From the NCBI GenBank assembly GCA_003173865.1, contig PJMF01000010.1, forward strand, positions 19,088 to 83,087: a stretch of DNA of 64,000 nucleotides, in the 5' to 3' direction. Below, piece by piece: positions 1-64,000 of the stretch (position 1 is its first letter; every line of letters starts with the position of its first letter). The DNA comes from Minisyncoccota bacterium. GTDB lineage: Bacteria > Patescibacteriota > Microgenomatia > UBA1400 > PJMF01. The position numbers and the translations under genes were made by a program. The notes beneath the pieces are model-generated. The model was not told the origin of the DNA and searched no databases. It saw nothing but the letters and a program-made list of their open reading frames with translations.

Positions 1-463
1 CTCCTGCACGTAAAACGTTGTGTGCGCGTCGCACATCTTCGCTTTGTCTGATCATGTATTGATCTTCATCTAAAGGAAAATTAAAAACCTGATGTTGTGA
101 AGCGCGAAAAACGTGAGTATTCTCCCGAATGCAGCCAAGCGCCGAAAGCACTTCTTGAACTTGATGTTGCACTGCGGCACTGACATCATTTACTTGATTA
201 ATCCTGGTTTCAGCAAGATGAGCTTGCGTGTGCAAATCGGCAACAAGAACATGAATACTCGCATGAGGCAAATGGTGTTGGATTTCTCTTGCCAAACATA
301 ACATTGGGAGCGCATTAATACCCAAACCATGAGTTAACTCACCTTTAAATAATAGACCGATACCCATGAAAATGTTTTGATGCGTTTCGGTCTCTCGTTG
401 TGATGGTTCAACGGCAACCACCACTTCTCTCATGCGTTGTTGAATTTGTTCTACCATTTGCAT
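1..463 (-). CDS. Partial class I aminoacyl-tRNA synthetase, TrpRS-like N-terminus (3' end lies beyond window start)
   Basis: Frame not in ORF track. ATG at 463 with RBS GGGGGAG at 470-476. Translation MQMVEQ...IFMGIGLLFKGELTHGLG...IHVLVADLHTQ resembles the TrpRS N-terminal region (IFSGIQPSG..TLGNY ... IVDQHAIT). Lies directly downstream of a T-box leader. Confidence 0.45.
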   Translation of the reverse strand, partial: MQMVEQIQQRMREVVVAVEPSQRETETHQNIFMGIGLLFKGELTHGLGINALPMLCLAREIQHHLPHASIHVLVADLHTQAHLAETRINQVNDVSAAVQHQVQEVLSALGCIRENTHVFRASQHQVFNFPLDEDQYMIRQSEDVRRAHNVLRAG

Positions 464-480
464 ACGCTCCCCCTTTTTTA

Positions 481-846
481 AATAAATAAAACGCCCATGT
501 ATCCACATCCGTAAAAGATGCAAATACACGGGCGTATAGGGAACGCGGTACCACCGTGCTTTCATAGTTTTGGTTTAAGTACAAAAAATCCCGCCACTGC
601 GGGACTCGAAACAAACCAAGACTATGCTTGTTGTTCGAGCACTCTGTTTCTGTCGTGACATGCTCTAGCGCTATAATGGGCGCTCCCATTCCGTGCTACT
701 ATCTTGAAGTTCAAGAATTGGTTTGGACTGCTCGGGAAGGTATTTCAGTTTTCTCAAGCTTGTTCAGCTTTCACCACCCGCTGAATCTCTCGTTACCACT
801 TGAGGACTTACTTGGTCTTCCGTCACTGCTTTATATATTTACTTGT
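481..846 (-). promoter_or_regulatory. T-box riboswitch leader with promoter and intrinsic terminator upstream of the aaRS gene
   Basis: Minus-strand -35 TTGACT (880-875) and -10 TAAAAT (858-853). AG-bulge-like GAGAGA and a distal-loop GGUGGUGAAA hairpin. T-box motif ACGGUGGUACCGCG at 557-544 (12/13 to consensus GGGUGGNACCGCG). Terminator ACGCCCGUGUAU...AUACAUGGGCGU plus U-run at 535-481. Confidence 0.6.
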
Positions 847-912
847 TGAATTATTTTACTATGTAAGTAGGGTTAGTCAATCTTTTTTTACGTTTTAGGT
901 AAAGCGAAGAGA

Positions 913-1170
913 TTAATCTTCTGGCATCGCCGCAAAATCACTTTGCATTTTCTGATACCATTCCATACCACCTGCAGGATTTTTCCACCTTTCATCCATC
1001 ATTGCCAAAGCGGCCTTGTGAGATTCATCGCCATTGGCCACCATTTCTCTCAGATGCTTGTCACCAGCTTTAATAATTTCATCGGCGGTGTTTCCTTGCA
1101 TAGCCATATCGCACGGTCCACCCATTTGTTTACATGTCATCGTTTTCATAATTGTTACTCCTTCTCTCAA
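913..1170 (-). CDS. Small DUF1059-like protein
   Basis: ORF translation MKTMTCKQMGGPCDMAMQGNTADEII... resembles the DUF1059 family. Confidence 0.45.
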   Translation of the reverse strand: MREGVTIMKTMTCKQMGGPCDMAMQGNTADEIIKAGDKHLREMVANGDESHKAALAMMDERWKNPAGGMEWYQKMQSDFAAMPED

Positions 1171-1218
1171 ATTTTAACATTAATAAAGTAATTGTAGACT
1201 TTGTAGTTGATACTATAC

Positions 1219-1800
1219 TTAAATTTCCTTTTCTATCTTCTCAATAGTTTCCTCCAAAATTAAATCTCTGAAAATGCGTAGTGTCCGAGAAAACTCAACT
1301 TTGTCGTACGCATAAGAATAGTTAAAGTCATACTCTTTTTCATCCCATGACCTAATATCTGCTTCATTATGTTGAATCAGCACTTCTAATTTATCTAATG
1401 CGACTGCAAACTTTGCTTCAGGCGTGACCCTTGCTTCGAACTCGTGCCACAGTTCTATGAACTCCTTCGCTGTGTATTCAGGCAGGTCTTTTGTTAGCTT
1501 TTTCAAAGCTGCAAACTCTTGTTCATGTTTATTCGCTGGTATATCTCCAAATGCCCAAGAGTCTCCAGCGTAAACTTCAGCAAGGTCATGAATCAGTATC
1601 ATTTTTAGTACTTTTTCGATATCCACTTTAAAATCTAACTCTTTGTAGATGACTAATCCCATCAACGCCATTCTCCACGTGTGCTCAGCAACACTTTCTT
1701 GCCTGCCATTAGACAACCAGCTGTGGCGAAGCAGTTTTTTCAAACCTTCAACTTCATGAAGAAAATCATGGATGTGTGCAAGCTGAGTGATGGAGTTCAT
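1219..1800 (-). CDS. HD-domain phosphohydrolase (YfbR-like)
   Basis: H..HD..D motifs: SVAEHTWRMALM ... LIHDLAEVYAGD. Confidence 0.7.
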   Translation of the reverse strand: MNSITQLAHIHDFLHEVEGLKKLLRHSWLSNGRQESVAEHTWRMALMGLVIYKELDFKVDIEKVLKMILIHDLAEVYAGDSWAFGDIPANKHEQEFAALKKLTKDLPEYTAKEFIELWHEFEARVTPEAKFAVALDKLEVLIQHNEADIRSWDEKEYDFNYSYAYDKVEFSRTLRIFRDLILEETIEKIEKEI

Positions 1801-1809
1801 TTTTAATAA

Positions 1810-2070
1810 TTAAATATTAACTTCTTGACCCGTCAAACCACCAATCAGCGGTCCATTAGGCTGATTTAAATCAATATCGAGAACTTTTGAGCTTTCTTGA
1901 TCACTTTCATAAACTACTAGGCTTATTATTCCAGTAGTAAGGCCTAATCTCTCACATAAAGCGAAAAAATTCTTTTTCAGTTCATCAAGATCCTGTCCCT
2001 TCACGTTGCAATCAATAAATTCCTGACCCGAACTTTCTATTTCAAAATAACCTGAAAATGACATATTCAT
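1810..2070 (-). CDS. Hypothetical protein
   Basis: ORF only. It directly follows the HD gene on the same strand. Confidence 0.3.
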   Translation of the reverse strand: MNMSFSGYFEIESSGQEFIDCNVKGQDLDELKKNFFALCERLGLTTGIISLVVYESDQESSKVLDIDLNQPNGPLIGGLTGQEVNI

Positions 2071-2120
2071 TTCCTTTCTGACTCTGAAAGCTTATCACAG
2101 AATATGAGATAATCACCAAC

Positions 2121-3167
2121 ATGAAAGCAAAATCATTCGCAGCCCCGTCTGCAACCCAACCACTTGAATACTATGAATTTAATCGCCGAGAACCTACTCC
2201 TACAGACGTAGAAATCGATGTTCATTTCTGTGGAGTATGTCATAGCGACATACATACTGCTCGTGGCGATTGGGGTGAAGTAGCATATCCCTGTGTTCCC
2301 GGTCACGAAATTGTCGGTATTGTCAGTCGAGTTGGTAAGGCAGTAACGCAGTTTAAACCTGGAGACTCCGTGGGTGTAGGGTGCATGGTCAATAGCTGTG
2401 GCAAGTGTGAAGCTTGTAAAAGAGGATTTGAAAATTCTTGTTTTCAGGAAATAACTTGGACGTATAGTTCCAAAGATCCAATCGATGGAACAGATACTAA
2501 AGGTGGATACTCAACTTTAATTGTGGTGCCACAACACTTTGTGCTTCAACTCCCTAAATCACTTGACATGCCCCACGCTGCACCTTTGCTTTGTGCAGGC
2601 ATTACTACATACTCGCCATTAAACCACTGGAAAGTTGGTCCTGGCATGAAAGTAGGAGTGATAGGGCTTGGCGGATTGGGACACATGGGTGTTAAGTATG
2701 CTAAAGCGATGGGCGCTAAAGTTTGGGTCATTACTTCTTCACCTGAAAAAGTTGTAGCTGCCAAGTCATATCATGTGGACGGTGTAGTAGTATCAAGTGT
2801 AAAAGAAGAAATGGAAGCCGCATCACATACATTCGATTTTTTACTTGATACAATTCCTAAAGCACATGACCTTTCCCCCTACCTAAAGCTTCTTAACATT
2901 CATGGTACGCTTTGCTTAGTCGGACCCATCGAACCAATGCCCGGATTTCACTCTAGTGCAGTGATTAATGGTCAAAAATCAATTGCTGGATCAGGAATCG
3001 GTGGTATTAAAGAAACTCAAGAAATGCTTCAATACAGCAGTGAGAAAAACCTTCTTCCTGAAATTGAAATCATTACTATGGATGAGATTAATAAAGCCTG
3101 GGAATCAATGACACATAAGCAAATGTCTAAACGGTATGTGATAGATATAAAGAAGTCATTTCAGTAA
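2121..3167 (+). CDS. Zn-dependent NADP alcohol dehydrogenase (cinnamyl-ADH/YahK-like)
   Basis: GVCHSD and GHEIVG zinc-ligand motifs, Cys cluster CGKCEACK, Rossmann motif GLGGLGH. Confidence 0.85.
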   Translation: MKAKSFAAPSATQPLEYYEFNRREPTPTDVEIDVHFCGVCHSDIHTARGDWGEVAYPCVPGHEIVGIVSRVGKAVTQFKPGDSVGVGCMVNSCGKCEACKRGFENSCFQEITWTYSSKDPIDGTDTKGGYSTLIVVPQHFVLQLPKSLDMPHAAPLLCAGITTYSPLNHWKVGPGMKVGVIGLGGLGHMGVKYAKAMGAKVWVITSSPEKVVAAKSYHVDGVVVSSVKEEMEAASHTFDFLLDTIPKAHDLSPYLKLLNIHGTLCLVGPIEPMPGFHSSAVINGQKSIAGSGIGGIKETQEMLQYSSEKNLLPEIEIITMDEINKAWESMTHKQMSKRYVIDIKKSFQ

Positions 3168-3175
3168 AGACTACT

Positions 3176-3547
3176 ATGAACACCAATCCTGTAAATTGGT
3201 TTGAACTTCCAGCTCTAGACTTAGTGCGTGCAAAGAAGTTTTATGAGGAAGTATTTGGTTTTGAGATGGAACCTGAAACAAATGCAGGTTATGAAATGCT
3301 CTCATTTCCGATGCAAAGAGGCGGTGTCGGAGCCACTGGTGGTTTAATGAAAGGGTTCGGGTACAAACCAAGTCTTGAGGGAACAACCGTTTATTTAGAC
3401 ACAGATAATATTGACGAAATTGAACGAAAAATCCTCTTAGCTGGTGGAAAAATACACGTCCCTAAAAAAAGTATCGGAAAATACGGCTATATATCCATTT
3501 TTGAAGACAGTGAAGGTAATCGCGTCGGACTATTTCAGAGAAAATAG
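3176..3547 (+). CDS. VOC/glyoxalase family protein
   Basis: WFELPALDLVRAKKFYEEVFGF is a typical VOC N-terminus. Confidence 0.6.
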   Translation: MNTNPVNWFELPALDLVRAKKFYEEVFGFEMEPETNAGYEMLSFPMQRGGVGATGGLMKGFGYKPSLEGTTVYLDTDNIDEIERKILLAGGKIHVPKKSIGKYGYISIFEDSEGNRVGLFQRK

Positions 3548-3616
3548 GATTATACATGAACTCATGTATATCACAATCGCGCCACTTTCGCGCCATAATT
3601 AAGTTCGCGGCACCTC

Positions 3617-3751
3617 TCAAAAGTTTGCTTGAGCCGTGACACCTCCACTACCATTACCATGAGATCCTTTCCTCTTTCCAAGCAAAACAGTGTCATGACG
3701 AATAACAATTACACCAACACCTACTTTTGGTCTTATGCGATTGACTTTCAT
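3617..3751 (-). pseudogene. Truncated NUDIX hydrolase remnant (44 codons)
   Basis: Minus-strand ATG at 3751. MKVNRIRPKVGVGVIVIRHDTVLLGKRKGSHGNGSGG then a stop. This matches a MutT/NUDIX N-terminus, but the Nudix box is missing. Confidence 0.4.
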
Positions 3752-3855
3752 TTTTTTTCGCTATTTTACCAGGCCATTCGGGAACTCAACCTGATCTTCA
3801 TACACTGACATCCATTTGTTTTGATATTTTGCAGTGTGTGATAATTGTTTGATGC

Positions 3856-4386
3856 TCATTGCTTTATCCAGTATCGATTTTTAAGCGCGCCATTTGGAAT
3901 TTGATATGTATCCTCTAACACCCCGCCATTTTTTTGAATAACTTTACTTGAACTAACATTGTCAACATCACATGTAACTAAAACATCTTTAATCCCTAGT
4001 TCGTGCGCCTTTTGAATTCCAAGCCGAAGTGCAAGTGTCCCGTATCCCTTATTCCGCTGCGTCGGCCGAATGTAGTAACCAATGTGGCCACCTTCATTTT
4101 TTAGCGACTCATTTAATTGATGACGAATATCCACTTGACCCAAAAACATATCACCATCAACGAGCCAGTACACTGTATGGGCAACATAGCCTACCGGTAA
4201 GTCAATCCCAAACGATTCATTACGAATACGAGTAATATAACTCTCAAAATCCTTATTTACATCTTCAGCTTTGAACCGAGAGTCAGGCTGATATTCCTCT
4301 AAAGCCTCAAGATAACTTTTTTTGTATTTCGTATCTGGAAGAACAAGTTCTGGCATAGATTTCGCTACGGTTTCACAATATGCCAC
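3856..4386 (-). CDS. GNAT N-acetyltransferase
   Basis: Acetyl-CoA binding region RNKGYGTLALRLGIQKAHELGI. Confidence 0.7.
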   Translation of the reverse strand: MAYCETVAKSMPELVLPDTKYKKSYLEALEEYQPDSRFKAEDVNKDFESYITRIRNESFGIDLPVGYVAHTVYWLVDGDMFLGQVDIRHQLNESLKNEGGHIGYYIRPTQRNKGYGTLALRLGIQKAHELGIKDVLVTCDVDNVSSSKVIQKNGGVLEDTYQIPNGALKNRYWIKQ

Positions 4387-4820
4387 GTACCATCTACACC
4401 GTCACCTTGCATATCACCCACTTTTTGATCCTTCGCGTAGTAGTAGAGGGGCATGTTTTTCCAGAGAAATTGCTTCGATCCATCTGCTCTCGTCATCACC
4501 GTGATGTTTGGCGGAAAAATCGATTGGGCGGTCGCGCCTGAAGTATAAAATGGCCAAAGCCTTGCACATGCAGCAGTACAGTTGCTTACTCCAGGTGTAT
4601 CTTTATCAAATGTATATAATGTCATTCCTTGAAAATCTGTCAGATAACTGCCTTTCGCGGTATCTGTCTTCGTGAGATAAATATTATCGGATGGTGCAGT
4701 AACTGCTTGTTGAGAAGCAGTCTGCATATTTTGCTGCGAAGCTAAACTGTCACTGGGTGCACTTTTTGCACAACCTGCCAAGAGAAATATTGAAAGAGTA
4801 AGTAGGAAAGTTTTTTTCAT
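4365..4820 (-). CDS. Lipoprotein, COG4315-like secreted repeat protein
   Basis: Signal peptide with lipobox LLAGC. Repeated Y..FDKD / LW motifs. Confidence 0.5.
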   Translation of the reverse strand: MKKTFLLTLSIFLLAGCAKSAPSDSLASQQNMQTASQQAVTAPSDNIYLTKTDTAKGSYLTDFQGMTLYTFDKDTPGVSNCTAACARLWPFYTSGATAQSIFPPNITVMTRADGSKQFLWKNMPLYYYAKDQKVGDMQGDGVDGTWHIVKP

Positions 4821-4876
4821 AAAAAACGAAGCATAAATCTTACAAAATTAATTGCCAAAAGCGAAAAGCTCTTGTT

Positions 4877-5452
4877 TTACATTCTCAGTTTTTCATCCGT
4901 CAGAAAGCAGTGATCTTCTTGAACAATCTGTTTCATTTGATCTGAAGAAATTCCGGCATCTCGAAAATCTCGTAACTCATATCCTCCTGAGCCAAGTTGA
5001 TACACCCAAGCACTAAATATTTTGTCTGGCTTGTTTATAAATATCAAAGAAATTTCTTTACCGCCACCAAGAGCCTGATTATTCACCGAATAAACCATAA
5101 ATTTACTTGAATAATATGTCTTGTCAAAATTTGCCAAGCCGTCTTTAAACTCCTTCGGATTGAGTCCCTTTACGACAAAATCTCCCACTCCTTCATGAGA
5201 CCCGTGAAGATAATTATCTAATGCAATGCGGACGTGCTGAATAGAAGGATCGCTGTAGGCATCGTACAGTTTTGATAAATCGTCTTGTGAAATTCCCGCT
5301 TCTTTTAAAGAACAATCACCGACCTTAACGTTAGGCGTCTCTACCGGGAATTTTTTTGTAAAAAAGAATTTGCTCGCAAGCAAAATAGTTCCTATTAGAA
5401 TTAATAAAACCACAACTAATAGACTGATCTTCCTTTTTTCCTGCTTTTTCAT
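4877..5452 (-). CDS. Membrane-anchored hypothetical protein
   Basis: N-terminal basic segment followed by a TM helix; no recognisable domain. Confidence 0.4.
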   Translation of the reverse strand: MKKQEKRKISLLVVVLLILIGTILLASKFFFTKKFPVETPNVKVGDCSLKEAGISQDDLSKLYDAYSDPSIQHVRIALDNYLHGSHEGVGDFVVKGLNPKEFKDGLANFDKTYYSSKFMVYSVNNQALGGGKEISLIFINKPDKIFSAWVYQLGSGGYELRDFRDAGISSDQMKQIVQEDHCFLTDEKLRM

Positions 5453-5505
5453 TCTTAAATTATATCAGGCTCCGTGTAAACGTAGGCAATTTCAGAAAAG
5501 TTCGT

Positions 5506-6447
5506 TTATTTAAAAATTTTTACTAAGTCAATTACCCAATCCTCATCCCCATCATATACCCCATCTAGGTATGATTCTCTTCCAACGTCTTTGTAGCCAA
5601 GTTTTTCGTATAAAGACTTTGCGCGAGGGTTTAGAGTTGGGTTAACTGCAACACTAATTTTTTCATATCCTTTTTCTTTAGCAATTTGTTCACACTTTTG
5701 AATAAGTTGTTTACCTAAACCTTGGCTTCTTTTATTCTCTACAATATAAAGATCTTGCATGTTAGGATAACCGGGTTCTGTTTCATTTCCTTTAAGTCGA
5801 AGAAGAACTTGACCTACAATCTCATTTTTGTTTTCAATCACTAAGAAAATAGCATCTTCTGTTTTCACCTTTTCAAGAGCTGTTTGAGCAGCAACTTGAT
5901 AATTTCTTCTGTGCTCTTCATCTTTAGGACGCTTCAATCTTGAAAGCTGAGGAGTATCTTCAGATCTTGCTGAACGAATGATTATTTCTAACTTCATCTT
6001 AAAAATTAAATAATTATCTTTATCTCTTCCATCTTCAATAAAACCTACCGAAGATAAAGCCTTTTGACTAATGAGGTTAGATTCTTCCACTCCAGCAAAT
6101 AACTCCACTACACCCAGTTCATATGCTTTATCAATTAAGGTTCGAAGTAGTTCTTTACTTAAACCCTTTCCTCTGTGCACGGGATCAATGTAAAATGAGA
6201 ATGAAGCAGTTTCATTTTTATATGTTTCTAAATCTACAAATCCAATCGGTTTTGCGTCTTTATAGACAATCCATTTAAACCGCGGAGTAGTATTCGGTCG
6301 ATTAAACCAACTATCGAAATCCATGTAAAAACCAAGTTCTTTCTGGCCTGCACTATCGCCAGTAAACCACTGTGTGATAAGTGATTGATCGGTAGAAGAG
6401 ATTGGTTTAAAAGTCATTTTTTTAATTAAGTTGATTTCATTAACCAA
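5506..6447 (-). CDS. Tandem-GNAT acetyltransferase
   Basis: Two GNAT cores: HRGKGLSKELLRTLIDKAYELG and RSQGLGKQLIQKCEQIAKEKG. Confidence 0.7.
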   Translation of the reverse strand: MVNEINLIKKMTFKPISSTDQSLITQWFTGDSAGQKELGFYMDFDSWFNRPNTTPRFKWIVYKDAKPIGFVDLETYKNETASFSFYIDPVHRGKGLSKELLRTLIDKAYELGVVELFAGVEESNLISQKALSSVGFIEDGRDKDNYLIFKMKLEIIIRSARSEDTPQLSRLKRPKDEEHRRNYQVAAQTALEKVKTEDAIFLVIENKNEIVGQVLLRLKGNETEPGYPNMQDLYIVENKRSQGLGKQLIQKCEQIAKEKGYEKISVAVNPTLNPRAKSLYEKLGYKDVGRESYLDGVYDGDEDWVIDLVKIFK

Positions 6448-7307
6448 TTCACCATTATCTCCGACAACTCTTTCTGCTGTTTGCTAAAAAAGTGGTCTGC
6501 TTCAGGAATTAAGTGATACTCAAACTCTGGCTTGAGTTTTCTAAGTAGATTGACCACTCCTGGGACATCTCCATAACAGTACTGATCCTTTTCTCCGTAA
6601 ACTACGAGTGTTGGTTTATTTACTGAAGTAAAGTAGCGAAAAAGTTTTTGACTAGATAATTTAATGCTCTGTATTGTCTCTAAAAAAGGAAAAACATTGT
6701 AATCGCCGTCTGGATTGGCAATATCATAAAAGCTGCCATAAGAAAAAATCTCGTTTGGCAGAAGCTCACAAATAATATTGTCCGATTTCCCTTGTGCAAT
6801 TTTCTCTTTTGCTTCTTGAAGAAGTCGTTCAAATTTTTCTTTTCCAAATGCTGTGTAATAAATTCCAACATCATCACCACCAGCAAGCAAAATATATTTG
6901 GCGACTTTATTTTGAGGTTTGTAATGGTGATACACACAAATCTTATTCGCGCCTGTTGACTCACCAACTAAATAAAATTCTGTATATCCTTTCTCTTCAA
7001 GAAAATGAACTGCTCCATCGATATCGTGAACGCAGTCTTTGATTTTTTCGTACGCCATACCAAAGCGTTTGGATGCAAGATTTTTAATGTAGTGAGCTCC
7101 TCTGTTGTTAAATAATAAATAAGAAATTCCTTTATCGTTTAAAGCATGAGCCTGCTCTTCCCGTATATCATCGCTATAGAACACTGAAGAACTCTCATTG
7201 CCGTGGAGATATATTGCTGCTTTTTGAGAGTTTTCTGACTCGTATAACATTCCTGGTAAAGTTAAACCATCGTCTGTTGTAATTTGTACTAATTTGGGAG
7301 CATTCAT
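6426..7307 (-). CDS. Alpha/beta hydrolase
   Basis: Nucleophile elbow GESTG (LVGESTGANK). C-terminal His in ADHFF. Confidence 0.65.
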   Translation of the reverse strand: MNAPKLVQITTDDGLTLPGMLYESENSQKAAIYLHGNESSSVFYSDDIREEQAHALNDKGISYLLFNNRGAHYIKNLASKRFGMAYEKIKDCVHDIDGAVHFLEEKGYTEFYLVGESTGANKICVYHHYKPQNKVAKYILLAGGDDVGIYYTAFGKEKFERLLQEAKEKIAQGKSDNIICELLPNEIFSYGSFYDIANPDGDYNVFPFLETIQSIKLSSQKLFRYFTSVNKPTLVVYGEKDQYCYGDVPGVVNLLRKLKPEFEYHLIPEADHFFSKQQKELSEIMVNWLMKST

Positions 7308-7831
7308 GAAACTTTTCTTGGATACTGCGGGGGTATTCCATTGGGAAAATCTTTGACAACGTATCTATCCCCCTCGGGATGTTCAGGTGAGTTATCAATT
7401 AAATGTTCATCAGGACAAGCAAAAGTAAAATCGAGGGGAGTGTCACCAGTATTTCTTAATGAATGTACCTGGCCTTCCTGGACGTTGATGAAGTCTGCAG
7501 TTTTTACCGTTTTTGGTTCCTCCCATATAACTTCTCCATCTACTAGTCTTCCCAAATTCATCTCGCCATTATTTCCTGAGAGAATATGATAAGGTTCTTC
7601 TCCAATTAAATGATAATGAGGATTCACAAAATTCGGAGTAGTGGGACTGCTTGTAAATACGCGTGCTGCATGAAAATGATATTTGAGCCCTTCGGCAGTT
7701 TCGACTTCTATATGAGGAAGATTCACAATCGCTATTCCGGCAACCGGATCGGCAGTATGTTTTTCGTCTAAAAGCGGCTCCACTTCTTCGTGAGTTATTT
7801 TCAGTAGTTGGTCGTTAACGTTTTGAGACAT
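7304..7831 (-). CDS. Cupin domain protein
   Basis: Cupin motif PHYHLIGEEPYHILSG. Confidence 0.5.
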   Translation of the reverse strand: MSQNVNDQLLKITHEEVEPLLDEKHTADPVAGIAIVNLPHIEVETAEGLKYHFHAARVFTSSPTTPNFVNPHYHLIGEEPYHILSGNNGEMNLGRLVDGEVIWEEPKTVKTADFINVQEGQVHSLRNTGDTPLDFTFACPDEHLIDNSPEHPEGDRYVVKDFPNGIPPQYPRKVS

Positions 7832-7864
7832 ATCTTGTTGTGAGTCTGCTAAAGGTTTAAGCGT

Positions 7865-8494
7865 CTACGATTTTTCTTCTACTAACTTCTTTACTTCCTC
7901 AGTGAGGATATTTTTGATTTCATCTTCCGTCATCTCTCCGTTTACCCATTCAATAGGAACCATTTCAATATCTTGAAAATAGACTAAAGGTTCAAGAATC
8001 CACTTTTGTGTTACTTTGTATCTTTGTATCGCCTCATCCATACCTTGTTTGAGCGTAACCGACTTATTTTTAAGACAGCACGCAATATCTACATAATCTC
8101 GCCACACATTTCTTTTACCCAGAACGAAAAGCTTGGTAGAAAAAATATCAGCAACGGAAGCAAGTCTCGCACCATCTAATACCACTGTCTCATGAAGCAG
8201 CGGTGCTTTATCTTGAAAAACGGTTACTTTGATTCCATCCATAAATGCAGTGTATTGAGTATCTGACTGCAATCTTTGTTGTAATTCTTTTGGTTCGAGT
8301 GCAGATAAAAACTTATCAATAAAAGGAGATGTCACATTCTTCGTTATAACCCAATCAAGATCATATGATTTACGGCCACCAATTTGTAACGCCAAAGCTG
8401 TTCCACCAACCAGTGTTAGGTCAGAAAATTGAGCTGCCTTTTTGAGAATTTGCAAATGGCTCTGCGTAATCGTTTCAAGATGCCATTGAGACAT
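7865..8494 (-). CDS. AbiEii/AbiGii-family nucleotidyltransferase (type IV TA toxin-like)
   Basis: N-terminal LVGGTALALQIGGRKSYDLDWV matches the AbiEii GGTAL...R.S.DLD signature. Confidence 0.6.
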   Translation of the reverse strand: MSQWHLETITQSHLQILKKAAQFSDLTLVGGTALALQIGGRKSYDLDWVITKNVTSPFIDKFLSALEPKELQQRLQSDTQYTAFMDGIKVTVFQDKAPLLHETVVLDGARLASVADIFSTKLFVLGKRNVWRDYVDIACCLKNKSVTLKQGMDEAIQRYKVTQKWILEPLVYFQDIEMVPIEWVNGEMTEDEIKNILTEEVKKLVEEKS

Positions 8495-8774
8495 ATTTTT
8501 CTCTTGCTAAGTTTTGCTGATTCATATTTAACAGAAAATTACTGACAAAAGAAAAAGAACGGTCAGTATATATTTTCTCTGGTGAATGAACAAAAATCTC
8601 TTTGAGAGTAGGAAGGGAATAGGTTTGCTTTAACCACACAAATGCATCCAAATCGCCGTAGTTTAAAAGTTGATGAATAATGTAGCGACGGTGTTTTTGA
8701 AGATCAAGCTTGGAAAAGTCTGCAGACCAAAGGTAAGTCTTAAATGAGGTGGGTAAAGAAGAATTATTTTCCAT
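8475..8774 (-). CDS. Small protein overlapping the AbiEii gene start, putative antitoxin partner
   Basis: Overlaps the downstream gene by 20 nt (translational coupling). No clear HTH seen. Confidence 0.35.
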   Translation of the reverse strand: MENNSSLPTSFKTYLWSADFSKLDLQKHRRYIIHQLLNYGDLDAFVWLKQTYSLPTLKEIFVHSPEKIYTDRSFSFVSNFLLNMNQQNLAREKYVSMAS

Positions 8775-8810
8775 TTTTCCTATTATAGCGTAAACTTATC
8801 CTTATTTCAC

Positions 8811-9209
8811 TTGAGAAAGGAGAGAGTTCATATGAATAAACCAATTATTGTATTAGACCGAGCAGTAACGCTAAGCGAGATGATTTATGGAGTAACTGAC
8901 AGGTTAAAAGACAAAGAACATTACGGAAAATCCGGTGCCGCTAGCAATCTTCGAAACTTGTCAAATAAACTCGTTCATAATATTAGAGAAGGATGGTACT
9001 TGAAACATGGATTAAAACAAGTAAATTACTTTCACAAGGCTGTAGGTAATGCGGAGGAAATTTCTAGATTTATTAATATCTCTATTCAACTGGATAATGC
9101 TCAAGAAATTTGGGAAGAGCCCAAAAATCTTTTGCTTAAAGATCTTTTACCTCTTTTAAAAAACTTGCTCCGTACTGCTCGCAATAACGTCGTAAGCAGA
9201 GTCGAATAA
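8811..9209 (+). CDS. Hypothetical protein
   Basis: ORF with RBS AAGGAGAG. It is the only plus-strand gene in this stretch. Confidence 0.3.
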   Translation: MRKERVHMNKPIIVLDRAVTLSEMIYGVTDRLKDKEHYGKSGAASNLRNLSNKLVHNIREGWYLKHGLKQVNYFHKAVGNAEEISRFINISIQLDNAQEIWEEPKNLLLKDLLPLLKNLLRTARNNVVSRVE

Positions 9210-9265
9210 GAGAACCTTTTCTAATAGTTCGATCAACATCGAAAAAAGCGTAGGTTTTCATTTTT

Positions 9266-9838
9266 TTAAATATATTTCTTCCCCTTTTCCAGCAACTCGA
9301 TTAACAAAGGAAACTCTTTGTACTTCTCACCGGCCGTTCCAACACTAAAATGTTTTTGACCTGGAATTACCATTAATTCCGCTCCAAGTTGATTTTTCAG
9401 ATATTCCGCATGTTCTAATGGGCAATACGGGTCATCATCTGAATGAACAAAAATAATTCGTTTCGCATGTTTCTTTATTTTTTCAAAATCAAAAGGTTTC
9501 AGAAAAAGATCATCAAGCGCATCCCAGTTCAAGTTATTTTTGAAAGCTCCAACGAGGATGCATCTGTCGACAATGACATCTTCAGGCAGATTTTGTAAAA
9601 TCCCCAAAATTGCTACTGCACCTGATGAGTGACCAATAAGAACAGAGTTTTTATCAAATTTCCACTCTTTGTTACCGAATATAAAATTATTGTATGTTTG
9701 TATATTTGGTTTATCTGCATGGGGTAAATCGGGAACCCAAACTTTCCAGTTTTTCTTTTCCAACTCAATTCGCAACCAATCAAACCAGTTTTCTTTTGAG
9801 TGACCATTTGTTCCGTGCAAGATGAGTGCGTTTTTCAT
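9266..9838 (-). CDS. RBBP9/YdeN-family serine hydrolase
   Basis: ILHGTNGHSKENWF ... GHSSGAVAIL with GHSSG nucleophile. Confidence 0.65.
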   Translation of the reverse strand: MKNALILHGTNGHSKENWFDWLRIELEKKNWKVWVPDLPHADKPNIQTYNNFIFGNKEWKFDKNSVLIGHSSGAVAILGILQNLPEDVIVDRCILVGAFKNNLNWDALDDLFLKPFDFEKIKKHAKRIIFVHSDDDPYCPLEHAEYLKNQLGAELMVIPGQKHFSVGTAGEKYKEFPLLIELLEKGKKYI

Positions 9839-10239
9839 TTTGCTCCAATGTAGACAATTTCAAATAGGAGGTTATCCGGAGTAGCAAACATGACTTGATA
9901 GTATGTCTCATTTTGTGCGGACGTAAACTCTGGACGATGACGTGGGGTGTCAAAGAGAGACTCGATGTTGTTTTCTTTCAAATAACTTACTACTTGATCA
10001 AGATTACTTTGTTTTTCGACGCGGATAGAGAGATGGTTCATGCCTTTTTTGTCATAATCTAGTTTTTCCATGCTCGAATTATCAACAAACCACAGGTCAC
10101 CATTATGATTACTTTTGAATCCAATCGTGTCTAGTGTTTCAAAAATAATCGACCAACCTAAAAAGGCAAAAAGTCCTTTATAGAATGCGAGGTTTGCAAA
10201 AGAAATGTTCAGTTGGAGATGATAAATGTAAGACTTCAT
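9835..10239 (-). CDS. VOC-like small protein
   Basis: Weak glyoxalase-like pattern. Confidence 0.35.
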   Translation of the reverse strand: MKSYIYHLQLNISFANLAFYKGLFAFLGWSIIFETLDTIGFKSNHNGDLWFVDNSSMEKLDYDKKGMNHLSIRVEKQSNLDQVVSYLKENNIESLFDTPRHRPEFTSAQNETYYQVMFATPDNLLFEIVYIGAK

Positions 10240-10778
10240 AACTCTTTCTCCATCAATATTTGCTCAATAACTTCGTTAACCACTTTTTCTGGTTCACGTT
10301 TGATTTCTTTGAATCCATGCTTTTTGTAGAAGGCTTGGCCTTTGGGATTTAGTTCTTCAACATGTAGTTGAATTTTCTTGGCTTTAGGAAAATGGGCAGT
10401 TACGTCATCAAGAAGCAACGTGCCAATCCCTCTGTGCTGGTGCGGAGGTGAGACATAGAGGCGAAACATCATAATAGTATCTTCAGGCATATGCGCCGTT
10501 GAAAGTCCAATAACTTCGCCATTTTCCTTCACCACAGGAAAATAAAACTGAGAATTTTCAATTTGCTTGCTTAAAAATTCAACACTTTGCCACTTTTTAT
10601 ATACCTCATCTAAGGTAGTCTGAGACAAATGATCGCCATACGTATCAGCCCACGTTTCTTTGAGAAGTTGTTGAATACTTATTACATCAGATAATTGAGC
10701 TTGAAAAATTTGAAACATAATATGGTTACCAACTGCTTCACCTCTAAAGTAAGTAGGAAGCGCTTCATTTAGCAGCAA
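10236..10778 (-). CDS. GNAT N-acetyltransferase
   Basis: QHRGIGTLLLDDVTAHF acetyl-CoA motif. Confidence 0.7.
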   Translation of the reverse strand: MLLNEALPTYFRGEAVGNHIMFQIFQAQLSDVISIQQLLKETWADTYGDHLSQTTLDEVYKKWQSVEFLSKQIENSQFYFPVVKENGEVIGLSTAHMPEDTIMMFRLYVSPPHQHRGIGTLLLDDVTAHFPKAKKIQLHVEELNPKGQAFYKKHGFKEIKREPEKVVNEVIEQILMEKEL

Positions 10779-10987
10779 TTACGCTTATCTCAATTATTGC
10801 ACCTAATGGAAGGTGAAGTATATCAGAGGGCTAAATGTAATTTAATGCTCCCCTGTGGAATTTTATGCGCCCAAATTTAACTCTTTACTTTCAGCAACAC
10901 ATTTACCTTTTCACCGAGAACTAAGGGTAAAGCCATAATTTTTCTATGAAACTGAACTGCTTGGTCATACCGGTTGAAACCTCTTTC

Positions 10988-11785
10988 TCAATATAAAGAT
11001 TCAATTTGATGTATGTACTTTCTTATTTTATTAATTGCTCTTTTTTGAGTTTTATCTGAAATTTTATAGAGATCGGATAAAAGTCTTTTATGAGATTTAA
11101 AACTCAGACTGATACGTCTACGCTTCATTGATTGGTCATATTTCTCTCTAAAAGCAGTGTGCACTTTATTAAGGGTGCGTATAAACGCGTCATCCTCCCA
11201 TTTCCTGACAATACCTTTGATACTAATAAATATCAAATCTATCAAAAGGTTGACATCCTTTCTCAAAGTATGTGAGTCATGAATGTTTTCATCTACATCC
11301 TTGTTTAATCTCCATTCACCTCTTTCTAAAGAGTCATCACCGTATAAAACGGCCGAATCATTTTTTATAACTGTTTCAGAAAGTTTGGAAATATAGTAAT
11401 CCACAACGAATAAACCATACTCGGTTTCATGAATTACAGAATTAGCACTCCCACCAACAGGGCTCCAAGATTTGGAATAATGTCTGATTATGACAGGCGC
11501 AATTCTTTTAAATATGCTAGAAATTTCTTGTAGTATCGATTCAATTTCATCGTCTTGGAAAGTAATCCAAATATCTATATCACTAAATTCATCATTAAAT
11601 CCTTTAGTTCCGGATCCAAATTGATGAATAGCCACAGGCTCAAAGGATTCGAAAGTTTCGACAATTTTTTCTAGTAGTTGCCTTCTTCCTTCAACTCTTT
11701 TGTGCTTAAACTCCTCGATATTCATCGAGGCAATTGTATCATTAGAGCCGTTATATAGCAGGCGAATATGATAAACTGAGTTCAT
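10988..11785 (-). CDS. Pol-beta-superfamily nucleotidyltransferase (aminoglycoside/lincosamide NTase-like)
   Basis: GSGTKGFNDEFSDIDIW is a classic GS...D.D NTase motif. Confidence 0.55.
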   Translation of the reverse strand: MNSVYHIRLLYNGSNDTIASMNIEEFKHKRVEGRRQLLEKIVETFESFEPVAIHQFGSGTKGFNDEFSDIDIWITFQDDEIESILQEISSIFKRIAPVIIRHYSKSWSPVGGSANSVIHETEYGLFVVDYYISKLSETVIKNDSAVLYGDDSLERGEWRLNKDVDENIHDSHTLRKDVNLLIDLIFISIKGIVRKWEDDAFIRTLNKVHTAFREKYDQSMKRRRISLSFKSHKRLLSDLYKISDKTQKRAINKIRKYIHQIESLY

Positions 11786-12062
11786 GACAATACTTGCCGG
11801 CTTAGCAACAATAACTGGCGTTTTTTTGGGCTTAGGTAGTCTTCCTCAAGCAATTAAAATATTCCAAACAAAAAGGGCTACAGATATTGCCCCTTTGACA
11901 TATGTCATCATGGTGTTTGGATCATCGATTTGGATTCTCTATGGATTAGAATTACACAATCTACCACTCGTTATTCCTAATGTATTAGGAGATATTCTTG
12001 GAACGATAATATTAGTAGGTTGGTTTTTCTACGGAAGGCCACGCAAAAAGCACCTTAAATGA
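11784..12062 (+). CDS. SemiSWEET (PQ-loop) sugar transporter
   Basis: 92 aa, three TM helices, PQ motif GSLPQAIKIF. Confidence 0.55.
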   Translation: MTILAGLATITGVFLGLGSLPQAIKIFQTKRATDIAPLTYVIMVFGSSIWILYGLELHNLPLVIPNVLGDILGTIILVGWFFYGRPRKKHLK

Positions 12063-12087
12063 ATATTTTGATTTGGTCGCTGTATAA

Positions 12088-12105
12088 GACTTTATCCGAA
12101 CGATA
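12088..12105 (+). repeat. Dispersed repeat copy A (partial)
   Basis: GACTTTATCCGAACGATA matches the 3' half of the roughly 30-bp repeat family. Confidence 0.5.
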
Positions 12106-12215
12106 GTTTAAGCATTGTTGCAGAAACCAATGGTTTGCGCACCTTCCTGTTCTGGTCCCGGCGCGGCAAGCCGTGGGGAAACGAGTTCTACAACAGTTCT
12201 GCAACTTCTTTCTTT

Positions 12216-13787
12216 TTATGCCGGATTCATCACAACAGAAACAGGTAAATAATTAGCAATACCATGGTCATACTGCTTTGGCGATACGTCACCAACAATG
12301 TTTATGACTGCATCTTGCTCGTCAGCATACTCAACTAAATAATATGACGCTTCCACAGGTCCACGCTTGGCATATGGTGTACCAGTACATTTTCTCCATC
12401 CTTCGCTCAATGGGTCAAATTGAGATGATTTTTCGTCCAATACCCCTTTTTGCACTAAAAATTGCCAGAAGTAATTAAGTGCAACAACGTATGTTTGCAT
12501 AATGTCATACGGTAAAAGCTCGCCTGATATACTTGGCAATTCCGCTTGCTTTCCCGGATTAATTGCCCCCTGAACAGTTTGCCAACCAGTAGTTTCTTCA
12601 TGAAGATCATCCAACAATTCCCGCATAACAGGCTCTCTCATGAGGATAGGAAAGCTAACCGGTAATGCACCCATGTCTTTGTCTTCTTCTTCATTCTTCT
12701 TCGCATTTTTTTCTTTGACTCTTCGGACCCCCTCAACAAACTTTTGCCAACTTTGAGGATCTTTGAATATATTCACTTCTAAATTGGTTGTCGTTTGATA
12801 CATATTCTCTACACCGGCGACCATTAGAGTGAAAAACTCGTCTGTTATTTGTTTTCTCGTCCAGCCATATTCTGCATTATGCTCTAGCATTTCATATAAA
12901 ACGCAATCTTGCGGAATCATTTTACTTTGATCTCGCTGGTCTTCAGGTTTCTCCATTTCACTTAGGTGACTATTGATCTTATCAACCACTTGTTGTTTGG
13001 TAGCTGCAACAACACGCAAATTCTCTGTTTTGAGATCACCATCCCCAGTTGCAGCATGAGCTGCATCCATATATGCTCGAATTCCTTCATCATATTGATC
13101 TGCAGTTTCCCAGCTACCCGTAAATGTTTGCGCTAATGCTTCTCCCAAAATCTGTTTGTTGAGAGCTTGGAGGATAAATGGCTTCCCCATTTCTAATCTT
13201 GATAATGCTACTTGTGATCGCTCTTTCACAGCTCTATCAAATGCTCCTGTCATATTGGTCAAGAGTCTCATGATCACTTCCTTGTGATGGTACATTTCTG
13301 GGTCGTTGATATGATGATGAGAATCATCAATTTGTCGTAAATGCGCTTGCAACATTGGTGAACGACCATATGTTTCATCCGGCCCATAATTATCATAATA
13401 ATTTCTAACATCTTGCGGCATCATACGAACAACATTGCGAACTATGCGTTCACCAGCTCTAGAGAGGTAAGCAAAACTTGCTGTTTTACCTTCTGTTTTT
13501 TCATAAACCCACATGGCAAGTTTAAGTATCAAATCAGATCCTCTGCCCGGATTCAAAAGTTGTTCACCAATTTCCACAGGAAAGACATAGAGTGGTGGTT
13601 TTCCATTTTCTTCGTTCAACAATGCTTCTTTAAAAACAAGACCTTGTAGAAAAACGTCAATCGGATCTGAGTCTCCATTGGATCCATCTTCTCTTGGTAA
13701 TTTTTCGGACGCATCCTTATTAATAAATGACATACTACCCCTTTCATAACTCATACTAACTAATAATGTGGAAATGGCATTTTCCAA
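12216..13787 (-). CDS. Hypothetical 523-aa protein (orphan)
   Basis: Long ORF with no motif recognisable by eye. Flanked by dispersed repeat copies A and B. Confidence 0.4.
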   Translation of the reverse strand: MENAISTLLVSMSYERGSMSFINKDASEKLPREDGSNGDSDPIDVFLQGLVFKEALLNEENGKPPLYVFPVEIGEQLLNPGRGSDLILKLAMWVYEKTEGKTASFAYLSRAGERIVRNVVRMMPQDVRNYYDNYGPDETYGRSPMLQAHLRQIDDSHHHINDPEMYHHKEVIMRLLTNMTGAFDRAVKERSQVALSRLEMGKPFILQALNKQILGEALAQTFTGSWETADQYDEGIRAYMDAAHAATGDGDLKTENLRVVAATKQQVVDKINSHLSEMEKPEDQRDQSKMIPQDCVLYEMLEHNAEYGWTRKQITDEFFTLMVAGVENMYQTTTNLEVNIFKDPQSWQKFVEGVRRVKEKNAKKNEEEDKDMGALPVSFPILMREPVMRELLDDLHEETTGWQTVQGAINPGKQAELPSISGELLPYDIMQTYVVALNYFWQFLVQKGVLDEKSSQFDPLSEGWRKCTGTPYAKRGPVEASYYLVEYADEQDAVINIVGDVSPKQYDHGIANYLPVSVVMNPA

Positions 13788-13883
13788 AATGTATCAACTT
13801 GGGTTACTGATGTCAATCATGTCTCCATTTTTGTTTCGTGGTGGAGTGAAGACACCCTAAAATTCTGATGGTTCCCTACTTTG

Positions 13884-14123
13884 TTATTTTCCAATCGTGG
13901 GTTGAATATAAACAGTAGTTTTTCCACTTCCCTGAACTTTCAAGAGACTTTTATCGACTAAGTTCTTCAACCTTCTCTGGGCAGTTCTCCGGGGAATATT
14001 TAGAATATCGAGAGTTTCTTCTAAAGAGATTGAGCCCATCTGTTTCACATAATCAAGCATTGTTATTTCTTCTCTAGAGAGCCGGATAACTTTTTGTTCT
14101 GCATGAGAAACTTCAGCTATCAA
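13884..14123 (-). CDS. Small HTH DNA-binding protein
   Basis: 79 aa. LDILNIPRRTAQRRLKNLVDKSLL looks like a winged-helix or HTH segment. Confidence 0.45.
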   Translation of the reverse strand: MIAEVSHAEQKVIRLSREEITMLDYVKQMGSISLEETLDILNIPRRTAQRRLKNLVDKSLLKVQGSGKTTVYIQPTIGK

Positions 14124-14226
14124 TACTTCCGTTTTGAGTTTTTTCGCGACACATTCGCGCCACTTTGCGCGCCAGAAAATGAAAAGACCATGGTTACTTG
14201 AAGAAAATGTGGCTAGGATAGAGAAA

Positions 14227-14254
14227 ACTCCCCGTGTGGGATTTTATCCAAACG
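14227..14254 (+). repeat. Dispersed repeat copy B
   Basis: CTCCCCGTGTGGGATTTTATCCAAACGG. Confidence 0.55.
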
Positions 14255-14266
14255 GTTGTTTAATCC

Positions 14267-15547
14267 TTAGTTTTCTAGCAACCACTCATACAGAGGAATC
14301 ACTTGTAAAGTTAATCCATCTTGTTGATGGATCATTTTTTCACTTTCGGTTACTATTACCAGTTTGGCTTTTTTCTGCTCTACAGCTGCTTCGACAAGAG
14401 CTCTCACTTCTCTTTCTTTAGTATTTTCATCACCAAGATGCTGGACAACTTGCAGTAAAACAGTATCTTTCGGCAGGAAAAAATCAACTTCATGGTCTTT
14501 ATTTGTCTTATAATAGTAAATATCCTTTGTTTTTCGTCTTAATTGCAAATAGACAGCATTCTCAATGAGCTTCCCTTTATTCTTTGAAAAAGAAAAACCA
14601 ACCGATTGCGTCAAACCGGTGTCAATGCAGTACAACTTTTTAGCAGCAATTTGTTGCTCTTTCACTGAGTAGGCATATTTGTTTACAACAAAAAAAAGCC
14701 AACTATTTTCTAAATACTCGATATAGCTAGAGACTGTATTCACACTTCCTAATTTAAGTAACTCTTTGAGTTTGTTAAACGAAAGAGCAGAAGATATATT
14801 ACTTATCAGATAGAAACTCAGTTCTTTCAAGCTTTTAACATTATCGAGCTTGTAACGCGTCGCAATATCTCTATAGAGAACATCGTCATACAAAGTTTTG
14901 TGAATCTCCAATTCAGGATATTTCAGTGCATCAGGAATTCCCCCTAAAACAATATATTCGTTGACATGCCGCAGAAGTTGTCCTCTTTGTTTTGTTGTTA
15001 ATACCTTTAAACTTGGAATCTCTACTTCACGAAAGCGTAAAAATTCTCGAAACGAAAATGGGAACAACTCAACCCGAATCGACCGACCAGTAAGCCGTGT
15101 CCCTAGCTCTTGACTAAGCAAAGAAGCATTCGAACCAGTTACGATAAACTTATATCCTTGGTCATGGAGTCTTCGTACAAACCGCTCCCACTCAGGTATA
15201 TTCTGTATTTCATCAAACAGGAATGTCTTTTTTTCTCCAAACAAGCTCATGAGTATCTCGTGCAGCTTATCGAAATCCTGAACTTGGAAGTTCAATAATC
15301 GTTCATCTTCAAAGTTGACGAAGTAAAAATCATCTTTCAGGTACCTTTTGGCTACTTGAGCTAAAAGTGTGGACTTTCCCACCCTCCGGAGACCTGTGAC
15401 AACCATGATTTGGGGAGTTTTTACAATATCACCCAAACTGCTTAAAAGCTCCCGTTCTACCCCAATGTCCTTCGCTAGAAATGCCTCATGCTGCTCTTTA
15501 AGAACAGAGGAAAGAACTTCTTTTGTTAATTGTTGATTTGATGTCAT
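14267..15547 (-). CDS. AAA+ ATPase (COG1373/DUF4143 family)
   Basis: Walker A GLRRVGKST; Walker B FLFDEIQ. Confidence 0.8.
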   Translation of the reverse strand: MTSNQQLTKEVLSSVLKEQHEAFLAKDIGVERELLSSLGDIVKTPQIMVVTGLRRVGKSTLLAQVAKRYLKDDFYFVNFEDERLLNFQVQDFDKLHEILMSLFGEKKTFLFDEIQNIPEWERFVRRLHDQGYKFIVTGSNASLLSQELGTRLTGRSIRVELFPFSFREFLRFREVEIPSLKVLTTKQRGQLLRHVNEYIVLGGIPDALKYPELEIHKTLYDDVLYRDIATRYKLDNVKSLKELSFYLISNISSALSFNKLKELLKLGSVNTVSSYIEYLENSWLFFVVNKYAYSVKEQQIAAKKLYCIDTGLTQSVGFSFSKNKGKLIENAVYLQLRRKTKDIYYYKTNKDHEVDFFLPKDTVLLQVVQHLGDENTKEREVRALVEAAVEQKKAKLVIVTESEKMIHQQDGLTLQVIPLYEWLLEN

Positions 15548-15564
15548 ACAAAGACTATACTACA

Positions 15565-15593
15565 AATAGTTTTCACTGTCAATGAAAACTATT
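15565..15593. promoter_or_regulatory. Perfect 11-bp inverted repeat, operator-like, upstream of the ATPase gene
   Basis: AATAGTTTTCA-ctgtcaa-TGAAAACTATT, about 18 nt upstream of the start at 15547. Confidence 0.4.
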
Positions 15594-15674
15594 TGAATAT
15601 AGTTTTCAATATTGGTGAAAGAAAATTTTCCTCCACCAGATGTATTTTGATTCATTTGCTCCCTGTCCATGAGG

Positions 15675-16277
15675 TTATTCGGACTCATTCTTTTTTAGCT
15701 TTCTTGTCTTTCTCTTCATGAGATACCATACTCCACCTCCGCCCACAAGCAACCCAAAAAGAAAGGATCCTCCACTGCCACTATTTGATTGACTCTCTGC
15801 CATTGATTGAGGTGTAGTAGATGGCTGAATGATTGGAGCAGGAGTTGGTAAAGACAAAGCTTCAGGAGGGGGAGTCGGAACCGGTAATATTGAAGGAGAT
15901 GGCGTAACAACTGTTTGCGCTTTAAAAACTGGAGAAGGTATAGGAGAAGGATTTGCAGGAACTACAGCTTGTATTGTTGAAGTTCCGCCGCACTCAACCA
16001 TACTACTATAACTGCAAGAAGAGCCAGTCCATCCATCTTTGCAAATAACCGCACCATCTGTTTGAGGGCCCGCACCACAATCAGCTCCACCATGTCCTGA
16101 GCAACAACCACTTCGTGCAAACACAACAGACGCTGAAATGAAAAAAAGAGAGAAAAATAAAAATGAAGTGAAGAGAGACCTACTCACATATTTAGAGTAT
16201 AGAAACCTTACAGAGTTGTTAAGTAGTAACTTCAATAAAGAATTGCTGTTATCTTTTAAACCATTCCTGAACAGCAT
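15675..16277 (-). CDS. Secreted or anchored Cys-rich/Pro-Thr-rich protein with C-terminal TM and basic tail
   Basis: N-terminal TM or signal, Cys-rich domain, PSP/PTP-rich linker, C-terminal GGGGVWYLMKRKTRK sorting-signal-like tail. Confidence 0.45.
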   Translation of the reverse strand: MLFRNGLKDNSNSLLKLLLNNSVRFLYSKYVSRSLFTSFLFFSLFFISASVVFARSGCCSGHGGADCGAGPQTDGAVICKDGWTGSSCSYSSMVECGGTSTIQAVVPANPSPIPSPVFKAQTVVTPSPSILPVPTPPPEALSLPTPAPIIQPSTTPQSMAESQSNSGSGGSFLFGLLVGGGGVWYLMKRKTRKLKKNESE

Positions 16278-16432
16278 AAGCTATTGTTGGAAGTCTTCCG
16301 TTTATTCCTATCCAACCAGCGACTAGAAGTATTAAATCTGACCATTCAAATTTTACTTGAGAGAAAAATGTATATACCTTTCGACTACCCATGCTGCAGG
16401 TGCGTCCTTTTTAATTTTATCCGTATCCTGAG

Positions 16433-16458
16433 TTTTATTTTACGAATGCAAAAGCGTT
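16433..16458 (+). repeat. Direct repeat DR-1 flanking the SLOG-like gene
   Basis: TTTTATTTTACGAATGCAAAAGCGTT, identical at 25 of 26 positions to 17817-17842. Confidence 0.6.
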
Positions 16459-16484
16459 ACTTCAATTCCCAAACTCATTTACCT

Positions 16485-17699
16485 TTATACACCACTTCCC
16501 ATCATATTTTGACCTATAGACTGGATGAGCGCACTTGAATTTTCACTCTCAACATATTCCAACCACGCCTCTGAGTTATTGAAGAGAGACTTGTACTGTG
16601 GATCTCTCTGAAAAGGAACTAGGGCTTTCTCAAATGTTTCTTTTTCTGAGAAACCACCAACTCCACCTACAACTACAATACGATATCTTTTTCCTTGTCG
16701 AATAGCCGTCAATGCATTATCGAGATAAATTTGGAGTTGAGCTGTCGTCTTCTCTCCACCTCCAATAAGAAAAACTGTTTCTACATTAAATTTTCGTGAA
16801 GCAATCCCATATTCACCTACGAGTTCATCCCCCCATTTACTCTCACTATCTGATGGGGGTTGAGCTATCAAAATTAAACTATTACTATCCACAACATACT
16901 TTTCAGGGTTTTTTGCTAATGGGAGAGACATCAAACTTTCAATTCCTTGTTCTTCTAACGGAGCTAAAATTTGCTTTTGAATTCCTGCACTATTACCAGC
17001 AGCTACTATGAGTGGTCTTTTCCCACCTACTTTTGAAGACTTGTACTCCAAAATTTCACTTACAATGAGCTGGCACACAGATTTTGCTCTTTGTGCCTGT
17101 TCAACAGTGAGACCTTCTTGCGTTTCACCGCTTTGGAGAACTGCATCCATTGTTTTTGCCCATCCATCAATAAGTACTTTGCGTGCGTAAAAAAATTCTG
17201 GATAGTGATCTCTTAATTTTTCTGCCTCAATTATACGATATTTATTTTCACCATTTCCACCGGCCATTTCATAACGCAGTTGTGAAACAATATTTTTAGC
17301 TTCTCGTAGTAACTCTTGTTGATCGACTATGTAAGAAAAAGGATCGTCAAGTTCGCGTTGCAGTACAGTATTCGTTGACTTGTACTCAGCAATTGTCACA
17401 CGGCGATCGATTGTTAAATCAGGAGAACTAAATCGCAAATATACTCTAAATCTTCCCCTATATACAATTTCCTCTCCAAAACTCCCATGTGTTTCCTCTT
17501 CTTCTGATTCAGATAATTCAAGTGTCCACCCTTTATGCATAAGGGGTGCAATCGTATCAAAAAGATGCTGGACTGACTTCATCCGCCGACCTCCCGGTCG
17601 CGGTTCTAAGTACGGAACTAGAGAAGACAATTTATTTCTGAGATCGTATCCACCAATTTTTTGTTCTTGGGAGTGATTGTCACCTTCTTTCCGCATCAT
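16485..17699 (-). CDS. SLOG/LOG-like Rossmann nucleotide-binding protein with N-terminal extension
   Basis: C-terminal half has PLIVAAGNSAGIQ and VVVGGVGGFSEKETFE, resembling LOG/DprA GGxGxM and PGGxGTxEE motifs. N-terminal roughly 200 aa unassigned. Confidence 0.4.
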   Translation of the reverse strand: MMRKEGDNHSQEQKIGGYDLRNKLSSLVPYLEPRPGGRRMKSVQHLFDTIAPLMHKGWTLELSESEEEETHGSFGEEIVYRGRFRVYLRFSSPDLTIDRRVTIAEYKSTNTVLQRELDDPFSYIVDQQELLREAKNIVSQLRYEMAGGNGENKYRIIEAEKLRDHYPEFFYARKVLIDGWAKTMDAVLQSGETQEGLTVEQAQRAKSVCQLIVSEILEYKSSKVGGKRPLIVAAGNSAGIQKQILAPLEEQGIESLMSLPLAKNPEKYVVDSNSLILIAQPPSDSESKWGDELVGEYGIASRKFNVETVFLIGGGEKTTAQLQIYLDNALTAIRQGKRYRIVVVGGVGGFSEKETFEKALVPFQRDPQYKSLFNNSEAWLEYVESENSSALIQSIGQNMMGSGV

Positions 17700-17816
17700 A
17701 GTATTGTGGATTATATCAAAAGTGGTTCTGAAATCGTCCTATAAAGTATCGTTTTGCTCGCTCGGTGGGACAATTTCAGAGTAACAAACTGGGCAGAAGT
17801 CACTCCATATCTTGAT

Positions 17817-17842
17817 TTTTATTTTACAAATGCAAAAGCGTT
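17817..17842 (+). repeat. Direct repeat DR-2 flanking the SLOG-like gene
   Basis: TTTTATTTTACAAATGCAAAAGCGTT. Confidence 0.6.
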
Positions 17843-17882
17843 GTTGAACTTTGCTCTCTAGCCTACAACCTTCTTCTCCTTG

Positions 17883-18170
17883 CTATTTATTTTTGGAAAA
17901 TTTTCTTTTTTCGAGCTCAACTAGGATATCATCTAAAGTGATTCCTCGCTCAACCAGTAAGACAAGTGTGTGAAATGTGAGATCCGCTATTTCAGAAATC
18001 AGACGCCCTTTGCTCTCATTCTTTGCGGCAATCACAACTTCAACGACTTCTTCACCAACTTTTTGAATAATTCGATCATCTCCATCGCGAAAAAGCGACG
18101 CAACATATGAGCCCTCGGGCATTGCTTTCTTTCGAGCCAAGATCGTATTGTAAAGTTCCTCAAGTGTCAT
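17883..18170 (-). CDS. hisE: Phosphoribosyl-ATP pyrophosphatase
   Basis: MazG-like LEELYNTILARK...EEVVEVVIAAKNE. Confidence 0.85.
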   Translation of the reverse strand: MTLEELYNTILARKKAMPEGSYVASLFRDGDDRIIQKVGEEVVEVVIAAKNESKGRLISEIADLTFHTLVLLVERGITLDDILVELEKRKFSKNK

Positions 18171-18508
18171 AGATCTCCTTGTGATATTTCATTAAAAAAA
18201 CAGGAATAGCTCCCCGTGTGACAAACAGCACTACCCATCAGTTCGGCCTTTATGAGGATCGCATCACAATCACAGTCAGTAATAATCGATTTCACCTTCA
18301 ATTTATTTCCTGATTCTTCACCTTTCATCCACAGTTTTTGTCTGCTTCTACTCCAGAAGTACACAAAGCCAGTTTCTTGAGTTTTTTCCAACGCTAATTG
18401 ATTCATATAGCCAAGCATCAAAATAAGACCAGTTTTGTCTTCCTGAATAATAGTTGGAACTAAACCATAGCCCTTTTTAAAATTAATTGTCTGTTTTTTC
18501 ATATTCAA
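18167..18508 (-). CDS. hisI: Phosphoribosyl-AMP cyclohydrolase
   Basis: [25 protein letters not shown]. Confidence 0.85.
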
Positions 18509-19260
18509 CTTCTCACAATAATGTTTTTTGATCGCAAAAAATCTTTTACTTCTTTAATTCTCAATTCGCCGAAGTGAAACAGGGAAGCAGCTAAAGCTGC
18601 ATCAGCTGATCCTTTTTGAAAAACATCCAAGAAGTCACTTTTCTCTCCAGCTCCCCCCGAGGCAATGACTGGCACTGTGACCACCTTAGAAATAGCTTTG
18701 GTCAGCACAAGATCATATCCTTGTTTGGTTCCATCTCTATCCATACTGGTTAAAAGAATTTCACCCGCACCTCTCCGAACTCCTTCCTTTGCCCACTCTA
18801 AAGCATTTAAACCAGTTTCAAGTTTGCCACCATTTATCAGTACTTCCCACCCAGAATCTTTTTTCTTGGCATCGATGGCTAAAACAATACATTGACTACC
18901 AAACAGTTTTGCAGCCTCTGTAATCAGATTAGGATTCTTTACAGCCGCTGTATTCAAAGAAACTTTATCTGCTCCTGCTAGTAAAACACTACGAATGTCC
19001 TGAATAGAATTAATGCCACCGCCCACGGTAAAAGGAATAAAAATTTCTTTTGCGACCTTTTTCACTACCTCTACCATTGTTTTTCGCTTTTCATTTGAGG
19101 CTGTTATATCAAGAAAAACTAATTCGTCAGCTCCTTCATCATTGTAGAATTTAGCCAACTCAACTGGATCACCAGCATCTTTTAAATCAACGAAGTTGAC
19201 ACCTTTAACTACACGACCGTTGTTTACATCGAGGCAAGGAATAATGCGTTTAGCTAACAT
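18505..19260 (-). CDS. hisF: Imidazole glycerol phosphate synthase cyclase subunit
   Basis: [12 protein letters not shown]... Start trimmed to M23 of the track ORF so that it abuts hisA. Confidence 0.9.
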
Positions 19261-19960
19261 TGTTTGCCTCTTGTAAATCAATTCGCCCTTCATAAATGGC
19301 CTTCCCAATAATGACTCCTGCAACATTCATCGTCTTCAGTTTTTTAATGTCAGTAATTGATGAGACACCACCAGCTACGATCAAAGGAGCTTTAACGATC
19401 TCAAGCAACTTACTTATGCCTTCATAGTCAGGTTGGGTGAGAGTGCCATCTTTCAATACATTAGTATAGATAAATTTCTTTACCCCTAACTGTTCAAGTC
19501 TTTGCGCTGTTTTCATCAAATCTTCACTTGTTTCTTCTTGCCAACCTCTTTTTGCTAGTTTCCCATTCTTGCTATCTAGAGAAACGATAACTTCTTCAGC
19601 ATAGAGACTAAGAATTTGTTTCAAAAGGTCTTCATTTTCTATAGCCAAAGTACCAATAATTACCTTACTGACCCCAATTGAAAGGAGTTGTTCAATTGTT
19701 TTTAAAGTTTGAATCCCACCCCCAACTTGAACAGGTACGGTAACTTTGACCATGATTTTTTGAACGGCTTCAAAGTTCTCTACTGCGCCGCTTTTCGCTC
19801 CATCTAAATCAACAATGTGTAATGCTTTTGCTCCTGCCAAGGTCCATTTCTGAGCCATTATCGTAGGATCGTCACTATAGACAGTTTCTTCAGAGAAATT
19901 GCCCTGTTTGAGGCGGACACACTTTCCGTTTCTGATATCGATAGCCGGAATAATTAACAT
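19250..19960 (-). CDS. hisA: ProFAR isomerase
   Basis: [17 protein letters not shown]. Confidence 0.9.
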
Positions 19961-20556
19961 ATGCGTTTTCCAAAATTGTTTAACAACTGCAGACCTGCTT
20001 CACTGCTTTTTTCTGGGTGAAACTGCACTCCAAAAATATTTTTCACTTCTAAAACGCTGCAAAAAGTTTGATTGTAATCTGTTTGACCTATGATAACGGC
20101 TTTATCATCGGGTTCACAATAATATGAGTGAACAAAGTAAAAATAACTGTCATCTAGAACGTCTTTAAATAGTTTTGATCGCGAGTTAGCTCTGACCTGA
20201 TTCCAACCAATTTGAGGGACTTTTAAGTCAGTAGCAAACTTTTTGACTTTCCCTTTCACAATATTTAAGCAGTCAACATTTCCTTCTTCACTTTGCGAAA
20301 AAAGCAATTGCATGCCTAAGCAAATTCCCAGAAGGGGTTTCCCTGAACGTACATACTCCACAATAACTTTTTCTAAACCTCTTTGTTGTAAATTCCTCAT
20401 CCCTTCTCCCGCAGCACCAACTCCAGGCAAAATAAGTCCTTGAGCATTTTTAATCACAGTAGGGTCACTCGAAATCTGAACAGGAATTTCAAGTTTTTCT
20501 AGAGCATTTTTGACGCTGGTCAGATTACCTAGTCCATAATCGATGATCGTTATCAT
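19954..20556 (-). CDS. hisH: Imidazole glycerol phosphate synthase glutaminase subunit
   Basis: MITIIDYGLGNL; catalytic Cys in GICLGMQ. Confidence 0.9.
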   Translation of the reverse strand: MITIIDYGLGNLTSVKNALEKLEIPVQISSDPTVIKNAQGLILPGVGAAGEGMRNLQQRGLEKVIVEYVRSGKPLLGICLGMQLLFSQSEEGNVDCLNIVKGKVKKFATDLKVPQIGWNQVRANSRSKLFKDVLDDSYFYFVHSYYCEPDDKAVIIGQTDYNQTFCSVLEVKNIFGVQFHPEKSSEAGLQLLNNFGKRIC

Positions 20557-21209
20557 AGTAATGCTTTTTCTTTTAACTTAGCTCTTAATTCCTCGAGATT
20601 TTTAATAACAAGATCTGCCCCAATCGATGGATAATCATTAGGCAAATTCTCGGTTAGACAGACTGTAAAAGCTCCACTCTCCTTTCCTGCTTGAACGCCT
20701 TTGTTGGAATCTTCAAGTACAATTGTTGAATCTGGTTGTGACCCTAACATTTCCATTGCTTTTACATACCCATCAGGAGCGGGTTTCGGCTTCATTCCTT
20801 CCGTATCGTTTAAAGACATCACGAATTGAAAAGTGTTTTTTGCTTCTAGTTTTGCAAGAACTAAATCAATCCAATTCTGTCGAGAAGAGGAAACTAGCCC
20901 AAGCGTAAAACCTTTCTCTATTAACTCGCTTAAAAATCTTTTAATTCCAGGAGTAAGTTTTGCTTCTGCATAAACAGTTTTGGCGTACTCATCATAAATA
21001 CGTAGATAATCTTGTTTACTGATCTGTAATCCATATTGACAAGCAATTTCATAAATAGCATTAATAGAGTTACCTAAAATCTGATCTTTAATTTTCGGGT
21101 AAGTTTCTTCTCCCATTAACTCAGCGAGAAAAACTTGCTCGTATTTTTCCCAGACAGGTTCACTATCAATAATTACGCCATCCATGTCAAAGATAAAAGC
21201 TTTTGTCAT
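20553..21209 (-). CDS. HAD-IA hydrolase, candidate histidinol-phosphate phosphatase
   Basis: MTKAFIFDMDGVIIDS (DxDG motif). Sits between hisB and hisH. Start trimmed from the track ORF; ATGA overlap with the hisB stop. Confidence 0.65.
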   Translation of the reverse strand: MTKAFIFDMDGVIIDSEPVWEKYEQVFLAELMGEETYPKIKDQILGNSINAIYEIACQYGLQISKQDYLRIYDEYAKTVYAEAKLTPGIKRFLSELIEKGFTLGLVSSSRQNWIDLVLAKLEAKNTFQFVMSLNDTEGMKPKPAPDGYVKAMEMLGSQPDSTIVLEDSNKGVQAGKESGAFTVCLTENLPNDYPSIGADLVIKNLEELRAKLKEKALL

Positions 21210-21865
21210 AGCTTGCCTTCCATCCCTGTACCTTTCAAACCAATGGTTGTACCAGCACGGTAAGGACATGGCCCTAAGGACTCTCGTAGGGCTTCACCAA
21301 AGGCTTTGAAAGCAGCTTCCCAGGTGTGGTGAGAATCTTCTCCAGCAAAAAACTGCACTTGAACAACACAACCTGCACCTTGGGAAAATCCATCAAAGAA
21401 TTGACGCAAGTTAGTGCTTAAAATATCTTCGACTTGCTCTAGTTTCATTCCTGGCACTTCACCCCTTAAAAAGGTATAGGCCCTTCCGTCAAAGGCAAGT
21501 GTGACAGCAACGAGCGCTTCATCAAAAGCCACGGTATAAAAACCTCTCTGATTCACGCCTTCCTCTTTACGAGCATCGAGCATTTCTCGCACAGCTCGTC
21601 CCAGGGCCAAGCCAGTATCTTCTACCACTATGTGATCGAGAGGTTCTGCGATAGTAGGAGTATAGGTGATGTCAAAATTCAAGCAGGCGCGTGAAGCTAT
21701 GCCTGTTAGCATGTGATTGAAAAATCGATTGCCGGTTTGGATTTTGTACTCACGTCGAGGCACATCTTCGATTGCTATATCGATTTGTGATTCCAATGTC
21801 ACTCGAGATAAAGAAATTTTTTCTTTTTTTGCTTCGTTAATAAACAAACCTAATTTTTTATTCAT
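21206..21865 (-). CDS. hisB: Imidazoleglycerol-phosphate dehydratase
   Basis: HMLTGIASRA; DSHHTWEAAFKAFG. Confidence 0.9.
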   Translation of the reverse strand: MNKKLGLFINEAKKEKISLSRVTLESQIDIAIEDVPRREYKIQTGNRFFNHMLTGIASRACLNFDITYTPTIAEPLDHIVVEDTGLALGRAVREMLDARKEEGVNQRGFYTVAFDEALVAVTLAFDGRAYTFLRGEVPGMKLEQVEDILSTNLRQFFDGFSQGAGCVVQVQFFAGEDSHHTWEAAFKAFGEALRESLGPCPYRAGTTIGLKGTGMEGKL

Positions 21866-23162
21866 ATACTCTCCTTTTTTGATTCAGTCGAACATTGACG
21901 CTATTCCAGTGTGCATCTAATTTTTCAATTCCGGACACAACATCAACAATCTCAGCTAAGTTTTCTAAACCTTCTTTAGTGAGATACTGTATTTCTGAAG
22001 ATTTCTGAAAGGTTTCAACACTTACTGCTGACACCATCTTTGACCAGTAGCCAGTCGGTAAAATGTGATTCGTGCCACTGGCATAATCTCCCACAGCGAC
22101 TGGAGCGTATTGGCCGAGAAATATAGACCCTGCATTTTTAATTTGGGGCAAAACCGCAAATGGTTCTGCAACCAACACTTCTAAGTGTTCGGGGCTGTAG
22201 TCATTCGTAAAATCAATCGCTTCTTGCCAGGATTCTGTGATAACTGCACAAGAATATTTTGCAAGTGATTTTTCAATTACTTCCCGTCTGGATAAATATT
22301 GAATTTGCCGCTCAACTTCTTTTTGCGTAGCTTTGGCCAGCTTTTCTGAATCAGTGACTAAAACTCCAGCAGCATCAGGCGCATGCTCAGCACGAGCCAA
22401 AATATCCGCCGCACAGAAAATTGGATTAGCATCTTTATCAGCCAAGATGATTGCTTCAGATGGTCCCGCCACCATATCAATATTAACTTTGCCATAGGCC
22501 AACATTTTGGCAGCTTGGGTATAAATGCTTCCTGGTCCGGAAATTTTTAAAACAGGCTGAATCGTTTCTGTTCCATAGGTCATCGCCGCAATTCCAGCAA
22601 TACCACCAACTCTATACACCTCATCACAACCAGCTAAGTCAGCAGCAATTAACATTTCTGGATACTCACCAGTAGGCGGGTAACACGCAACAACTCGGGG
22701 AACACCGGCCGCTTTGGCAGTAACGGTCAGAATTTGCATCACAGTTGGTAGCGGAACTTGACCAGCTGGCACTGCCAAACCAACTGAGGCGATTGGCGCA
22801 ATCTTGTAACCAACTTGTACTCCAGGCACAAAAGATTTCAATACAGTTTCCTGCTCAGCTTTTGAAAGCGCATTTTGTTTGGAAATACTGATTTGACGTT
22901 TCAGCACTTCCACTACACGAGGATCGACAATTTTATATGCGTTCTCAATATCCTTGCGCGTGACTCTCAAATCTTTCAATTCAAAATCTTTTTTATCAAA
23001 CTGACGCGTGTACTTTACAATTCCCACATCACCTTCATTTTTAATGGTTTCCATCCAGCCGGCCACGTATTCTTTGATTTCAGAAATATCGAGCATGGCA
23101 CGCTCAGTAATTTTTTTCTTTACTTGTGGGTCGGTTTCAGACCAGCGATAAATATTAAGCAT
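21858..23162 (-). CDS. hisD: Histidinol dehydrogenase
   Basis: Start trimmed to MLNIYRW. Typical HisD core. Confidence 0.9.
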   Translation of the reverse strand: MLNIYRWSETDPQVKKKITERAMLDISEIKEYVAGWMETIKNEGDVGIVKYTRQFDKKDFELKDLRVTRKDIENAYKIVDPRVVEVLKRQISISKQNALSKAEQETVLKSFVPGVQVGYKIAPIASVGLAVPAGQVPLPTVMQILTVTAKAAGVPRVVACYPPTGEYPEMLIAADLAGCDEVYRVGGIAGIAAMTYGTETIQPVLKISGPGSIYTQAAKMLAYGKVNIDMVAGPSEAIILADKDANPIFCAADILARAEHAPDAAGVLVTDSEKLAKATQKEVERQIQYLSRREVIEKSLAKYSCAVITESWQEAIDFTNDYSPEHLEVLVAEPFAVLPQIKNAGSIFLGQYAPVAVGDYASGTNHILPTGYWSKMVSAVSVETFQKSSEIQYLTKEGLENLAEIVDVVSGIEKLDAHWNSVNVRLNQKRRVYE

Positions 23163-24249
23163 AAGTTTTTTTTTCCTCCAAAACCTTGTTAATGCAATCG
23201 ACAACTTTTTGCTGATACTGTTCTTGGGGAATCCCTAAATAAAAATACTGTTCGCCAAATCCTTCATAAATAGAGCAGTCTTTGATAAAAATATTTTCTT
23301 TTTTTAGCTGCTCTTTGAGTTGAGCCCCAGTTGTTTTGGAAAGAATCTTGACGATAGAAAAGGTCGTTTTTGTGTCGAGAACTTCTAACTGATTAATTTG
23401 CCGGAGCTTGGTTTCAAACTTTTTCTTTAACTCCTGAAATTCTTTGATTGATTGTTTAATTAATTCTGGTTGCCGTAGGATCGTAATGGCGGCGGCTTGA
23501 GCAAATCGGTTAACACAAAACACTTGATTTGTCTGTTGAAGTCTATTTAAGTAGGCAGCGACTTCTTGATTACAGATTACATACCCCAATCTTGCACCGG
23601 CCAAAGCAAATACTTTTGAGAAACTTCGGATGATAATCAAGTTTGGATAATTTTTTGCTAGTTGAGCAGCTGTCACTCCACCTAATTCAAAGTAACACTC
23701 ATCAATTACCAGCAAACACTTGATCTTCTTCGCAATATATTCAATTTGGTCTTTAGTTAATAAAAGATTTCCAGTCGGATTATTTGGGTTGGCAATCCAG
23801 ACAACTTTTGTTTTTTCTGTTACAGCACCCAACAGTTTTTCTACATTCAGAGAAAAGTCTTCCTCTAATGACACAGTGACTGTCTTTGCACCCATCATTT
23901 GACTGACTGATTCAAAACAGGGATATGAAGGTAGGGGCATGACCACTTCATCACCTTCAGCAATAAATACTTTGGCAATTAGCTCCAGTGCCTCATCACT
24001 GCCATTGGTGGGAATAATATTCCCAGCCTCAACTTGATTGTATTGAGCAAGCTCTTCTCTCAATTCTTTTTTTGTTGGACTGAGATAAAGATTAATTTTC
24101 TCAATTTCTTTTTCGACCGCTTCTTTATATACCTCAATAAACTTTTGATTTTCTCCCCACAACAATCTCATCCCCGTATTGTCGGGAATATCACCCCAGT
24201 TTATTTCTTGCATCTCTCGAATTTGTTTGCGGACTAGTTGGACAATCAT
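23155..24249 (-). CDS. hisC: Histidinol-phosphate aminotransferase
   Basis: PLP-lysine region SFSKVFALAGARLGY. Confidence 0.85.
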   Translation of the reverse strand: MIVQLVRKQIREMQEINWGDIPDNTGMRLLWGENQKFIEVYKEAVEKEIEKINLYLSPTKKELREELAQYNQVEAGNIIPTNGSDEALELIAKVFIAEGDEVVMPLPSYPCFESVSQMMGAKTVTVSLEEDFSLNVEKLLGAVTEKTKVVWIANPNNPTGNLLLTKDQIEYIAKKIKCLLVIDECYFELGGVTAAQLAKNYPNLIIIRSFSKVFALAGARLGYVICNQEVAAYLNRLQQTNQVFCVNRFAQAAAITILRQPELIKQSIKEFQELKKKFETKLRQINQLEVLDTKTTFSIVKILSKTTGAQLKEQLKKENIFIKDCSIYEGFGEQYFYLGIPQEQYQQKVVDCINKVLEEKKTYA

Positions 24250-25508
24250 ATGTCTTGATCTTTCAACTTCTCTAAAACTTCTTGAAAACTGCAGGTAGTT
24301 TGTTCTCCTGTCTGGAGATTCTTGAGAACTAACTGTTGTTTACTCACCTCGTCAGAACCTGCAATAATGGCAAAGGGGATATTTTTCCTATCCGCGTATT
24401 TCAAGTGAGTAGATAATTTTTCTTGGCTGTTCAGGTATATCTCGGTATTAATACCTTGATCACGTAAGTCGCTTGCTATTTTGAGTGAATACTCTTCAAA
24501 AGATGGATCAAAAATGGACACAAACACTTGAGCTGTAGACTTGGCCGAATCTGGCCAGAGATTTTGATCAAGAATGACATCAACGATGCGATCTAGTCCC
24601 AAAGTTGTTCCTACTGCTGGCAAATCGGTACTTCCAAGTGAACCCATCAATTTGTCATATCTGCCCCCACCCGTAATTGACCCGATCTTCGGTTCAGTCA
24701 CTACAGTTTCAAAAATTGGACCAGTATAGTAATCAAGTCCACGAGCTAAAGTGGGGTCAAACTTCCACGAAGATTTTTGAACACCCAGACTCTCAAGAGC
24801 GGCAATGACTTTTTGGAGATACTCGTCCGGCTGAGCATTCTTGAGTGAAACAAAAATATTCTTGATTGTGTTTGAAGAGATGCCCTTTTCTGCAAGTTCT
24901 ACTTCTACTTCTTCTTGAGTCTTTTTATCTAACTTATCAATGGACTGGATAACCGATAAAGTTTTGTCTTTCGGCACTCCAGCTTTTTCCATCACATTAA
25001 ACAAGACTTGGCGACTATTGATACGAATCGTGAACTCGGCAAAATCAAGTCGCTGCAAACACTTTTCGATTAAAGCGACAATTTCCGCATCAGCCAGAGG
25101 TGAGGTATTCCCCACAATATCAATGTCGCATTGGGTAAATTCACGATACCGACCTTTGGCAGGTTTATCTGCTCGAAAAACATTCTGAATTTGATACCGC
25201 TTAAATGGTAAAGGCAAATCATTTTTATATTGAGAGACCACTCTCGCCAAAGGCACAGTGAGGTCATATCGCAAACCGACTTTGCGCTTCCCGTTATCTA
25301 GAAATTTATAGACAAGCTTATCTGCTTCATCACCATACTTCCCAAGCAACAACGCTTGTTGCTCTAATGTAGGCGTTTCCAGAGGCTCATAGCCAAAGGA
25401 CTCAAACACTTCTACAAGAGTTTCTTTCACTTGCTTTCTGATCGTCGCTTGCGCTGGTAATAAATCGCGAAAGCCTTTCAAAGTGATCGGTTGATTCTTT
25501 TTCTTCAT
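24246..25508 (-). CDS. hisS: Histidyl-tRNA synthetase, full length with anticodon-binding domain
   Basis: N-terminal KGFRDLLP. 420 aa including the C-terminal anticodon-binding domain, so not a HisZ. Confidence 0.8.
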   Translation of the reverse strand: MKKKNQPITLKGFRDLLPAQATIRKQVKETLVEVFESFGYEPLETPTLEQQALLLGKYGDEADKLVYKFLDNGKRKVGLRYDLTVPLARVVSQYKNDLPLPFKRYQIQNVFRADKPAKGRYREFTQCDIDIVGNTSPLADAEIVALIEKCLQRLDFAEFTIRINSRQVLFNVMEKAGVPKDKTLSVIQSIDKLDKKTQEEVEVELAEKGISSNTIKNIFVSLKNAQPDEYLQKVIAALESLGVQKSSWKFDPTLARGLDYYTGPIFETVVTEPKIGSITGGGRYDKLMGSLGSTDLPAVGTTLGLDRIVDVILDQNLWPDSAKSTAQVFVSIFDPSFEEYSLKIASDLRDQGINTEIYLNSQEKLSTHLKYADRKNIPFAIIAGSDEVSKQQLVLKNLQTGEQTTCSFQEVLEKLKDQDI

Positions 25509-25519
25509 ACTTCTCCTTT

Positions 25520-26392
25520 TTACAAAATCATTTTTTCAATTGGTAAAACGATAATTCCTGATGCACCAACACTCTTGAGTTTTTCAATAGTTTCCCAAAA
25601 CGTGTCTTCTTTAATGACTGTTTGCACTGATAACCACCCTTCTTTTGCTAAAGGGGAAATCGTTGGTGCTTTTAATCCAGGTGTAATCTTCTTTAATTTC
25701 GGCAGAATTTCTGCTGGAGCATTCATCATCACGTATTTGTAATTCTGGGCTGACAAAACCCCTTTGAAACGGATCATGAGTTTTTCTAGCAATACTCGTT
25801 TACTCTCTACGGATGAAGTTTTATCGTTTGCAATAAGAACCGCTTCTGAATCATAAATTTTCGTGAGCGGGCGCAAATCATTTAATGTCAGGGTACTCCC
25901 CGTTGATGTGAGATCGGCAATGGCTTGTGCTACACCCAACGTTGGCGCAATTTCCACGGAGCCATTAATTTTGATTGTTTCAACGGAAATTCCATTTTTC
26001 TTAAAGAAGTTTTTGGTTGAGTTGGGATAGGTGGTGGCGATAGTTTTTCCGCTCAAATCGGCTATTGCTTGTACTCCTGATTCCTTTGGTACAGCTAAGG
26101 TTAAGGCACAGAATCCATATCTCAAATTCAAAAGTTTCTTCACATTTGCCGGTCTTTCTTCATACAGCAAATTTTGACCAAGAATCCCAATATCCACGCT
26201 TCCTGAAGCCACATAATCTGGAATGTCATCATCACGAACATACACAATTTCGAGTGGAAAGTTTCGACAACTTGCAAAGAGCTTCTGCGTGTAACTTTCA
26301 AACTCCAAACCTGATTTCCGCAAAAAATCGAGCGTGTCATCAGTCAGACGACCACCCTTTTGAATTGCGAGTTTTAAACTTTTGTTGTTCAT
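25520..26392 (-). CDS. hisG: ATP phosphoribosyltransferase, long form
   Basis: MNNKSLKLAIQKGGRL. 290 aa implies the long regulatory form. The track ORF 25520..26602 is an artefactual extension through tRNA-His. Confidence 0.85.
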   Translation of the reverse strand: MNNKSLKLAIQKGGRLTDDTLDFLRKSGLEFESYTQKLFASCRNFPLEIVYVRDDDIPDYVASGSVDIGILGQNLLYEERPANVKKLLNLRYGFCALTLAVPKESGVQAIADLSGKTIATTYPNSTKNFFKKNGISVETIKINGSVEIAPTLGVAQAIADLTSTGSTLTLNDLRPLTKIYDSEAVLIANDKTSSVESKRVLLEKLMIRFKGVLSAQNYKYVMMNAPAEILPKLKKITPGLKAPTISPLAKEGWLSVQTVIKEDTFWETIEKLKSVGASGIIVLPIEKMIL

Positions 26393-26422
26393 ATTTGCTA
26401 TATATTCCTTTTTCAAATCTCT

Positions 26423-26497
26423 TGGACGGCTGAGGGGAGTTGAACCCCCGACTCTCTTCTCCACAGGAAGATGCTCTACCGCTGAGCTACAGCCGTC
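26423..26497 (-). tRNA. tRNA-His (GUG) with encoded G-1
   Basis: Minus strand reads GACGGCUG-UAGCUCAGCGGUAGAGC-A-UCUUC-CUGUGGA-GAAGA-...TTCAACT...CAGCCGUC. Anticodon GUG. 8-bp acceptor stem GACGGCUG/CAGCCGUC (G-1:C73). Full CCA not encoded. Confidence 0.85.
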
Positions 26498-26511
26498 ATA
26501 TTTTTTACAAC

Positions 26512-26757
26512 AAAAAACCTCCCGTTCATTACTCGCCACGTCAAAAACAACATGACAAATAAGGAACGAGAGGCAATAAAAAAGGACCTCCCGCGGTCCC
26601 ATCCTTAGTTCCTAAAAGTATTTCTCTTCTAGGCTCTTAGGCCGGCTCCGCTAATGCGACATCGGCTGTTGGATTTAACGGTTCAACTTCCGTAAGGCAT
26701 TTTGGCCTTCAGCTCGTGGATCGTGACTCCACTCAAACGCTTTTGTATTAACTTGTA
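26512..26757 (-). promoter_or_regulatory. His-specific T-box riboswitch leader with short Stem I
   Basis: Hairpin GUGGA-GUCACGA-UCCAC with CAC in the loop (26725-26723). F-box CCGUUA (26681-26676). T-box motif GGAUGGGACCGCGG (26610-26591) where UGGG's G matches the His C73 discriminator. Antiterminator element GGGAGG versus terminator CCUCUCGUUCC...GAACGGGAGG plus U6 (26573-26512). Confidence 0.6.
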
Positions 26758-26763
26758 ACAGGT

Positions 26764-26811
26764 ATTGTAGAGTATTAATTTAAAATGTCAACATGTTAAC
26801 TTATTAACATG
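26764..26811 (-). promoter_or_regulatory. Sigma-70-like promoter (-35 TTGACA, 16-nt spacer, -10 TACAAT) with abutting palindromic operator
   Basis: Minus strand -35 at 26791-26786 and -10 at 26769-26764. Inverted repeat CATGTTAA-ctta-TTAACATG at 26792-26811 lies immediately upstream of the -35. Confidence 0.45.
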
Positions 26812-26814
26812 GAT

Positions 26815-27117
26815 TTATCTTTTGGAAGAACCATATGTTCTCTGAAGAATAGCTGCATACCCTTGCCACTTTTCCTTGTAAAGCCATTGAGCAACTCGCG
26901 TCACAGTGGTTGTGCTTGTGCCCACTTTCTTGGAAATATCGAGGTATGAAAGTTTCGTCGTCCAGAGCAACTTAGCAATTTGAAATCGACTAGAGAACTC
27001 TTCAATTTCAGCGGGGGTGAGGATATCTCTCAAAAAAGAAGCTACTTCTTTTTGTCCTTTAAGAGAGGAAACAGCATTGATAAGCTCTTTGTCTTGTTTT
27101 GAAGGGTATGTTTGCAT
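26815..27117 (-). CDS. TrpR-family (YerC/YecD-like) DNA-binding protein
   Basis: 100 aa. ...LWTTKLSYLDISKKVGTSTTTVTRVAQWL carries an HTH resembling the YerC/TrpR-like family. Confidence 0.5.
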   Translation of the reverse strand: MQTYPSKQDKELINAVSSLKGQKEVASFLRDILTPAEIEEFSSRFQIAKLLWTTKLSYLDISKKVGTSTTTVTRVAQWLYKEKWQGYAAILQRTYGSSKR

Positions 27118-27272
27118 GTTAATATTTTAACATTGAGAATCTTGCAGACCAACATCAGCTTGCCAATTATTCAGGATTAATCACATAGAAGAGAATGACC
27201 CTAAATCTTAATTCAAATAAACTCAAATCTGAAGCTATGTTGATTTAGTGCTACTTGATTCAGCGATGCTGC

Positions 27273-27295
27273 ACGTGTGGGAGTTTATCCGAACA
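27273..27295 (+). repeat. Dispersed repeat copy C
   Basis: CACGTGTGGGAGTTTATCCGAAC. Confidence 0.55.
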
Positions 27296-27467
27296 TTTTT
27301 TAGTTGAGAATATTTCACTAGCATTTTAATTTCTGAGGTAAGTAAAAAACAACAAAAGCTCCTTAAGGAGCTTTTGCTTTTGCCTGGAAAAGGCACAATT
27401 GTAGGGTATACAATACCCTTATTATACATAAGAAAAAGAAAAAATCAAATTACTATAGGCTATATTG

Positions 27468-27573
27468 CGGAGGAAGCGGGATTCGAACCCGCGAAAAACA
27501 TTCCTGTATACCCTACAAATATGTCTTTTCCAGATTGTCACTCTAGTGCATTCGGCCGCTCTGCCACCCCTCC
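27468..27573 (-). tRNA. Atypical 106-nt tRNA-like gene (Tyr-like type II architecture, anticodon loop GUGACAA)
   Basis: GGAGGGG-UG-GCAGAGCGGCCGAAUGC-A-CUAGA-GUGACAA-UCUGG, then a 37-nt variable hairpin, then GCGGG-UUCGAAU-CCCGC-UUCCUCC-G. Acceptor 5 WC plus 2 G.U pairs. Too long for a standard tRNA. Confidence 0.4.
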
Positions 27574-28464
27574 CTTTTCATTCATACTTTTAAGTTGATT
27601 TTTCAAGTAATCTATTCCCTTTTGTAAAATGGAATAGCCATTCCCTTTTTGCTTCACATAAGTGCTCTTTATATTAGAGATATTTCCACTAGTAAAGTTA
27701 GATGTAGATATAGAGTCTTTTAGCTTATCAGATAGATATTCAATATCAGTTGCTGTTAATGATTTGATATTTCCCTTGGCTTCTGCATATATTAAGAGCC
27801 ACAAAATCTTATCGGATCTTTTCGCGAGATGATGAAATCGTGGGAATCCTTCTAATTCTGACATTACTTCTAGAGATTCCAGTCCTGCAGTTAAGATTTG
27901 TTTTTTCTTTTTGGTTTTATTGGTTCCTACTGAGAAGCCACCTTTTGGACGATTTGCGAAGTTTGAACTAAGTACTGAAAGCCCCGTTCTTGTGACGTAG
28001 TATTTGTTAGAATTTCCCAATTGAGAAATATATCCTAACTTAACTGTGTGTTTAAAATCACGAGCTAAATTTTTTGTTGGGTCTTTTTCTCCTGCTTTTA
28101 TGAAAAGATCTTTAATGTCACTTGGAGAAAAGTTATCCTGAGAATTAACTTTTTGAAAATAATTCCCCAAAATTAATACTTTATCTGGATTAAACTTAGC
28201 TTCTGGGTAAGATAAAAGCTCTTCTTGAGGAGAAAGACTTGGCGAAGTGTATTGGGAAAAACCCATTTCAGGATTTTGAGGAATTTGAGTCAAGCTAGAA
28301 TTTGAAACACCCTCTTCTTTTTCATCCTCATTACCGACTTTAATAGCAGCTATAATTTTTAAAGCAAGTTCAAAAGAAATTTCATTTTCAAATGATAGAG
28401 ATTCATCTGTTATTAAAATTTTTGGCATGTTTTGAACAGTATGCCTTCCAGTCCGTGATGTCAA
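27538..28464 (-). CDS. Hypothetical 308-aa protein whose stop lies inside the tRNA-like gene
   Basis: ORF with no recognisable domain. The last 12 codons overlap the 5' half of the tRNA-like sequence. Confidence 0.35.
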   Translation of the reverse strand: MTSRTGRHTVQNMPKILITDESLSFENEISFELALKIIAAIKVGNEDEKEEGVSNSSLTQIPQNPEMGFSQYTSPSLSPQEELLSYPEAKFNPDKVLILGNYFQKVNSQDNFSPSDIKDLFIKAGEKDPTKNLARDFKHTVKLGYISQLGNSNKYYVTRTGLSVLSSNFANRPKGGFSVGTNKTKKKKQILTAGLESLEVMSELEGFPRFHHLAKRSDKILWLLIYAEAKGNIKSLTATDIEYLSDKLKDSISTSNFTSGNISNIKSTYVKQKGNGYSILQKGIDYLKNQLKSMNEKGGVAERPNALE

Positions 28465-28500
28465 TGAGGAAAATTATGAGGAAAAAAATTAAAATAGTGC

Positions 28501-28836
28501 TCACTTAGTAGAACAAACAAAAACCAATTTTGGCACTATGGTTTCGGACAATAAGAAACTTTTGTCTGCATGGTGTTGTTTTCCATAATATTGCTCCCAA
28601 GTTCCCCAACCTCTGTAGAAACTTGAAAGTGTCTTATCTATAAAATTAACAATGTGTAAATCTCCGTCATGTTGAAAATCTTTCAGGTCGAGAAAAACTG
28701 TTTCAATAGCCATCTGATTACCTGGCGGTTGAGTTACAATACAACCCATCAATTTGTTTCGGACTGCCCCTCTCTGAGTAACTCCTGAATCGGTTAATTC
28801 TTGCAAATAAGTTCCTGGTAAAGGCAATGTTGCCAA
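28501..28836 (-). CDS. Hypothetical 111-aa protein
   Basis: ORF only. Confidence 0.3.
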   Translation of the reverse strand: MATLPLPGTYLQELTDSGVTQRGAVRNKLMGCIVTQPPGNQMAIETVFLDLKDFQHDGDLHIVNFIDKTLSSFYRGWGTWEQYYGKQHHADKSFLLSETIVPKLVFVCSTK

Positions 28837-28910
28837 AGAGCGAGGGTTTGAAGTCTTTGAGAAAAAGCCGACAACTGAGGTTGAGAAAGTGATCTTATTA
28901 TATTTTTCAT

Positions 28911-28943
28911 TAGCTCCCCGTGTGGGACTTTATCCGAACGATA
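28911..28943 (+). repeat. Dispersed repeat copy D (full length)
   Basis: TAGCTCCCCGTGTGGGACTTTATCCGAACGATA. Confidence 0.6.
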
Positions 28944-28984
28944 ACAGATCTGAGCTAAGAACGGAATTATTACTTCTAGTCAAA

Positions 28985-30832
28985 CTAAATTGCGTTGTAC
29001 TCCTTAAGGGTGAATTCCAATGCCTCTTCGTGTCTATTTTTAACATTATCTTCTAAATCACCCATCCCAACTCTTCTTTGTCTTCTCATATAATCTGCTC
29101 TTAACCGCTCTTTTACGGTCTCTCTGTTGTCTAGATCTGGAGAAAAATTTAACTTCATGAAATGACAACCAATGCAGGTATAGACCCTATCTTCGCCAGT
29201 CATATCTGCTTCATTTTGTGCTTCACAAAGGGCAAAGGCCAAAGGCCTATTTTCTCCTATACACTGTTTAAAAAAAGACGACGCAACATTTATTGCATCC
29301 TCATTCCCAACTTTTTTGACGGTACCGACGTAAAAATTAGCTCCCGCAAAAATAAAATTAACGGACATCGTGTAGTTAGAAACGCAAGCATTATTGAAAA
29401 CAAAAGGAGCAGATGATGGATCTGAGATACCGTGAATCATAGGAATGTATGGACCCAAAGGATCTTGAGTAATGATGACGTTGCAAAATCTCATTTGCTC
29501 ATTTTCCTTTTCTTCTAAAACCTCCCATTTCTCTCTTTCTATTGCCATAAAATCTTCAACTACTGTTTTGGATGATCCTTTTTTATACTCTTTCTTATAC
29601 CAAGGATTGCCATCAAGCTCCACAAACTCATAAAAGGTTTTTACATTAACAATTCGATTAGTGCCTTCGCCTTTATTTGTTATGTCGAAGGAATCAAGGG
29701 TATCAATAGTAATGACATGGTCACAACTCTCCTTGTCGAGAAATTTAATTTTGAAACGATTGCCTTTTGGAAAACCTGCATGGCTACAAACAAACAATAA
29801 ATCATATGGGTAATACTGGATACTTTGATCCAAATCAAAGTTCCTAAACTGATTTTCTCTGAGTTCTTTAACAAATACATTTTTTTGTGCTAATAAATCA
29901 CAGATACCATCTGTTTCTGAATTTTTAAAAAAACCTGTGTCGACAAGTAGAGCTGAGTTTACTTGAATGTATGGTTCTGCCACAGAGGAAGCTATCAAAT
30001 AAGATGGTAGCGATTTATTGTATATGTGAGTTGAAGGAATTTTGGGGAAAAGGTAACCATACGTGAAGTCGTTAGTAAAAAAAGTGATCAATTTGTATTG
30101 TTCCACATTTTTTATGTCTAACTCAAAATCCGATTTCACTTCTCCGAAAATTTGTCTTGCAAGTTCACCTCCTCTATCTTCATGCACCGATTCTCCAATC
30201 ATGTCATAAATTTCCCTTGAGCTATATTTACTTTTACTCACAAAAAATCGGATATCAGCTTTTACAGAAAAAGCATAATTGGCTAAAATCACAGGATTAT
30301 GGAGGTCCGACGAATCTGAGGCTAACAGGTGTTCTTGTTCTACCGACTGAACAATTCGATAATCTGCATCCGATTTGATTATTAATTTTAATTTTCTCCG
30401 TTTTGCTTCTAATAACGCAAACGTGACTTTTTCTCTATCTGGAGGACATTCAATTACTCCTTCAAATTTTATTCCGAAATTGGACGCTAATGTGTTAATC
30501 TCGGTTTTTTTGTTGATGTATATATATCTATCTTCTCTTAAACCAAGGTGATCCTTAATTAGATTCATCATCTTTGAAGGTACATCAGCAAAAATAATTT
30601 TTTCTGCCTTTACTCTCGCAAGAACATTATTTAATTTAACGAATTCGTTGCGCCAGTATTTATGAAGCGACCGTGGAAGTTCAAGTACAGCAAAGTACGT
30701 ATTCTCATCGTTAAAACATGACGATATTTGGGCACTTAATACAAAGTTCCCACTAATGCACACGACTCTTTTTTCTATTTTAGGTGGGAAGCTTAATGAG
30801 TCATTTATTGGATCAGGCATGGGTAAATTCAA
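28985..30832 (-). CDS. Hypothetical 615-aa protein (orphan)
   Basis: Long ORF; no motif identifiable by eye. Confidence 0.4.
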   Translation of the reverse strand: MNLPMPDPINDSLSFPPKIEKRVVCISGNFVLSAQISSCFNDENTYFAVLELPRSLHKYWRNEFVKLNNVLARVKAEKIIFADVPSKMMNLIKDHLGLREDRYIYINKKTEINTLASNFGIKFEGVIECPPDREKVTFALLEAKRRKLKLIIKSDADYRIVQSVEQEHLLASDSSDLHNPVILANYAFSVKADIRFFVSKSKYSSREIYDMIGESVHEDRGGELARQIFGEVKSDFELDIKNVEQYKLITFFTNDFTYGYLFPKIPSTHIYNKSLPSYLIASSVAEPYIQVNSALLVDTGFFKNSETDGICDLLAQKNVFVKELRENQFRNFDLDQSIQYYPYDLLFVCSHAGFPKGNRFKIKFLDKESCDHVITIDTLDSFDITNKGEGTNRIVNVKTFYEFVELDGNPWYKKEYKKGSSKTVVEDFMAIEREKWEVLEEKENEQMRFCNVIITQDPLGPYIPMIHGISDPSSAPFVFNNACVSNYTMSVNFIFAGANFYVGTVKKVGNEDAINVASSFFKQCIGENRPLAFALCEAQNEADMTGEDRVYTCIGCHFMKLNFSPDLDNRETVKERLRADYMRRQRRVGMGDLEDNVKNRHEEALEFTLKEYNAI

Positions 30833-31446
30833 GAATTACTATAAATGTCGAGAAAATCAAAAATTGTTTGAGGGAATAAAAGCGAAAGGCCAATCCCCAA
30901 AATATGTTCAGGTGTATACACGAGCGTGTTGTGAGCTCCTTCAAGTGGTACAGTCTCTGGTGGTACAGCTTCATCGCCGAATGCTGGCCTAATGGTCATC
31001 AACCGAGCTCGATCCTGTTTGGTTAAGAGGTGTTCGCTGGCTTCAAACTGCAAAACTGACTGTTTGAAAGCAGGACTTTTTTGACTCACACTCTCAAGAG
31101 ACCGAAACGTTCTATTTGGGTTACCTCTTCGCAAACGGCCACAATTATTTACTGCTTTTTCAATAACATCCTGTCGCTCTCGAAATACATTAAATGCAAA
31201 ACTTCCACCTGCACTTGAGCCAATAACATAAACCTTTCCACGTTTGTGCAACTCGTCGATAAGTACCAGCATCCGTTCAAGCTTGGGCTCAAAATCTTCA
31301 CCGTCATACCAGCCAACCCTAGATATGTGTGTTTCCACACCCATTTTCTTCCAACCTTTAGTTGCCCAAGTCATAGCTTCAATGTTATCGCCGAGTCCAG
31401 GAATAAAAATGATTTGTGGTTTTGCCTCAGGAGATGTCATCTTCAT
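30829..31446 (-). CDS. Alpha/beta hydrolase (GxSxG)
   Basis: IIFIPGLGDN ... VYVIGSSAGG nucleophile elbow. Confidence 0.5.
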   Translation of the reverse strand: MKMTSPEAKPQIIFIPGLGDNIEAMTWATKGWKKMGVETHISRVGWYDGEDFEPKLERMLVLIDELHKRGKVYVIGSSAGGSFAFNVFRERQDVIEKAVNNCGRLRRGNPNRTFRSLESVSQKSPAFKQSVLQFEASEHLLTKQDRARLMTIRPAFGDEAVPPETVPLEGAHNTLVYTPEHILGIGLSLLFPQTIFDFLDIYSNS

Positions 31447-31795
31447 CCTTAAGGTGCTTTCGCGCTTTTTTAACTTCTCTATGCATAGATTGCATTAAAT
31501 CTGCATAAGACTCTGGTGTCATCCCTTTTGGAGGGTTTTCAATCAGACTTCTTTCAAGTTCGAGAAAAGCTTCGAGCATTCGATCAGGAGTGACATCAGG
31601 GCTAAAAGTTGCATGTGCGCCCATTTGCCCATTTTCATCAATACTTGTGTAGTCAATGTGGTAGCCGATTCCTGGAAAAGTGTCAGTATCTATTTCTATT
31701 GTCCCTCCACTTCCAACTGGCCGAGTTTTTGGTTTTTGTTGTTCCTCTTGTCCTTGGCCTCGTCTTTTTCTCCACCATCGCTCAAGTCTTTGCAT
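31427..31795 (-). CDS. Hypothetical basic protein
   Basis: ORF; overlaps the neighbouring stop by 20 nt. Confidence 0.3.
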   Translation of the reverse strand: MQRLERWWRKRRGQGQEEQQKPKTRPVGSGGTIEIDTDTFPGIGYHIDYTSIDENGQMGAHATFSPDVTPDRMLEAFLELERSLIENPPKGMTPESYADLMQSMHREVKKARKHLKDEDDIS

Positions 31796-31813
31796 ATTTA
31801 CCTTTCTGAAATC

Positions 31814-32671
31814 TCACCACTTATAAGCCTTGTGAAGGATTGCTTCCCAAATCGAATCGGGAGTAATTTTCCTCACAAATGTGTATAGTTTCGTATCAAT
31901 GCCGATTTTATACCTGATGCGTGTTTTGGGCAGATTTGCTATCTCAAATAATTTATTGACTACGTGCTGGGGATCAACAATCCTTTTGATTATGGGGTTG
32001 TCAATTACTTTTTCTTTCGTGAGCGTTTCACGGTCTAATGGATTACGTAAACCAGAATAAGCAGTTTTGCCAGACTTATACCCCTTTAATACTTTGCTGT
32101 GATTTTGAAAATCAGTTAAAAATGCTCCTGGTTCAACCACCGTAACATCTACTCCAAATGGTTTGACTTCAAAGCGGAGCACCTCAGACATCGTTTCTAA
32201 AGCAAACTTAGAAGATGAATACACACCATATAATCCAAAGGATAGTAAACCGTTTAACGAAGTTACATTGATAATCCTTCCTGACTTTCTTTGCCTCATA
32301 GAGGGTAAAACTGCTTGAATCATTCTCAACGCACCAAAAATATTCACGTCATACTGTTCTTGAATTTGCTCAATATCAAACTCTTCTAACGGACCGAAGT
32401 AGCCGAAGCCTGCATTGTTAATCAGTACGTCAATATGGCCATTAGCTTTGAGAATTTTCTGCACTTCGAAATCAATTTCATTTTGTTTGGTTACATCAAT
32501 CTTCACTACTTCTAAATCTAGCTTTTCCTTGTCGGCAGTTGATTGCAATTTTTTTGATCGTTCATCCAAACTTTTTACCGATGCAAAAACCTTCCAGCCA
32601 TTACGAGCAAATTTCAAAGCAGCGAGATAACCAAAGCCAGATGAGCAACCTGTAATGAGAATAATTTTCAT
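31814..32671 (-). CDS. Short-chain dehydrogenase/reductase
   Basis: TGCSSGFG Rossmann motif, NNAG, catalytic YSSSK. Confidence 0.8.
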   Translation of the reverse strand: MKIILITGCSSGFGYLAALKFARNGWKVFASVKSLDERSKKLQSTADKEKLDLEVVKIDVTKQNEIDFEVQKILKANGHIDVLINNAGFGYFGPLEEFDIEQIQEQYDVNIFGALRMIQAVLPSMRQRKSGRIINVTSLNGLLSFGLYGVYSSSKFALETMSEVLRFEVKPFGVDVTVVEPGAFLTDFQNHSKVLKGYKSGKTAYSGLRNPLDRETLTKEKVIDNPIIKRIVDPQHVVNKLFEIANLPKTRIRYKIGIDTKLYTFVRKITPDSIWEAILHKAYKW

Positions 32672-33102
32672 AAATTTAAGGTATAGATAAGGTAGTTATC
32701 TTTATCCTTCGCATTTTGAATAAAACCGACTGAACTAAGTGCTTTTTGACTTGCGATATTTTTTTCTTCCGCACCTGCTTCCAGCTGTTTAATTTCCAAG
32801 CTTTTAGCCTTCTCAATGAGAGTTAGAAGGAGTTGCTTACCTTTGCCTTTACCTCTTTCATCGGGTGAAATATAAAAAGAGAAATAGCCAACCCCATAAG
32901 GTCCCTTTTCAAGGTCTGTAAAACCAATTGCATTGTCATCTTCGTAAACGATCCATCCATACCGAGACTCGGGATTAAGTAATTTCAGCCAAGAAGCTAG
33001 ATGTGTATATGAACTCAATTCTTTTTGTCCTTCAATATCATCCTCAAACCATTGGGTAATGAGTTCCTGATCTGAAACTGAAACTGGAACGAAATGAATC
33101 AT
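32668..33102 (-). CDS. GNAT acetyltransferase
   Basis: RGKGKGKQLLLTLIEKAKSLEI; paralogous to the N-terminal domain of the 5506..6447 protein. Confidence 0.65.
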   Translation of the reverse strand: MIHFVPVSVSDQELITQWFEDDIEGQKELSSYTHLASWLKLLNPESRYGWIVYEDDNAIGFTDLEKGPYGVGYFSFYISPDERGKGKGKQLLLTLIEKAKSLEIKQLEAGAEEKNIASQKALSSVGFIQNAKDKDNYLIYTLNL

Positions 33103-33124
33103 AGCTTCAATCTCTACTTTTTAA

Positions 33125-33664
33125 CTATTTTAAAAGTCCCTCAATCTTCAATAGAGCATATGCACTAATACTCGGGGCATCCTTAATTTCTCCTTGTACA
33201 ATCATTTTTTCCAGATCTTCAACTGTAAATTTAGACATAGTCATTCCCATCTCACTTATTTCTAAATTCTGTGAACCTTTTTCAAAATCAGTTGCAAGAA
33301 AAATATGGAAACCTTGGTTACAGTACCCATACGCTTCATAGAAAAAACCAATCTCCTGCCAACTCTTAGCTCTTAGACCTGCTTCTTCTAATAATTCTTT
33401 TTGAGCAACTTCTTTTGCACTCGTCTCTGGCTTTTCTTCATAAGAACCCTGAGGAAATTCCCAAAATGATTTGCCAACTGGGTAACGGAACTGTCGTACT
33501 AAGTAAAAATGAGTTCCATCGAATGGAATAATTAGTGCAAAGTCGGGTTTTTCAACAATCCCGTAAATACCTTTCTTCCCGTTTGCAAACTCCACCTCGT
33601 CTTCGTAAACAGACATCCATTTATTCTTATACTTTGGAATTCGCGATAATTGCTTGATGCTCAT
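33125..33664 (-). CDS. NUDIX hydrolase
   Basis: Nudix box GSYEEKPETSAKEVAQKELLEEAGL. Confidence 0.75.
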   Translation of the reverse strand: MSIKQLSRIPKYKNKWMSVYEDEVEFANGKKGIYGIVEKPDFALIIPFDGTHFYLVRQFRYPVGKSFWEFPQGSYEEKPETSAKEVAQKELLEEAGLRAKSWQEIGFFYEAYGYCNQGFHIFLATDFEKGSQNLEISEMGMTMSKFTVEDLEKMIVQGEIKDAPSISAYALLKIEGLLK

Positions 33665-33674
33665 ATATTTCTTT

Positions 33675-34595
33675 CTACTTTTTCATTTCTTCATATGAAC
33701 CATAAATTAGCTGAGGATTTCGCAACTCAGTCACTTCAACTTCATCTCCAATTTGGATTACTCCCTCTCCATGTGGATTGATGTTCTCGCCAAAAATGGG
33801 ATTCAGTTCATCATGAATGTTCTTCCATACGCGGTACTTCATCATTGTGCGATTTGGTTCAGCTGTTTTCTCACCGGTCTCAGGATTAATCTGCGGAATA
33901 GGGCATCGTTCACAGGGTTTTGGTTGATCACAGGGAATGCCAGCAACATTGAGCGCAAAAATCGCATGGACAAATTGAGGTTCAAAACCCTCTGCAACAA
34001 ATTGCGGTCGAAAACGCTCCCAACCTAATGAAACTCCTGCTCTTTGCTCTAATTCTGTAACATCTTCTTGTGGAAACCAATGAATTGGATAGCCGTCTTG
34101 AAACCGCGCTGTATTATCATTCTTGAGATAATTTTGACGAGTTGGACGATGAAATGCTTCACCAACTGCCCGCACCAATCGTACCGGCTTTCCTAAATGA
34201 TCACTAAACCAGGTTGCGAGTTGGTCGTCTTGATCAACCGCTTGGCAAACATCATCCCAAACTTTCACTGGAATAACTTTACCGCTAATGTTGTCTAAAG
34301 GCACAGTGATTGAATCTTTATCACCCCAACTTACACTTAGTATTCCATTCTCAAATCTAGGCAGGATTTGGGTCATAATATTCATACCTCGCTGTCTTTG
34401 TTGAACAAATTCATGCACTCCATCGGCGTTTACTTCTGCGCTGACTACCATAAAGTCATGATCTTTGAGTCCACCTTCTACTGTTTCTAGTCCTGCTTTA
34501 GTAAGTCGTGCCTGAGTAAGCTCTAAGCGATGTGTGCTTTTAATTGGATACAAAGCAAGCTGAGAAATTCGACCTTTTGCTTCTACTGATGGCAT
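33675..34595 (-). CDS. MOSC-domain protein
   Basis: Length and conserved C-terminal Cys region (CERCPIP) are typical of MOSC beta-barrel proteins. Confidence 0.6.
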   Translation of the reverse strand: MPSVEAKGRISQLALYPIKSTHRLELTQARLTKAGLETVEGGLKDHDFMVVSAEVNADGVHEFVQQRQRGMNIMTQILPRFENGILSVSWGDKDSITVPLDNISGKVIPVKVWDDVCQAVDQDDQLATWFSDHLGKPVRLVRAVGEAFHRPTRQNYLKNDNTARFQDGYPIHWFPQEDVTELEQRAGVSLGWERFRPQFVAEGFEPQFVHAIFALNVAGIPCDQPKPCERCPIPQINPETGEKTAEPNRTMMKYRVWKNIHDELNPIFGENINPHGEGVIQIGDEVEVTELRNPQLIYGSYEEMKK

Positions 34596-35209
34596 AGTTG
34601 TTTCACCTTTCTTGGATTTCTAAATTTCTTTCCATGACCTGGAATTACCCAATCTGCTTTCTCCAACACTAATTTTCGAGAGGCAATTTGTGCATCTCGA
34701 TCAGTTGCAAATGGGTCCTGAAGCTCAAGTAAATCTGCTTCTGTTTCCGATTTCTGTTTTCCATCTTCCCACCAAAACACATCCTGAGCTATGCAAACCC
34801 AACCATCATCCGTATTTACTAACAATGAAGTATGTTCAGGACTGTGGCCGGGGGTTGGCAAGATTTCAATATGGGTTCCTGGAATAAACTCTTTATGGAA
34901 ATACTCCTCATCGCCTTTCCAAAAGACACCACCATCGTAAATGTGCGTATCAGGAAAAAGACGAATGTTCAAAAAATGATCAGGGTGATAATGAGTTAAG
35001 TAAATGAAATCAATATCTTGAGGTTTGAGCTTCAAACTTTTCAGGGAAGCCAATAACTTCTCTTTATTGGTTCCAGGGTCAACTAATATTTTCTTTCCAT
35101 CAGCCTCAATAAGAGTAGTTGTGGGACTCGCAACGAATGATCCATCTTCTTTTGGGTACGCATATCCTTCAATTAAAATGTGAACTTTATCCATAGCTGG
35201 CTTCTCCAA
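34583..35209 (-). CDS. MBL-fold metallo-hydrolase
   Basis: THYHPDH metal-binding motif. Confidence 0.75.
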   Translation of the reverse strand: MEKPAMDKVHILIEGYAYPKEDGSFVASPTTTLIEADGKKILVDPGTNKEKLLASLKSLKLKPQDIDFIYLTHYHPDHFLNIRLFPDTHIYDGGVFWKGDEEYFHKEFIPGTHIEILPTPGHSPEHTSLLVNTDDGWVCIAQDVFWWEDGKQKSETEADLLELQDPFATDRDAQIASRKLVLEKADWVIPGHGKKFRNPRKVKQLCHQ

Positions 35210-35370
35210 GGTTCTTTATATGGCAATTTTACACTCAAGTGTATCAAACCAAAAGTGACCGGAATTGATGAAGAAAAGAAATGCTTCCAATGCTTGCATT
35301 GCCACCACACCAGATACATAGATCTCATCAAGATATGGAAGCATGGCAGCAATGGAAGCAAAAATGAGAA

Positions 35371-36030
35371 TTATTTGCCTAAGTCTATTTGTACCCCGTC
35401 CGTAAACAATCCACCTTGGGCGAGTAGTTTGAGCCCAGTTGCGTCTTTTGGTACATCAAACACAATTTTGCCGGTGACCGACAAACTTGGTTGAACTTGC
35501 TGCAAGAAGAAGGAAGTACCACCATTCGTTTCTTCCATAGCCAGCTGTCCATCGGTCGAATAGTCGAACTTTCTTCCCTGGCTATCAACGACATGGAAAT
35601 CGGAAGCATTAATTGTCTTGGTATCTTTGCCATTATTCTGGATCTTCACCGTTAAAACATAAAATATGCCTTGAGCTGTTTTGGACGTAAAACTGTTCCC
35701 TATGGTTGATGCCGTACTCACCGACTGAACCGTAAATCCAAGATCATCATCAGTAGTGGTGTCTCCCACCTTTGCCTGTTTTACTTGCGGTTGATCGGAA
35801 GTTGAACCAACAGCTGCCGCTGTATTCCCACTCGTTGAATTAGATGATGTGCTACTCGAACTTGATTTGCTACCTCCGGCTACTCCTACCAGGATAAAGA
35901 AGACGGTGACCGCCAAGATACCAGTCATGATCTTGTGCTTCATAAACCAGTTTCGCTGGTCAGTTTGACAATTCGGACACTTCGTCGCTTTATCATCAAT
36001 TTCTTTTCGGCAACTTTTACACATTTTCAT
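35371..36030 (-). CDS. Zinc-ribbon membrane protein with DUF4352-like extracellular domain
   Basis: CKSC..CPNC zinc ribbon, TM helix, Ser-rich linker, beta-rich C-terminal domain. Confidence 0.45.
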   Translation of the reverse strand: MKMCKSCRKEIDDKATKCPNCQTDQRNWFMKHKIMTGILAVTVFFILVGVAGGSKSSSSSTSSNSTSGNTAAAVGSTSDQPQVKQAKVGDTTTDDDLGFTVQSVSTASTIGNSFTSKTAQGIFYVLTVKIQNNGKDTKTINASDFHVVDSQGRKFDYSTDGQLAMEETNGGTSFFLQQVQPSLSVTGKIVFDVPKDATGLKLLAQGGLFTDGVQIDLGK

Positions 36031-36125
36031 ATATTTTTCCTTTTCTATCGAGCGCCCAAATATTGTACAGTATAATTTCCATATATGGAATGGTTAAATA
36101 TGGCAAGTCCTCAAATAATGAGAGG

Positions 36126-36365
36126 ATGCCGAGTAGATACCAACAAAAGAACGAATACCAGAGAGAACGGGAACAGTTGGGACAAACCATCAAGAGACTT
36201 CGTAATGAACGCAAAATGACCCAAGAGGATCTTGCCGATGAAGCGGACATTAACGTTTCGTATTTGGCCAAAATTGAGAATGGGTACGTGAATACCTCGA
36301 TTCGCTACCTAATTAAGATCTCCCGCGGTCTGAAAGCCAAAGTCCAAGAATTGTTTGAGTTTTAA
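36126..36365 (+). CDS. XRE-family HTH transcriptional regulator
   Basis: QLGQTIKRLRNERKMTQEDLADEADINVSYLAKIENG. Start chosen at M22 of the track ORF (RBS GAGAGG). Confidence 0.6.
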   Translation: MPSRYQQKNEYQREREQLGQTIKRLRNERKMTQEDLADEADINVSYLAKIENGYVNTSIRYLIKISRGLKAKVQELFEF

Positions 36366-36469
36366 GTCTCCTTATTTTGGTGTTGCAAACCCCAACCTTT
36401 CCAGCTTTACAGTTCTGGTTTTTTTCGTATTATGAGGATAAATGAAAATTATCATAAGAATCAATTAAT

Positions 36470-37876
36470 ATGCAAAATTCAACTTTGCAGTCAAATGACG
36501 AAGTTACATTACGTTTAAAAGCCTCCCTAGTTAGAAAAAGTGAAGGTCTGAGTCATCTTAACAATCCAAGAGATTTTTTTAGTGAACTTGCTAATATTTA
36601 TAAATTTATTTCCTCAAGAAACGAGCTGGTGATTATCTTAGAGGAAATGCTCGCGGATTACCAAAAAGAGTTTGTGGAAACGGAGAAGTTAAGACTACAA
36701 GTAGAAAAGGAATTAAATCAATCTTTGGATGAAATTAAAGACATTGCAATCAAAAATAATTTAGTTACTAAGTCCCAGTGGAATGAAGTAAAAGCTTATT
36801 ATGAGAATCACATGGCAAATCCTGTCATACCTGACTTATTGAAAAATCAAGATTCGCCTTCATCGTTAGGAATTACCATTGGTGAATACTATTCCGTGGC
36901 GTATGGATCTACTCAAGCTATGTCTGAAGACGTTACCAGGGAAAGAATGCTACTTGTATATTTAGGTCGTATCGTAGCAACAATTTTTAGCAAAAATCCA
37001 GAATTAGTAAAAAGGTACGTTATCCTTTTCAAGGATGATAAAGGTCAAGAAGTTATTCAGGATTATAAAATTTCGACAACCTATCGGGAATTCGAAAATA
37101 AAAGAGCTCTTGCTACAGTGAAATCGCAAATTTCCCCCTGGTTTGCCTTTTCAAGGCTACAATTAGTACCCCTTTGTATGTATGACTATGTAGAATATAT
37201 GGCTAGATTAAAGGAGCAAAATGACATAGTTAGGTCAATGAATCTCAATTTGCTCGTAGGAGAAATGAGAAATATTTTGGGGAATAAACAGACTTATTCT
37301 AACCAACCTACCATCTTCGTTGTTCAAGATTATAAAAATTATTTCTTAAGGGTTATAGATCACATTTTGGATTACCTAGACTTTACCTCTGAGGAAACTA
37401 AAGAGAAGATAACTCCTTTACAGATTACTCCGAGTCAATCACAAAACATAAAATCCCCTAGCCTTCCTCAATTTCTACCTCAAGACGATCTTGATTCTCT
37501 TTTTTTAGCTAAATTTAGTTTTAATCCAGAGCCCCAAAAAGGCAAATACTTTCTGCGTTACGGTTCTCATATACCAGCAACATTTGATATGAATTCTGAT
37601 TTGGGAAATGTCTGTTATGCGCTTGCCAAAAAAATAGGTGGGTGGGTGCATGCACAGGAAATCGTTTCTCAGGCATGGCCGAAGATAAATTATGAAGCGG
37701 AAACATCGGAGAAGGGCAAAAAGCTTCACAAAAAAGTTCGAGATACAATAAGTGACATACGTATAAAAAAATTAGTACCACATGGGTTGGCTGATGCTAT
37801 TGTTATCCAATCTGGATACGATCTTATCGGTGATAAGGGCAGTAATTGGTTCAGATTTATGCTTATTGCTCCATAG
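36470..37876 (+). CDS. Hypothetical 468-aa element protein
   Basis: ORF only. Confidence 0.35.
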   Translation: MQNSTLQSNDEVTLRLKASLVRKSEGLSHLNNPRDFFSELANIYKFISSRNELVIILEEMLADYQKEFVETEKLRLQVEKELNQSLDEIKDIAIKNNLVTKSQWNEVKAYYENHMANPVIPDLLKNQDSPSSLGITIGEYYSVAYGSTQAMSEDVTRERMLLVYLGRIVATIFSKNPELVKRYVILFKDDKGQEVIQDYKISTTYREFENKRALATVKSQISPWFAFSRLQLVPLCMYDYVEYMARLKEQNDIVRSMNLNLLVGEMRNILGNKQTYSNQPTIFVVQDYKNYFLRVIDHILDYLDFTSEETKEKITPLQITPSQSQNIKSPSLPQFLPQDDLDSLFLAKFSFNPEPQKGKYFLRYGSHIPATFDMNSDLGNVCYALAKKIGGWVHAQEIVSQAWPKINYEAETSEKGKKLHKKVRDTISDIRIKKLVPHGLADAIVIQSGYDLIGDKGSNWFRFMLIAP

Positions 37877-37880
37877 GTTT

Positions 37881-37928
37881 CCGTTACTTCTGTTAGTCTC
37901 CGTTACTTTTTTCCGTCACCTCCGTCAC
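37881..37928 (+). repeat. Iteron-like direct repeats (4 x CCGT[T/C]AC)
   Basis: CCGTTACT at 37881 and 37900; CCGTCAC at 37913 and 37922. Confidence 0.5.
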
Positions 37929-37963
37929 TTTTTCAGAATAAAGAGCCGATCAATACTAGGCTC

Positions 37964-38212
37964 ATGTCAAATTATTCTGTAAATGATTATTTCAACACTT
38001 TCGATTTAGGCCTTAGCGCAGCTTTAGTCTCCCTTGGCTTCCCCATTGATCATCTCGATAAGTCAAATGCTCGTAAAGTCGAGTTTGTATTTCTGCGCGT
38101 CGATGGCTTAGACCAGGCTATCCAATCGTATTGGTCTAATTCTCTTTCTGTCTCTGCCTTGTCGTATTTCAATGCCACAAAAATGATCAAGAACAGGATC
38201 TATAGCGAGTAG
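37964..38212 (+). CDS. Small hypothetical protein
   Basis: ORF only. Confidence 0.3.
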   Translation: MSNYSVNDYFNTFDLGLSAALVSLGFPIDHLDKSNARKVEFVFLRVDGLDQAIQSYWSNSLSVSALSYFNATKMIKNRIYSE

Positions 38213-38231
38213 CAAAAGTTGAAAGTAAAAA

Positions 38232-38423
38232 ATGAAAATTACAAAAGATTACCTTCCAGAAACTCCACCACTAGAACCAATCTCAGGGTCTTTTTATTCT
38301 TTAGCACAACTTCTCTCGATTTGGTGGGATAAACACAATCTTGATGAAAAGTTAGCAACTCACACGATGGATGAAGTTCTTCAAGAAATGATTAGAGAGA
38401 GAAATAAGGAGGAAAAAATGTAA
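38232..38423 (+). CDS. Small hypothetical protein
   Basis: ORF only. Confidence 0.3.
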   Translation: MKITKDYLPETPPLEPISGSFYSLAQLLSIWWDKHNLDEKLATHTMDEVLQEMIRERNKEEKM

Positions 38424-38471
38424 AACAAAATACTCCACCAAAAAAAATACTTAACAATCAAAGGAGCCAAC

Positions 38472-38858
38472 ATGGCAAACAACATAACACTAACAGTCAA
38501 AGAATCGGCAATGCCGGAGCCAATCCCAGTTGGGGTATATCCAGCAAAGCTCACCGATATTGAAAAAGGTGAAGGTGAATTCGGAGTTTACTTAAAATTG
38601 AAATTCACGATCACCGATGGCGAGCATAAGGACACTGAGCGATCGACGATCGCCAAGCTGACCTTAACCAAAGGCAGTAAAAAGAATTCAAAGCTGTACG
38701 ACATTGTTACAGCACTCTCAGGCAAGGCTCCTGAGGCAGAAAAAGAAATCAGCTTCAACAGCCTACTGAACAAAGAATGTCAAATCTTGGTGAAAGACAA
38801 ACCTGGAGACAAAGAAGGCTGGCAAATCATTTCTGAGGTGATGCCAGCCAACAAATAA
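38472..38858 (+). CDS. Hypothetical 128-aa protein
   Basis: ORF with RBS AAGGAG. Confidence 0.35.
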   Translation: MANNITLTVKESAMPEPIPVGVYPAKLTDIEKGEGEFGVYLKLKFTITDGEHKDTERSTIAKLTLTKGSKKNSKLYDIVTALSGKAPEAEKEISFNSLLNKECQILVKDKPGDKEGWQIISEVMPANK

Positions 38859-38861
38859 AAA

Positions 38862-41225
38862 GTGAAAACAACGGAGGGCGGGTATCTGCTCGCCCTCCGC
38901 AGATATATGACTACTGTATCAAACAAAATACCATCAAACAATCTTGAGTGGCAAGAGCTCGGACAAGCCTATCTTGACCTTGGCTGGTCAATTATTCCAG
39001 TCGGCTCTGACAAAAAACCACTGGTAAAGTGGAAAGAATACCAAGATCGTAAACCTACCGTAGATGAACTCAAGGAGTGGTGCGAAAAGAGTAACTTATC
39101 TGGTTTTGCAATCGTGACGGGTAAAATCTCGGGTGTAGTTGTGTTAGACCTTGATCAAGGATCGAAGTTTGACACATCTGTACTCACTCCTACGGTTCAT
39201 TCGCAAACGGGATCAGGTGGTCACCATTATTTTTTCAAGGCTTCTGTTGAAATAGAGCTTGGCAATGCCACTGGCTTCATCGAAAAAACTGATTTTCGTG
39301 GCGAGGGCGGTTATGCAATCTTGCCCCCCTCAAAACATCCCAGTGGCAAGCAGTATTTTTGGCTGGAAAACCCTATCGATACCACATTAGCAGACTTGCC
39401 TGCCTCTCTGATCGAGCAATTGACTAAAGTACCCAAAAAAGAAAGCCTCACCGCACAAGTAAAAGAAGAGATCAACATTTTTGAAGGTGTGGGTGAATCA
39501 AAACGCAATGACTCAGCAGCCAAAGTCGTGGGTTTCTTGATGAAGTATGTGCCTCAAGATCAATGGGAAGCAGTGGTATGGCATTTACTCAAGGGCTGGA
39601 ACCGTTTAAACCAACCACCATTATCTGAAACCGAACTTCGTTCCGTGTATGAATCTATCGCAGAAAGAGCCATTTTTGACAACCAAGGGAGTGAAAAACC
39701 TAATCAGGCGCAAATTATTGTAGGCATGGTGCTCGATTCTCCGATCAAACTTTTTACCAACCAGTTCCATGAAGCCGTTTTGACATTGCCAGATTCATCA
39801 TTTTTAACTTGCAAAATTGATTCTGAAATGACGAGGCATTTACTCTTCAAAATGTTCTGGGATTCGGAGGGCAAGCCTCCCAGTGCTGAGGGAGTCAACA
39901 ATGCAATCAAAACTTTGCAGGGTATTGCCGTTTTTGATCAACCTCAAATTGAGGTATTTAATCGAGTTGGTCGAAAAGGTAACACTGTGTACTACGACAT
40001 TGGCGATGGCACTCATATTGTAAAAATTAGCCCCGATGGCTGGACGCTTGAAGCTGAGTCACCCATTTATTTCCGTCGTTTTTCTCATCAAAAGAAACAA
40101 GTACTGCCACAACGCGGTGGAAACCTTATCGAGCTTTTTAAATTCATCAATGTTCAACAAGACCCCCAAAAGCTACTTGTGCTGACGTTTCTGGTCGTGA
40201 GCTTCATTCCCGACATTCCCAGAGCAATGCTTATTCTTCATGGAGACCAAGGCTCTGCCAAATCGACACTCCTTCGTTTATTACGCGAACTTATTGACCC
40301 AAGTGAGGTGGCTCTCCTTACCCCACCAGATTCCATTCGCGAATTGGTCCAGTTTGCCAGTCATCATTACGCTATTTTTTTGGACAATCTCTCTGAGATC
40401 GCACCCAATTTTTCAGATGCAATGTGTCGCTTAATCACTGGCGATGGATTTACCAAACGACAACTATTTAGTGACGATGAGGACGTTCTATACGCCTATA
40501 AAAGGGTCGTTGGTATTTGTGGTATCAATCAGGTAGCTACCAAACCAGATTTGCTTGACCGAAGCATTATTGTTCCCCTTGAGCGCATTCCTGATGGTAT
40601 GCGCGAAGAAGAAAAACAACTTGAAGCTGAATTCGAACAAATTAAACCATACCTACTGGGCTCTCTATTTGACGCTATCTCTACCACACTTCGCCTTGCC
40701 CCAACTTTGGAGCTAACCTCCAAACCTCGTATGGCTGATTACTTCAAATACGCCACGGCAGCAGCGAAGCATTTCAACTTTACTGAAATTCAACTCGCAG
40801 ACGCATTCAATCAAAATGTGAAGCAACAAAACGAAGAAGCCATCGATTCATCACCCGTCGCCCAAACTCTGATTGAGTTCATGGCAAACCAGTCCACCTG
40901 GCAAGGCAAGAGTTCTGAACTTTACGACAAACTTGAAGACATCGCTGACAAAATTAAAATCAAAAAAGGCTTTCCTAAGGCACCCAGTTGGCTGTGGCGG
41001 AAAATCAAAGACATTCGCCCTAACCTCATGGCTTGTGGTATTTCGATCAACAAAGAAAAGCAGATTGAAGGGACATTCATTGTTATCGAGAAAAATGCTG
41101 CCACTGCTTCCAATGCCACCATAACACCAACGCAGACCGAATCAAGTCATGCAAGCAATGGAAGCACTGCAAGCACAGTTGAGGATTTATCCGAGGATGA
41201 AACGATGAAGTTGCTGGGCGCATGA
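38862..41225 (+). CDS. Bifunctional primase-polymerase (Prim-Pol) fused to a P-loop helicase-like domain
   Basis: N-terminal GWSIIPVGSDKKPLVKWKEY...GFAIVTGKISGVVVLDLD matches the Prim-Pol signature. Walker A HGDQGSAKST; Walker B-like AIFLDNLSE. Confidence 0.7.
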   Translation: MKTTEGGYLLALRRYMTTVSNKIPSNNLEWQELGQAYLDLGWSIIPVGSDKKPLVKWKEYQDRKPTVDELKEWCEKSNLSGFAIVTGKISGVVVLDLDQGSKFDTSVLTPTVHSQTGSGGHHYFFKASVEIELGNATGFIEKTDFRGEGGYAILPPSKHPSGKQYFWLENPIDTTLADLPASLIEQLTKVPKKESLTAQVKEEINIFEGVGESKRNDSAAKVVGFLMKYVPQDQWEAVVWHLLKGWNRLNQPPLSETELRSVYESIAERAIFDNQGSEKPNQAQIIVGMVLDSPIKLFTNQFHEAVLTLPDSSFLTCKIDSEMTRHLLFKMFWDSEGKPPSAEGVNNAIKTLQGIAVFDQPQIEVFNRVGRKGNTVYYDIGDGTHIVKISPDGWTLEAESPIYFRRFSHQKKQVLPQRGGNLIELFKFINVQQDPQKLLVLTFLVVSFIPDIPRAMLILHGDQGSAKSTLLRLLRELIDPSEVALLTPPDSIRELVQFASHHYAIFLDNLSEIAPNFSDAMCRLITGDGFTKRQLFSDDEDVLYAYKRVVGICGINQVATKPDLLDRSIIVPLERIPDGMREEEKQLEAEFEQIKPYLLGSLFDAISTTLRLAPTLELTSKPRMADYFKYATAAAKHFNFTEIQLADAFNQNVKQQNEEAIDSSPVAQTLIEFMANQSTWQGKSSELYDKLEDIADKIKIKKGFPKAPSWLWRKIKDIRPNLMACGISINKEKQIEGTFIVIEKNAATASNATITPTQTESSHASNGSTASTVEDLSEDETMKLLGA

Positions 41226-41268
41226 ATGCCACCCCACAAGCGTTGCTAATGAATCAGGAGAAAAAAAT

Positions 41269-41652
41269 ATGCAGTGTACTTATGTCAAAGCTAATAACGA
41301 ACAATGCCAAGCTAATGCCATGAAGGGCGCGGAATATTGTTTTACACATAACCCGCAAACCAGAGAACAACACGCGGCCGCAGTCCTTGCTGGTGGCAAA
41401 AACTCATCGCGAAAAGATGTGATCGAGCTTGAGCCACTGCAACTTCACAATCCTGATAATGCGATCGATCTCTTGGAGCAAACCATCAATGGAGTCCGAG
41501 ATGGGAGTATCCCACCGAATATCGCAAATACTATTGGTTACTTAGTTGGGCATCTATTAAAAGCAATTGAGGCTGCTGATCTCGATAAACGGCTTGAGTC
41601 CATTGAGCGGGTCATCTTTGAACGAAAAACTGTGGCAAAGAGGTCCAAATGA
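41269..41652 (+). CDS. Zinc-ribbon-containing hypothetical protein
   Basis: CTYVKANNEQCQ...YCFTHN Cys/His cluster. Confidence 0.3.
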   Translation: MQCTYVKANNEQCQANAMKGAEYCFTHNPQTREQHAAAVLAGGKNSSRKDVIELEPLQLHNPDNAIDLLEQTINGVRDGSIPPNIANTIGYLVGHLLKAIEAADLDKRLESIERVIFERKTVAKRSK

Positions 41653-42941
41653 AACAATTTCCAATCAATACCATTAGCCAGGTATTAACGGCAAAAGAGC
41701 GAGCCAAAATGGTCGCCAACCTCTTCATAGAAGAAAGTGAAACGAAAGTTGATCGTAAGGGCGAAGTTGAAACGATCAAAGCTGCTATCCCAGATAGCCA
41801 AGTCAGTGAGTACAACTTTTACATGGATCTTATTTACTCGCTACAAGTCGGCATAGATCTCGATTTACAAACGCTGTACTACCAATTAGCACTCTGCGCT
41901 GCTCAATTGCAAGGTGTCTATCGAATTTTGCACATGGGTATTGTGGCTGACATCTTACTGTTTCAGTTACGTTGGTTTCCTACCATCATGACTGAAAATC
42001 AGTTTCAAAAACTCTATCAAGAACTTCGCCAAGAACAGTTGGCAGCAATATTTAGCATCGATACTTTGGCTGAACACGAAGCATTAACTATTTTCCGAAA
42101 ACAAGAGAAGTACAAAGATTGGGATTCCTATCAAATGGAGTGTGCTACTCAAGAGGAAACGTTTGAGGATAAAGAGCTTTGGTTGACGACACTCCAAAAT
42201 CAAAAAGACAAAATTGAGCATGCAATTGTCGATGGTTCACTTATGGAAGCTATCGTGACTACCGGTGACGGATACTACAGTACCGAAAACGACATCGGAA
42301 AACGCGGCATTACTGCATCAAGTTGGTATCAGTATCAAGGAAAAGAAAACCAAGATTTTAACAGCTACATTGATGAGGCCAGGCATTTGGTTCACTTCCA
42401 TAAGAACGCCGTAGCAATTGACTACTCCCCATTCGTAGATGATGAAGAAGACCATGATCGAAATAAGCAAAGAACTATGGAAATTGTCGAACAGATGGCA
42501 GTCATCAAACGAAAATACACCGATAAGTATGATGCACTTCATTTAACAGTTGATTCCAGTGTAATTGAACAAATTCGAGACATTTCCCAAACAATCAATG
42601 TGATTTACGCGAGAGTTCGTGCCTACATGAATATAACGGTTCAAATTGAAAACACTTATTTTGACGGTCAGGAAGTTGTCTCTCGCAAACTCTGGTCAGG
42701 CACAAAAGCGAAAGACGCGTATGAACAAGTTAAGCTCTCCTATCAAGAAATGATCAAGGAAATTCTTGAGTATTTTGGCAAGATGTTTTCTGAAAAGGTA
42801 AGTTTTGAAAATCCTGAAATTGCCGACATCTTTGAGCATTCAACTGGTGAATACCAAAAAAACTTTGATGAAACTTTAGATAGCTTGATGGAAAGCGCCA
42901 AGAAAAGGAGTGGTTTCCGTCCAAGATATTTACCAAGTTGA
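41649..42941 (+). CDS. Hypothetical 430-aa element protein
   Basis: ORF; 4-nt overlap with the upstream gene. Confidence 0.35.
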   Translation: MKQFPINTISQVLTAKERAKMVANLFIEESETKVDRKGEVETIKAAIPDSQVSEYNFYMDLIYSLQVGIDLDLQTLYYQLALCAAQLQGVYRILHMGIVADILLFQLRWFPTIMTENQFQKLYQELRQEQLAAIFSIDTLAEHEALTIFRKQEKYKDWDSYQMECATQEETFEDKELWLTTLQNQKDKIEHAIVDGSLMEAIVTTGDGYYSTENDIGKRGITASSWYQYQGKENQDFNSYIDEARHLVHFHKNAVAIDYSPFVDDEEDHDRNKQRTMEIVEQMAVIKRKYTDKYDALHLTVDSSVIEQIRDISQTINVIYARVRAYMNITVQIENTYFDGQEVVSRKLWSGTKAKDAYEQVKLSYQEMIKEILEYFGKMFSEKVSFENPEIADIFEHSTGEYQKNFDETLDSLMESAKKRSGFRPRYLPS

Positions 42942-42976
42942 CATATATGGCAATTGATCGAAAATAATAGGAGAAG

Positions 42977-44527
42977 GTGGCAAAGATGTATCAGCAACTG
43001 AATGGCTCTGACGACTACGCTAGTGTCAAAAACTGCCTACTCTATGCCCGTGTGAGCACGGATCGCCAAGTACGTGAGGGTCATTCTTTTGAAGACCAAA
43101 TCGAGCGATTAAGTAAGTTCGCCCGAGATCGAAACTGGCATATTATCGATGTGTATAAAGATGGGGGTAAAAGTGGTGGCTCAACTACTGGCAGACCAGA
43201 GTTTAACCGCATGCTTGAACGATGTGCCAGTGATCCAGAAGTTCATGCCGTTTTGCTCGAAGAAACTGACCGCTTCGCCCGCAATGCTCAGGATCATTTA
43301 GCCGTCAAATCATTTCTCAAAAAACATAACGTACTCTTGATAGCAACCGAGCAACCCAACTTCGGTGATGACCCAGTCGGAAAGTTTGTCGACTTAATCA
43401 TGGCTGGAGCCAACCAACTACAACGCGAAATAACTGGTCAAAAAACCAAACGCACAATGGTCTCACTTGCTGAGAAAGGTATCCAACCTGGCCCTGCCAT
43501 TATTGGGTATCGTAACTCTTATAAAAAGGGTGAGCCTTGGTCGATTGATCAAGAACGTGAGTACTTTGTCAAAGAAGTTTTTCGCCGTTACCACACTGCG
43601 ATGTACTCCATTTATCGATTAGAAGATGAATTGTTCAATGAAGGGTTTCGCACTCCAAAAAGCTGCCGTGTTCGAGCTAACGCCATTGCGCGAATGTTGG
43701 TCGATGTCCGTTATGCTGGGAAAGTGCTGTACGACGGAAAGACCTATGATGGTCTTCACCCTTGCATCGTCACCATGGAAGATATACAAAAATCAAAGGA
43801 CATTATGCAAAAACACAATAAAGGTGCAGACCGCACTCGCAAACACAACTGGTTTTTGGCTGGCCTGGCATATTGCAAAACATGCGGCACATTGATGTCT
43901 GGCGAGCAACATATCAAAGAGACTGGTCAAATCAATTTGTATTACCGGTGTCTTGGTCAAAAGAGCTATGGCAAAAGCTGCACAGAACCATATGCCATCA
44001 TGGATGACATTCACGATCAACTGGAAACGTGGATTAAAGGTTTGAAATTTGAAGAAGGTTTCTACGATGGACTGCGCCAAGAGCTATATGGCTTAATGCA
44101 AAGCCAAGGCTCAGATGTCCCGAGCCAAATACGTACACTCAAAAAACGGAAAATGGTAATTGAGAAAAAGATGGATGCGCTCGAAGATCAATTATTTGGC
44201 GAGATTGTTTCTAAAGAGCGCATTGAAAAGAAATATGCGCCACTTCGTAAAGAGTTAGAAAAGGTCGAGTCACAGATTGCAGCACTGAGTAAACCATCAG
44301 CGAACTTAGATGAAAAGAAAATTGAAAAGATCATCGACTTTTTGAAACGTTTACCCGAGCTCTATAAAGCTTTCACCAAACCAGAACGAAAACTGTTCTT
44401 ACACTGGCTCGTCAAAAATATCTGGATACAAGGCAAAAAAATCGTCGATGTGAGTTACACCGAAGGCTTCCAAGCCTTAATCGACCGTGATTTGGTTCGG
44501 ATAAGCAACACGTGGCTCCTCGGCTAG
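42977..44527 (+). CDS. Large serine recombinase/integrase
   Basis: Resolvase N-terminus LLYARVSTDRQ with catalytic Ser. Recombinase domain and Cys cluster CKTCG...C. The stop lies within the tRNA-Asn 3' end. Confidence 0.8.
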   Translation: MAKMYQQLNGSDDYASVKNCLLYARVSTDRQVREGHSFEDQIERLSKFARDRNWHIIDVYKDGGKSGGSTTGRPEFNRMLERCASDPEVHAVLLEETDRFARNAQDHLAVKSFLKKHNVLLIATEQPNFGDDPVGKFVDLIMAGANQLQREITGQKTKRTMVSLAEKGIQPGPAIIGYRNSYKKGEPWSIDQEREYFVKEVFRRYHTAMYSIYRLEDELFNEGFRTPKSCRVRANAIARMLVDVRYAGKVLYDGKTYDGLHPCIVTMEDIQKSKDIMQKHNKGADRTRKHNWFLAGLAYCKTCGTLMSGEQHIKETGQINLYYRCLGQKSYGKSCTEPYAIMDDIHDQLETWIKGLKFEEGFYDGLRQELYGLMQSQGSDVPSQIRTLKKRKMVIEKKMDALEDQLFGEIVSKERIEKKYAPLRKELEKVESQIAALSKPSANLDEKKIEKIIDFLKRLPELYKAFTKPERKLFLHWLVKNIWIQGKKIVDVSYTEGFQALIDRDLVRISNTWLLG

Positions 44528-44776
44528 GATTCGAACCTAGAACCATCTCCTTACAAAGGTCCCTTAGTTACCTAAAGGTTTGGACTATCTTATCCGCCAA
44601 ACTGTGTTTGGTGGCTGGGTATATAGTCTCTACACATTTACCCCGCCGCGGCGGGGATTTAGCTCGGGATTTTCCTCTGAAGAGGAGTTCCCCGAATTAG
44701 CCCAGTTTTCCACTATCTATTACTAGACAGCGCTGCCATGTAACAGGGAGCCGCGCTACCATTGCGCCACCGAGGA
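44513..44776 (-). tRNA. tRNA-Asn (GUU) interrupted in the anticodon loop by a group I intron
   Basis: 5' exon UCCUCGG-UG-GCGC-AAUGGUA-GCGC-G-GCUCC-CUGU. 3' exon UAAGGAGA-UGGUU-CUAGG-UUCGAAU-CCUAG-CCGAGGA-G-CCA. Spliced anticodon loop is CUGUUAA. Confidence 0.7.
44554..44742 (-). ncRNA. Group I intron (about 189 nt, no ORF)
   Basis: P-like AAUUCGGGGAA, Q-like AAUCCCCGCC, R-like GUAGAGACUAUA, S-like AAGAUAGUCC. 5' exon ends in U. omega-G precedes the 3' exon. IGS GCAG pairs with exon CUGU. Confidence 0.65.
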
Positions 44777-44839
44777 ATGTTAAGCTACGTCCGCTATTTT
44801 ATCAGCAAAAATCAGAGAAATCTATGCTATTCTGGAAGC

Positions 44840-45301
44840 ATGTTGAAACCTCCTTCCAAAGCTCCCACATTTGCACTTCCAGATCAAGACGGAGCTACTC
44901 ATACGCTTGAGCAATACAAAGGCAAGTGGTTGGTGGTGTATTTCTATCCCAAAGACGACACACCTGGCTGCACAAAGGAAGCGTGCTCGTTTCGCGATAG
45001 CTTCAACGAACTTCAAAAACGTAACGTGGCAGTATTCGGCATTTCCAAAGATTCTGTGAAATCACATAAAAAATTTCAAGAAAAATTTCACTTAAACTTT
45101 CCGTTATTAAGCGATATATCCACGGAAATTATTCAGAAATTCGGCGTTTGGGTACCAAAAAAATTCATGGGCCGCGAGTATACAGGCATCGCGCGCACAA
45201 CATTTTTAATTGATCCTGAGGGAAAAATTGCGAAAGTATTTGAAAATGTCAATCCAGTTGATCATGCGGCAGAGATCCTTAGTGCGCTGCCATCTGCTTA
45301 A
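44840..45301 (+). CDS. bcp: Thiol peroxidase / peroxiredoxin Bcp
   Basis: PKDDTPGCTKEAC peroxidatic Cys motif. Start trimmed to MLKPP, because the track ORF start overlaps the tRNA. Confidence 0.8.
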   Translation: MLKPPSKAPTFALPDQDGATHTLEQYKGKWLVVYFYPKDDTPGCTKEACSFRDSFNELQKRNVAVFGISKDSVKSHKKFQEKFHLNFPLLSDISTEIIQKFGVWVPKKFMGREYTGIARTTFLIDPEGKIAKVFENVNPVDHAAEILSALPSA

Positions 45302-45403
45302 ACCCCATTAACTAAAAACTAACGCAATCAAAAATTTCCTACAGTTTTTGTCATGTTGGTACAGTACGCTTCCTGATATTTTCTCAATAAGAAGGGAGCT
45401 TTT

Positions 45404-45799
45404 ATGGGCAACACTTTAGAAACAGTTTATGCATTTATTGATAGTCAAAATGTCAACTTGGGTATTCAGGGAGCTGGTTGGAGACTTGATTTTGCTCGTT
45501 TTAACGTTTACTTGAAAGATAAATACCATGTTAAAACGGCATTTTTGTTCATTGGATATGTTGCTACATACCAAAAGTTGTACGATTTTTTGGGAAAGGC
45601 TGGCTATATTTTAATTTTCAAACACACACTTGATTTGCATGGGTTAATCAAAGGCAATGTTGACGCAGAACTGGTATTACACACGATGATTCAGTACCCC
45701 AATTATGATCAGGCGATTATTATTTCTGGCGACGGAGATTTTTATTGCTTAGTGGAATATTTAGCAAAAAAAATTTTCCCAATTATTCATGAAGTTTGA
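45404..45799 (+). CDS. NYN/LabA-like domain protein
   Basis: FIDSQNV...IISGDGDF is the NYN pattern. Confidence 0.55.
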   Translation: MGNTLETVYAFIDSQNVNLGIQGAGWRLDFARFNVYLKDKYHVKTAFLFIGYVATYQKLYDFLGKAGYILIFKHTLDLHGLIKGNVDAELVLHTMIQYPNYDQAIIISGDGDFYCLVEYLAKKIFPIIHEV

Positions 45800-45948
45800 A
45801 GGACACCTCGAGTATATAAGTAAATTTAAAGAGAAACTTGCAAAAAAACCATAAAAACGGGGGGCTCGCCTTTAAGTACTAATCCTAAATGCTTCTCCCC
45901 CCTCGTAATTGAGTGAATTATAACAAACGCAAAAACTCCGGACAAGCA

Positions 45949-47037
45949 TCATTCCAAGAAATCCTGCAACCTCTTTCGCTTACTCGGATGGCGCAACTTG
46001 CGCAAAGCTTTGGCTTCGATTTGGCGGATACGTTCACGAGTGACACCAAACTTTTGACCAACTTCTTCGAGTGTCATTGGGCGAGAACCATTTAAGCCAA
46101 AACGCATCTTCAGCACACGCGCTTCGCGGTCGCTCAGCGCGTTCAACACCTCATCCACATTCTCCTTGAGCATGCGCTGACTCGTCGCGTCATACGGCGA
46201 AATCTGTGTGTCATCAGCGATAAAGTCACCCAAGTAACTGTCGTCTTCGTCACCAATTGGCGTTTCGAGCGAAGTTGTCTTCTGGGAAATCTTCAAAATC
46301 TCGCGAACCCGATCGGGCTCCATATCCATGACCTTGCCGATTTCCTCGGGGGTCGGCTCGCGGCCAAGATCTTGCATCAACTTGCGCGACGTGCGCATCA
46401 ACTTGTTGATCGTCTCGACCATGTGGACCGGAATACGAATCGTCCGAGCTTGGTCCGCAATCGCGCGTGTAATCGCTTGGCGAATCCACCACGTTGCATA
46501 CGTGGAAAACTTAAAGCCTTTGGTCCAGTCATACTTCTCGACCGCGCGAATGAGACCTTTGTTTCCTTCTTGAATGAGATCCAAGAACGTCATTCCGCGA
46601 CCAATATATTTCTTGGCAATCGAGACAACTAAACGGAGATTAGAGGCGGTCAACTTCTCTTTTGCTTTGGGATCACCAGCCTCAGTACGCTGCGCCAGAT
46701 CGATTTCCTGCTCACGATTGAGCAATGGAATGCGCCCAATTTCCTTGAGGTACATGCGCACCGGATCAGTACCAGCTTTAGAATCTAAAGTGGTCAACAT
46801 TTCCAGTTCGCGCTGAATCTCATTGGGACCTTCCGGTTCTTCTTCCGAAACGGATTCAAAAATATCGATGTTGTTCTTGAGAATGTTATCGTAAAACTCA
46901 TCCAAAATATCGATGTACAGCTCTGGCTCGATAATCGCTTCGAGTACTTCTTCTTGCGTGACAAAACCACGACTTATCGCCTTTTTTAGCAATGTATCGA
47001 TATCACTCTGGATGGCTTGGGTTACTTTGGCGGTCAT
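45949..47037 (-). CDS. rpoD: RNA polymerase primary sigma factor (SigA-size)
   Basis: Region 2.4 [11 protein letters not shown]; region 4 [31 protein letters not shown]. Confidence 0.9.
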
Positions 47038-47079
47038 GTTCTATTTTCCTTGGGGCTTAGGGCGTCATTATACAATAAA

Positions 47080-47102
47080 CTTGCCCCTAAATTAGGGGCA
47101 AG
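47080..47102. terminator. Perfect hairpin terminator CTTGCCCCT-aaatt-AGGGGCAAG
   Basis: 9-bp stem followed by a T-rich tract in the minus sense. Sits between the dsbA-like gene and rpoD. Confidence 0.55.
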
Positions 47103-47123
47103 TCAACGTTTTTGATGTTAAGG

Positions 47124-48017
47124 TTAGTTTGCCTTATCCAAAATTGCTTGGAAAGCGGACAATGGTTGGGCACCGACCACTGGCTGCTTCTCGATAAAGA
47201 AGGTTGGCGTACCGTTGGCACCAACTTTTTGGCCAAGTGCAGCTGAGTCATCAACCACTTTGCCGAACTTTTCAGTTTTTACACAGTCCATTAATTGGTC
47301 ACCGTTCATCCCTGCCGCTTTGGCGTACTCACCATATTTTTTAATTGCGTCATCTTTACTTAGGACTGCCCAGTCGTTTTGGTGAGAGAAGAGTGCATCG
47401 TGCATAGCTTCGAGATTCTTATCTTTATTCGCACCCATGAAGCCACCTTGGTCAGCGGCACAACGAGCTGCAAGTGCCCCGATACGAGCATTTGGATGCA
47501 TACTCAATGGCTCATCTTGCATCACTAATTTTAGTTTACCAGTGTCAATATACTGCTTTTTGAGTTGCGGATAGGTCTCGGTAAAGTGACGGCCACAGAA
47601 TGGACATTGATAATCGGTAAACTCCACCATTGTTAACTTTGCATCTTTATTCCCGATGATACCAGATGGATTTTCTTGAATTTTTTGCCAATCAGCGTCG
47701 CTGAGTGGCTGTGCTGGAGCTGCGTCTGGTTGTGCGGCTGGTGCTGCTGCAACTGAACCTCCTTTGACAAAGCCATCTTTGAGCATTTTATTTTCTGTCC
47801 AAATTGAGCCAGCTAAGAAACCTACCATGAAAATCGCGAGTGCCATGAAAAGCAACCCTGCATTATTCATGATAAAAAACATCATTGCATTGGCAGAGTA
47901 CGGTCCAACGGCGCGCATTTCCTTTTTTTCTGGAGTGGTCTTTACAATTTTTTCAGCTTTTGCTGCCGGTACTTTTGCAACTGGTGTTTTTTTGGAACGA
48001 ACTGCTACTTTTGCCAT
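47124..48017 (-). CDS. Membrane-anchored DsbA-family thiol:disulfide oxidoreductase
   Basis: TM helix then thioredoxin fold with CPFC active site. Confidence 0.65.
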   Translation of the reverse strand: MAKVAVRSKKTPVAKVPAAKAEKIVKTTPEKKEMRAVGPYSANAMMFFIMNNAGLLFMALAIFMVGFLAGSIWTENKMLKDGFVKGGSVAAAPAAQPDAAPAQPLSDADWQKIQENPSGIIGNKDAKLTMVEFTDYQCPFCGRHFTETYPQLKKQYIDTGKLKLVMQDEPLSMHPNARIGALAARCAADQGGFMGANKDKNLEAMHDALFSHQNDWAVLSKDDAIKKYGEYAKAAGMNGDQLMDCVKTEKFGKVVDDSAALGQKVGANGTPTFFIEKQPVVGAQPLSAFQAILDKAN

Positions 48018-48220
48018 ACAACCCTTTCATGAAATTGAAGATCTCAATGACCTTACCTTGTTTGGTGCAGGATGTCAAGCGAAGCTCTGGGGATTTTTGA
48101 GGTGGGACACTTCTTTTTTGGCAATATCCCAAAGTTGGTCAAAAATCTCCACGAAGTCGTTTGTTTTTGAGACATTAATGCGACTTTTTGAACTACGTTT
48201 AGTCAACTTTAATATATCGA

Positions 48221-49477
48221 TCAAAAAGGAGTGTCCAACTCTACCTTCCACCCATGCGGATTAATCGGAATCGGCGCGCGAGAACCTCCCTCCAAAGCGC
48301 GAGCATGTGTAAACCAATTAAAATTTTCTTCGTGAATGGCACTTGGAAAAAATAAAAGCCCCGCAACAACTTGCACAAAAAAACAAAAAAGAATCAATGG
48401 CTTTTGAAATTTGCTTTCTGCAAGCGCAACCACGCCCAAAAGCAACACCGCCACGTACGAAATATAAAAATAACGACCGCCCACGTATGTTTCTACTTCG
48501 CCAATTCGCGCAATATCGGCCAACACAATGGGCCGCGCAACCAAGAGCATCAGTACATTCATTACGCAAATTGCAACCACCCAAAACACAAGGGTTTTTT
48601 TCTTTATCACTATGCTATAAGAAATAAAAATAATTCCCGCGGCGAAGACTACAACTAAATACTGCGCTATCAATTGATCTGCAACATTATACGGAATCAA
48701 GTTCTGAATGAGTTCACGCGTTGTGACAACGCGACTCACTTTTTTCCAGTTCAATTCAGGTTTTGCCCCCAATTGCTCTACAGACAAGATATTTGAGGCA
48801 AATGTCGCCGAGTGCACCGTTTGATATTGATTCCAACTATAACTGACTGTCTGCGCTACGATGCCTAGAGCAAATGCGGCTACAAACAAACGCGAAGTTT
48901 TTCCCAAAGTATGCCGCTGTCGCCATGCTTCAAGAAAAACCAACGGCACCATCAAAAACGCCTGCGGACTTGAAACGACTACCAAAAAAATCAGCGTAGA
49001 CCACAACCAACGCAACTTGACATTTTTTGAAGAAAAAAAATGCAACCACACTAATAAATGCAATCCCAGCAAACCAAAGTAGGTGTGAATATTTGCCAAA
49101 TTTCCCAAAATTTCCGGCTGAGAACCACCAGCAGCGGCCAGTACCATCAGCAGCCAACGCAGCTGTTTCTGCGGGATCAACTTTTCATACAACTGCGTGC
49201 CAAAAAATCCAATCATCACAGATGCCATCAACAACGATAAAACATTCCAAATCAGTGGTGTAGCTACATAGAGATGCGAGCCAACCGTCACACCCGCAAT
49301 CAAGCGCTGAATAATTTGCAGATAGCCAAAACTCGGTTTGAATAGGTTTTCCCAAAACGGCAACTGATACGCATCTTTAAAGAAAATCGCTCCATCCTCA
49401 GCCCATAGCTGTGGTACAAGCAACTTCGCTGGTGCGCGCAAAAAAAGAATGACAAAAACAACAAGAATATTCAGCAC
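48221..49477 (-). CDS. Polytopic membrane protein, function unknown
   Basis: 418 aa, roughly 10 predicted TM helices. Confidence 0.4.
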   Translation of the reverse strand: MLNILVVFVILFLRAPAKLLVPQLWAEDGAIFFKDAYQLPFWENLFKPSFGYLQIIQRLIAGVTVGSHLYVATPLIWNVLSLLMASVMIGFFGTQLYEKLIPQKQLRWLLMVLAAAGGSQPEILGNLANIHTYFGLLGLHLLVWLHFFSSKNVKLRWLWSTLIFLVVVSSPQAFLMVPLVFLEAWRQRHTLGKTSRLFVAAFALGIVAQTVSYSWNQYQTVHSATFASNILSVEQLGAKPELNWKKVSRVVTTRELIQNLIPYNVADQLIAQYLVVVFAAGIIFISYSIVIKKKTLVFWVVAICVMNVLMLLVARPIVLADIARIGEVETYVGGRYFYISYVAVLLLGVVALAESKFQKPLILFCFFVQVVAGLLFFPSAIHEENFNWFTHARALEGGSRAPIPINPHGWKVELDTPF

Positions 49478-49486
49478 GAAATTATT

Positions 49487-50776
49487 CTACACCCAGCCAC
49501 GTAACATCATGGCATCGATGACTCGCTTCACTGCTTTCATGTAGGTGGCCATACGTGCGGATTGATTGGTTTGCGTTTTGAGCTCCCACATTTGATCAAA
49601 AGCTGTCTCCATCAATGGCTGTAACTTGGCCAGCACTTCTTCTTTCTTCCAATAATATCCTTGCAGATTTTGGACCCATTCAAAGTAGGAAGTCGTCACA
49701 CCGCCGGCATTTGCTAACACATCCGCAATCACCGTCACTCCATTTTTTTCTAAGATTTGATCTGCTTCTGGTGTCACTGGACCATTTGCCATCTCAATAA
49801 TCGCTTTCGCTTTAATTTGGGCCGCATTTTGATCAGTGATGACGTTTTCGAGAGCTGAAGGTACCACAATTTCAACCGGCAGTTCCAGCAACGCTTCGTT
49901 TGTGATCGTCTGGACACTTGCCTTTACCGAACCAAGTTTGCCATTTTGTTTTTTGTACTCAGCAACTTCAACAGGATCAAGACCGCCATCGGCATATATC
50001 CCACCTTTGGAATCCGAAACAGCCACAACTTTATACCCCAAACGGTGTGCATGAAATGCAAACCAATATCCAACGTTGCCAAATCCCTGGATTGCTACCC
50101 TCACTTCATTTTTTGGTTTTGCGGAAAAAAGTTTAGCGACCAAACGCTCCAATACAAAGACACCACCAAGACCAGTTGCTTCTTCGCGACCCTCAGAGCC
50201 TCCGAGACCAAGTGGCTTGCCTGTAAAAGTTGCAAGTGGATTCGCTTGAAGTGATTCTCCTTTCGCAATTTTCACTTTTTGCCATTCATCTACCATCCAC
50301 GACATAATTTCACCAGTTGTGTTGACATCAGGTGCAGGCACATCCACCCATGGGCCAACATGATCGGCAACTAAACGCGCAAAGGCGCGACTCAGCTCTT
50401 GCAGTTCGCGCGAACTTAATTTGCGCGGGTCAACTACTACGCCGCCCTTTCCACCCCCATACGGAATCTCCGTCACTGCACATTTCCACGTCATCCACGT
50501 TGAAAGCGCCATTACTTCTTCTTTTGTCACTCCCGGATGAAAACGAATCCCACCTTTGTATGGTCCACGCGCATTATTGTGTTGTGAACGATACGCTTGA
50601 AACTCTTGCGTTGAACCATCGTCCATTGTGATTTGTAACTTGCCTTCGATAATTTGGTCTGGATTTTTAAGGCGAGCAATTGCCGCATCGAAGCGATTTT
50701 TATCTGGGTAGAGCGGCGCGAGCAGCGCCGCGACTTCGTCAATTTGTTTCACTGCATTTTCATGAGGGTTGTTCAT
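49487..50776 (-). CDS. gdhA: NADP-specific glutamate dehydrogenase
   Basis: KGGIRFHP; GGGKGG; NAD(P)-binding GFGNVG. Confidence 0.9.
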   Translation of the reverse strand: MNNPHENAVKQIDEVAALLAPLYPDKNRFDAAIARLKNPDQIIEGKLQITMDDGSTQEFQAYRSQHNNARGPYKGGIRFHPGVTKEEVMALSTWMTWKCAVTEIPYGGGKGGVVVDPRKLSSRELQELSRAFARLVADHVGPWVDVPAPDVNTTGEIMSWMVDEWQKVKIAKGESLQANPLATFTGKPLGLGGSEGREEATGLGGVFVLERLVAKLFSAKPKNEVRVAIQGFGNVGYWFAFHAHRLGYKVVAVSDSKGGIYADGGLDPVEVAEYKKQNGKLGSVKASVQTITNEALLELPVEIVVPSALENVITDQNAAQIKAKAIIEMANGPVTPEADQILEKNGVTVIADVLANAGGVTTSYFEWVQNLQGYYWKKEEVLAKLQPLMETAFDQMWELKTQTNQSARMATYMKAVKRVIDAMMLRGWV

Positions 50777-50928
50777 CTATTTCTCCAGTTCTTTTCTATT
50801 TTTATTATTCACTCACTAGTCTCTAGTACTAAATATGGTATTCATACGAAGGAAAGACTTGAAAGCTGTGTGAGTGTCTGCGAAAAACTCTGGTGCGATC
50901 TCGTCTTTCTGGAGTATGAATACCATAC

Positions 50929-51996
50929 TCATCTCATTTCTAACCATCGTTCGGCATCGATTGCGGCACTCGATCCTTGACCAGCCGCGGTAATTGCTTG
51001 CCAAAATCGCACGTCCACCACATCACCGGCGGCAAACACTCCTTCGACTGATGTCATCGTGGGATATCGTACAATACCTTCTTCGTTGAATGCATTTCCA
51101 GCCATTTCAACTCCAGCTTTGGTTAAACTTTGACGTGTCAAAATAAATCCATGCTTATCTAATTGCAGTTCATTGTGAAAAATTTTGGTCATTGGCTGAT
51201 GACCGATTGCCACAAATACACCGTCGATTGGCATCACTGTCTCTTTGTTCTCAACCGCATTCATGAGCACAACTTCTTTGACAGCGCCTTCACCGCGAAT
51301 CTCTTTAATCGTAGTGTTATAGAGAAATGTCACTTTCGAATTACTTTGCAAACGTTCTTGCATGACTTTACTCGCGCGCAGTTTATCGGTACGGACCAGA
51401 ATCGTCACTGTTTTTGCAAACTTTGTGAGCGCAAGTGCATCTTCCATCGCAGTATCACCACCACCAACGACGATTGTGTTTTTTTCACGATAAAAAGCCG
51501 CATCACATACTGCACATGTGCTCACACCTCGGCCGAGAAATTCTTTTTCTCCCGGCACCCCAAGTGCTTTTGACTGTGAACCAACTGCCAAAATCACTGC
51601 ATCAGCTTCTACATCATGCATTTTTGCTTTAATACTCTGCGTAAAAACTGCGATTTCTTCTGGTGTACCCTTTTCTAAAATTTCCCCAGTTGCACCTTCT
51701 GGAAATGAGGCCCAGAGTTTAAAAGGTCGCTGACTAAAATCCACTGCTGTGACGTATTTTTCCTGCATTTGTGCGCCAAACTTCTCAGCTTGCGAGCGCA
51801 TATTCATCATCAATTGCGGGCCTTCAATACCTTCTGGAAACCCAGGAAAATTTTCAATCACGGTAGTGTACATCAATTGGCCACCTTGTTTTTCACCGGT
51901 AAAAACAAGCGGTGCTAAGTTAGCCCGCGCTGTGTACAGCGCGGCCGTGTATCCAGAGGGACCACTGCCAATGATTGCGACTTTGGTTTTTTGCAT
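50929..51996 (-). CDS. trxB: Thioredoxin reductase
   Basis: FAD motif GSGPSGYTAA, redox CAVCD, NAD motif GGGDTAMEDA. Confidence 0.85.
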   Translation of the reverse strand: MQKTKVAIIGSGPSGYTAALYTARANLAPLVFTGEKQGGQLMYTTVIENFPGFPEGIEGPQLMMNMRSQAEKFGAQMQEKYVTAVDFSQRPFKLWASFPEGATGEILEKGTPEEIAVFTQSIKAKMHDVEADAVILAVGSQSKALGVPGEKEFLGRGVSTCAVCDAAFYREKNTIVVGGGDTAMEDALALTKFAKTVTILVRTDKLRASKVMQERLQSNSKVTFLYNTTIKEIRGEGAVKEVVLMNAVENKETVMPIDGVFVAIGHQPMTKIFHNELQLDKHGFILTRQSLTKAGVEMAGNAFNEEGIVRYPTMTSVEGVFAAGDVVDVRFWQAITAAGQGSSAAIDAERWLEMR

Positions 51997-52013
51997 AATT
52001 TTTTTCTCTCGAA

Positions 52014-52379
52014 TTACGCCACTTTCCCAAGCATCTCACGATATCCCTGTTCACCAGGAAAACCAATTTTGCGATCAACTTCTTTCATTTCATCGCCAAC
52101 TTTGTTGAACATAACGACGGTGGGAATACTCATCACGCCGTATTTCTGCGCGGTCGCTGAGTTTTCATCAACATCAAGTTTGACAATTTCGACCTTGCCA
52201 CGGAACTCATCCGACAATTTGTCCACGATCGGAGCTGCTAACTTGCATGGACCACACCACTCAGCATAGAAATCAACGAAGACAGGGGTTTTGCTATTTT
52301 TTAATAATTGATCAAAGTCAGCGTCACCCACGTGAGCTGCACCTTTTTTCATTGTTTGTTGTGTTTGAGTATCAGACAT
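52014..52379 (-). CDS. trxA: Thioredoxin
   Basis: WCGPCK active site. Confidence 0.85.
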   Translation of the reverse strand: MSDTQTQQTMKKGAAHVGDADFDQLLKNSKTPVFVDFYAEWCGPCKLAAPIVDKLSDEFRGKVEIVKLDVDENSATAQKYGVMSIPTVVMFNKVGDEMKEVDRKIGFPGEQGYREMLGKVA

Positions 52380-52393
52380 ACTCCTCCTTTTAA

Positions 52394-52648
52394 TTAATAT
52401 CGAAATGCTTCTCGTAAAATCTCATCCATCTCTTCTACTTTGCGCTCCTTGTGACAACGACTCGCTTCGCCAGAAAGCAGTTTGCGTACTACAGTGCCGA
52501 GTGAGTTACGAACAGCAATTACTTGGCGCACAATATCAACGCAACTCTGCTCTTGTTCGTACATTGAAATCACACCATCGATTTGACCGCGAATGCGTTT
52601 GAGCTGAACGAGTATTTCATCGGGAGCTTGGGACATACGAGAGAGCAT
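52394..52648 (-). CDS. CsoR/RcnR/FrmR-family metal- or redox-sensing repressor
   Basis: LKRIRGQIDGVISMYEQEQSCVDIVRQVIAVRNSL is the DUF156 signature; candidate sensing residues C...CH. Confidence 0.65.
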   Translation of the reverse strand: MLSRMSQAPDEILVQLKRIRGQIDGVISMYEQEQSCVDIVRQVIAVRNSLGTVVRKLLSGEASRCHKERKVEEMDEILREAFRY

Positions 52649-52663
52649 ACCCCTAGGGGGTAT
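52647..52663. promoter_or_regulatory. GC-rich palindrome ATACCCC-TAG-GGGGTAT, CsoR-operator-like, at the csoR start
   Basis: Perfect 7-bp arms resembling known CsoR operators (TACCC...GGGTA). Overlaps the first ATG; a second in-frame ATG lies 12 nt downstream. Confidence 0.45.
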
Positions 52664-52745
52664 ACAGTGTCAAGCTGGAGTTTGAAGAGAACCGCTTTTT
52701 TTCCCCGCCACTCTTTGCTGTTCGCGGCGGAAGTTTACCCAGCAC

Positions 52746-54560
52746 TTAAAACTTCGCTTGCTGCCTCGCTCGCAACTGCACAATTTTGCGCAATAACTCT
52801 GCGTGCCGCAGTTCATCGTCGGCAGTTTTTTCATTTTTTTGTTCGAGTTGATCGAGTTCTGCGCCCATTTCATTGACTTCTTCAGCAATATCTAAATTGA
52901 TGAGTTCTTGAATAGATTTTTTCCATTCTTTTTCAAAATCAAGTTCTGCAGCCATTTCCACATATTTTTTATTCATCGATACATCCATTAATAACTGCTG
53001 CAAATCTTCTGGTAAACTTTTTGCAAAATCCGCTAAGTGGAAAGGCTCGGTCTGAGCGATTATTTGGTTTATTAATTGTCGCAAAGCATTTCGTGCAAAA
53101 TGAACATGCTTTAGCTGTTCTGCTCTCGCAAAAATTTGTTCTTCTACACCGTTGAACAACAAAAATAAAACATATTCTTCCAGGCGTGATTTACGCGTTT
53201 CTTTTTCAGGGAGTTCTTTTTCTTCGGTTACTTGTGGTTTTGGCGATGGAGTGCGCAACAAACCAGCGCGTTTCACCTGTTTAAATTTTTCTAAGTCAGC
53301 TTTGACAATGCTTGTTTTCACTTGCAGTGCAGTCGCCAACTTTTCGACATAATACTCCAGCTCAACTGCATGTGAAATTCCACCAAAAATTGGCGCTAAT
53401 TCATCAATAATTTTTCGTTTTCCTTCTGGAGTTTCTGCATTATGGCTTTTCAAAGAAGCTGCTAAGAAAAAATCATAAACTGAGATAGATGACTTCACGA
53501 TGTGTCGCCATTCTTGTGGTTGCGTTCGAGCCAGCTCATCAGGATCTTTCGAGTTTAATTCTGCTGGTAAACGAATCACGCGCAGTTCCAAACCAAATGG
53601 TTTGGCCACTTCAATCGCCCGCTTCGTTGCGGTGATACCAGCACTATCCATATCAAAACTTAAAATTATTTTGTTCACCGTGCGACTGAGTAACTTCATT
53701 TGCTGATCGGTAAGTACTGATCCCTTCACTGCTACCACATTATTCACATGCGCTTGCGCTGACGAAATCACATCGAACTCACCTTCGACAATCAGCACTT
53801 CATTTTCTTTGCGCAAAAATTGATAGAGTTGCGAGTACCCAAACAGCATTTCGCTTTTGTGATACACCATTGTCTCGGGGCTATTAATATACTTGGCTTC
53901 TTTTGTCTCTTTTTCCAAGACACGACCAGAGAAACCAACCACACGGCCGCGATGATCAGTCAACGGAAACATGACCCGACCACGGAATCGATCATAGTAA
54001 CGACCCCCATTGCCTTTGATGATGAGGCCCGCGGCCTCCAAATCACTCAGAGAATATTTTTTCTTTTCATGCAAATACTTAATGACGCCATCCCATCCTG
54101 GTAAGGAAAAGCCAATTTGAAACAACTTGATCGAGTCATTTGTGATACCACGCCCCTGCAGATACTTCAGCGCCACTTCACCCGTTTTATGTTTTGTCAG
54201 TAAAAAGTGATAGTACTCTTTGGCTAAATCTAAAATTTCTAAGACGCGTTTACGCGTATCATCCTCAGCAGAAAAAGATTGTTTTGTCAACGTAATTCCA
54301 GCACGTTCAGCCAATGTTTGTAACGCTTCTGCGAATGTCATGCCTTCATATTTTTCTAAAAATGTAAAAACGTCACCTGTTTCTTGACACCCAAAACAGC
54401 GATATCGTTGAATCTGTTCACTGACAAAGAACGAAGGAGATTTCTCAGAATGAAAGGGACACAAACCACGCCAACTCGAACCCGATCGTTGAAGTGTGAC
54501 CTTCTCGCCGATCAGTTGCACAATATCAGTAGCGTTTTTGACGTCTTGAACTTGGGACAT
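52746..54560 (-). CDS. dnaG: DNA primase
   Basis: Zinc ribbon CPFHSEKSPSF...CFGC; TOPRIM EGEFDVIS. Confidence 0.9.
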   Translation of the reverse strand: MSQVQDVKNATDIVQLIGEKVTLQRSGSSWRGLCPFHSEKSPSFFVSEQIQRYRCFGCQETGDVFTFLEKYEGMTFAEALQTLAERAGITLTKQSFSAEDDTRKRVLEILDLAKEYYHFLLTKHKTGEVALKYLQGRGITNDSIKLFQIGFSLPGWDGVIKYLHEKKKYSLSDLEAAGLIIKGNGGRYYDRFRGRVMFPLTDHRGRVVGFSGRVLEKETKEAKYINSPETMVYHKSEMLFGYSQLYQFLRKENEVLIVEGEFDVISSAQAHVNNVVAVKGSVLTDQQMKLLSRTVNKIILSFDMDSAGITATKRAIEVAKPFGLELRVIRLPAELNSKDPDELARTQPQEWRHIVKSSISVYDFFLAASLKSHNAETPEGKRKIIDELAPIFGGISHAVELEYYVEKLATALQVKTSIVKADLEKFKQVKRAGLLRTPSPKPQVTEEKELPEKETRKSRLEEYVLFLLFNGVEEQIFARAEQLKHVHFARNALRQLINQIIAQTEPFHLADFAKSLPEDLQQLLMDVSMNKKYVEMAAELDFEKEWKKSIQELINLDIAEEVNEMGAELDQLEQKNEKTADDELRHAELLRKIVQLRARQQAKF

Positions 54561-54607
54561 GAAGGTAACTTCATTTTACCAGTAAACCCGAAAGAAAGGA
54601 AAAGATA

Positions 54608-55249
54608 TTACACTTTGTGTTGCCGCGCTTTTATCAACTCAATCGCAACCGGCACCACCGACACCAAAATGATCGCAACCATTGCTAATTCAAAGTGATC
54701 ACGGACAACGGGAATATTGCCAAAGAAAAATCCGGCGAGTGTAAATAAAAGCACCCATAATACGCCACCAAGCAAGTTATACATTAAAAATGTCATGTAA
54801 CTCATCTGACTAATTCCAGCCACAAATGGTGCAAATGTGCGGACGATTGGCACAAAGCGCGACAATACAATCGCAAATGCACCGTGCTTTTCATAAAATT
54901 CATGTGCTTTTTTCAAGTGAGCTTTTTTGATGAAACGATTGTCTCTCTCAAAAATTTGCGGACCAACGAAGCGGCCAATCCAGTAGTTCACTGTGTCACC
55001 AAGAAATGCAGCAACAATACTTACCGCTAAAACCCTCCAGATATTAAACGCGCCAAACGAAGAAAGCGACCCAGCCGCAAATAACAGCGAATCACCAGGC
55101 AAAAATGGCATCAGCACAAAACCAGTTTCCATAAACAAAATCCCAAACAAAAATGCATAACTGAGCATGCCGTACTGCTGCGTCACGAACAAAAGATTTT
55201 TGTCGATATGAAGAACAAAATCCATCACCGACTTTACTGCATTAAGCAT
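54608..55249 (-). CDS. DedA/SNARE-associated family membrane protein
   Basis: FGILFMETGFVLMPFLPGDSLLFAAG is the DedA signature. Confidence 0.7.
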   Translation of the reverse strand: MLNAVKSVMDFVLHIDKNLLFVTQQYGMLSYAFLFGILFMETGFVLMPFLPGDSLLFAAGSLSSFGAFNIWRVLAVSIVAAFLGDTVNYWIGRFVGPQIFERDNRFIKKAHLKKAHEFYEKHGAFAIVLSRFVPIVRTFAPFVAGISQMSYMTFLMYNLLGGVLWVLLFTLAGFFFGNIPVVRDHFELAMVAIILVSVVPVAIELIKARQHKV

Positions 55250-56444
55250 ACGTTTCCTTTACTTTTTGAGGGACTGATATCACAAGCAAAACGAGACACA
55301 GTATAACCAGAATCGACTCAGAAACAAAGGGCAAACCATATGCATATTGATATAGCCACGCTGCCAGCAATGGTCCAGCAATTCTTGTTAATGACTGCAT
55401 CCCTTGATTGGTGCCGTGAATTCTCCCTTGCATAGAAGGAGAGACTACATTCGAAATCAATCCCGCAAATGATGGTTCAAAGAATCCATCACCCAACGTG
55501 ACCATAATTACACTCACATATAGTAAAAATGGAATTGGCAGTACAGAAGTGCTTCCCTCCATCATGAACCCAACCGCACATAATACCAATCCAACGATCG
55601 CAACTTTTTCATCTCCCCAGAGAGGCAAAAGTTTAGGTACTAAAAAACCCATCGAGACAATATCAATCAAACCGACTAAAAATAAAATCCAGCCAATGTG
55701 AGTGACATCCCATGAAAAAACATCTTTAAAAAAGACTGACGCGTTCCCTTGTAACATTGATAGGGCGAGAAAAAAAATCGCACCGGAGATGAACAGACGC
55801 CGCAAAACTTTGATCCCGATAATTGTTTTAAATTGGTTGAATGGATTCATGTGTTCCCAATTTAATTTTGATATCTTATGTTCGTGTCGCAAGCTCTCTG
55901 GCAAAATCACGTACCCCCAAACCATGTTTGCTAAAGTGATCGCCGCCGCAAAGTAAAGTGGAGCCACCAAGCTAAAATGAGCAATCACTCCACCAATGGC
56001 TGGTCCAATCATAAATCCCACACCACCTGCCGCACCCAGCCAACCAAAGTACTTGCCACGATCTTTTGGCTCGGTAATATCAGCCATGTACGCATACAAA
56101 GTACTAATGTTGCCACCCGTCAGACCATCAATGATTCTTCCCAGAAAAAGAATCCAGATACTTCCACCTAAAGCAAACAATAAATAGCCAATAATCGAAC
56201 CCAGTAAACTCACCAGCAAAATTGGCCGTCGACCAAAACGATCACTGAGTGCGCCGAGCACTGGAGCTCCAAAAAATTGACACAATGCGTACACTGAGAT
56301 CAAGAAACCAACATAGAGCGCCACTACTCCATGTTGATTTTCCCCAATGTGCTGTTGCACCAAAAAAGGAACGACCGGAATAATGATGCTAAAACCCATA
56401 AACGTCAAAAAAGTAGTAAAGAGGATAAAGCTGAGTTGTTTCAT
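55242..56444 (-). CDS. MFS transporter
   Basis: 12 TM helices; GALSDRFGRRP motif A. Confidence 0.75.
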   Translation of the reverse strand: MKQLSFILFTTFLTFMGFSIIIPVVPFLVQQHIGENQHGVVALYVGFLISVYALCQFFGAPVLGALSDRFGRRPILLVSLLGSIIGYLLFALGGSIWILFLGRIIDGLTGGNISTLYAYMADITEPKDRGKYFGWLGAAGGVGFMIGPAIGGVIAHFSLVAPLYFAAAITLANMVWGYVILPESLRHEHKISKLNWEHMNPFNQFKTIIGIKVLRRLFISGAIFFLALSMLQGNASVFFKDVFSWDVTHIGWILFLVGLIDIVSMGFLVPKLLPLWGDEKVAIVGLVLCAVGFMMEGSTSVLPIPFLLYVSVIMVTLGDGFFEPSFAGLISNVVSPSMQGRIHGTNQGMQSLTRIAGPLLAAWLYQYAYGLPFVSESILVILCLVLLVISVPQKVKETYA

Positions 56445-56495
56445 GAAGCACTTATTATATTACAGAATAAATCTTGGCATGTTTTAGGAAATAAA

Positions 56496-56525
56496 AAAAA
56501 TCCTCAGCAAATGCTGAGGATTTTT
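56496..56525. terminator. Bidirectional hairpin terminator
   Basis: AAAAATCCTCAGC-aaat-GCTGAGGATTTTT. Confidence 0.6.
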
Positions 56526-56729
56526 GATTTGACTTACTGTTGGTACAGAAGAGAGCCGAATTTGCGAATTACAGTAATTTTATCACAAAATTCCGATGTG
56601 GAGGTAAGGAGAATCGAAACCCCCACATCGTTTTCGAGAATAAGTCACAATGAGGTTGCTTTTTAAACCCAAAAACCGCGATCAAAAAAGAGGGAAAAGA
56701 TGTAAAATAGAAAGCTCTAAGCAAAGTTT

Positions 56730-56817
56730 GGAGGTGTCGCATAGTGGTCAATTGCACACGCCTGGAAAGCGTGATCCTTCACGGGATACAAGGGTTCGAA
56801 CCCCTTCACCTCCGCCC
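56730..56817 (+). tRNA. tRNA-Ser (GGA), type II with long variable arm
   Basis: GGAGGUG...anticodon stem CACGC-CUGGAAA-GCGUG (anticodon GGA), variable hairpin AUCCUUCACGGGAU, T arm AAGGG-UUCGAAC-CCCUU, acceptor CACCUCC-G. Confidence 0.8.
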
Positions 56818-56836
56818 ACTGCAGTTCTCTCACCCC

Positions 56837-57184
56837 TTACTTAAATATCCCCAATAAGGATTGAATCAAGCTCTGTAAACCCAAGACTCGGGCGACAAAA
56901 TTGAAGATCGAAAAAACAATACCTACCATTACACTGGCTCCTATGGTTACTCCCAATCCTGTCAAGAGCCCCCGCATGAAAACTTGATACCAAGAATTTT
57001 GCCTGTGGAGTTGAACAGCAATTTTTTCAAGTTCCTGAGCTACTTCTCTCTTTTTTTCCATAGCCATCACAATAACTATCAAAATAGTAGTACTAAAGCA
57101 AGCGTGAAGCAAGAGAAAAATGTAGGAGGTGAAATTAGTTATGGGACATAAAAAACATACTCTAGATATCTCTACAACCTGCAA
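56837..57184 (-). CDS. Small membrane protein, unknown
   Basis: 115 aa, 3 TM helices. Confidence 0.3.
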   Translation of the reverse strand: MQVVEISRVCFLCPITNFTSYIFLLLHACFSTTILIVIVMAMEKKREVAQELEKIAVQLHRQNSWYQVFMRGLLTGLGVTIGASVMVGIVFSIFNFVARVLGLQSLIQSLLGIFK

Positions 57185-57329
57185 ACGGCTTTCCAGCCGT
57201 ATCCTATATCTTTTTTGACCAAACTATGGGAAAATAGTACTATCAGTATACATTTGAGCGTAAATAGATAATGTAGTGTCTGTTTCTAGGCTTTTAGCCT
57301 GGTAAATCAGGCAAAATTGCATAACAGAC

Positions 57330-58619
57330 ATGATACTCCTTCTTACTCTGCTAAGCTTGGTTTTCATCCTTCACGGGCTCTGTAACCTGTATTGGCTTCT
57401 GTATGCCTGGCAGGATCTAGAGCACCTGGAAAAGATCACTTCCCCCACGAAATACCTCAACCCTCAGATCTCTTTCACGGCGCTTGTTCCTGCTCGTCAT
57501 GAAGCCTATGTCATCTCTGAAACTATCCGCTCAATCAATGCAATTGAGTATCCAGACCACCTGAAGGAGGTCCTCATCATCTGTAAATCAGATGACAAAG
57601 AAACGGTTAAAGCCGCTCAAAAAACCATTGATGAGCTTCACTCCAGTCGCATTCGGGTCGTTACTTTTAGTGGAGGACCCACCAACAAGCCCCATGGTCT
57701 GAACATTGGTTTGCTCACGGCCAGCCATGACGTCATCGTTATTTTCGACGCCGAGGATCAACCACATACACATCTCTATAAAATTGCAAACACCCTGATG
57801 ACCGAGCAACACCTTGATGTACTTCAATCTGGTGTCCAACTTATGAACTACCGTTCGCACTGGTTTTCCACGCTGAACGTACTCGAGTACTTCTTTTGGT
57901 TTAAGTCAACGCTGCAATTTTTCGCCCAAAGAAAAACGATCCCGCTTGGGGGAAACACCGTCTTCTTCCGCAGGGATGTGTTACTCAAAGCAAATGGCTG
58001 GGATGAAACTTGTTTAACTGAAGACGCTGATATCGGTATTCGGCTGAGTATCGCCGGAGCTAAGATTGGTGTCACATATGATGAAAAGTACGTCACACGA
58101 GAAGAGACACCTTCCTCAATCAATCACTTTATCAAGCAACGCACACGTTGGAATCAAGGCTTTTTACAAATTTTACTCAAAGGTGAGTGGCTTCAACTTC
58201 CTACTATGAGCCAAAGAATACTTTCTGCATATATTTTACTTACGCCGTACATGCAGTCAGTGTTTTTCTTATTTATTCCGTTCTCGCTGTACTTGGCAGT
58301 GACCGCTGCTTTGCCCGTTTGGCTTGTGCTCATCCTGATCGTTCCTTTTTATCTCTTAGTGCTTCAACTTATTATCTGTAACATCGGTCTGTATTTATTT
58401 TGCCGAGCGTACAAAAAACCCTACTACATTTGGTTGCCACTCAAAGTATGTGTGACGTTTTTCCCGTATCAACTTTTACTTGGTATGAGCTCCACTCGTG
58501 CTTTGTGGCGAAATGTATTTGGTAACACGAATTGGGAAAAAACCCTTCATTTGAATGCTCATCGTGAGCCCCAACATGCTACAGTTGATCTTACTTCTTT
58601 CGTTGAAGCAAACGTATGA
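57330..58619 (+). CDS. Processive family-2 glycosyltransferase (cellulose/chitin-synthase-like)
   Basis: DAED (FDAEDQP), TED (CLTEDAD), QRTRW (QxxRW) and C-terminal TM helices. Confidence 0.75.
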   Translation: MILLLTLLSLVFILHGLCNLYWLLYAWQDLEHLEKITSPTKYLNPQISFTALVPARHEAYVISETIRSINAIEYPDHLKEVLIICKSDDKETVKAAQKTIDELHSSRIRVVTFSGGPTNKPHGLNIGLLTASHDVIVIFDAEDQPHTHLYKIANTLMTEQHLDVLQSGVQLMNYRSHWFSTLNVLEYFFWFKSTLQFFAQRKTIPLGGNTVFFRRDVLLKANGWDETCLTEDADIGIRLSIAGAKIGVTYDEKYVTREETPSSINHFIKQRTRWNQGFLQILLKGEWLQLPTMSQRILSAYILLTPYMQSVFFLFIPFSLYLAVTAALPVWLVLILIVPFYLLVLQLIICNIGLYLFCRAYKKPYYIWLPLKVCVTFFPYQLLLGMSSTRALWRNVFGNTNWEKTLHLNAHREPQHATVDLTSFVEANV

Positions 58620-61252
58620 AACATTGGAAATACTGGCTTGTAAAACACTGGTTTGTGATTGTGTTACTGAGTGCGTGTGTAGTTTTTTCGGGAGTTCTTC
58701 ACGCCTGGAACATGACGCATTTCCCATATTATGAAAATGACGAAGCGATTTACTTCACACAAGCATGGACAGTGCTCACTCAAGGCAAGTTATCTCCGTA
58801 TACCTATTGGTATGATCACGCTCCGTTTGGTTGGATTGTCGCATCTGGTTGGATTGCAGTGACAGGAGGTTTATTTACTTTTGGCTTCTCGTTGAACTCG
58901 GCGCGCTGGTTGATGTTTGTGGTTCACTTATGCTCTACTTTTTTACTTTTTTGGGTTGCGAAAAAAGTGACGAAGTCCTACTTTGCAGTAGTCTTAACGC
59001 TTTTTTTCTTTTCGGTCTCACCAATTGCCATTTACTTTCAACGGCGATTTTTACTTGATAACATGATGACGTTTTGGATATTGCTGGGATTGTTTCTCAT
59101 TCTATACGCCCGCAAACGTCTGTGGTACTTTTTTGCAAGCGCAGTGTGTGTGGGCCTCGCTGCTGTATCAAAAGAAAACGGCATCTTCTTCTTTCCGATT
59201 TTTTGGGTGCTCGCAGTTCTGTATGGCCATCCGAAACAAAGAATTTTTATCTTTTTGCAGTGGTGTGCAATTGCCGGCATGACGATCTCGTTTTATCCTC
59301 TGTATGCATTGTTGAAACAAGAGCTTTTCCCGACGGGAACTCTGTTGGGCGGGAGCAAAGAGCACGTGAGTTTGCTGCAAACCCTACAACAACAAACCAG
59401 TCGCGGTTCAGGGCTACCCTTTTGGAAGTGGAACAGCGACTTTCAATTTAATTATCGTTTCTGGTTGTTGAAAGATTCTCTCTTCGTAATTGCAGCATCG
59501 ATCTCATTCGTGATACAGGGGGTGTTAGGAATTTTCCATAAACGAAGTCGTGTAATCTTTTTTCTGACGCTGCCGATGGCGGCTTTTTTAATGAGTGGCA
59601 AGTTAGTAATTAATTTTTATATTATTCCGATCATCCCTTTTGCATCTTTGTGTATTGGATATGCACTGAGCTTAATCATCACGCCAGTCTATCGCGTGAA
59701 TAAAATATTGGGTGTTTTGCTGTTTGTCGTGATACTCGGAGGACTCAGTTATCACTACCTCCAAAGCACTTTTTTACATAGTGTCTTTTTTGATAACGAC
59801 ACTGTGTATCAAGTCCAAGCCATTAACTGGGTGAAAGCAAATCTTGATCCTAAAGCACACATCGCGATGGATTATTATGGCAATCTTGATTTAACAAACT
59901 CACGTTTTAAGGGAGATCCAGCTTTTCAAAATGCAGATTGGTACTGGAAAGTCGATTTTGATCCTGACACACGATACAAAAAACTTGCAAATAATTTTCA
60001 CAATCTCCAATACGTACTCGTGACACCACAGCTCTATAAGGACGTTGCCAGTTACGAATACATCAATCCATTAACTCAACAAGCACTCGAAAATAGCGTT
60101 CAAATAAAATACTTTGGCCCATTGTTTAAACAAGAAAATGACATGACTGCATTTGTTTTGAGTCATCCAAATGGTGACTGGGTCTCGATTTACAAACAAC
60201 TTTCAACCGAAGAAACCCTTCAATATGCATGGCAGTCGTATCGCACTCACCAAGTACTACTCAATGGCGAAGTTCGAGCGCCAAGTGGAAGTAAGACGAG
60301 TAGTAGTGATATTGGACGCACGTTACTCATCGCTGTGCTCCAAAACGATCAGCAAACGTTTGCAAAAGTCTGGAACTGGACCCAGCAAAACATGACACTC
60401 CCAGAAAATAAATTATTCGCGGCTCAACTTGGCGACTCAAATACTTCCAGTGACGCAGATCAATTGATTGCTTTTGCCCTTGACCAAGCCAGTAAAAAAT
60501 GGTCGTCAGAAACATACCGTAACGCTGCAAGAGCAATCGCTCAATCAATTTGGAACCACGAAGTAGTCGAGATTAACAATCGCCACTACCTCGTCGCTGG
60601 TACGTGGACTGCGCAAGCAAACCGGCCAGTTTACTCGCTCAACTTGTCGCATTTTGTGCCACTTTTTTATCGCAGTTTTGCCAAAATTGATAACTCACAT
60701 CCTTGGATGCAGCTCCGGCGAGATATGTATGTCACACTTGATGAGTGTTCGGCAAGTACGTTTGAAACCAAAAACGCTGCATATTTACCTCCCAACTGGT
60801 GCGATGTGACGAATAAAGGACAGATTGTCTTGGCCAAAGAAATTGATCCTCATGCCACTGATTTTTCTTACGAAGCGTATCGTGTGCTGTGGAATATTAG
60901 TTTAGAAGCAGTAATATCCCAAAGTCCCGAAGCAACTGCTTACTTGAAAAAGGTGAATACTCTTTCTCAAGATTGGCAGTCTAAACACATGATCTTTTCG
61001 CAGTATGATCACCAGGGAAAACCTCTTTCCAGTGATGGTTCACTTGATCAATACGTCGCCACATTTGGTTACTTTATCACTCGTGGTGAGCAAGATACTG
61101 CACGCGCAATTTATGAAAAATACGTCTCACCCAGCTTCAAACACAACCAAGACAGTTACTACTGGAGTGATGGCCAAAATACGTTTGAACAAAACTGGAT
61201 TTGGTTAAATATATGGATGTTTCAAGGAAAATTAGAAACAATATCTCCCTAA
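58616..61252 (+). CDS. GT-C-like polytopic membrane glycosyltransferase fused to a C-terminal GH8-like domain
   Basis: N-terminal roughly 400 aa with 11 or more TM helices and a YYENDEAIY loop. C-terminal region resembles GH8/BcsZ (VWNWTQQNM; SNTSSDADQLIAFALDQASKKW). 4-nt overlap with the GT2 gene. Confidence 0.55.
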   Translation: MKHWKYWLVKHWFVIVLLSACVVFSGVLHAWNMTHFPYYENDEAIYFTQAWTVLTQGKLSPYTYWYDHAPFGWIVASGWIAVTGGLFTFGFSLNSARWLMFVVHLCSTFLLFWVAKKVTKSYFAVVLTLFFFSVSPIAIYFQRRFLLDNMMTFWILLGLFLILYARKRLWYFFASAVCVGLAAVSKENGIFFFPIFWVLAVLYGHPKQRIFIFLQWCAIAGMTISFYPLYALLKQELFPTGTLLGGSKEHVSLLQTLQQQTSRGSGLPFWKWNSDFQFNYRFWLLKDSLFVIAASISFVIQGVLGIFHKRSRVIFFLTLPMAAFLMSGKLVINFYIIPIIPFASLCIGYALSLIITPVYRVNKILGVLLFVVILGGLSYHYLQSTFLHSVFFDNDTVYQVQAINWVKANLDPKAHIAMDYYGNLDLTNSRFKGDPAFQNADWYWKVDFDPDTRYKKLANNFHNLQYVLVTPQLYKDVASYEYINPLTQQALENSVQIKYFGPLFKQENDMTAFVLSHPNGDWVSIYKQLSTEETLQYAWQSYRTHQVLLNGEVRAPSGSKTSSSDIGRTLLIAVLQNDQQTFAKVWNWTQQNMTLPENKLFAAQLGDSNTSSDADQLIAFALDQASKKWSSETYRNAARAIAQSIWNHEVVEINNRHYLVAGTWTAQANRPVYSLNLSHFVPLFYRSFAKIDNSHPWMQLRRDMYVTLDECSASTFETKNAAYLPPNWCDVTNKGQIVLAKEIDPHATDFSYEAYRVLWNISLEAVISQSPEATAYLKKVNTLSQDWQSKHMIFSQYDHQGKPLSSDGSLDQYVATFGYFITRGEQDTARAIYEKYVSPSFKHNQDSYYWSDGQNTFEQNWIWLNIWMFQGKLETISP

Positions 61253-62338
61253 GACTATCATCTGTGGCTGGTCGTGAACTTGACCACCGTAGGTAACGGG
61301 CTGAACGCTTAAAGGATAATTTTTCCACCAAGGACCGGCACTCCAGTACACTACGCCAACAATGTTGTGATCGGCAAACGCATTTTTCATAAAGCGGTCC
61401 ATCACATCCAGCCATTGTGGTTGGTTGCCAGGCACACCAAACTCTGTAAACATTCCTTGAGCATGATGCTGCTCAAGCCAATCCAAGAATGGTTTAGAAT
61501 CCGCCTCTACTTGCTGTGGAGCAGTATGGTTTGCTGCAAATGGTCTGAGATATTTTCCTGAGTAGTCATCATCAAAGTATTGATGTGCTGTGTAAATAAT
61601 TTTATTGCTTGGATCTTGAATCGCGAGCCCAGCATTTTGAGCTTGCCATATGCGTGCTTGTTGCCACTCGTACCCGGGAACGAGAATCGGCGTATTTTGG
61701 TCAACACTACGAATTCCAGTGACTACTGTTTGTGCAATCTCTGCCCAACCACTTCCACCTTCAGGCAAGTCATGTGGTTCGTTCATTAACTCGTAACCAT
61801 ATATGTTTGGTGCATCTTTAAATTCTGTCGCAATTCTTTTCCACACGTTAGCAAGTTGTGCTGCGTTTTGGCGGGTGACCGGTTGACGGTAGTAGTATCC
61901 GAAGTTATGTAAATCTAAAATCACTTTTTGGTTTGCAGATTGAGCAATCGAAACCATGTTTTTTAGACCAGCTAAATCAGCTGCGGAAAGCGCTTGCAAC
62001 GGACGAGGTTGAAGGCGTTCCCAAAGGAAGGGAATTCGAACAATTTTTAGATTTTTTTGTGAAAAATATTGAAAATCCTCTGTTTGCGCTGGGTAGTGAT
62101 AATCTTTATTCAAGATACCTGGAATTGCATAATCACCAAACTCTCCGCCACTCATGTTTACGCCACACCTCTTCGCAGCTGTTGGTGCTGCCGTTGGGTT
62201 GCCAGCTTGATTTGCTGGCTGGGTGGTGTTGTTACTCAATTGTGGTGCGTGCGTATTGAGCCAAAAAATGTAGCCCCCAAAGATAAGAATACCGATTAAA
62301 GCAAAGAGATTTTTTTGAGAGAAGAGACGACCGGGCAT
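61232..62338 (-). CDS. Secreted GH5-family glycoside hydrolase
   Basis: Signal peptide, LMNEPHD (NEP acid/base motif), GH5-like TEFG nucleophile region. Confidence 0.7.
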   Translation of the reverse strand: MPGRLFSQKNLFALIGILIFGGYIFWLNTHAPQLSNNTTQPANQAGNPTAAPTAAKRCGVNMSGGEFGDYAIPGILNKDYHYPAQTEDFQYFSQKNLKIVRIPFLWERLQPRPLQALSAADLAGLKNMVSIAQSANQKVILDLHNFGYYYRQPVTRQNAAQLANVWKRIATEFKDAPNIYGYELMNEPHDLPEGGSGWAEIAQTVVTGIRSVDQNTPILVPGYEWQQARIWQAQNAGLAIQDPSNKIIYTAHQYFDDDYSGKYLRPFAANHTAPQQVEADSKPFLDWLEQHHAQGMFTEFGVPGNQPQWLDVMDRFMKNAFADHNIVGVVYWSAGPWWKNYPLSVQPVTYGGQVHDQPQMIVLGRYCF

Positions 62339-62361
62339 TGTGTCATTCTAACATTTTATTT

Positions 62362-62952
62362 TTATTTTTGCTTTTGTTTCTTCCTTTTTTTCCCGCTGAC
62401 GTATTTAAAGTCTTCCCTTTTTATCTGAAAACGAGAACCATTTGCACGATTGGAAATACTTACTCTCACCAAAGTGCCATTAAAATTGAGTAATTCATGA
62501 TCTTCGATTATCCAGTCGATAATGGTAACTTGTTGTAAACTAAGTTCTATACCACATTGCTCGAGATCGTTTAAAAGGTTATTGAAGAAATTTTCACAAA
62601 AAACTTCAAATCTATTGCTTTTTAAAGCATCTTTCGCTTGCTGTGTCATTAACAACTCCATAAAAACCGAAATGCCAATTTTATGGAAATCACAGAAATA
62701 GACAATATCTGCAAATAATTCTGGGATATCCGACAATAACTTTTGAAGCTCCAAGTAAGCATTGTCCATATTGGATGTCTGATCTGCAATTTGTTTTTTC
62801 AATGCGGCAGCTTGTTCGTATTTCGCAACTCGTTTTCTCTTAGCTTCTTGACTCTCTTTGGGAATAGGTTGATGGTTATGGCGAGAACCGGAATGAATTT
62901 CAATCATAAAACCTTTTAGTTGAATATATTTTGGGGAGTATAAAGCACTCAT
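62362..62952 (-). CDS. Hypothetical 196-aa protein
   Basis: ORF only. Confidence 0.3.
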   Translation of the reverse strand: MSALYSPKYIQLKGFMIEIHSGSRHNHQPIPKESQEAKRKRVAKYEQAAALKKQIADQTSNMDNAYLELQKLLSDIPELFADIVYFCDFHKIGISVFMELLMTQQAKDALKSNRFEVFCENFFNNLLNDLEQCGIELSLQQVTIIDWIIEDHELLNFNGTLVRVSISNRANGSRFQIKREDFKYVSGKKRKKQKQK

Positions 62953-63047
62953 TTAATTTTTTAAAATACCAAAAAACCCTCTTTCTGTAACCTCCACTGC
63001 ACTATATACTTTGAATTACTATTATTTGTGAGTGAAAGGGTAGTGTT

Positions 63048-63368
63048 ATGAAACTTTCCACTAAATTTGTAAAATCGGCAGGAGTACTCGTTGCAACGGC
63101 CGCAACCTCTGCAGTGCTCTTCAGTGCATGCAGCAAAGCCAGTACGGACGTTACTGCATCACCAAGCCCAGATGTTACTGAAGCGACACCAGTAGCAACG
63201 GCAATGCCATCGGCAACACCCGAAGCATCTTTAATGCCAACAGCAAAGCCAACGCCTACCCCAAAACCAACGCCCACTCCAAAACCAGTCAAAGGTAAAA
63301 CGAAGATGTCTGCAACTCCAGTTGCTTCACCAGTAGCATCCCCAGCTGATGGTGGCGGTGATCAATAA
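63048..63368 (+). CDS. Lipoprotein with Pro-Thr-rich repeats
   Basis: Lipobox LFSAC; PTPTPKPTPTPKP repeats. Confidence 0.5.
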   Translation: MKLSTKFVKSAGVLVATAATSAVLFSACSKASTDVTASPSPDVTEATPVATAMPSATPEASLMPTAKPTPTPKPTPTPKPVKGKTKMSATPVASPVASPADGGGDQ

Positions 63369-63394
63369 ATTGATCCTTAATGTAAAGAGAAAAA

Positions 63395-63422
63395 CCCCGG
63401 ATTTATCATCTGGGGTTTTTTT
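63395..63422. terminator. Bidirectional intrinsic terminator
   Basis: CCCCGGAT-ttatcat-CTGGGG followed by T7. Confidence 0.6.
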
Positions 63423-63444
63423 ATGCAGTGAAGATAGACAAAAA

Positions 63445-64000
63445 TTAACTTCGGCGCCAATTGTCAATCATTGAGTAGTAAAAGACCTTTGCCCCATCAA
63501 GCAGAAGAAAATACACAATAGTCATTCCAAACACGAATCCAATTGTGCTTGCAGAAAGTGGTACAAATGAAAGTAACTGCGCGATTGGTGGTATATACAG
63601 CAAGAGAAGTGACAACGCGAAAACAACAATCACTGCAATCGTTAATAAACTTGATGGACGGACAGCATTGAAAAACGGTTTTTTTGTCCTGACTGAAAAA
63701 ATGATGATTAACTGAACTAAGGTCAAGAAAAGAAACACCATTGTCTCGGTGCGAACACCTCCCTTCATATGCACAAAACCAAAGAAAATAAACTCGATAA
63801 GAGTTGTTAAAGTTCCGAGGAAAAGAGAGATGAACATCAATGGACGTGGATCATATTTTTGTGGCTGAGCAACTTCTTCCGCATCGATAGTATCAGAATA
63901 AATTGCAATCAACGGAACATCAGTCAGTAAGCTTGTCAATAAAATTTGAATTGGGAGCAAAGGCAAGTTATTGGAAATTAAGTACAACGCGGCTAACGCA
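63445..64000 (-). CDS. P-type cation ATPase, C-terminal portion (gene continues beyond window end)
   Basis: LPLLPIQILLTSLLTDVPLIAIYSDTIDAEEV...YDPRPLM matches the P-type ATPase C-terminal TM7-10 region. The true start is outside the window. Confidence 0.6.
   Translation of the reverse strand, partial: ALAALYLISNNLPLLPIQILLTSLLTDVPLIAIYSDTIDAEEVAQPQKYDPRPLMFISLFLGTLTTLIEFIFFGFVHMKGGVRTETMVFLFLTLVQLIIIFSVRTKKPFFNAVRPSSLLTIAVIVVFALSLLLLYIPPIAQLLSFVPLSASTIGFVFGMTIVYFLLLDGAKVFYYSMIDNWRRS

Follow-up and report, generated by a model that had tools for sequence, protein, structure and literature searches.

A repeat of about 30 bp with four same-strand copies (A to D) in the 64-kb window, by which we mean the whole stretch of DNA that was analysed, is likely, as judged from sequence comparison, to be the attL-type half of an attachment site of a large serine recombinase (LSR), composed of the tRNA-Asn 3' end and an element P' arm and left by insertions beside tRNA-Asn. 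The best reading of the copies is that they are attL-type junctions within a tandem array, anchored at tRNA-Asn, of integrated elements that have mostly decayed, and they probably mark the borders of acquired gene blocks. An attachment-site scar is a known kind of feature.

The first-pass annotation had located the four copies, and both the repeat and its positions, all on the plus strand, were confirmed. Searching the 64-kb window with the 20-mer GTGTGGGACTTTATCCGAAC at ≤3 mismatches returned exactly these four sites (0.00 expected from 100 shuffles), and the full 33-mer matched copy D only. A repeat search of the window clustered A to D into one family with identities to the reference copy B of 70% (A), 81% (C), and 93% (D), and a profile search of the whole 64 kb adjusted the limits of the copies to those in Table 1 (copy A had first been placed at 12076-12105) and yielded no further good copy. 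A weak fifth copy at 35179-35197 and an opposite-strand relative, which is the junction of the recombinase gene and tRNA-Asn, had been overlooked; the look-alike in hisI (18205-18220, profile search E = 0.09) is coding, as already recognized. All window copies have one orientation and lie on the 3' side of tRNA-Asn, with none elsewhere in the 64 kb. Copy D is the strong copy closest to the recombinase, whose gene ends 15.6 kb to its right, and alone among A to D is identical to the 27-nt consensus of other contigs. Copy A, the farthest from tRNA-Asn, is the most decayed, with a retained outer half-site (ACTTTATCCGAACGATA) and a degraded inner part. Copy B is preceded by GGCTAGGATAGAGAAAA, which, compared with P-arms, looks like what is left of a shortened recombinase-side arm (GGTTCGGATAAG...), and no recognizable B- or P-type half-site was seen on the left side of copies A, C, and D. 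The 27-nt core GCTCCCCGTGTGGGACTTTATCCGAAC is nearly unchanged in ~12 independent public contigs, as found by exact-match scans that detect only well-conserved copies and are biased in sampling accordingly.

Table 1. Copies of the repeat and associated features in the 64-kb window.
Feature	Position	Strand	Evidence or content
Copy A	12072-12106	+	nhmmer E 1.7e-7
Copy B (CTCCCCGTGTGGGATTTTATCCAAACG)	14225-14258	+	profile search E 5e-10
TrpR-like gene	26815-27117	-	adjoins copy C
Copy C (GCTGCACGTGTGGGAGTTTATCCGAACA)	27265-27299	+	profile search E 1e-8
tRNA-like sequence	27468-27573		between copies C and D
Copy D	28909-28943	+	profile search E 1.4e-12; exact family consensus GCTCCCCGTGTGGGACTTTATCCGAACGATA
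Weak fifth site	35179-35232	+	at conserved left boundary of PrimPol-recombinase module
Resident integrated element	35208-44515	+	DUF4352 lipoprotein, XRE-type HTH, PrimPol, several unknown ORFs, LSR
LSR	42977-44527	+	domains Resolvase + Recombinase + Zn_ribbon_recom
attR-type junction (GGTTCGGATAAGCAACACGTGG / CTCCTCGGCTAGGATTCGAACCTAGAACC)	44494-44544	+	element P-arm fused to 3' end + T-arm of tRNA-Asn
tRNA-Asn(GUU) gene with group I intron	44513-44776	-	RF00028, 56.5 bits
Group I intron (189 nt)	44554-44742		splits anticodon positions 35/36

The left 7-10 nt of the motif, (TG)GCTCCCCG, match the 3' acceptor end of tRNA-Asn (+/- CCA) in reverse complement, as do its first bases, TGGCTCCCCG. 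The remainder, with TGTGGGACTTTATCCGAAC as the right ~20 nt, is an inverted copy of a half-site inside the LSR gene (GTTCGGATAA, "VRIS"): its outer half-site TTATCCGAAC pairs as an inverted repeat with GTTCGGATAA, which lies in the last LSR codons, the P arm. In the window, the LSR and tRNA-Asn genes are convergent, and the former terminates within the 3' end of the latter, its last codons (..LVRISNTWLLG) encoding the P-arm half-site GTTCGGATAAG; the inverted half-sites of the resulting junction are GGTTCGGAT and ATTCGAACC. Equivalent junctions are present in three related public contigs (L023, L024, L028), in which the end of the orthologous LSR runs into tRNA-Asn and the motif's TGGCTCCCCG appears in reverse complement as the tRNA end CGGGGAGCCA. 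In L010, whose LSR shares 82% amino acid identity with the window LSR and 96.5% with that of L023, the LSR end is directly joined to the motif (GGTTCGGATAAGTGAGACGTGGCTCCCCGTGTGGGACTTTATCCGAAC), and the arms GTTCGGATAA and TTATCCGAAC are 100% complementary. Among 36 LSR homologs, ~10 continue into the T-arm of the tRNA ('..DSN..') and seven, plus L010, into a motif-like arm ('VWDFIRT', 'VMNEIRT', 'RWDDFRT' and similar). The span from GTTCGG to CGAAC, counted on the sequences, is 42 bp at 4/4 LSR-tRNA junctions (window, L023, L024, L028) and 47 bp at three junctions of the LSR-motif type (L010, L012, L032), the motif equalling the tRNA arm with an inserted CTTTA (CCCCGTGTGGGA(CTTTA)TCCGAAC versus CCCCGACTAGGA-TTCGAAC). 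Serine integrases have the zinc-ribbon motif 5 bp farther out in attP than in attB (PMC3783163); the two spans fit this shift, and the motif's outer half-site has the attP-type spacing.

The tRNA-Asn gene, whose spliced exons are recognized as tRNA-Asn by ARAGORN and whose intron position is typical of Patescibacteria (PMC13011429), most likely anchors the array in the chromosome, as its attB side. The LSR protein is only ~25% identical to phage integrases. The resident element is syntenic in L023-L027 and in the contig of P0057. At the weak fifth site, a candidate attL of this element, TGTGAACTTTATCCATAGC agrees with the motif arm at 15/19 positions and is followed by TGGCTTCTCC, which is similar to the tRNA-Asn end, and then by AAGGTTCTTTATATGGCAATTTTAC. 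This left boundary of the PrimPol-recombinase module recurs in L023, L024, L008, and L009, each with different DNA to its left, and the module's own boundary (window position 35208, ...CTTTATATGGCAATTTTA) resembles the motif weakly. In L023-L028, no motif was visible within ~2.5 kb to the left of the module, which speaks neither for nor against the attL model.

An element with attP = P-core-P' would recombine with the tRNA-Asn 3' end as its attB. The P arm would restore the tRNA end beside the recombinase gene and so create attR, as at the window junction, and the displaced tRNA end with P' would remain at the far side of the element as attL, the motif, whose left 7-10 nt would be the chromosomal side of the crossover and whose right ~20 nt would be the element-borne P' arm. 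Repeated insertion at the rebuilt tRNA would drive older junctions outward and leave several copies in the same orientation on its 3' side; older units would later lose the recombinase, and deletion between direct copies could reshuffle blocks. Such repeated insertion would require the rebuilt tRNA end and the previous P arm to serve as a putative attB; to our knowledge, hybrid sites are not expected to act again as substrates of serine integrases. The sequences themselves show the make-up of the motif, its inverted-repeat relation to the LSR arm, the 5-bp spacing shift, the placement relative to the LSR and tRNA-Asn in several genomes, and the mosaic flanks; we infer that recombination takes place at the motif sites, that an LSR produced copies A-D, and that the array has this history.

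Other public contigs show related arrangements. The order of a forward motif, an LSR or LSR remnant, and then a P-arm on a single strand was found in the window, L006, L008, and L018, and in L011 the motif has this relative orientation at a distance of 8 kb from tRNA-Asn. L032 contains an explicit tandem array adjoining rpoD-dnaG, and P-arm remnants lie ahead of many copies (L012, L014, L017, and window copy B). Flanks are mosaic (X-motif-Y, X-motif-Z, V-motif-Y), with the homology of 91-98% identical contigs stopping at the motif, and the gene content between copies and the conserved module varies among relatives. Among these loci, no intact element bounded by the motif on one side and by its own LSR on the opposite side was seen.

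The gene context in the first-pass annotation was correct: copies A and B flank ORFs of 523 aa and 79 aa (HTH), copies C and D flank the tRNA-like sequence and ORFs of 308 and 111 aa, and a 615-aa ORF adjoins D, ending 42 nt beyond it. All genes neighboring the copies are on the minus strand, and copy A is situated between convergent gene ends. The TrpR-like gene next to copy C is motif-adjacent in L017 and L020 as well (71% amino acid identity, same geometry). The described tendency of copies to precede small genes closely or to follow long orphans also holds, because the copies sit at junctions of inserted blocks. Segments A-B (2.1 kb) and C-D (1.6 kb) are without integrase. Under the proposed history every segment between copies would have been inserted, including the 13-kb segment B-C with the his operon; B-C may instead be native and not inserted, since its HisF has its closest matches in Microgenomates and Roizmanbacteria proteins.

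Several other readings were weighed against an attL-type scar. The phiRv1 integrase targets the REP13E12 repeat family, and the motif could likewise be a pre-existing dispersed chromosomal repeat that mimics the tRNA-Asn end and is used as a secondary target (pseudo-attB), its copies being potential or used landing sites and not element ends. Many copies do lie beside ordinary cellular genes without a nearby recombinase (tRNA-binding protein, oxidoreductase, PfkB kinase, response regulator), and the LSR end abutting the motif in L010 is expected after insertion into the motif. We nevertheless consider this unlikely, as the outer half-site has the attP-type span and the real target the attB-type span, the window copies share one side of tRNA-Asn and a single orientation, and P-arm remnants precede several copies. 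PhiRv1 also has one integrase associated with several similar sites per genome, but these belong to a host repeat of attB-type geometry, whereas the repeated part here is attP-type. Active cassette exchange, with integrase-less one-site cassettes inserted, excised, and shuffled by an LSR in trans as in a serine-recombinase analogue of an integron array, would accommodate the mosaic flanks, the integrase-less blocks of 1.6-6 kb between copies (window, L008, L021), the strong conservation of 27 nt across contigs, and, in minus-strand reading, a motif typically 8-135 nt past the stop of the preceding gene, like attC. It appears quite improbable: the left arms of most junctions are unconserved, which disqualifies these junctions as complete two-armed sites, known LSRs need special factors to recombine like sites (PMC3783163), deletion between direct repeats explains the mosaics equally well, and no circular cassette was observed. 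As in integron attC/cassette arrays, one conserved site follows each block in the same orientation and blocks are reshuffled between relatives; unlike in integrons, an IntI tyrosine integrase and an R''/L''-L'/R' folded bottom-strand structure are absent here, the ends have the opposite polarity (GTTCGG...CCGAAC versus RYYYAAC...GTTRRRY), and blocks may hold many genes.

The proposal of a MITE-like or cassette-boundary repeat in the first-pass annotation stood as far as the boundary is concerned, given the mosaics at the motif and its attachment-site parts. A transposon or MITE terminal repeat, or a REP-like selfish repeat, unconnected with the recombinase, would suit a short, dispersed, intergenic motif with an inverted GTTCGGA(TAA) upstream at a few loci (L010, L013, L014, L017); at loci that have it, this inverted sequence is the LSR gene's coding 3' end, the window itself lacks an inverted partner, a target-site duplication, and a nearby DDE or Y1 transposase, and copies are clustered and low in number rather than running to hundreds, which makes such an origin very improbable. 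We give hardly any credence to a cis-regulatory element (as an operator bound by the small HTH/TrpR-like proteins encoded alongside), a small structured RNA, or a terminator. Small HTH genes follow copies B and C at distances of 104 and 148 nt downstream, and for some 60-nt segments the predicted fold is a little better than that of shuffles (minus strand; z -2.2 for B, -2.0 for D), but z is near 0 for A and C, the folds differ among copies (z-scores 0 to -2.2), Rfam has no match, and the sequence is invariant, not covarying. The stem-loop suggested for CCCCGTGTGGG has only 3-4 bp and is not consistently present in predicted folds. Moreover, the motif has no promoter or terminator signature, copy A lies between gene ends, the genes beside the motif in other contigs are unrelated, and regulation leaves the tRNA-Asn end and LSR-arm symmetry unexplained. 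The idea of a binding site for a dedicated regulator was wrong as stated; the most plausible putative binder is an LSR, not a transcription factor.

As an attL-type scar, the motif can be compared with known integration systems. Most characterized LSRs target protein-coding genes, whereas here a tRNA gene is targeted at its 3' end. The system further differs from characterized large serine integrases in that the P arm is coding, being the conserved C-terminus of the recombinase (..LVRIS..WL), and that several attL-type copies are amassed in tandem; a recombination directionality factor was not identified for the LSR. It agrees with large serine integrases (A118/LI, Bxb1, phiC31, TP901-1, SPbeta; attP x attB giving attL + attR) in the three domains of the recombinase, sites of ~40-50 bp in which imperfect inverted half-sites flank a central crossover, an element-side half-site 5 bp farther from the center (47 versus 42 bp; PMC3783163), and hybrid junctions at element ends. 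Tandem arrays of integrative elements or genomic islands at tRNA genes, usually with tyrosine integrases (TIGER/Islander, PMC7192596), similarly have an intact tRNA gene at one end, copies of the tRNA 3' end in one orientation that separate variable, often orphan, gene blocks, an integrase kept in some units only, and contents that differ among relatives. Unlike in tyrosine-integrase arrays, identity to the tRNA is limited to 7-10 nt of the repeat, the rest being an element-specific arm, as expected of a 2-bp serine-recombinase crossover and not of a long tyrosine-integrase identity block. As cited in PMC7192596 (ref. 22), phiRSM also combines a serine recombinase with a tRNA 3' end as attB, its enzyme being, unlike the LSR here, a small resolvase-like protein. 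The present array departs from usual tRNA-gene arrays in that its integrase is a serine recombinase and its host a Patescibacteria (Microgenomates-type) genome.

Direct sequence check confirmed the four copies (A–D) of an approximately 30-bp motif at the places given in the first-pass annotation, all on the forward strand of the window. With up to three mismatches, the 20-mer core of the motif occurs at exactly four sites in the window against 0.00 expected from shuffles, repeat grouping within the window joined the copies in one family, and a profile from all family members detected no other good copy anywhere in the 64 kb. Copy D is the exact family consensus, slight divergence is seen in B and C, and of A only the right half is retained. 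All genes around the copies are on the minus strand; in their reading direction, each copy stands between the end of a gene block and the block that comes after it. The copies have lower coordinates than a minus-strand tRNA-Asn gene and lie on its 3' side. The better-preserved ones (D most clearly) start with GCTCCCCG, the reverse complement of the tRNA-Asn end in the related contigs L023 and L011. The tRNA-Asn end of L023, CGGGGAGCCA, is the reverse complement of the first ten bases of the motif where CCA is present, and that of L011, CGGGGAGC, matches the copies starting with GCTCCCCG. An intact tRNA at one end and same-orientation repeats of its 3' end form the layout of a tRNA-anchored tandem array.

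Positions of features in the window and in related loci (L-numbers)
Feature	Location	Strand	Remarks
Motif copy A	12072-12106	+	
Motif copy B	14225-14258	+	
Motif copy C	27265-27299	+	
Motif copy D	28909-28943	+	attL candidate
Mobile element	35.2-44.5 kb		DUF4352 lipoprotein, XRE-type HTH, PrimPol, LSR
Conserved left boundary of PrimPol-LSR module	35208		upstream TGGCTTCTCC
Weak motif-like stretch	35179-35197		
Weak site	35179-35232		attL candidate
Large serine recombinase (LSR)	42977-44527	+	
LSR/tRNA-Asn junction	44494-44544		attR of resident element
tRNA-Asn(GUU)	44513-44776	-	189-nt group I intron between positions 35 and 36
T-box-like leader	26425-26746	-	
tRNA-like sequence	27468-27573	-	
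39-nt repeat, two copies	16420-16458, 17804-17842		
86-nt direct repeat, copy 1	3774-3859		
ORF after copy 1	3856-4386		
86-nt direct repeat, copy 2	33579-33664		
NUDIX-like ORF	33125-33664		
Deletion stub, L008	8120-8623		
Deletion stub, L018	585-1018		
Region of distal truncated recombinase, L032	9025-11167		beside rve-type (DDE) transposase gene
SMODS gene, L024	1533-2477		CBASS-type defence
SAVED gene, L023	1296-2570		CBASS-type defence

Genome and metagenome collections were scanned for the family with the pattern GTGTGGGANTTTATCCRAAC. Conservation extends well past the pattern, to GCTCCCCGTGTGGGACTTTATCCGAAC, in 14 of the 21 loci returned, on contigs with G+C contents of 35–43%; the remaining loci are chance matches. 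The genome-contig collection, which does not include the source genome, contributed six loci, four of them by chance and two family members with doubtful taxon labels (L005, L006). L005, which is the same contig as L021 (DASPLQ010000012.1 = Ga0196971_1000001; 1.41 Mb, 36% G+C), is labelled 'Vitreimonas sp.' and carries a Patescibacteria-type motif, and the 8-kb contig L006, binned as 'Limisphaerales', contains such a motif and an LSR; these labels look wrong through mis-binning or mislabelling. The profile search also brought up diverged, identically oriented copies in L008 and L021. Between contigs that are 91–98% identical, homology stops exactly at the motif: L018 and L019 have the arrangement X-motif-Y, L009 has X-motif-Z and L008 has V-motif-Y, and L014 has only its right flank in common with L017 and L020. 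The motif is thus a recombination or insertion boundary. The segments between repeats are variable across related genomes. The rpoD gene and the PrimPol-LSR module are conserved among relatives (64–89% amino acid identity), and the genes to the left of the module are different in every relative. This variable DNA includes CBASS-type defence genes in two relatives; the matching position in the window is occupied by small metabolic genes. Phage genomes gave no megablast match to window positions 12–30 kb, and searches of viral contigs with the motif, the P-arm pattern and the LSR (as a single protein and as a 21-sequence profile) returned only one chance GC-rich match.

The element residing next to tRNA-Asn encodes, beside the site, an LSR with Resolvase, Recombinase and zinc-ribbon domains (PF00239, PF07508, PF13408), for which 36 homologues were found. 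Its longest ORF has 516 aa, and a copy from the collections (P0001) has 513 aa. The LSR gene is convergent with tRNA-Asn and overlaps its 3' end at a junction where GGTTCGGATAAGCAACACGTGG abuts CTCCTCGGCTAGGATTCGAACC. The PrimPol-LSR element is syntenic in L023–L027, there too beside tRNA-Asn and rpoD-dnaG, and LSR genes or remnants adjoin motif copies in five loci (L006, L008, L010, L018, L032). Named homologues of the window's recombinase, HTH protein and HisF are labelled Woesebacteria, Patescibacteria, Microgenomates and Roizmanbacteria. The tRNA-Asn of the window was missed by ARAGORN, and its spliced exons were called as tRNA-Asn. It matches a class with a group I intron at anticodon position 35/36 that was recently described as typical of Patescibacteria (PMC13011429). 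The window is bacterial, and the labels of the homologues together with this intron arrangement point to a Microgenomates-type patescibacterium as its probable source. Similar intron-bearing genes are present in L024–L028 and L032, and intron-less ones in L023, L011 and L039. The C-terminus ..LVRIS.. is invariant in all 30-odd close LSR homologues and is encoded by the left arm of the L010 site, i.e. the P arm. After ..WL(P) the homologues fall into two classes: about ten continue as '..DSN..', translated from the tRNA T-arm, and seven, besides that of L010, continue as 'VWDFIRT'-like peptides encoded by the motif or its variants.

The LSR of L010 is 82% identical to that of the window and 96.5% to that of L023, and has the motif instead of the tRNA next to its end. 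The outer arms of this two-armed site (GGTTCGGATAAGTGAGACGTGGCTCCCCGTGTGGGACTTTATCCGAAC), GTTCGGATAA and TTATCCGAAC, are 100% complementary and 27 nt apart with a span of 47 bp, and the arms of the window attR, GGTTCGGAT and ATTCGAACC, are 89% complementary and 26 nt apart. Such sites have imperfect inverted half-sites around a central crossover, over about 40–50 bp. Measured from GTTCGG to CGAAC, all four LSR-tRNA junctions (window, L023, L024, L028) span 42 bp and all three LSR-motif-type junctions (L010, L012, L032) 47 bp; the left arm is decayed in L012 and the right arm diverged in L032. In effect, the motif is the tRNA arm with five inserted bases: CCCCGTGTGGGA is followed by CTTTA and TCCGAAC in the motif, and CCCCGACTAGGA directly by TTCGAAC in the tRNA. 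In serine integrases, an outer zinc-ribbon (ZD) motif 5 bp further out in attP than in attB is a known signature (PMC3783163), and here, too, the outer motif is 5 bp further from the centre on the element side. The match to the tRNA end, the two-armed site of L010 and the 5-bp shift in spacing together indicate that the motif consists of the core and a P'-type (element-borne) arm, and that the tRNA provides the B'-type (host) arm.

Judged from these sequence comparisons, copies A–D are most plausibly attL-type junctions, composed of the tRNA-Asn end and P', left by one integration after another at tRNA-Asn. Every such event would rebuild the tRNA end from its own P arm and displace earlier junctions outward. 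Integrases lost later on, and deletions between direct copies, would account for integrase-less blocks and mosaics; the model assumes that a serine integrase can reuse the rebuilt site. The one unit with an LSR is that closest to the tRNA, and no integrase was found among the screened window ORFs of segments A–B, B–C and C–D. The preservation of the copies, worst in the farthest copy A and perfect in D, agrees loosely with an array. The order of forward motif, LSR or LSR stub and P arm on one strand recurs in four loci, with motif-to-P-arm distances of 15.6 kb in the window (D to the LSR/tRNA-Asn junction), 7.6 kb in L006, 4.8 kb in L008 and 6.1 kb in L018, and L011 shares the relative orientation, with a tRNA-Asn 8 kb from the motif. 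A tandem array is explicit in L032, where a truncated first LSR is followed by a P-core-P'-like site, an island with a second LSR, tRNA-Asn and rpoD-dnaG; the distal truncated recombinase stands beside a transposase gene. In L008 and L018 the PrimPol-LSR element is also found as deletion stubs of approximately 0.5 kb, where what remains of its left end (the boundary and a piece of the DUF4352 gene) runs directly into the final ~20 codons of the LSR and the P arm. As miniature non-autonomous remnants with both element ends kept, these stubs show how such units decay. Degraded P arms precede several motif copies (L012, L014, L017), including a possible remnant at window copy B; no half-site was found in the left flanks of A, C and D. 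The attR junction of the resident element is clear, and its attL has two candidates. The true attL may be the weak site at the left module boundary; D would then be part of an older unit. None of the loci examined showed an intact element bounded by the motif on one side and by its own LSR on the opposite side.

The B–C block holds a 13-kb T-box-controlled his operon with a HisF typical of the lineage. A foreign origin of the operon was dropped, as the nearest named HisF homologues are from Microgenomates and Roizmanbacteria. The block may be native DNA; if so, A and B need another history, e.g. a secondary site or a rearrangement.

Other explanations of the motif fare less well than attL-type junctions. 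A repeat of pseudo-attB sites is argued against by the spacing result. Alternatively, the tRNA-Asn locus could be a gene-capture platform in which integrase-less cassettes, each with the conserved 27-nt site at its end, undergo insertion, excision and reshuffling in trans by the resident LSR, a functional analogue of the integron on a different recombinase family. If this were true, ultra-small genomes would trade accessory, even biosynthetic, genes in this way, but active cassette exchange fits poorly with the absence of left arms and with the directionality known of LSRs, and we regard it as quite improbable. An integron attC site was rejected, since no tyrosine integrase is present among the screened window ORFs and the end polarity of the motif is opposite to RYYYAAC...GTTRRRY, without extended palindrome or R''-L''/L'-R' symmetry.

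Nothing supports the MITE-like repeat proposed in the first-pass annotation, or a REP repeat, as no window copy has an inverted partner or a transposase nearby. The regulatory and structured-RNA options raised there did not hold up either: no copy has an Rfam match (searched at gathering thresholds and at E ≤ 1 in the window, the C–D region and 14 related loci), folds of the four copies on both strands were inconsistent and had no common structure, and a scan of 26.7–29.1 kb found no terminator or promoter at the motif. We also rejected a CRISPR-like repeat (no array, copies kilobases apart), a Xer/dif site (neither similarity nor symmetry), a Tn7/CAST end (clustered TnsB-type repeats absent), an archaeal promoter (the T-box, sigma-70 and Patescibacteria homologues mark the organism as bacterial) and a tRNA pseudogene (match limited to the last 7–10 nt, remainder without T-arm fold).

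Both att sites of serine integrases and tandem arrays of islands at tRNA genes are well documented (PMC3783163, PMC7192596), and the underlying mechanism is to that extent already well known. New here are an LSR family with the tRNA-Asn 3' end as its probable target, a P arm within coding sequence, the accumulated putative attL-type scars and the Patescibacteria host. We found no description of a tRNA-Asn-targeting LSR system in the literature, and a 2026 paper on tRNA introns of the phylum does not mention recombinases (PMC13011429). On the attL reading, an unexplained repeat would become a usable marker, with GCTCCCCGTGTGGGACTTTATCCGAAC flagging borders of integrated DNA beside tRNA-Asn in Microgenomates-type Patescibacteria, in which mobile elements and the source of many orphan genes are poorly charted. 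The intron-bearing tRNA-Asn genes of the phylum would be linked to a hotspot of horizontal gene flow. The candidate integrase system, comprising an attP of about 47–50 bp (the L010 site), the tRNA-Asn 3' end as attB and a recombinase of 513–516 aa, might serve as an integrase for genome engineering and for genetic manipulation in a phylum without such tools.

Several further features were observed in the window. The T-box-like leader scores 43.8 bits with RF00230, below the gathering threshold of 93 (E 1e-7 locally), contains a UGGNACCGCG box and is immediately followed by a tRNA-His(GUG) gene (64 bits), then by hisG, a HisS/HisZ-like gene and the rest of the his operon; T-box, tRNA gene and biosynthetic operon in series are an unusual arrangement. 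The tRNA-like sequence 170 nt from copy C (RF00005, 45 bits; no ARAGORN call) has ~35 nt inserted in the variable region that can form an 8-bp stem, has the apparent anticodon loop GUGACAA, and overlaps the 3' end of the longest 308-aa ORF. A second intergenic repeat, TCCGTATCCTGAGTTTTATTTTACGAATGCAAAAGCGTT (39 nt, 90% identical), is unrelated to the motif and flanks a 404-aa ORF just downstream of the his operon. Of the two copies of the 86-nt direct repeat (77% identity), the first ends where an ORF starts and the second spans the 5' end of the NUDIX-like ORF; both probably represent starts of paralogous genes.

Follow-up and report, generated by a model that had tools for sequence, protein, structure and literature searches.

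The region downstream of the histidine operon in a CPR (Microgenomates-like) genome raises the question of whether a single orphan gene, bracketed by two direct repeats, was inserted there, and of what its product may do. Ultra-small CPR genomes have few recognisable mobile elements, and domains of the SLOG superfamily sense or process nucleotide-derived signals in settings that include immunity (Thoeris ThsA, Shosta) and TRPM channels. The original prediction, made from the letters of the window (the whole 64-kb stretch of DNA that was analysed), took the gene for a possible cassette-type insertion encoding a protein with a LOG/DprA-like C-terminal half. The reading that we favour, at a probability of roughly 0.45, is that the bracketed unit of 1,384 nt is an old, non-autonomous insertion 3' of hisE whose cargo is a SLOG-fold gene; the features on which the argument draws are collected in Table 1.

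Table 1. Features of the bracketed unit and its flanks, in gene-strand order (positions are those of the window)
Feature	Position	Strand	Remarks
hisE (phosphoribosyl-ATP diphosphatase)	17883..18170	-	final gene of the complete his operon
Direct repeat copy A	17804..17842	-	gene-strand sequence AACGCTTTTGCATTTGTAAAATAAAAATCAAGATATGGA
Extended -10 element TGATATAAT	17710..17718	-	read directly from the sequence
404-aa ORF	16485..17699	-	orphan CPR-restricted family
Residues 1-150, N-terminal alpha+beta domain	17250..17699	-	no significant fold match
Residues 151-228, helical; a linker, or the conserved core extended N-terminally	17016..17249	-	
Residues 229-404, putative SLOG-fold (Rossmannoid) domain	16488..17015	-	predicted model and invariant columns
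Sigma-70-like promoter TTGAAG-17 nt-TAAAAT	16437..16465	-	9/12 matches; overlaps copy B
Direct repeat copy B	16420..16458	-	gene-strand sequence AACGCTTTTGCATTCGTAAAATAAAACTCAGGATACGGA
47-aa ORF	16249..16392	-	hydrophobic, possibly a small membrane protein; no family
200-aa ORF	15675..16277	-	far side of the bracketed unit; no family

The 404-aa open reading frame is present as predicted, with the motifs AAGNSAGIQ and VGGVGGFSEKETFE, and the gene upstream of it is indeed hisE (PRA-PH, E = 3e-24). The his operon runs tRNA-His, hisG, hisS, hisC, hisD, hisB, HAD phosphatase, hisH, hisA, hisF, hisI, hisE; it is already complete, HAD phosphatase included, and the 404-aa product was rejected as an absent step of the pathway for that reason. 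On the other side of the unit, the 47-aa ORF starts 27 nt past copy B and overlaps the annotated start of the 200-aa ORF, whose product begins with signal-peptide-like sequence, contains regions rich in Cys and in Pro, and ends in a hydrophobic C-terminal anchor. The DNA 3' of the his operon is a mosaic of accessory genes that includes AbiEii, GNATs, nucleotidyltransferases and a PDC-S01 ATPase. The anti-phage setting suggested at the outset is circumstantial, consisting of this ATPase, two genes from the 404-aa ORF, and of a KAP NTPase gene that adjoins one of the homologs (locus L001). The extended -10 element ends 10 nt ahead of the ATG and no Shine-Dalgarno sequence is present, an arrangement which implies, as far as promoter function can be read from sequence, that the gene is transcribed from a promoter of its own into an mRNA with almost no leader; the same TGnTATAAT-near-ATG layout stands ahead of genes at another homolog locus, L003.

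The repeats had been described as 26 nt long, 25/26 identical (16433-16458 and 17817-17842) and just outside the start and stop of the gene. The 26-nt match is real (2 matches, against none expected from 100 shuffles), but the true extent of the repeat is 39 nt, with 35 of 39 positions identical (10% divergence), sharp edges (local alignment score 58 versus a shuffle maximum of 27) and no difference between the copies in the first 14 nt. On the gene strand, copy B lies 26 nt past the stop codon, but copy A lies 40 nt past the hisE stop and as much as 104 nt ahead of the ATG; from start to start the copies are 1384 nt apart, and the unit is made up of one repeat copy, 104 nt of promoter region, the 404-aa gene and a further 26 nt. 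A third copy was not found in the window, even when 6 mismatches in 26 or 10 in 39 were allowed, and neither the 1.33 Mb of fetched loci nor JGI metagenomes yielded further copies of the 39-mer, so the repeat is neither a dispersed element nor the common intergenic element that had been considered as an argument against insertion. The 39-mer with its flanks folds no better than shuffled sequences and has no Rfam match, on which grounds an RNA element, a terminator and attC were discarded; an unstructured repeat is not a hairpin terminator. The ends of the unit carry no terminal inverted repeats, and a transposon or IS insertion with target-site duplication was likewise set aside, given that the unit has no transposase either and that the repeat is 39 nt long and 10% diverged. 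Other intergenic repeat families are present elsewhere in the window. Comparable pairs of direct repeats (at least 30 nt, at least 88% identical, 0.3-5 kb apart) occur about 0.5 times per 64 kb in the fetched loci, and at least one of them, at homolog locus L004, encloses core genes; the repeat is non-random and real, yet a pair of this type is not rare.

The main rival to insertion, which we consider somewhat unlikely, is that the 39-mer represents a regulatory module, made up of a promoter core and an operator or the start of a 5'-UTR, that was duplicated and stands ahead of two adjacent transcription units, in which case the gene would be long-resident and the repeats uninformative on insertion. 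Each copy does stand upstream of a same-strand gene start, and copy B overlaps the sigma-70-like promoter, whose -10 hexamer falls within the repeat and whose -35 lies just beyond it; the host-like composition of the gene (see below), the other intergenic repeat families of the window and a 47-nt repeat pair that brackets core genes at homolog locus L004 are also in keeping with such a module. Against it, the equivalent -35 position at copy A is a poor match (read by eye), a far better extended -10, TGATATAAT, lies 85 nt downstream of the copy A element (read from the sequence), the next start codon lies at unequal distances (104 nt versus 27 or 142 nt), the 64 kb contain no more than two copies, and the 17 conserved bases past the putative -10 are unexplained by promoter function alone.

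Neither exact-protein look-ups nor his-operon loci yielded an empty site or an excision junction: look-ups of the 404-aa protein and its 200-aa neighbour returned nothing, that of HisE returned only L092, which is taken as the same genome because it is 100% identical to the window, and in 80 his-operon loci from species representatives HisE identity reached at most 73%, with no downstream gene in common. Foreign composition was rejected as well, since GC, GC3, codon usage (z = 0.16) and tetranucleotide signature of the 404-aa gene are all host-like, so that nothing in the composition marks the gene as foreign. No recombinase or integrase was detected among the 38 ORFs scanned, which span 1.2-30.8 kb of the 64-kb window, and a phage origin finds no support in IMG/VR, from which the family is absent, or in a fold search against viral proteins, which gave no match at E <= 0.001 (best 2.3e-3). 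Because an empty site was not found and composition is host-like, insertion is inferred from comparison with other genomes.

The contexts of the homologs are different and non-syntenic in every lineage, with no conserved neighbour. At three loci of a Peregrinibacteria lineage (L009, L010, L011), the homolog and a GIY-YIG gene together occupy a segment of 1.64 kb that has no integrase; its boundaries are formed by 18 nt of the tRNA-Ala 3' end, duplicated exactly (shuffle maximum 14). Between L001 and L003, DNA homology is confined to the gene through the end of its 3' repeat, and this repeat stands after 3 and 5 consecutive genes, forming gene-plus-repeat arrays; it was dismissed as a widespread element on finding no viral match and a single JGI match. 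At L001, a serine recombinase gene directly next to tRNA-Trp is found about 8 kb away from the homolog. The window's 39-mer occurs at none of the relatives; as to the possibility, raised against the original prediction, that relatives carry the gene without repeats, some have other bracketing repeats and some have none, L004 lacking a bracketing repeat and L008 lacking one around the homolog itself. The varied solitary contexts, the tRNA-Ala-bounded segment and the gene-plus-repeat arrays together make the comparative evidence favour insertion, and the cassette-type insertion first proposed is plausible on the strength of its non-syntenic, repeat-bounded homologs, but it is weakened by the missing empty site and the host-like composition. 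The repeat could instead be a functionless neutral relic, left by local duplication, gene conversion or recombination joining segments that share sequence; the divergence of the copies, their want of structure or Rfam match and the background frequency of such pairs agree with this, but the precise bracketing of a single orphan gene, the sharp edges with 14 identical leading bases and the analogous brackets around homologs in other lineages make it quite improbable. On present comparison, the unit is a probable integrase-less insertion relic.

The encoded protein belongs to a family of about ten sequences among 5.8e9 clusters and 1.84e9 representatives, all apparently from CPR/Patescibacteria. 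The 404-aa protein has no sequence match in Pfam, NCBIfam, PADLOC or PDB (none in Pfam at E <= 10, none in NCBIfam at E <= 0.01), the shorter relatives P0005-P0008 have no Pfam or NCBIfam match save one spurious (E = 0.21), the precomputed Pfam annotation of all relatives is blank ('-'), and profile iteration toward annotated SLOG families gained only two close relatives of P0007. The HMM searches that had been proposed as a check (Pfam, NCBIfam including TIGR00730, PADLOC) thus came back empty, and the protein is therefore not a member of the LOG, DprA or YpsA families, nor of any curated SLOG family in Pfam or NCBIfam. Invariant in 8/8 aligned members are A234, G235, G239, L259, P260, W289, G290, E292, S301, V309, G314, G315, Q321, Y325, N328, A332, Y339, V347 and G349. 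The conserved core (residues ~155-404) has glycine-rich loops AGNSAGIQ, GGGxxxxxQ and GVGG, whose glycines follow strands (A234-G235/G239 after 230-234, G314-G315 after 308-312, V347/G349 after 340-345) and are kept even in a code-25 relative, where the Gly codons are TGA. Residues 151-228 carry the motif LIDGWAKTMD and are common to the shorter relatives P0005, P0006 and P0007, whereas the N-terminal domain is limited to the four full-length members and is missing from P0005-P0008, so that short SLOG-only relatives without an effector domain exist.

A SLOG fold for the C-terminal half is supported by the predicted model at the level of fold only, with no sequence-profile support. The full-length AF2 model, of medium confidence and built from a 4-sequence alignment (pLDDT 71.7, pTM 0.66), matched in a Foldseek search against the PDB TRPM2 (E = 2e-4), ShosA (8zva, E = 3e-3) and TRPM4 (E = 6e-3), as well as DprA (probability 0.80) and YgdH (probability 0.77); the best matches were the N-terminal regions of TRPM2 and TRPM4 (probability 0.99-1.0). 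All five belong to the SLOG superfamily by established classification, and the ligands of SLOG domains are nucleotides or compounds derived from them (PMC6459960). The N-terminal model alone yields none of these matches, which would place them in the C-terminal half, and the predicted model has the Rossmannoid three-layer alpha/beta architecture that characterises the superfamily (as in DprA, LOG and the TRPM N-terminal domain), with conserved glycine-rich loops after core strands in the 8 members. Of the LOG/DprA-like assignment made at first, the fold therefore stands and the family membership does not. The N-terminal half was rightly left unassigned: predicted as a helix, three long antiparallel strands with a short one and a long helix, it has no significant match when modelled alone (best LptE-like, E = 0.02, TM 0.2-0.3). 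Two candidates for it were tried and rejected, a Rad52/ERF-like annealing domain, for which the weak matches of the full-length model disappeared when the domain was modelled alone, and a CYTH-like domain, for which a PDB profile match was not significant (E = 0.24) and the acidic ExExK strand was unmatched. The protein is best read as a member of a new, previously undescribed CPR-restricted SLOG-fold family.

Two other functions can be weighed against that of a ligand sensor. That the domain is a LOG-type nucleotide N-glycosidase (phosphoribohydrolase) is unlikely: the weak match to LOG-family YgdH, the short relatives made of the SLOG domain alone and the invariant E292, which with the polar Q321, Y325 and N328 could form an active site, speak for it, but no match to TIGR00730 or Pfam LOG models was obtained, the top structural matches are to non-catalytic SLOG domains (TRPM, ShosA), and the family motif GGGxxxxxQ (GGGEKTTAQ in the window) puts an invariant Gln321 where the LOG motif PGGxGTxxE has Glu, a correspondence drawn by eye and not by superposition. 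A DprA/ShosA-like ssDNA-binding recombination mediator, to which the Foldseek matches to ShosA and DprA and the weak, vanishing RAD52 and ERF matches would point, is very improbable, given the empty DprA HMM search and an acidic SLOG domain (pI 4.7-6.1 across the family) whose sole conserved basic column is K242, which argues against DprA-type binding, as ssDNA binding by DprA and ShosA requires a conserved Arg patch or triad (PMC12961424).

Returning to the insertion reading, site-specific integration catalysed in trans would have placed the unit downstream of hisE, and the 39-nt repeats, which do stand in direct orientation at both junctions, would be diverged attL/attR-type sites. The cargo gene would stand alone, with an extended -10 promoter of its own, and the conserved core of its product, a predicted SLOG-fold Rossmannoid domain, may bind and possibly process a small nucleotide-derived ligand, not ssDNA. 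The N-terminal alpha+beta domain, specific to the subfamily, may act as an output or oligomerisation module, as in effector-plus-SLOG conflict proteins; the protein may have a conflict-related role. In a broader scenario, which we regard as improbable, CPR/Patescibacteria would swap accessory genes one at a time, each as a mini-cassette with its own promoter. A recombinase or a GIY-YIG nuclease supplied in trans would insert these at att-like repeats particular to each lineage, some of which come from tRNA 3' ends, and gene-plus-repeat arrays would build up, with the SLOG-fold family as one cargo and the 39-nt bracket as one junction pair. If the proposals made here are true, the family would be an undescribed CPR-restricted SLOG branch with a new domain at the N-terminus and a set of conserved pocket residues of its own, and the unit would be a concrete case of accessory-gene gain by ultra-small CPR genomes through direct-repeat-bounded integrase-less islands that sit beside core operons and tRNA genes; neither the branch nor the island example alters current understanding.

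Among known proteins, the TRPM-type N-terminal SLOG domain (MHR1/2) and its prokaryotic relatives share the predicted Rossmannoid fold and glycine-rich loops with the window family, which differs from SLOG families in its own signature (AGNSAGIQ, SKWGDE, GIAS, GGGxxxxxQ, GVGG) and lack of a profile match, and from TRPM in having no channel or membrane partner and in being restricted to CPR bacteria. From LOG/TIGR00730 proteins it is set apart by the empty HMM search and by Gln321 in place of the catalytic Glu (by-eye equivalence). Thoeris ThsA and other effector-plus-SLOG sensors offer a likeness in the pairing of an N-terminal non-SLOG with a C-terminal SLOG module, and in that the window gene is patchily distributed and sits in accessory regions. 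However, the window protein has no SIR2, Macro or transmembrane effector and no PADLOC match, its neighbours are hisE and the secreted protein and not a TIR (ThsB) or other signal-generating partner, ThsA structures are absent from its top 50 fold matches, and its short relatives lack the N-terminal domain entirely. ShosA, which ranks second among the distinct structural matches, also has two domains, the C-terminal one being of SLOG type. Unlike ShosA and DprA/Smf, the window protein is acidic and has no SAM domain, no conserved Arg triad or patch and no DNA_processg_A HMM match, and a ShosT phosphoribosyltransferase, as in Shosta (ShosTA), neighbours neither it nor any homolog.

Among mobile elements, integron cassettes also consist of one gene and, behind it, a repeat that resembles a recombination site, and the arrays at L001 and L003 resemble theirs; the 39-mer, however, has no attC-like imperfect palindrome, IntI is absent from the 38 scanned ORFs, and the window gene has its own extended -10, TGATATAAT, in contrast to a promoterless cassette. 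Small integrase-less islands with att-type direct repeats are cis-mobilisable element-like relics of integrative elements. The window unit differs from them in that its repeat is intergenic, not tRNA-derived, with copies 10% diverged, and resembles them in consisting of one gene set between direct repeats some tens of bases long; a unit of this kind also holds the Peregrinibacteria homolog, with the duplicated tRNA-Ala 3' end as its boundary.

As the original prediction had it, the SLOG gene encodes a 404-aa protein with the quoted motifs in its translation, and the 26-nt direct repeat said to bracket it occurs exactly twice in the window, against zero occurrences expected from shuffles. The repeat lengthens to 39 nt, a slight extension; on the gene strand, 40 nt separate the hisE stop codon from copy A and 104 nt separate copy A from the ATG of the ORF, and copy B comes 26 nt after the stop codon of the ORF, with a start-to-start period of 1,384 nt between the copies. 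When the two intergenic regions are aligned locally, nothing but this sharply bounded repeat is recovered, scoring 58 (shuffle maximum, 27). It does not behave as a common intergenic element, the objection foreseen in the prediction: no third copy was found in the window at up to 6 of 26 or 10 of 39 mismatches, and no further copy in 1.33 Mb of fetched loci or in JGI metagenomes.

Upstream of the SLOG gene lies a complete same-strand histidine operon [tRNA-His(GTG), hisG, hisS, hisC, hisD, hisB, HAD phosphatase, hisH, hisA, hisF, hisI, hisE], so the gene fills no gap in the pathway. This stretch (26424–26496 to 17883) amounts to a CPR histidine "supra-operon", with tRNA-His immediately 5′ of hisG and with hisS, which encodes histidyl-tRNA ligase, inside the operon between hisG and hisC. 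The mechanical ORF at 25520–26602 overlaps tRNA-His, thus the true hisG start must be further downstream. On the other side come a hydrophobic ORF of 47 aa, then a low-complexity protein of 200 aa, secreted or anchored, and then an AAA_14/DUF4143 ATPase; the 47-aa ORF overlaps by 29 nt with the start annotated for the 200-aa ORF, and one of these starts is probably wrong. Beyond the ATPase the gene content is mixed (GNATs, hydrolases, nucleotidyltransferases, an AbiEii toxin), and the DNA that follows the his operon resembles an accessory or defence patch. The nearest HisE sequences (≤73% identical) are mostly those of Patescibacteria MAGs, among them Daviesbacteria, Levybacteria, Gottesmanbacteria and Roizmanbacteria, which places the window in a CPR genome. 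No gene downstream of hisE was shared with the window in 80 related his loci. Only one other assembly encodes an identical HisE; it is 100% identical to the window over 2.5 kb and therefore the same genome.

Insertion of the SLOG gene, as a small unit lacking an integrase, has the best support, at a probability of roughly 45%. Each relative stands alone, and the contexts differ: after an ABC transporter gene (locus L003), after a KAP NTPase gene about 8 kb from a serine recombinase gene abutting tRNA-Trp (L001), after rpsI, a GIY-YIG gene, tRNA-Leu and tRNA-Pro (L004), beside MazE-Fic (L008), or beside a GIY-YIG gene and tRNA-Ala (L009). To the question posed originally, whether relatives carry the gene without the repeats, the answer is divided: the window's 39-mer is in none of their loci, several have an analogous but different bracket of their own, and no bracketing repeat was found at the L004 homolog or around the L008 homolog itself.

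In L009, L010 and L011, the homolog and a gene for an 85-aa GIY-YIG protein are the only content of a 1.64-kb segment, with no integrase. The segment is flanked by an 18-nt direct repeat without mismatches (longest in 300 shuffles, 14 nt) that matches the 3′ end of tRNA-Ala(GGC) exactly; one of the copies is the tRNA's own end. Such a duplicated tRNA 3′ end is the usual scar left by integration into a tRNA gene. DNA homology between L001 and L003 is limited to the gene through the exact end of a 32–39-nt repeat 3′ of it, which also follows three and five consecutive genes (L001 and L003) in gene-plus-repeat arrays; several copies are 70–85-nt units with terminal inverted repeats (TAGGTTC...GAACCTA). 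This element is rare in public data, with one JGI match and no match in viral data. It begins at or near the stop codons of consecutive genes, closes all three frames with stop codons and is similar to a tRNA 3′ end, and the genes after its copies each have their own TGnTATAAT near the ATG. Together, the varied contexts, the tRNA-Ala bracket and the repeat shared by L001 and L003 provide comparative evidence that the family may be mobile. In L008, a low-GC contig (36%), the MazE-Fic pair one gene from the homolog is another accessory module between direct repeats.

The cassette-type insertion first proposed is thus favored by analogous brackets in relatives, but the SLOG gene is host-typical in GC (window, 40%), GC3, codon usage (z 0.16) and tetranucleotide signature (5th closest of 24 genes), and copies A and B mismatch at 4/39 positions, which is evidence against a recent foreign origin. 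The SLOG-fold family sits on what looks like a relic mini-island.

Next after insertion, and less probable, is that the 39-mer is a duplicated regulatory module. Each copy lies 5′ of a same-strand start codon, and copy B overlaps a σ70-like TTGAAG-17-TAAAAT site whose −10 is within the repeat; however, copy A has a poor −35 (judged by eye), a much better TGATATAAT element stands 10 nt 5′ of the SLOG gene's ATG, the distances from copy to next start codon are unequal (104 nt vs. 27 or 142 nt), and the 39-mer is unstructured in a folding check and matches no Rfam family. Close-spaced direct-repeat pairs also arise in the fetched loci at about 0.5 per 64 kb, and one of them, a hairpin-containing repeat found after both adk and rpsK in L004, brackets core genes (map, infA, rpsM, rpsK) and must be a regulatory or REP-type module; it is REP- or terminator-like, not an insertion scar.

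Features of the window and of the fetched loci (L numbers)
Feature	Sequence	Position	Strand	Remarks
SLOG gene, 404 aa	window	16485..17699	minus	quoted motifs present
Direct repeat copy A, 39 nt	window	17804-17842		35/39 identical to copy B
Direct repeat copy B, 39 nt	window	16420-16458		35/39 identical to copy A
47-aa hydrophobic ORF (MGSRKVYTFFSQVKFEWSDLILLVAGWIGINGRLPTIAYAVQEWFKR)	window	16249-16392	minus	AAGGA motif upstream; starts 27 nt past copy B
AAA_14/DUF4143 ATPase	window	14267-15547	minus	PADLOC candidate defence system PDC-S01, E 5e-109; SLOG gene two to three genes away
AbiEii-family nucleotidyltransferase toxin	window	7865-8494	minus	further along than the ATPase
Second intergenic repeat family (CTCCCCGTGTGGGAyTTTATCCGAACG)	window	12066-12105, 14228-14254, 27269-27295, 28904-28943		4 copies, 70-93% identical
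Group I catalytic intron (Rfam)	window	44561-44754	minus	56.5 bits, above gathering score
106-nt tRNA match (Rfam)	window	27468-27573	minus	45 bits; absent from ARAGORN calls
86-nt direct repeat	window	3774-3859, 33579-33664		77% identical; 5′ ends of two minus-strand ORFs ~30 kb apart
18-nt repeat	L009	571-588, 2210-2227		
18-nt repeat	L010	459-476, 2098-2115		
18-nt repeat	L011	354-371		one copy
32-39-nt element (TAGGTTCTGAnGTCCTCCACnAAGCCCTGCA)	L003	3505-6253		
32-39-nt element	L001	11203-13104		
32-39-nt element	L094	666-693		
30-45-nt direct repeat	L008	269-298, 1056-1085		93% identical over 30 nt; brackets MazE-Fic toxin-antitoxin pair
47-nt repeat	L004	3870-3916, 6088-6134		89% identical; ~10-bp hairpin (CCGGTAAAGGC...GCCTTATCCGG)

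Elsewhere in the window, copies of the second repeat family lie shortly 3′ of a minus-strand gene or tRNA-like match and 80–150 nt before the next gene, and the short string TTTATCCG is common to this family and the end of copy B. The group I intron match occupies the gap between plus-strand ORFs 42977–44527 and 44762–45301. The 106-nt tRNA match overlaps the 3′ end of mechanical ORF 27538–28464 and may be a tRNA of unusual form, for example one with an intron. The ORFs sharing the 86-nt repeat, 3856–4386 (GNAT) and 33125–33664, probably have paralogous N-termini.

Searches of Pfam (even at E ≤ 10), NCBIfam, PADLOC and PDB sequences gave no match to the window protein, and the HMM comparison suggested at the outset, TIGR00730 and DprA included, yielded no family model. 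A word-indexed search of 5.8e9 clusters returned three relatives plus the protein itself, an exhaustive profile search of 1.84e9 representatives six proteins in total (four covered only over the C-terminal 220–300 residues), and a second profile iteration two more; none of the relatives has a Pfam domain, and one is recorded as a hypothetical protein of Candidatus Peregrinibacteria. Across eight members 19 columns are invariant, including A234-G235, G239, W289-G290-x-E292, G314-G315, Q321, Y325, N328, Y339, V347 and G349. The shorter relative P0008 (contig L093, 1007–1669; 18.6% GC), called with UGA as Trp, has W at invariant G positions; 12/12 such codons are TGA and genuine tryptophans TGG, which places it in a code-25 (UGA = Gly) lineage, and by its codons the contig is evidently from a Gracilibacteria/Absconditabacteria-type organism. 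Read in code 25, P0008 keeps the glycine loops; its frame is also open about 44 codons further upstream.

In a structure search of the PDB with the AlphaFold2 model (pLDDT 71.7, pTM 0.66), the only coherent group of matches was of SLOG-superfamily structures: the N-terminal regions of the TRPM2 chanzyme and TRPM4 (E 2e-4 to 1e-2), ShosA (E 3e-3), DprA and the LOG-family protein YgdH. The SLOG/LOG-like C-terminal half originally proposed therefore stands at the level of fold, but LOG or DprA family membership, for want of an HMM match, does not. The N-terminal half, correctly described as lacking an assigned domain, gave no SLOG match and nothing significant when modeled alone (best LptE-like, E 0.02, TM 0.2–0.3); since it gave none, the SLOG match is assigned to residues about 229–404, the predicted SLOG-fold part. 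Judged from the model, this would be a new and very rare family of CPR bacteria that joins a SLOG fold to a new N-terminal domain.

SLOG domains bind or process nucleotides and nucleotide-derived signals (PMC6459960), and from these known ligands a small-ligand pocket is predicted for the window protein. Membership of the LOG, DprA, ThsA or Shosta families is unsupported. The LOG motif is PGGxGTxxE, whereas the corresponding loop of the window family (matched by eye) is GGGxxxxxQ with an invariant Gln; because of this loop and the missing TIGR00730 match, a canonical LOG hydrolase is unlikely. DprA and ShosA bind ssDNA via a conserved arginine patch, which binding of this type needs (PMC12961424), whereas the whole window family is acidic and has a single conserved basic column, which argues against such binding.

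Follow-up and report, generated by a model that had tools for sequence, protein, structure and literature searches.

How does a Microgenomates (CPR) bacterium control its histidine genes, and what is a tRNA gene doing at the head of its his operon? The questions arise from a 64,000-nucleotide stretch of DNA (the window), in which a hisR-like gene, a T-box, tRNA-His, hisS, and the full his pathway form one strand-continuous unit. The leader of this unit is probably a His-specific T-box riboswitch of a short-Stem-I type that controls the his operon by transcription attenuation, with tRNA-His as the first product.

Gene order of the his operon

The minus strand carries a promoter with an abutting palindrome, then a T-box-like leader, tRNA-His(GUG), hisG, hisS, and hisC-D-B-HAD-H-A-F-I-E. 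The first-pass annotation had described an uninterrupted series, and each of its elements was found in place; its reading of the series as a histidine regulon also held in every check that was run.

26764..26791, minus strand: sigma-70-type promoter TTGACA-16-TACAAT, 11/12 matches
26425..26497, minus strand: tRNA-His(GUG), G-1 at 26497 and C73 at 26425 (ARAGORN, Rfam)
25520..26392, minus strand: hisG, long form, 290 aa (TIGR00070, 194 bits, and HisG_C)
24246..25508, minus strand: hisS, histidyl-tRNA synthetase, 420 aa (TIGR00442, 402.5 bits; HGTP_anticodon domain)
17883..24249, minus strand: hisC, hisD, hisB, HAD-IA phosphatase, hisH, hisA, hisF, hisI, and hisE (profile matches)

The promoter was the best promoter-like site between 17000 and 28000 in a scan limited to consensus sigma-70 sites. 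Profile searches matched every gene that had been named from hisC to hisE. The hisG product carries HisG and HisG_C domains, which agrees with the long form claimed earlier, and the sole coordinate change is its ATG at 26392. The claim of a full-length synthetase also held. Judged by profile scores, the hisS product is a true histidyl-tRNA synthetase, because its TIGR00442 score exceeds the cut-off of 286.75. Identity as HisZ was rejected, as TIGR00443 (HisZ) gave 201.9 bits, below its cut-off of 271.65, and PF03129 is present. The HAD-IA hydrolase after hisB is probably a histidinol-phosphatase. Stop and start codons overlap between his genes; the junctions (+11, -4, -8, -4, -7, -4, and -4 nt, or longer overlaps depending on the chosen start codon) are mostly -4 to -8 nt, as the ATGA and short overlaps reported before had implied.

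ARAGORN called the tRNA-His(GUG) gene at 26496-26424, and Rfam scored it at 64.3 bits. The encoded G-1 together with C73 gives an 8-bp acceptor stem, and the gene begins 14 nt past the U-run of the main terminator (T2), both of which confirmed the earlier description of this tRNA. The CCA is not encoded. The GUG anticodon, encoded G-1, and C73 were likewise present in 11/11 related operon-borne tRNA-His copies.

Leader architecture and conservation

The elements of the leader are as follows.

26711..26741, minus strand: reduced Stem I (Rfam alignment)
26694..26709, minus strand: Stem II, hairpin of 5 bp, A-rich loop conserved (5/5 pairs compensatory)
26668..26692, minus strand: Stem IIA (CGG/CCG) and putative IIB pseudoknot (GUUG with CAAC; alignment)
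26641..26666, minus strand: extra stem between IIA/B and Stem III (alignment of leaders)
26611..26633, minus strand: Stem III (8/8 pairs compensatory)
26561..26606, minus strand: discriminator/antiterminator (Rfam alignment)

Is the leader a T-box? The first-pass annotation had proposed a covariance search with RF00230 as the check on this identity, and the outcome was divided. There was no match to the his leader at the gathering threshold (93 bits). A local search, in contrast, returned 26559-26746 on the minus strand with full model coverage (43.8 bits, E 3.1e-8), a significant full-length match by E-value. A score of less than half the gathering score counts against T-box identity.

Evidence from other genomes points the other way. 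Another 17 Microgenomates genomes have the same leader in front of hisG, which brings the set to 18 leaders from species-level genomes. A purpose-built model (R1) scored these 18 at 119-211 bits; each lies immediately before hisG, and the model had no other match in the 675 kb searched. In the 18-leader alignment 94.4% of cells were paired, as compared to 33-54% in slid controls, and 22 of 41 pairs showed compensatory changes. None of 500 shuffles matched the observed paired fraction or covariation score. Furthermore, RNAalifold independently recovered Stems I, II, and III from a plain MAFFT alignment. The claimed CAC in a hairpin loop and UGGG in a bulge were located at 26725-26723 and within UGGGACC at 26601-26595. 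CAC, UGGGACC, and the C73 of tRNA-His are invariant. The His specifier fits the regulated pathway, the tRNA anticodon is GUG, and UGGG complements C73.

The base helix of Stem I (AGC/GCU, GA/GA) is K-turn-like; at the sequence level, the pattern AGC-GUUU-GA...GA-GCU fits a K-turn and aligns to RF00230. An extra hairpin is inserted in this base region in leaders L012, L016, L017, and L039. Above it, a 5-bp hairpin (GUGGA/UCCAC) closes a 7-nt apical loop, GUCACGA, that holds the specifier. Four of the 5 pairs are compensatory among the 18 leaders and the loop is invariant, which bears out the earlier reading of a short Stem I with a terminal-loop specifier. In the RF00230 alignment, 6 nt take the place of the distal 75 model positions of Stem I, and the his leader has neither the long form of Stem I nor its AG bulge and distal loop (the elbow-binding platform). 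A second T-box, missed by the first-pass annotation, lies in the same window at 525-835; its Stem I is long and has both the AG bulge and the distal loop.

The RF00230 alignment showed no recognisable S-turn in Stem II of the his leader, with AGUA/GAA missing. In 5 leaders, A:U replaces G:C in Stem IIA. The putative IIB pseudoknot is weak in every single sequence, but L008, L009, L010, and L016 preserve it with different bases. Within the extra stem, the internal loop (AUGU facing GRAG) is conserved and the tip varies. The antiterminator consists of helix A1 (AAGGA/UCCUU), the 7-nt bulge UGGGACC, and helix A2 (GCGGGAGG/CCUCUCGU), with a computed stability of -13.4 kcal/mol. It is invariant in the 18 leaders, and helices A1 and A2 therefore have no covariation support.

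Proposed attenuation and the tRNA-His gene

Two hairpins followed by U-runs stand between the bulge and the tRNA gene.

26578..26600, minus strand: T1, small hairpin GGGACC-GCGGGA-GGUCCU + U6 (terminator scan)
26512..26573, minus strand: T2, main intrinsic terminator, U6 (-32.5 kcal/mol)

In T2, CCUCUCGUUC pairs with GAACGGGAGG and a ~15-bp upper stem stands on top (~25 bp overall). The 5' strand of T2 is the 3' half of the antiterminator. T2 with its U-run was found in 16/18 leaders (-27 to -63 kcal/mol), in which the sequence of the upper stem differs completely, and L015 and L021 have none. The first-pass annotation did not mention T1, whose 5' strand is the tRNA-binding bulge, so that UGGG is sequestered. 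The T1 hairpin is present in 17/18 leaders and its U-run in 18/18, and its 3' partners differ (GGUCC, GCGGUC, GCGGU). The minimum-free-energy fold of the whole leader contains Stems I, II, and IIA, the extra stem, Stem III, T1, and T2. No Shine-Dalgarno sequestration was seen in the his leader, where the competing fold is a terminator plus U-run, the tRNA gene comes next, and hisG starts 119 nt on. L021 is a possible exception among the relatives, as CUCUC could pair with GGAGAG.

How would such a leader work? The steps can be transferred by analogy from the known T-box mechanism, including the dependence on tRNA. Transcription would start at the TTGACA/TACAAT promoter, and CAC, in a 7-nt loop that resembles an anticodon loop, would be exposed on the nascent leader for pairing with GUG in tRNA-His. 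An uncharged tRNA-His would pair through its 3' end (C73-C-C-A) with UGGG of the bulge and stabilize the antiterminator, so that the long T2 could not form. If the tRNA is charged or absent, T1 and T2 would fold in the leader, and transcription would stop 14 nt before the tRNA gene. More speculatively, T1 would be a probable pause or early-termination checkpoint that buys time for tRNA binding, because the leader lacks an elbow-binding platform. Two points count against this scheme. C73 pairs with G-1 in tRNA-His, so contact with UGGG would require that pair to open. Furthermore, transcriptional T-boxes generally need a long Stem I with an elbow-binding motif (PMC7583486), and against this expectation the missing motif and the Stem II without an S-turn weigh on a transcriptional reading.

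Is T2 the hairpin that decides? One model, possible but doubtful, is that T1 and the 3' end of the tRNA compete directly for the UGGG bulge, with T2 as no more than a fail-safe; in a close variant, T1 is purely a pause site that depends on its hairpin. T1 with its U-run is kept in 17/18 leaders in three different pairing registers, it persists despite insertions of 26 nt (L016) and ~150 nt (L006) on its 3' side, and L015 and L021 are entirely without T2. However, T1 forms only a weak helix (-4.8 to -10.4 kcal/mol, 4-6 bp across leaders) and is missing from L009. A 4-bp tRNA contact without A1/A2 would be unlikely to win, judging from the structures in PMC7583486, and the canonical antiterminator overlap belongs to T2.

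The 14-nt gap between T2 and tRNA-His, which shrinks to 3-5 nt from U-run to G-1 in L039 and L023, makes it likely that the tRNA is co-transcribed with the operon. An unlikely alternative keeps the T-box as real and has tRNA-His made mainly from a promoter of its own in or just after T2, where the his mRNA may start too; the tRNA would then be a neighbor and not a part of the regulated operon. The A-rich TAAAAAAT, 5-12 nt before the tRNA, could be a weak -10, and a sole-copy tRNA-His under a tRNA-His-dependent switch would pose a bootstrapping problem. On the other hand, zero sites between 26392 and 26760 passed the scan, which saw consensus sigma-70 sites only, and the best -35 candidate matched in only 3/6 positions. 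The 3-5-nt gap in L039 and L023 counts against it as well. The tRNA-His gene lies between terminator and hisG in 12/41 CPR loci, and 2 of these are leader-peptide attenuator loci. The same slot is thus used behind two unrelated attenuator types, which argues for conservation of a location behind the attenuator.

A candidate repressor and related systems

A further layer of control may act at the promoter.

26815..27117, minus strand: hisR-like gene, 100-aa TrpR-family (YerC/YecD) protein (TIGR02531, PF01371)
26786..26810, minus strand: operator copy 1, palindrome and weaker site (read from sequence, motif count)
27117..27132, minus strand: operator copy 2, TGTTAAAATATTAACA (one of 2 perfect matches in the window)

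The hisR-like gene directly upstream of the operon encodes a candidate histidine repressor, as suggested by family scores (TIGR02531, 51.7 bits against a cut-off of 42.2; PF01371, 68.7 bits, E 4.6e-19) and by its best PDB relatives, 3FRW and 3G1C (E. eligens HisR), at E 1e-11 and 1.6e-10. Neither this gene nor the second operator copy had appeared in the first-pass annotation, which had described a palindromic operator abutting a near-consensus promoter. That operator is an 18-bp palindrome, ATGTTAATAAGTTAACAT, at 26810-26793, and it ends 1 nt short of the -35. A weaker site, AGTTAACATGTTGACA (26801-26786), overlaps it with an 8-bp offset and covers the -35. L002, L010, L027, L029, L033, and L038 show this double site as well. 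The core TGTTAA-N4-TTAACA has exactly 2 perfect occurrences in 64 kb vs 0.35 expected. The right half-site of copy 2 overlaps the hisR-like ATG, making it a putative autoregulatory site. With plentiful histidine, the HisR-like protein would bind these putative operators at the his promoter and at the start of its own gene, and block the his promoter. A hisR homolog adjoins hisG in 24/41 CPR loci; the operator was found in ~18 of these 24, vs 2 weak matches in the 17 loci without hisR. However, 13/18 T-box loci have no adjacent hisR, which counts against the combined model.

These data also bear on a very improbable reading, in which the leader is a decaying T-box relic without Stem I that acts as a constitutive partial terminator and the HisR-like repressor is the sole regulator: the low Rfam score would fit it, as would the absence of a platform that transcriptional T-boxes are said to require (PMC7583486), but CAC, the 7-nt loop, and UGGGACC are retained in 18 species-level genomes together with all stems, the latter showing compensatory changes; most T-box loci lack that repressor gene next to hisG, and His leader-peptide attenuators occur in lineages that have no T-box.

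The published HisR regulon follows the same logic, with the gene near his genes and palindromic operators (PMC9413887). Both proteins are small, have a Trp_repressor fold, and are encoded beside his genes, with operators at the his promoter and at the repressor's own gene. The motif differs, as the published consensus for Firmicutes and Actinobacteria is cacTTTA-N6-TAAAgtg. Consensus sequences vary by lineage, and the phylum of Microgenomates was outside the coverage of that study (Ashniev et al. 2022; PMC9413887). A repressor and a T-box on one operon were described as rare (PMC9413887); here the two are predicted to regulate the his operon together.

A specifier in the apical loop is already known, only from the translational ileS T-boxes of actinobacteria with an 'ultrashort' Stem I (Sherwood et al. 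2015; structures 6UFM and 6UFG, reviewed in PMC7583486), a precedent that the first-pass annotation missed. Like the his leader, they place the specifier atop a short Stem I, lack the elbow-binding double T-loop platform, retain Stem II, a IIA/B-like element, Stem III, and the A1-bulge-A2 discriminator, and carry an insertion atop helix A2. The his leader differs in its host (CPR/Microgenomates), its His specifier (CAC, UGGG) in place of Ile, its Stem II, a bare 5-bp hairpin without an S-turn, its extra stem before Stem III, and its T1 hairpin. It also has a long intrinsic terminator with a U-run and a tRNA gene, whereas the ileS T-boxes have a Shine-Dalgarno sequestrator. The short-Stem-I build in a transcription-terminating T-box has no earlier description.

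Canonical His T-boxes are found in the his operon of Lactococcus lactis and in Corynebacterium glutamicum (PMC9413887). As predicted for the his leader, they sense tRNA-His and control his genes by terminator/antiterminator competition; unlike it, those of Firmicutes and Actinobacteria have a long Stem I and an internal-loop specifier and reach the Rfam threshold. To our knowledge, from a non-exhaustive literature search, no reported case has the gene for its ligand tRNA at the head of the operon that it regulates. Mixed tRNA-mRNA operons exist, for example thrU-tyrU-glyT-thrT-tufB of E. coli. There, as would be the case here, the tRNA shares a transcript with mRNA and is freed by RNase P and 3' processing. 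The difference is that this tRNA would be the ligand of the riboswitch governing its own transcription. If this tRNA-His and hisS are the sole copies, complete shut-off would be lethal, so leakiness or additional promoters must exist, a point counted against the model.

Sister Microgenomates loci, absent from the first-pass annotation, have short ORFs with HH or HHH, then alternative hairpins and a terminator, in the position of the T-box. They resemble enterobacterial-type his attenuators; the window itself differs, with no His-rich leader ORF found in it. Judged by these sequence features, His leader-peptide attenuators replace the T-box in sister lineages. Because lineages without the T-box carry such attenuators, an RNA-level histidine sensor appears to be under selection.

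Sequence evidence for a T-box leader

Between 27132 and 17883, in minus-strand order, the his region is made up as follows.

27132-27117, minus strand: copy of the operator motif, overlapping the ATG of the hisR-like ORF
27117-26815, minus strand: hisR-like gene, a 100-aa ORF with matches to Pfam Trp_repressor and to the TrpR-related YerC/YecD model of NCBIfam (51.7 bits; cut-off 42.2)
26809-26794, minus strand: copy of the operator motif, 4 nt past the hisR-like stop codon and abutting the promoter -35
Next, minus strand: promoter TTGACA-16-TACAAT (11/12), ranking first among promoter-like sites in a scan of 17000-28000
26742-26512, minus strand: leader, located by a local Rfam search and by R1
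26497-26425, minus strand: tRNA-His(GUG), after the leader
Downstream of tRNA-His, minus strand: hisG (long form), hisS, hisC, hisD, hisB, a HAD-IA hydrolase gene, hisH, hisA, hisF, hisI and hisE, identified by family models

At the Rfam gathering score there were zero T-box matches in the window, in 17 CPR loci and in 17 Chloroflexota hisG loci. A local search with RF00230 aligned the model to the leader over its full length (43.8 bits, E 3.1e-8). The alignment includes the K-turn region, Stem II, IIA, Stem III and AAGGAUGGGACCGCG, and the distal 75 positions of the Stem I model are reduced to 6 nt. The same leader was found 5' of hisG in 17 of 40 related CPR loci (designated by L numbers below), giving 18 leaders with that of the window. 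R1, a covariance model of the short-Stem-I his leader built from 15 of these sequences, scored all 18 at 119-211 bits, and a search of the other 675 kb of sequence with R1 gave no comparable match. The first-pass annotation had proposed a His T-box here, on the basis of a CAC loop and a UGGG bulge whose last G faces C73, and had named a covariance search as the check. That search fails at Rfam gathering, and it succeeds by E-value and with R1.

Further evidence comes from covariation. In the R1-based alignment, which is fitted to the structure, 94.4% of cells were paired and compensatory changes occurred in 22 of 41 pairs. None of 500 shuffles came up to the real alignment in paired fraction or in covariation score, and slid controls were 33-54% paired. 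Compensatory pairs were found in the Stem I hairpin (4/5), Stem II (5/5) and Stem III (8/8). Stems I, II and III were also predicted independently by RNAalifold on a plain MAFFT alignment, and the window leader, folded alone to minimum free energy, formed the same stems together with two further hairpins, T1 and T2. The loop GUCACGA, the bulge UGGGACC and the antiterminator helices A1 and A2 that flank it are invariant across leaders; in other words, they are conserved yet carry no covariation information. An RNAalifold register pairing the bulge GGGA with UCCU was not adopted, because the canonical register fits the Rfam model and invariant columns cannot discriminate between the two. Support was modest for the pseudoknot IIB, as it was for an extra stem in its outer helix. 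For IIB this was confined to the changed sequences in L008, L009, L010 and L016, and most pseudoknot helices (3-5 bp, A/U-rich loops) were not above chance in a per-sequence shuffle test. From these comparisons of sequence we conclude that the leader is a genuine, divergent T-box. Its predicted specificity is for tRNA-His, because CAC fits the GUG anticodon and the last G of UGGG fits C73.

Stem I and the hairpins T1 and T2

Stem I retains the GA/GA base and five pairs, capped by a 7-nt loop. The loop resembles an anticodon loop in that a U precedes the triplet and a purine follows it. The reduced Stem I with its specifier in a terminal loop, as first annotated, is borne out by the alignment. 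According to the review PMC7583486, which refers to Sherwood 2015, short Stem I's with an apical-loop specifier occur mostly in actinobacterial translational ileS T-boxes, and transcriptional T-boxes generally require a long Stem I with an elbow-binding motif. The window leader is like the ileS T-boxes in its short Stem I and apical-loop specifier, but it ends in a terminator. The A-rich Stem II loop and the AUGU/GRAG internal loop are candidates for elements that would stand in for the S-turn and the elbow platform.

That terminator, T2, is a hairpin of ~25 bp (-32.5 kcal/mol) followed by U6 at the leader end. As in canonical T-boxes, the 3' half of the antiterminator also serves as the 5' strand of this hairpin. 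Sixteen of the 18 leaders have T2, and their upper stems are unrelated in sequence. T1 is an addition to the canonical T-box scheme. It is a smaller hairpin in which the bulge GGGACC pairs with GGUCCU of the A2 loop, with U6 after it, and 17 of 18 leaders retain it, using three registers (GGUCC, GCGGUC and GCGGU). It is intact beside a 26-nt insertion in L016 and a ~150-nt insertion in L006, and in L015 and L021 it is present where T2 is absent. The antiterminator 3' strands are transcribed only after the T1 U-run, so A1/A2 cannot block T1 formation. What does T1 do? We propose, solely as something we infer, that it may act as a hairpin-dependent pause, or as a weak early terminator and anti-antiterminator, which the tRNA 3' end would have to overcome.

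The tRNA-His gene, the his genes and their predicted upstream control

The tRNA-His gene that follows T2 has the encoded G-1 and the position, 14 nt past the terminator U-run, that had been annotated for it. G at -1 and C73 occur in 12 of 12 operon-borne tRNA-His genes; CCA is encoded in only some of them and not in the window copy. Ten of 18 T-box loci and two leader-peptide loci (L022 and L023) have a tRNA-His gene after the attenuator terminator and before hisG, and the spacing from U-run to G-1 falls to 3-5 nt in L039 and L023. A consensus promoter scan found no promoter-like site between the leader terminator and tRNA-His/hisG. The slot behind the terminator, the short spacing and the lack of a promoter-like site there make co-transcription of tRNA-His by read-through the most economical reading of the sequence.

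Several of these tRNA genes and spacers are unusual. The tRNA-His genes of L001 (3902-3973), L004 (3902-3974), L022 (3907-3978) and L037 (3917-3990) have a D-loop lacking G18-G19 (AAAAGUA) and a non-canonical T-loop (AGCAUUA or AGCGUUA), which indicates an atypical elbow. Such an elbow would be tolerable to a T-box that has no elbow-binding platform. The L001 gene was not called by ARAGORN (Rfam 49 bits). L039 (about 3785-3950) has a complete tRNA-His nested in what is apparently the anticodon loop of a second tRNA-His-like gene, with outer halves GGUGGCAUUAGCUCAAUGGUAGAGCGUCCCGAU and AUCGGGAAUGUUGGCGGUUCAAAUCCGCUAUGCCACCC. In L013 (about 3830-3926) and L019 (about 3770-3864), a conserved structured spacer, GGUGGAACGU-hairpin-ACGUUCCUACCACGU-hairpin-ACGUGGUGG, separates T2 from tRNA-His; it can form either of two competing helices, one of them with the tRNA 5' acceptor strand. 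A hairpin-rich spacer of ~120-140 nt runs from the attenuator terminator to hisG in L006 (3860-4000), L007 (about 560-685) and L025 (about 3870-4000). It has no Rfam match at gathering, and the short motif GCTCTTGCCGA is common to the L006 and L007 spacers.

The long hisG and complete his gene set annotated on one strand were recovered in full, with gene junctions of +11 to -8 nt, or longer overlaps depending on start choice. If the HAD protein is a histidinol-phosphatase, an assignment inferred from gene position, it would complete all ten pathway steps. The hisS product had been called a full-length HisRS, with a HisZ-like paralog as the alternative. It scored 402.5 bits against the HisRS equivalog cut-off of 286.75 and fell under the HisZ cut-off. 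HisZ is dispensable for long-form HisG. The HisZ reading was rejected because the equivalog cut-off is passed, the anticodon-binding domain is present and HisG is long-form. Among the CPR loci compared, hisS lies within the operon only in the window and L001, making the window the fullest version of the arrangement; in L035 hisS is elsewhere, adjoining tRNA-His. In one-genome-per-species data, the closest HisG relatives were from Microgenomates (Levy-, Davies-, Gottesman- and Roizmanbacteria; 58-78% identity), followed by Chloroflexota (~50%). In relatives, hisG begins at ATGGCAAAT, where the window reads ATAGCAAAT (26392-26401); the first hisG ATG in the window is three codons downstream, 17 nt from an AAGGA Shine-Dalgarno.

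Upstream, the palindromic operator and near-consensus promoter of the first-pass annotation do adjoin, the motif ending at the -35. The 64 kb of the window contain only two perfect copies of TGTTAA-N4-TTAACA, where 0.35 would be expected. A second, weaker operator-like site covers the -35 at an offset of 8 bp, a pairing reminiscent of tandem TrpR binding. The hisR-like ATG (27117) falls within the operator half-site TTAACATG, with no Shine-Dalgarno visible, so the mRNA is possibly leaderless. A TrpR-like homolog adjoins hisG, in tandem or divergently, in 24 of the 41 CPR loci and in none of the Chloroflexota loci compared. The operator motif lies near the promoter in ~18 of these 24 loci; the 17 loci lacking an adjacent TrpR-like gene gave only two operator matches, both poor. 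The best solved relatives of the hisR-like protein are 3FRW, 3G1C and 3KOR, and 3G1C is the structural representative of HisR in PMC9413887. The HisR regulon published there shares the repressor/operator logic, including autoregulation, but its operator consensus differs from that of the window, whose phylum is outside that study, and HisR binding here is predicted from sequence.

Leader peptides occupy the same position in sister loci. Among the 23 CPR loci that have no T-box, 20 carry a short HH/HHH ORF ahead of alternative hairpins and a terminator; none of the CPR loci compared combines a T-box with a leader peptide at this position. In L014 (about 3385-3700), L020 (about 227-560) and L032 (about 12-330), the hisR ORF itself ends in a His run just before the attenuator hairpins (KSHHHTTLGAV, NHHRTSLVAV and LNHHTLAQAG at the respective C-termini). 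It therefore appears that the repressor gene doubles as an attenuation leader peptide in these three loci.

Other structured RNAs and the combined reading

The window holds a second T-box.

525-835, minus strand: canonical long-Stem-I T-box (74.2 bits, E 5e-16; Rfam threshold 93)

Its Stem I has an AGAGA bulge and the distal loop GGUGGUGAAAG. Its T-box sequence, GGUGGUACCGCG, contains the bulge UGGU, which implies discriminator A, and the element has its own terminator; the specifier is probably UAC (Tyr). The partial ORF after it (154 aa, from 463, running off the window start) had no Pfam match. This second T-box suggests that T-boxes are at home in this genome, and both score under the Rfam threshold. 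Two other RNA genes in the window were not called by ARAGORN. At 27468-27573 (minus strand) lies a tRNA-like gene (Rfam tRNA, 45 bits) with a tRNA-Tyr/Ser-like body, a ~35-nt insertion at the variable-arm position and the anticodon loop GUGACAA (apparent anticodon GAC). At 44561-44754 (minus strand), a group I intron (Rfam 56.5 bits) lies inside the anticodon loop of a tRNA with exons at about 44530-44775 (UCCUCGGUGGCGCAAUGGUAGCGCGGCUCCCUG... and ...GGUUCGAAUCCUAGCCGAGGAGCCA). Metagenome contigs were also searched for AAGGATGGHACCGCG, in a scan that gave at least 80 loci and was neither exhaustive nor specific. Among the matches listed, no other amino-acid specificity was seen in the short class, and 12 weak R1 matches (≤26 bits) proved to be long-Stem-I T-boxes of the ordinary type from low-GC bacteria, such as one preceding alaS.

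The T-box, the HisR-type repressor, the intrinsic terminator and the mixed tRNA-mRNA operon are known kinds. Searches of the open-access literature gave nothing relevant on a T-box in CPR/Patescibacteria or Microgenomates histidine biosynthesis. Nor did they yield a description of a T-box in CPR bacteria, a short-Stem-I apical-loop T-box with strong terminators, His specificity for the short-Stem-I class, the T1 element, or a ligand tRNA gene as first product of the controlled transcript.

One tentative reading, in which we place rather low confidence, joins these elements. A transcription-terminating T-box would work here without a tRNA-elbow platform, and T1, as a built-in pause or early-terminator hairpin, would compensate by masking the UGGG bulge until it is captured by the tRNA 3' end. 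The controlled transcript would yield as its first product the ligand itself, tRNA-His. In a single feedback loop, uncharged tRNA-His would raise the output of tRNA-His, HisRS and histidine, and the HisR repressor would supply a second, amino-acid-level input. Were tRNA-His and hisS each encoded once in the genome, this loop would be obligatory; with further copies, the set would serve as a back-up for starvation.

According to T-box studies, switches acting on transcription need a long Stem I for fast tRNA capture, and translational control that is slow and reversible is associated with a short one. A short-Stem-I leader with strong terminators, conserved across at least 18 species-level genomes, would be a counter-example from nature to this rule. 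CPR T-boxes exist under the thresholds of Rfam-based catalogues, as the two in the window illustrate, and the operon is a rare case of a tRNA gene placed after the sensor of that tRNA's charging. Within this family, RNA and protein regulators can be compared compactly, as nature has arranged them at one operon: a T-box, a His leader peptide, or a repressor ORF that doubles as leader peptide.
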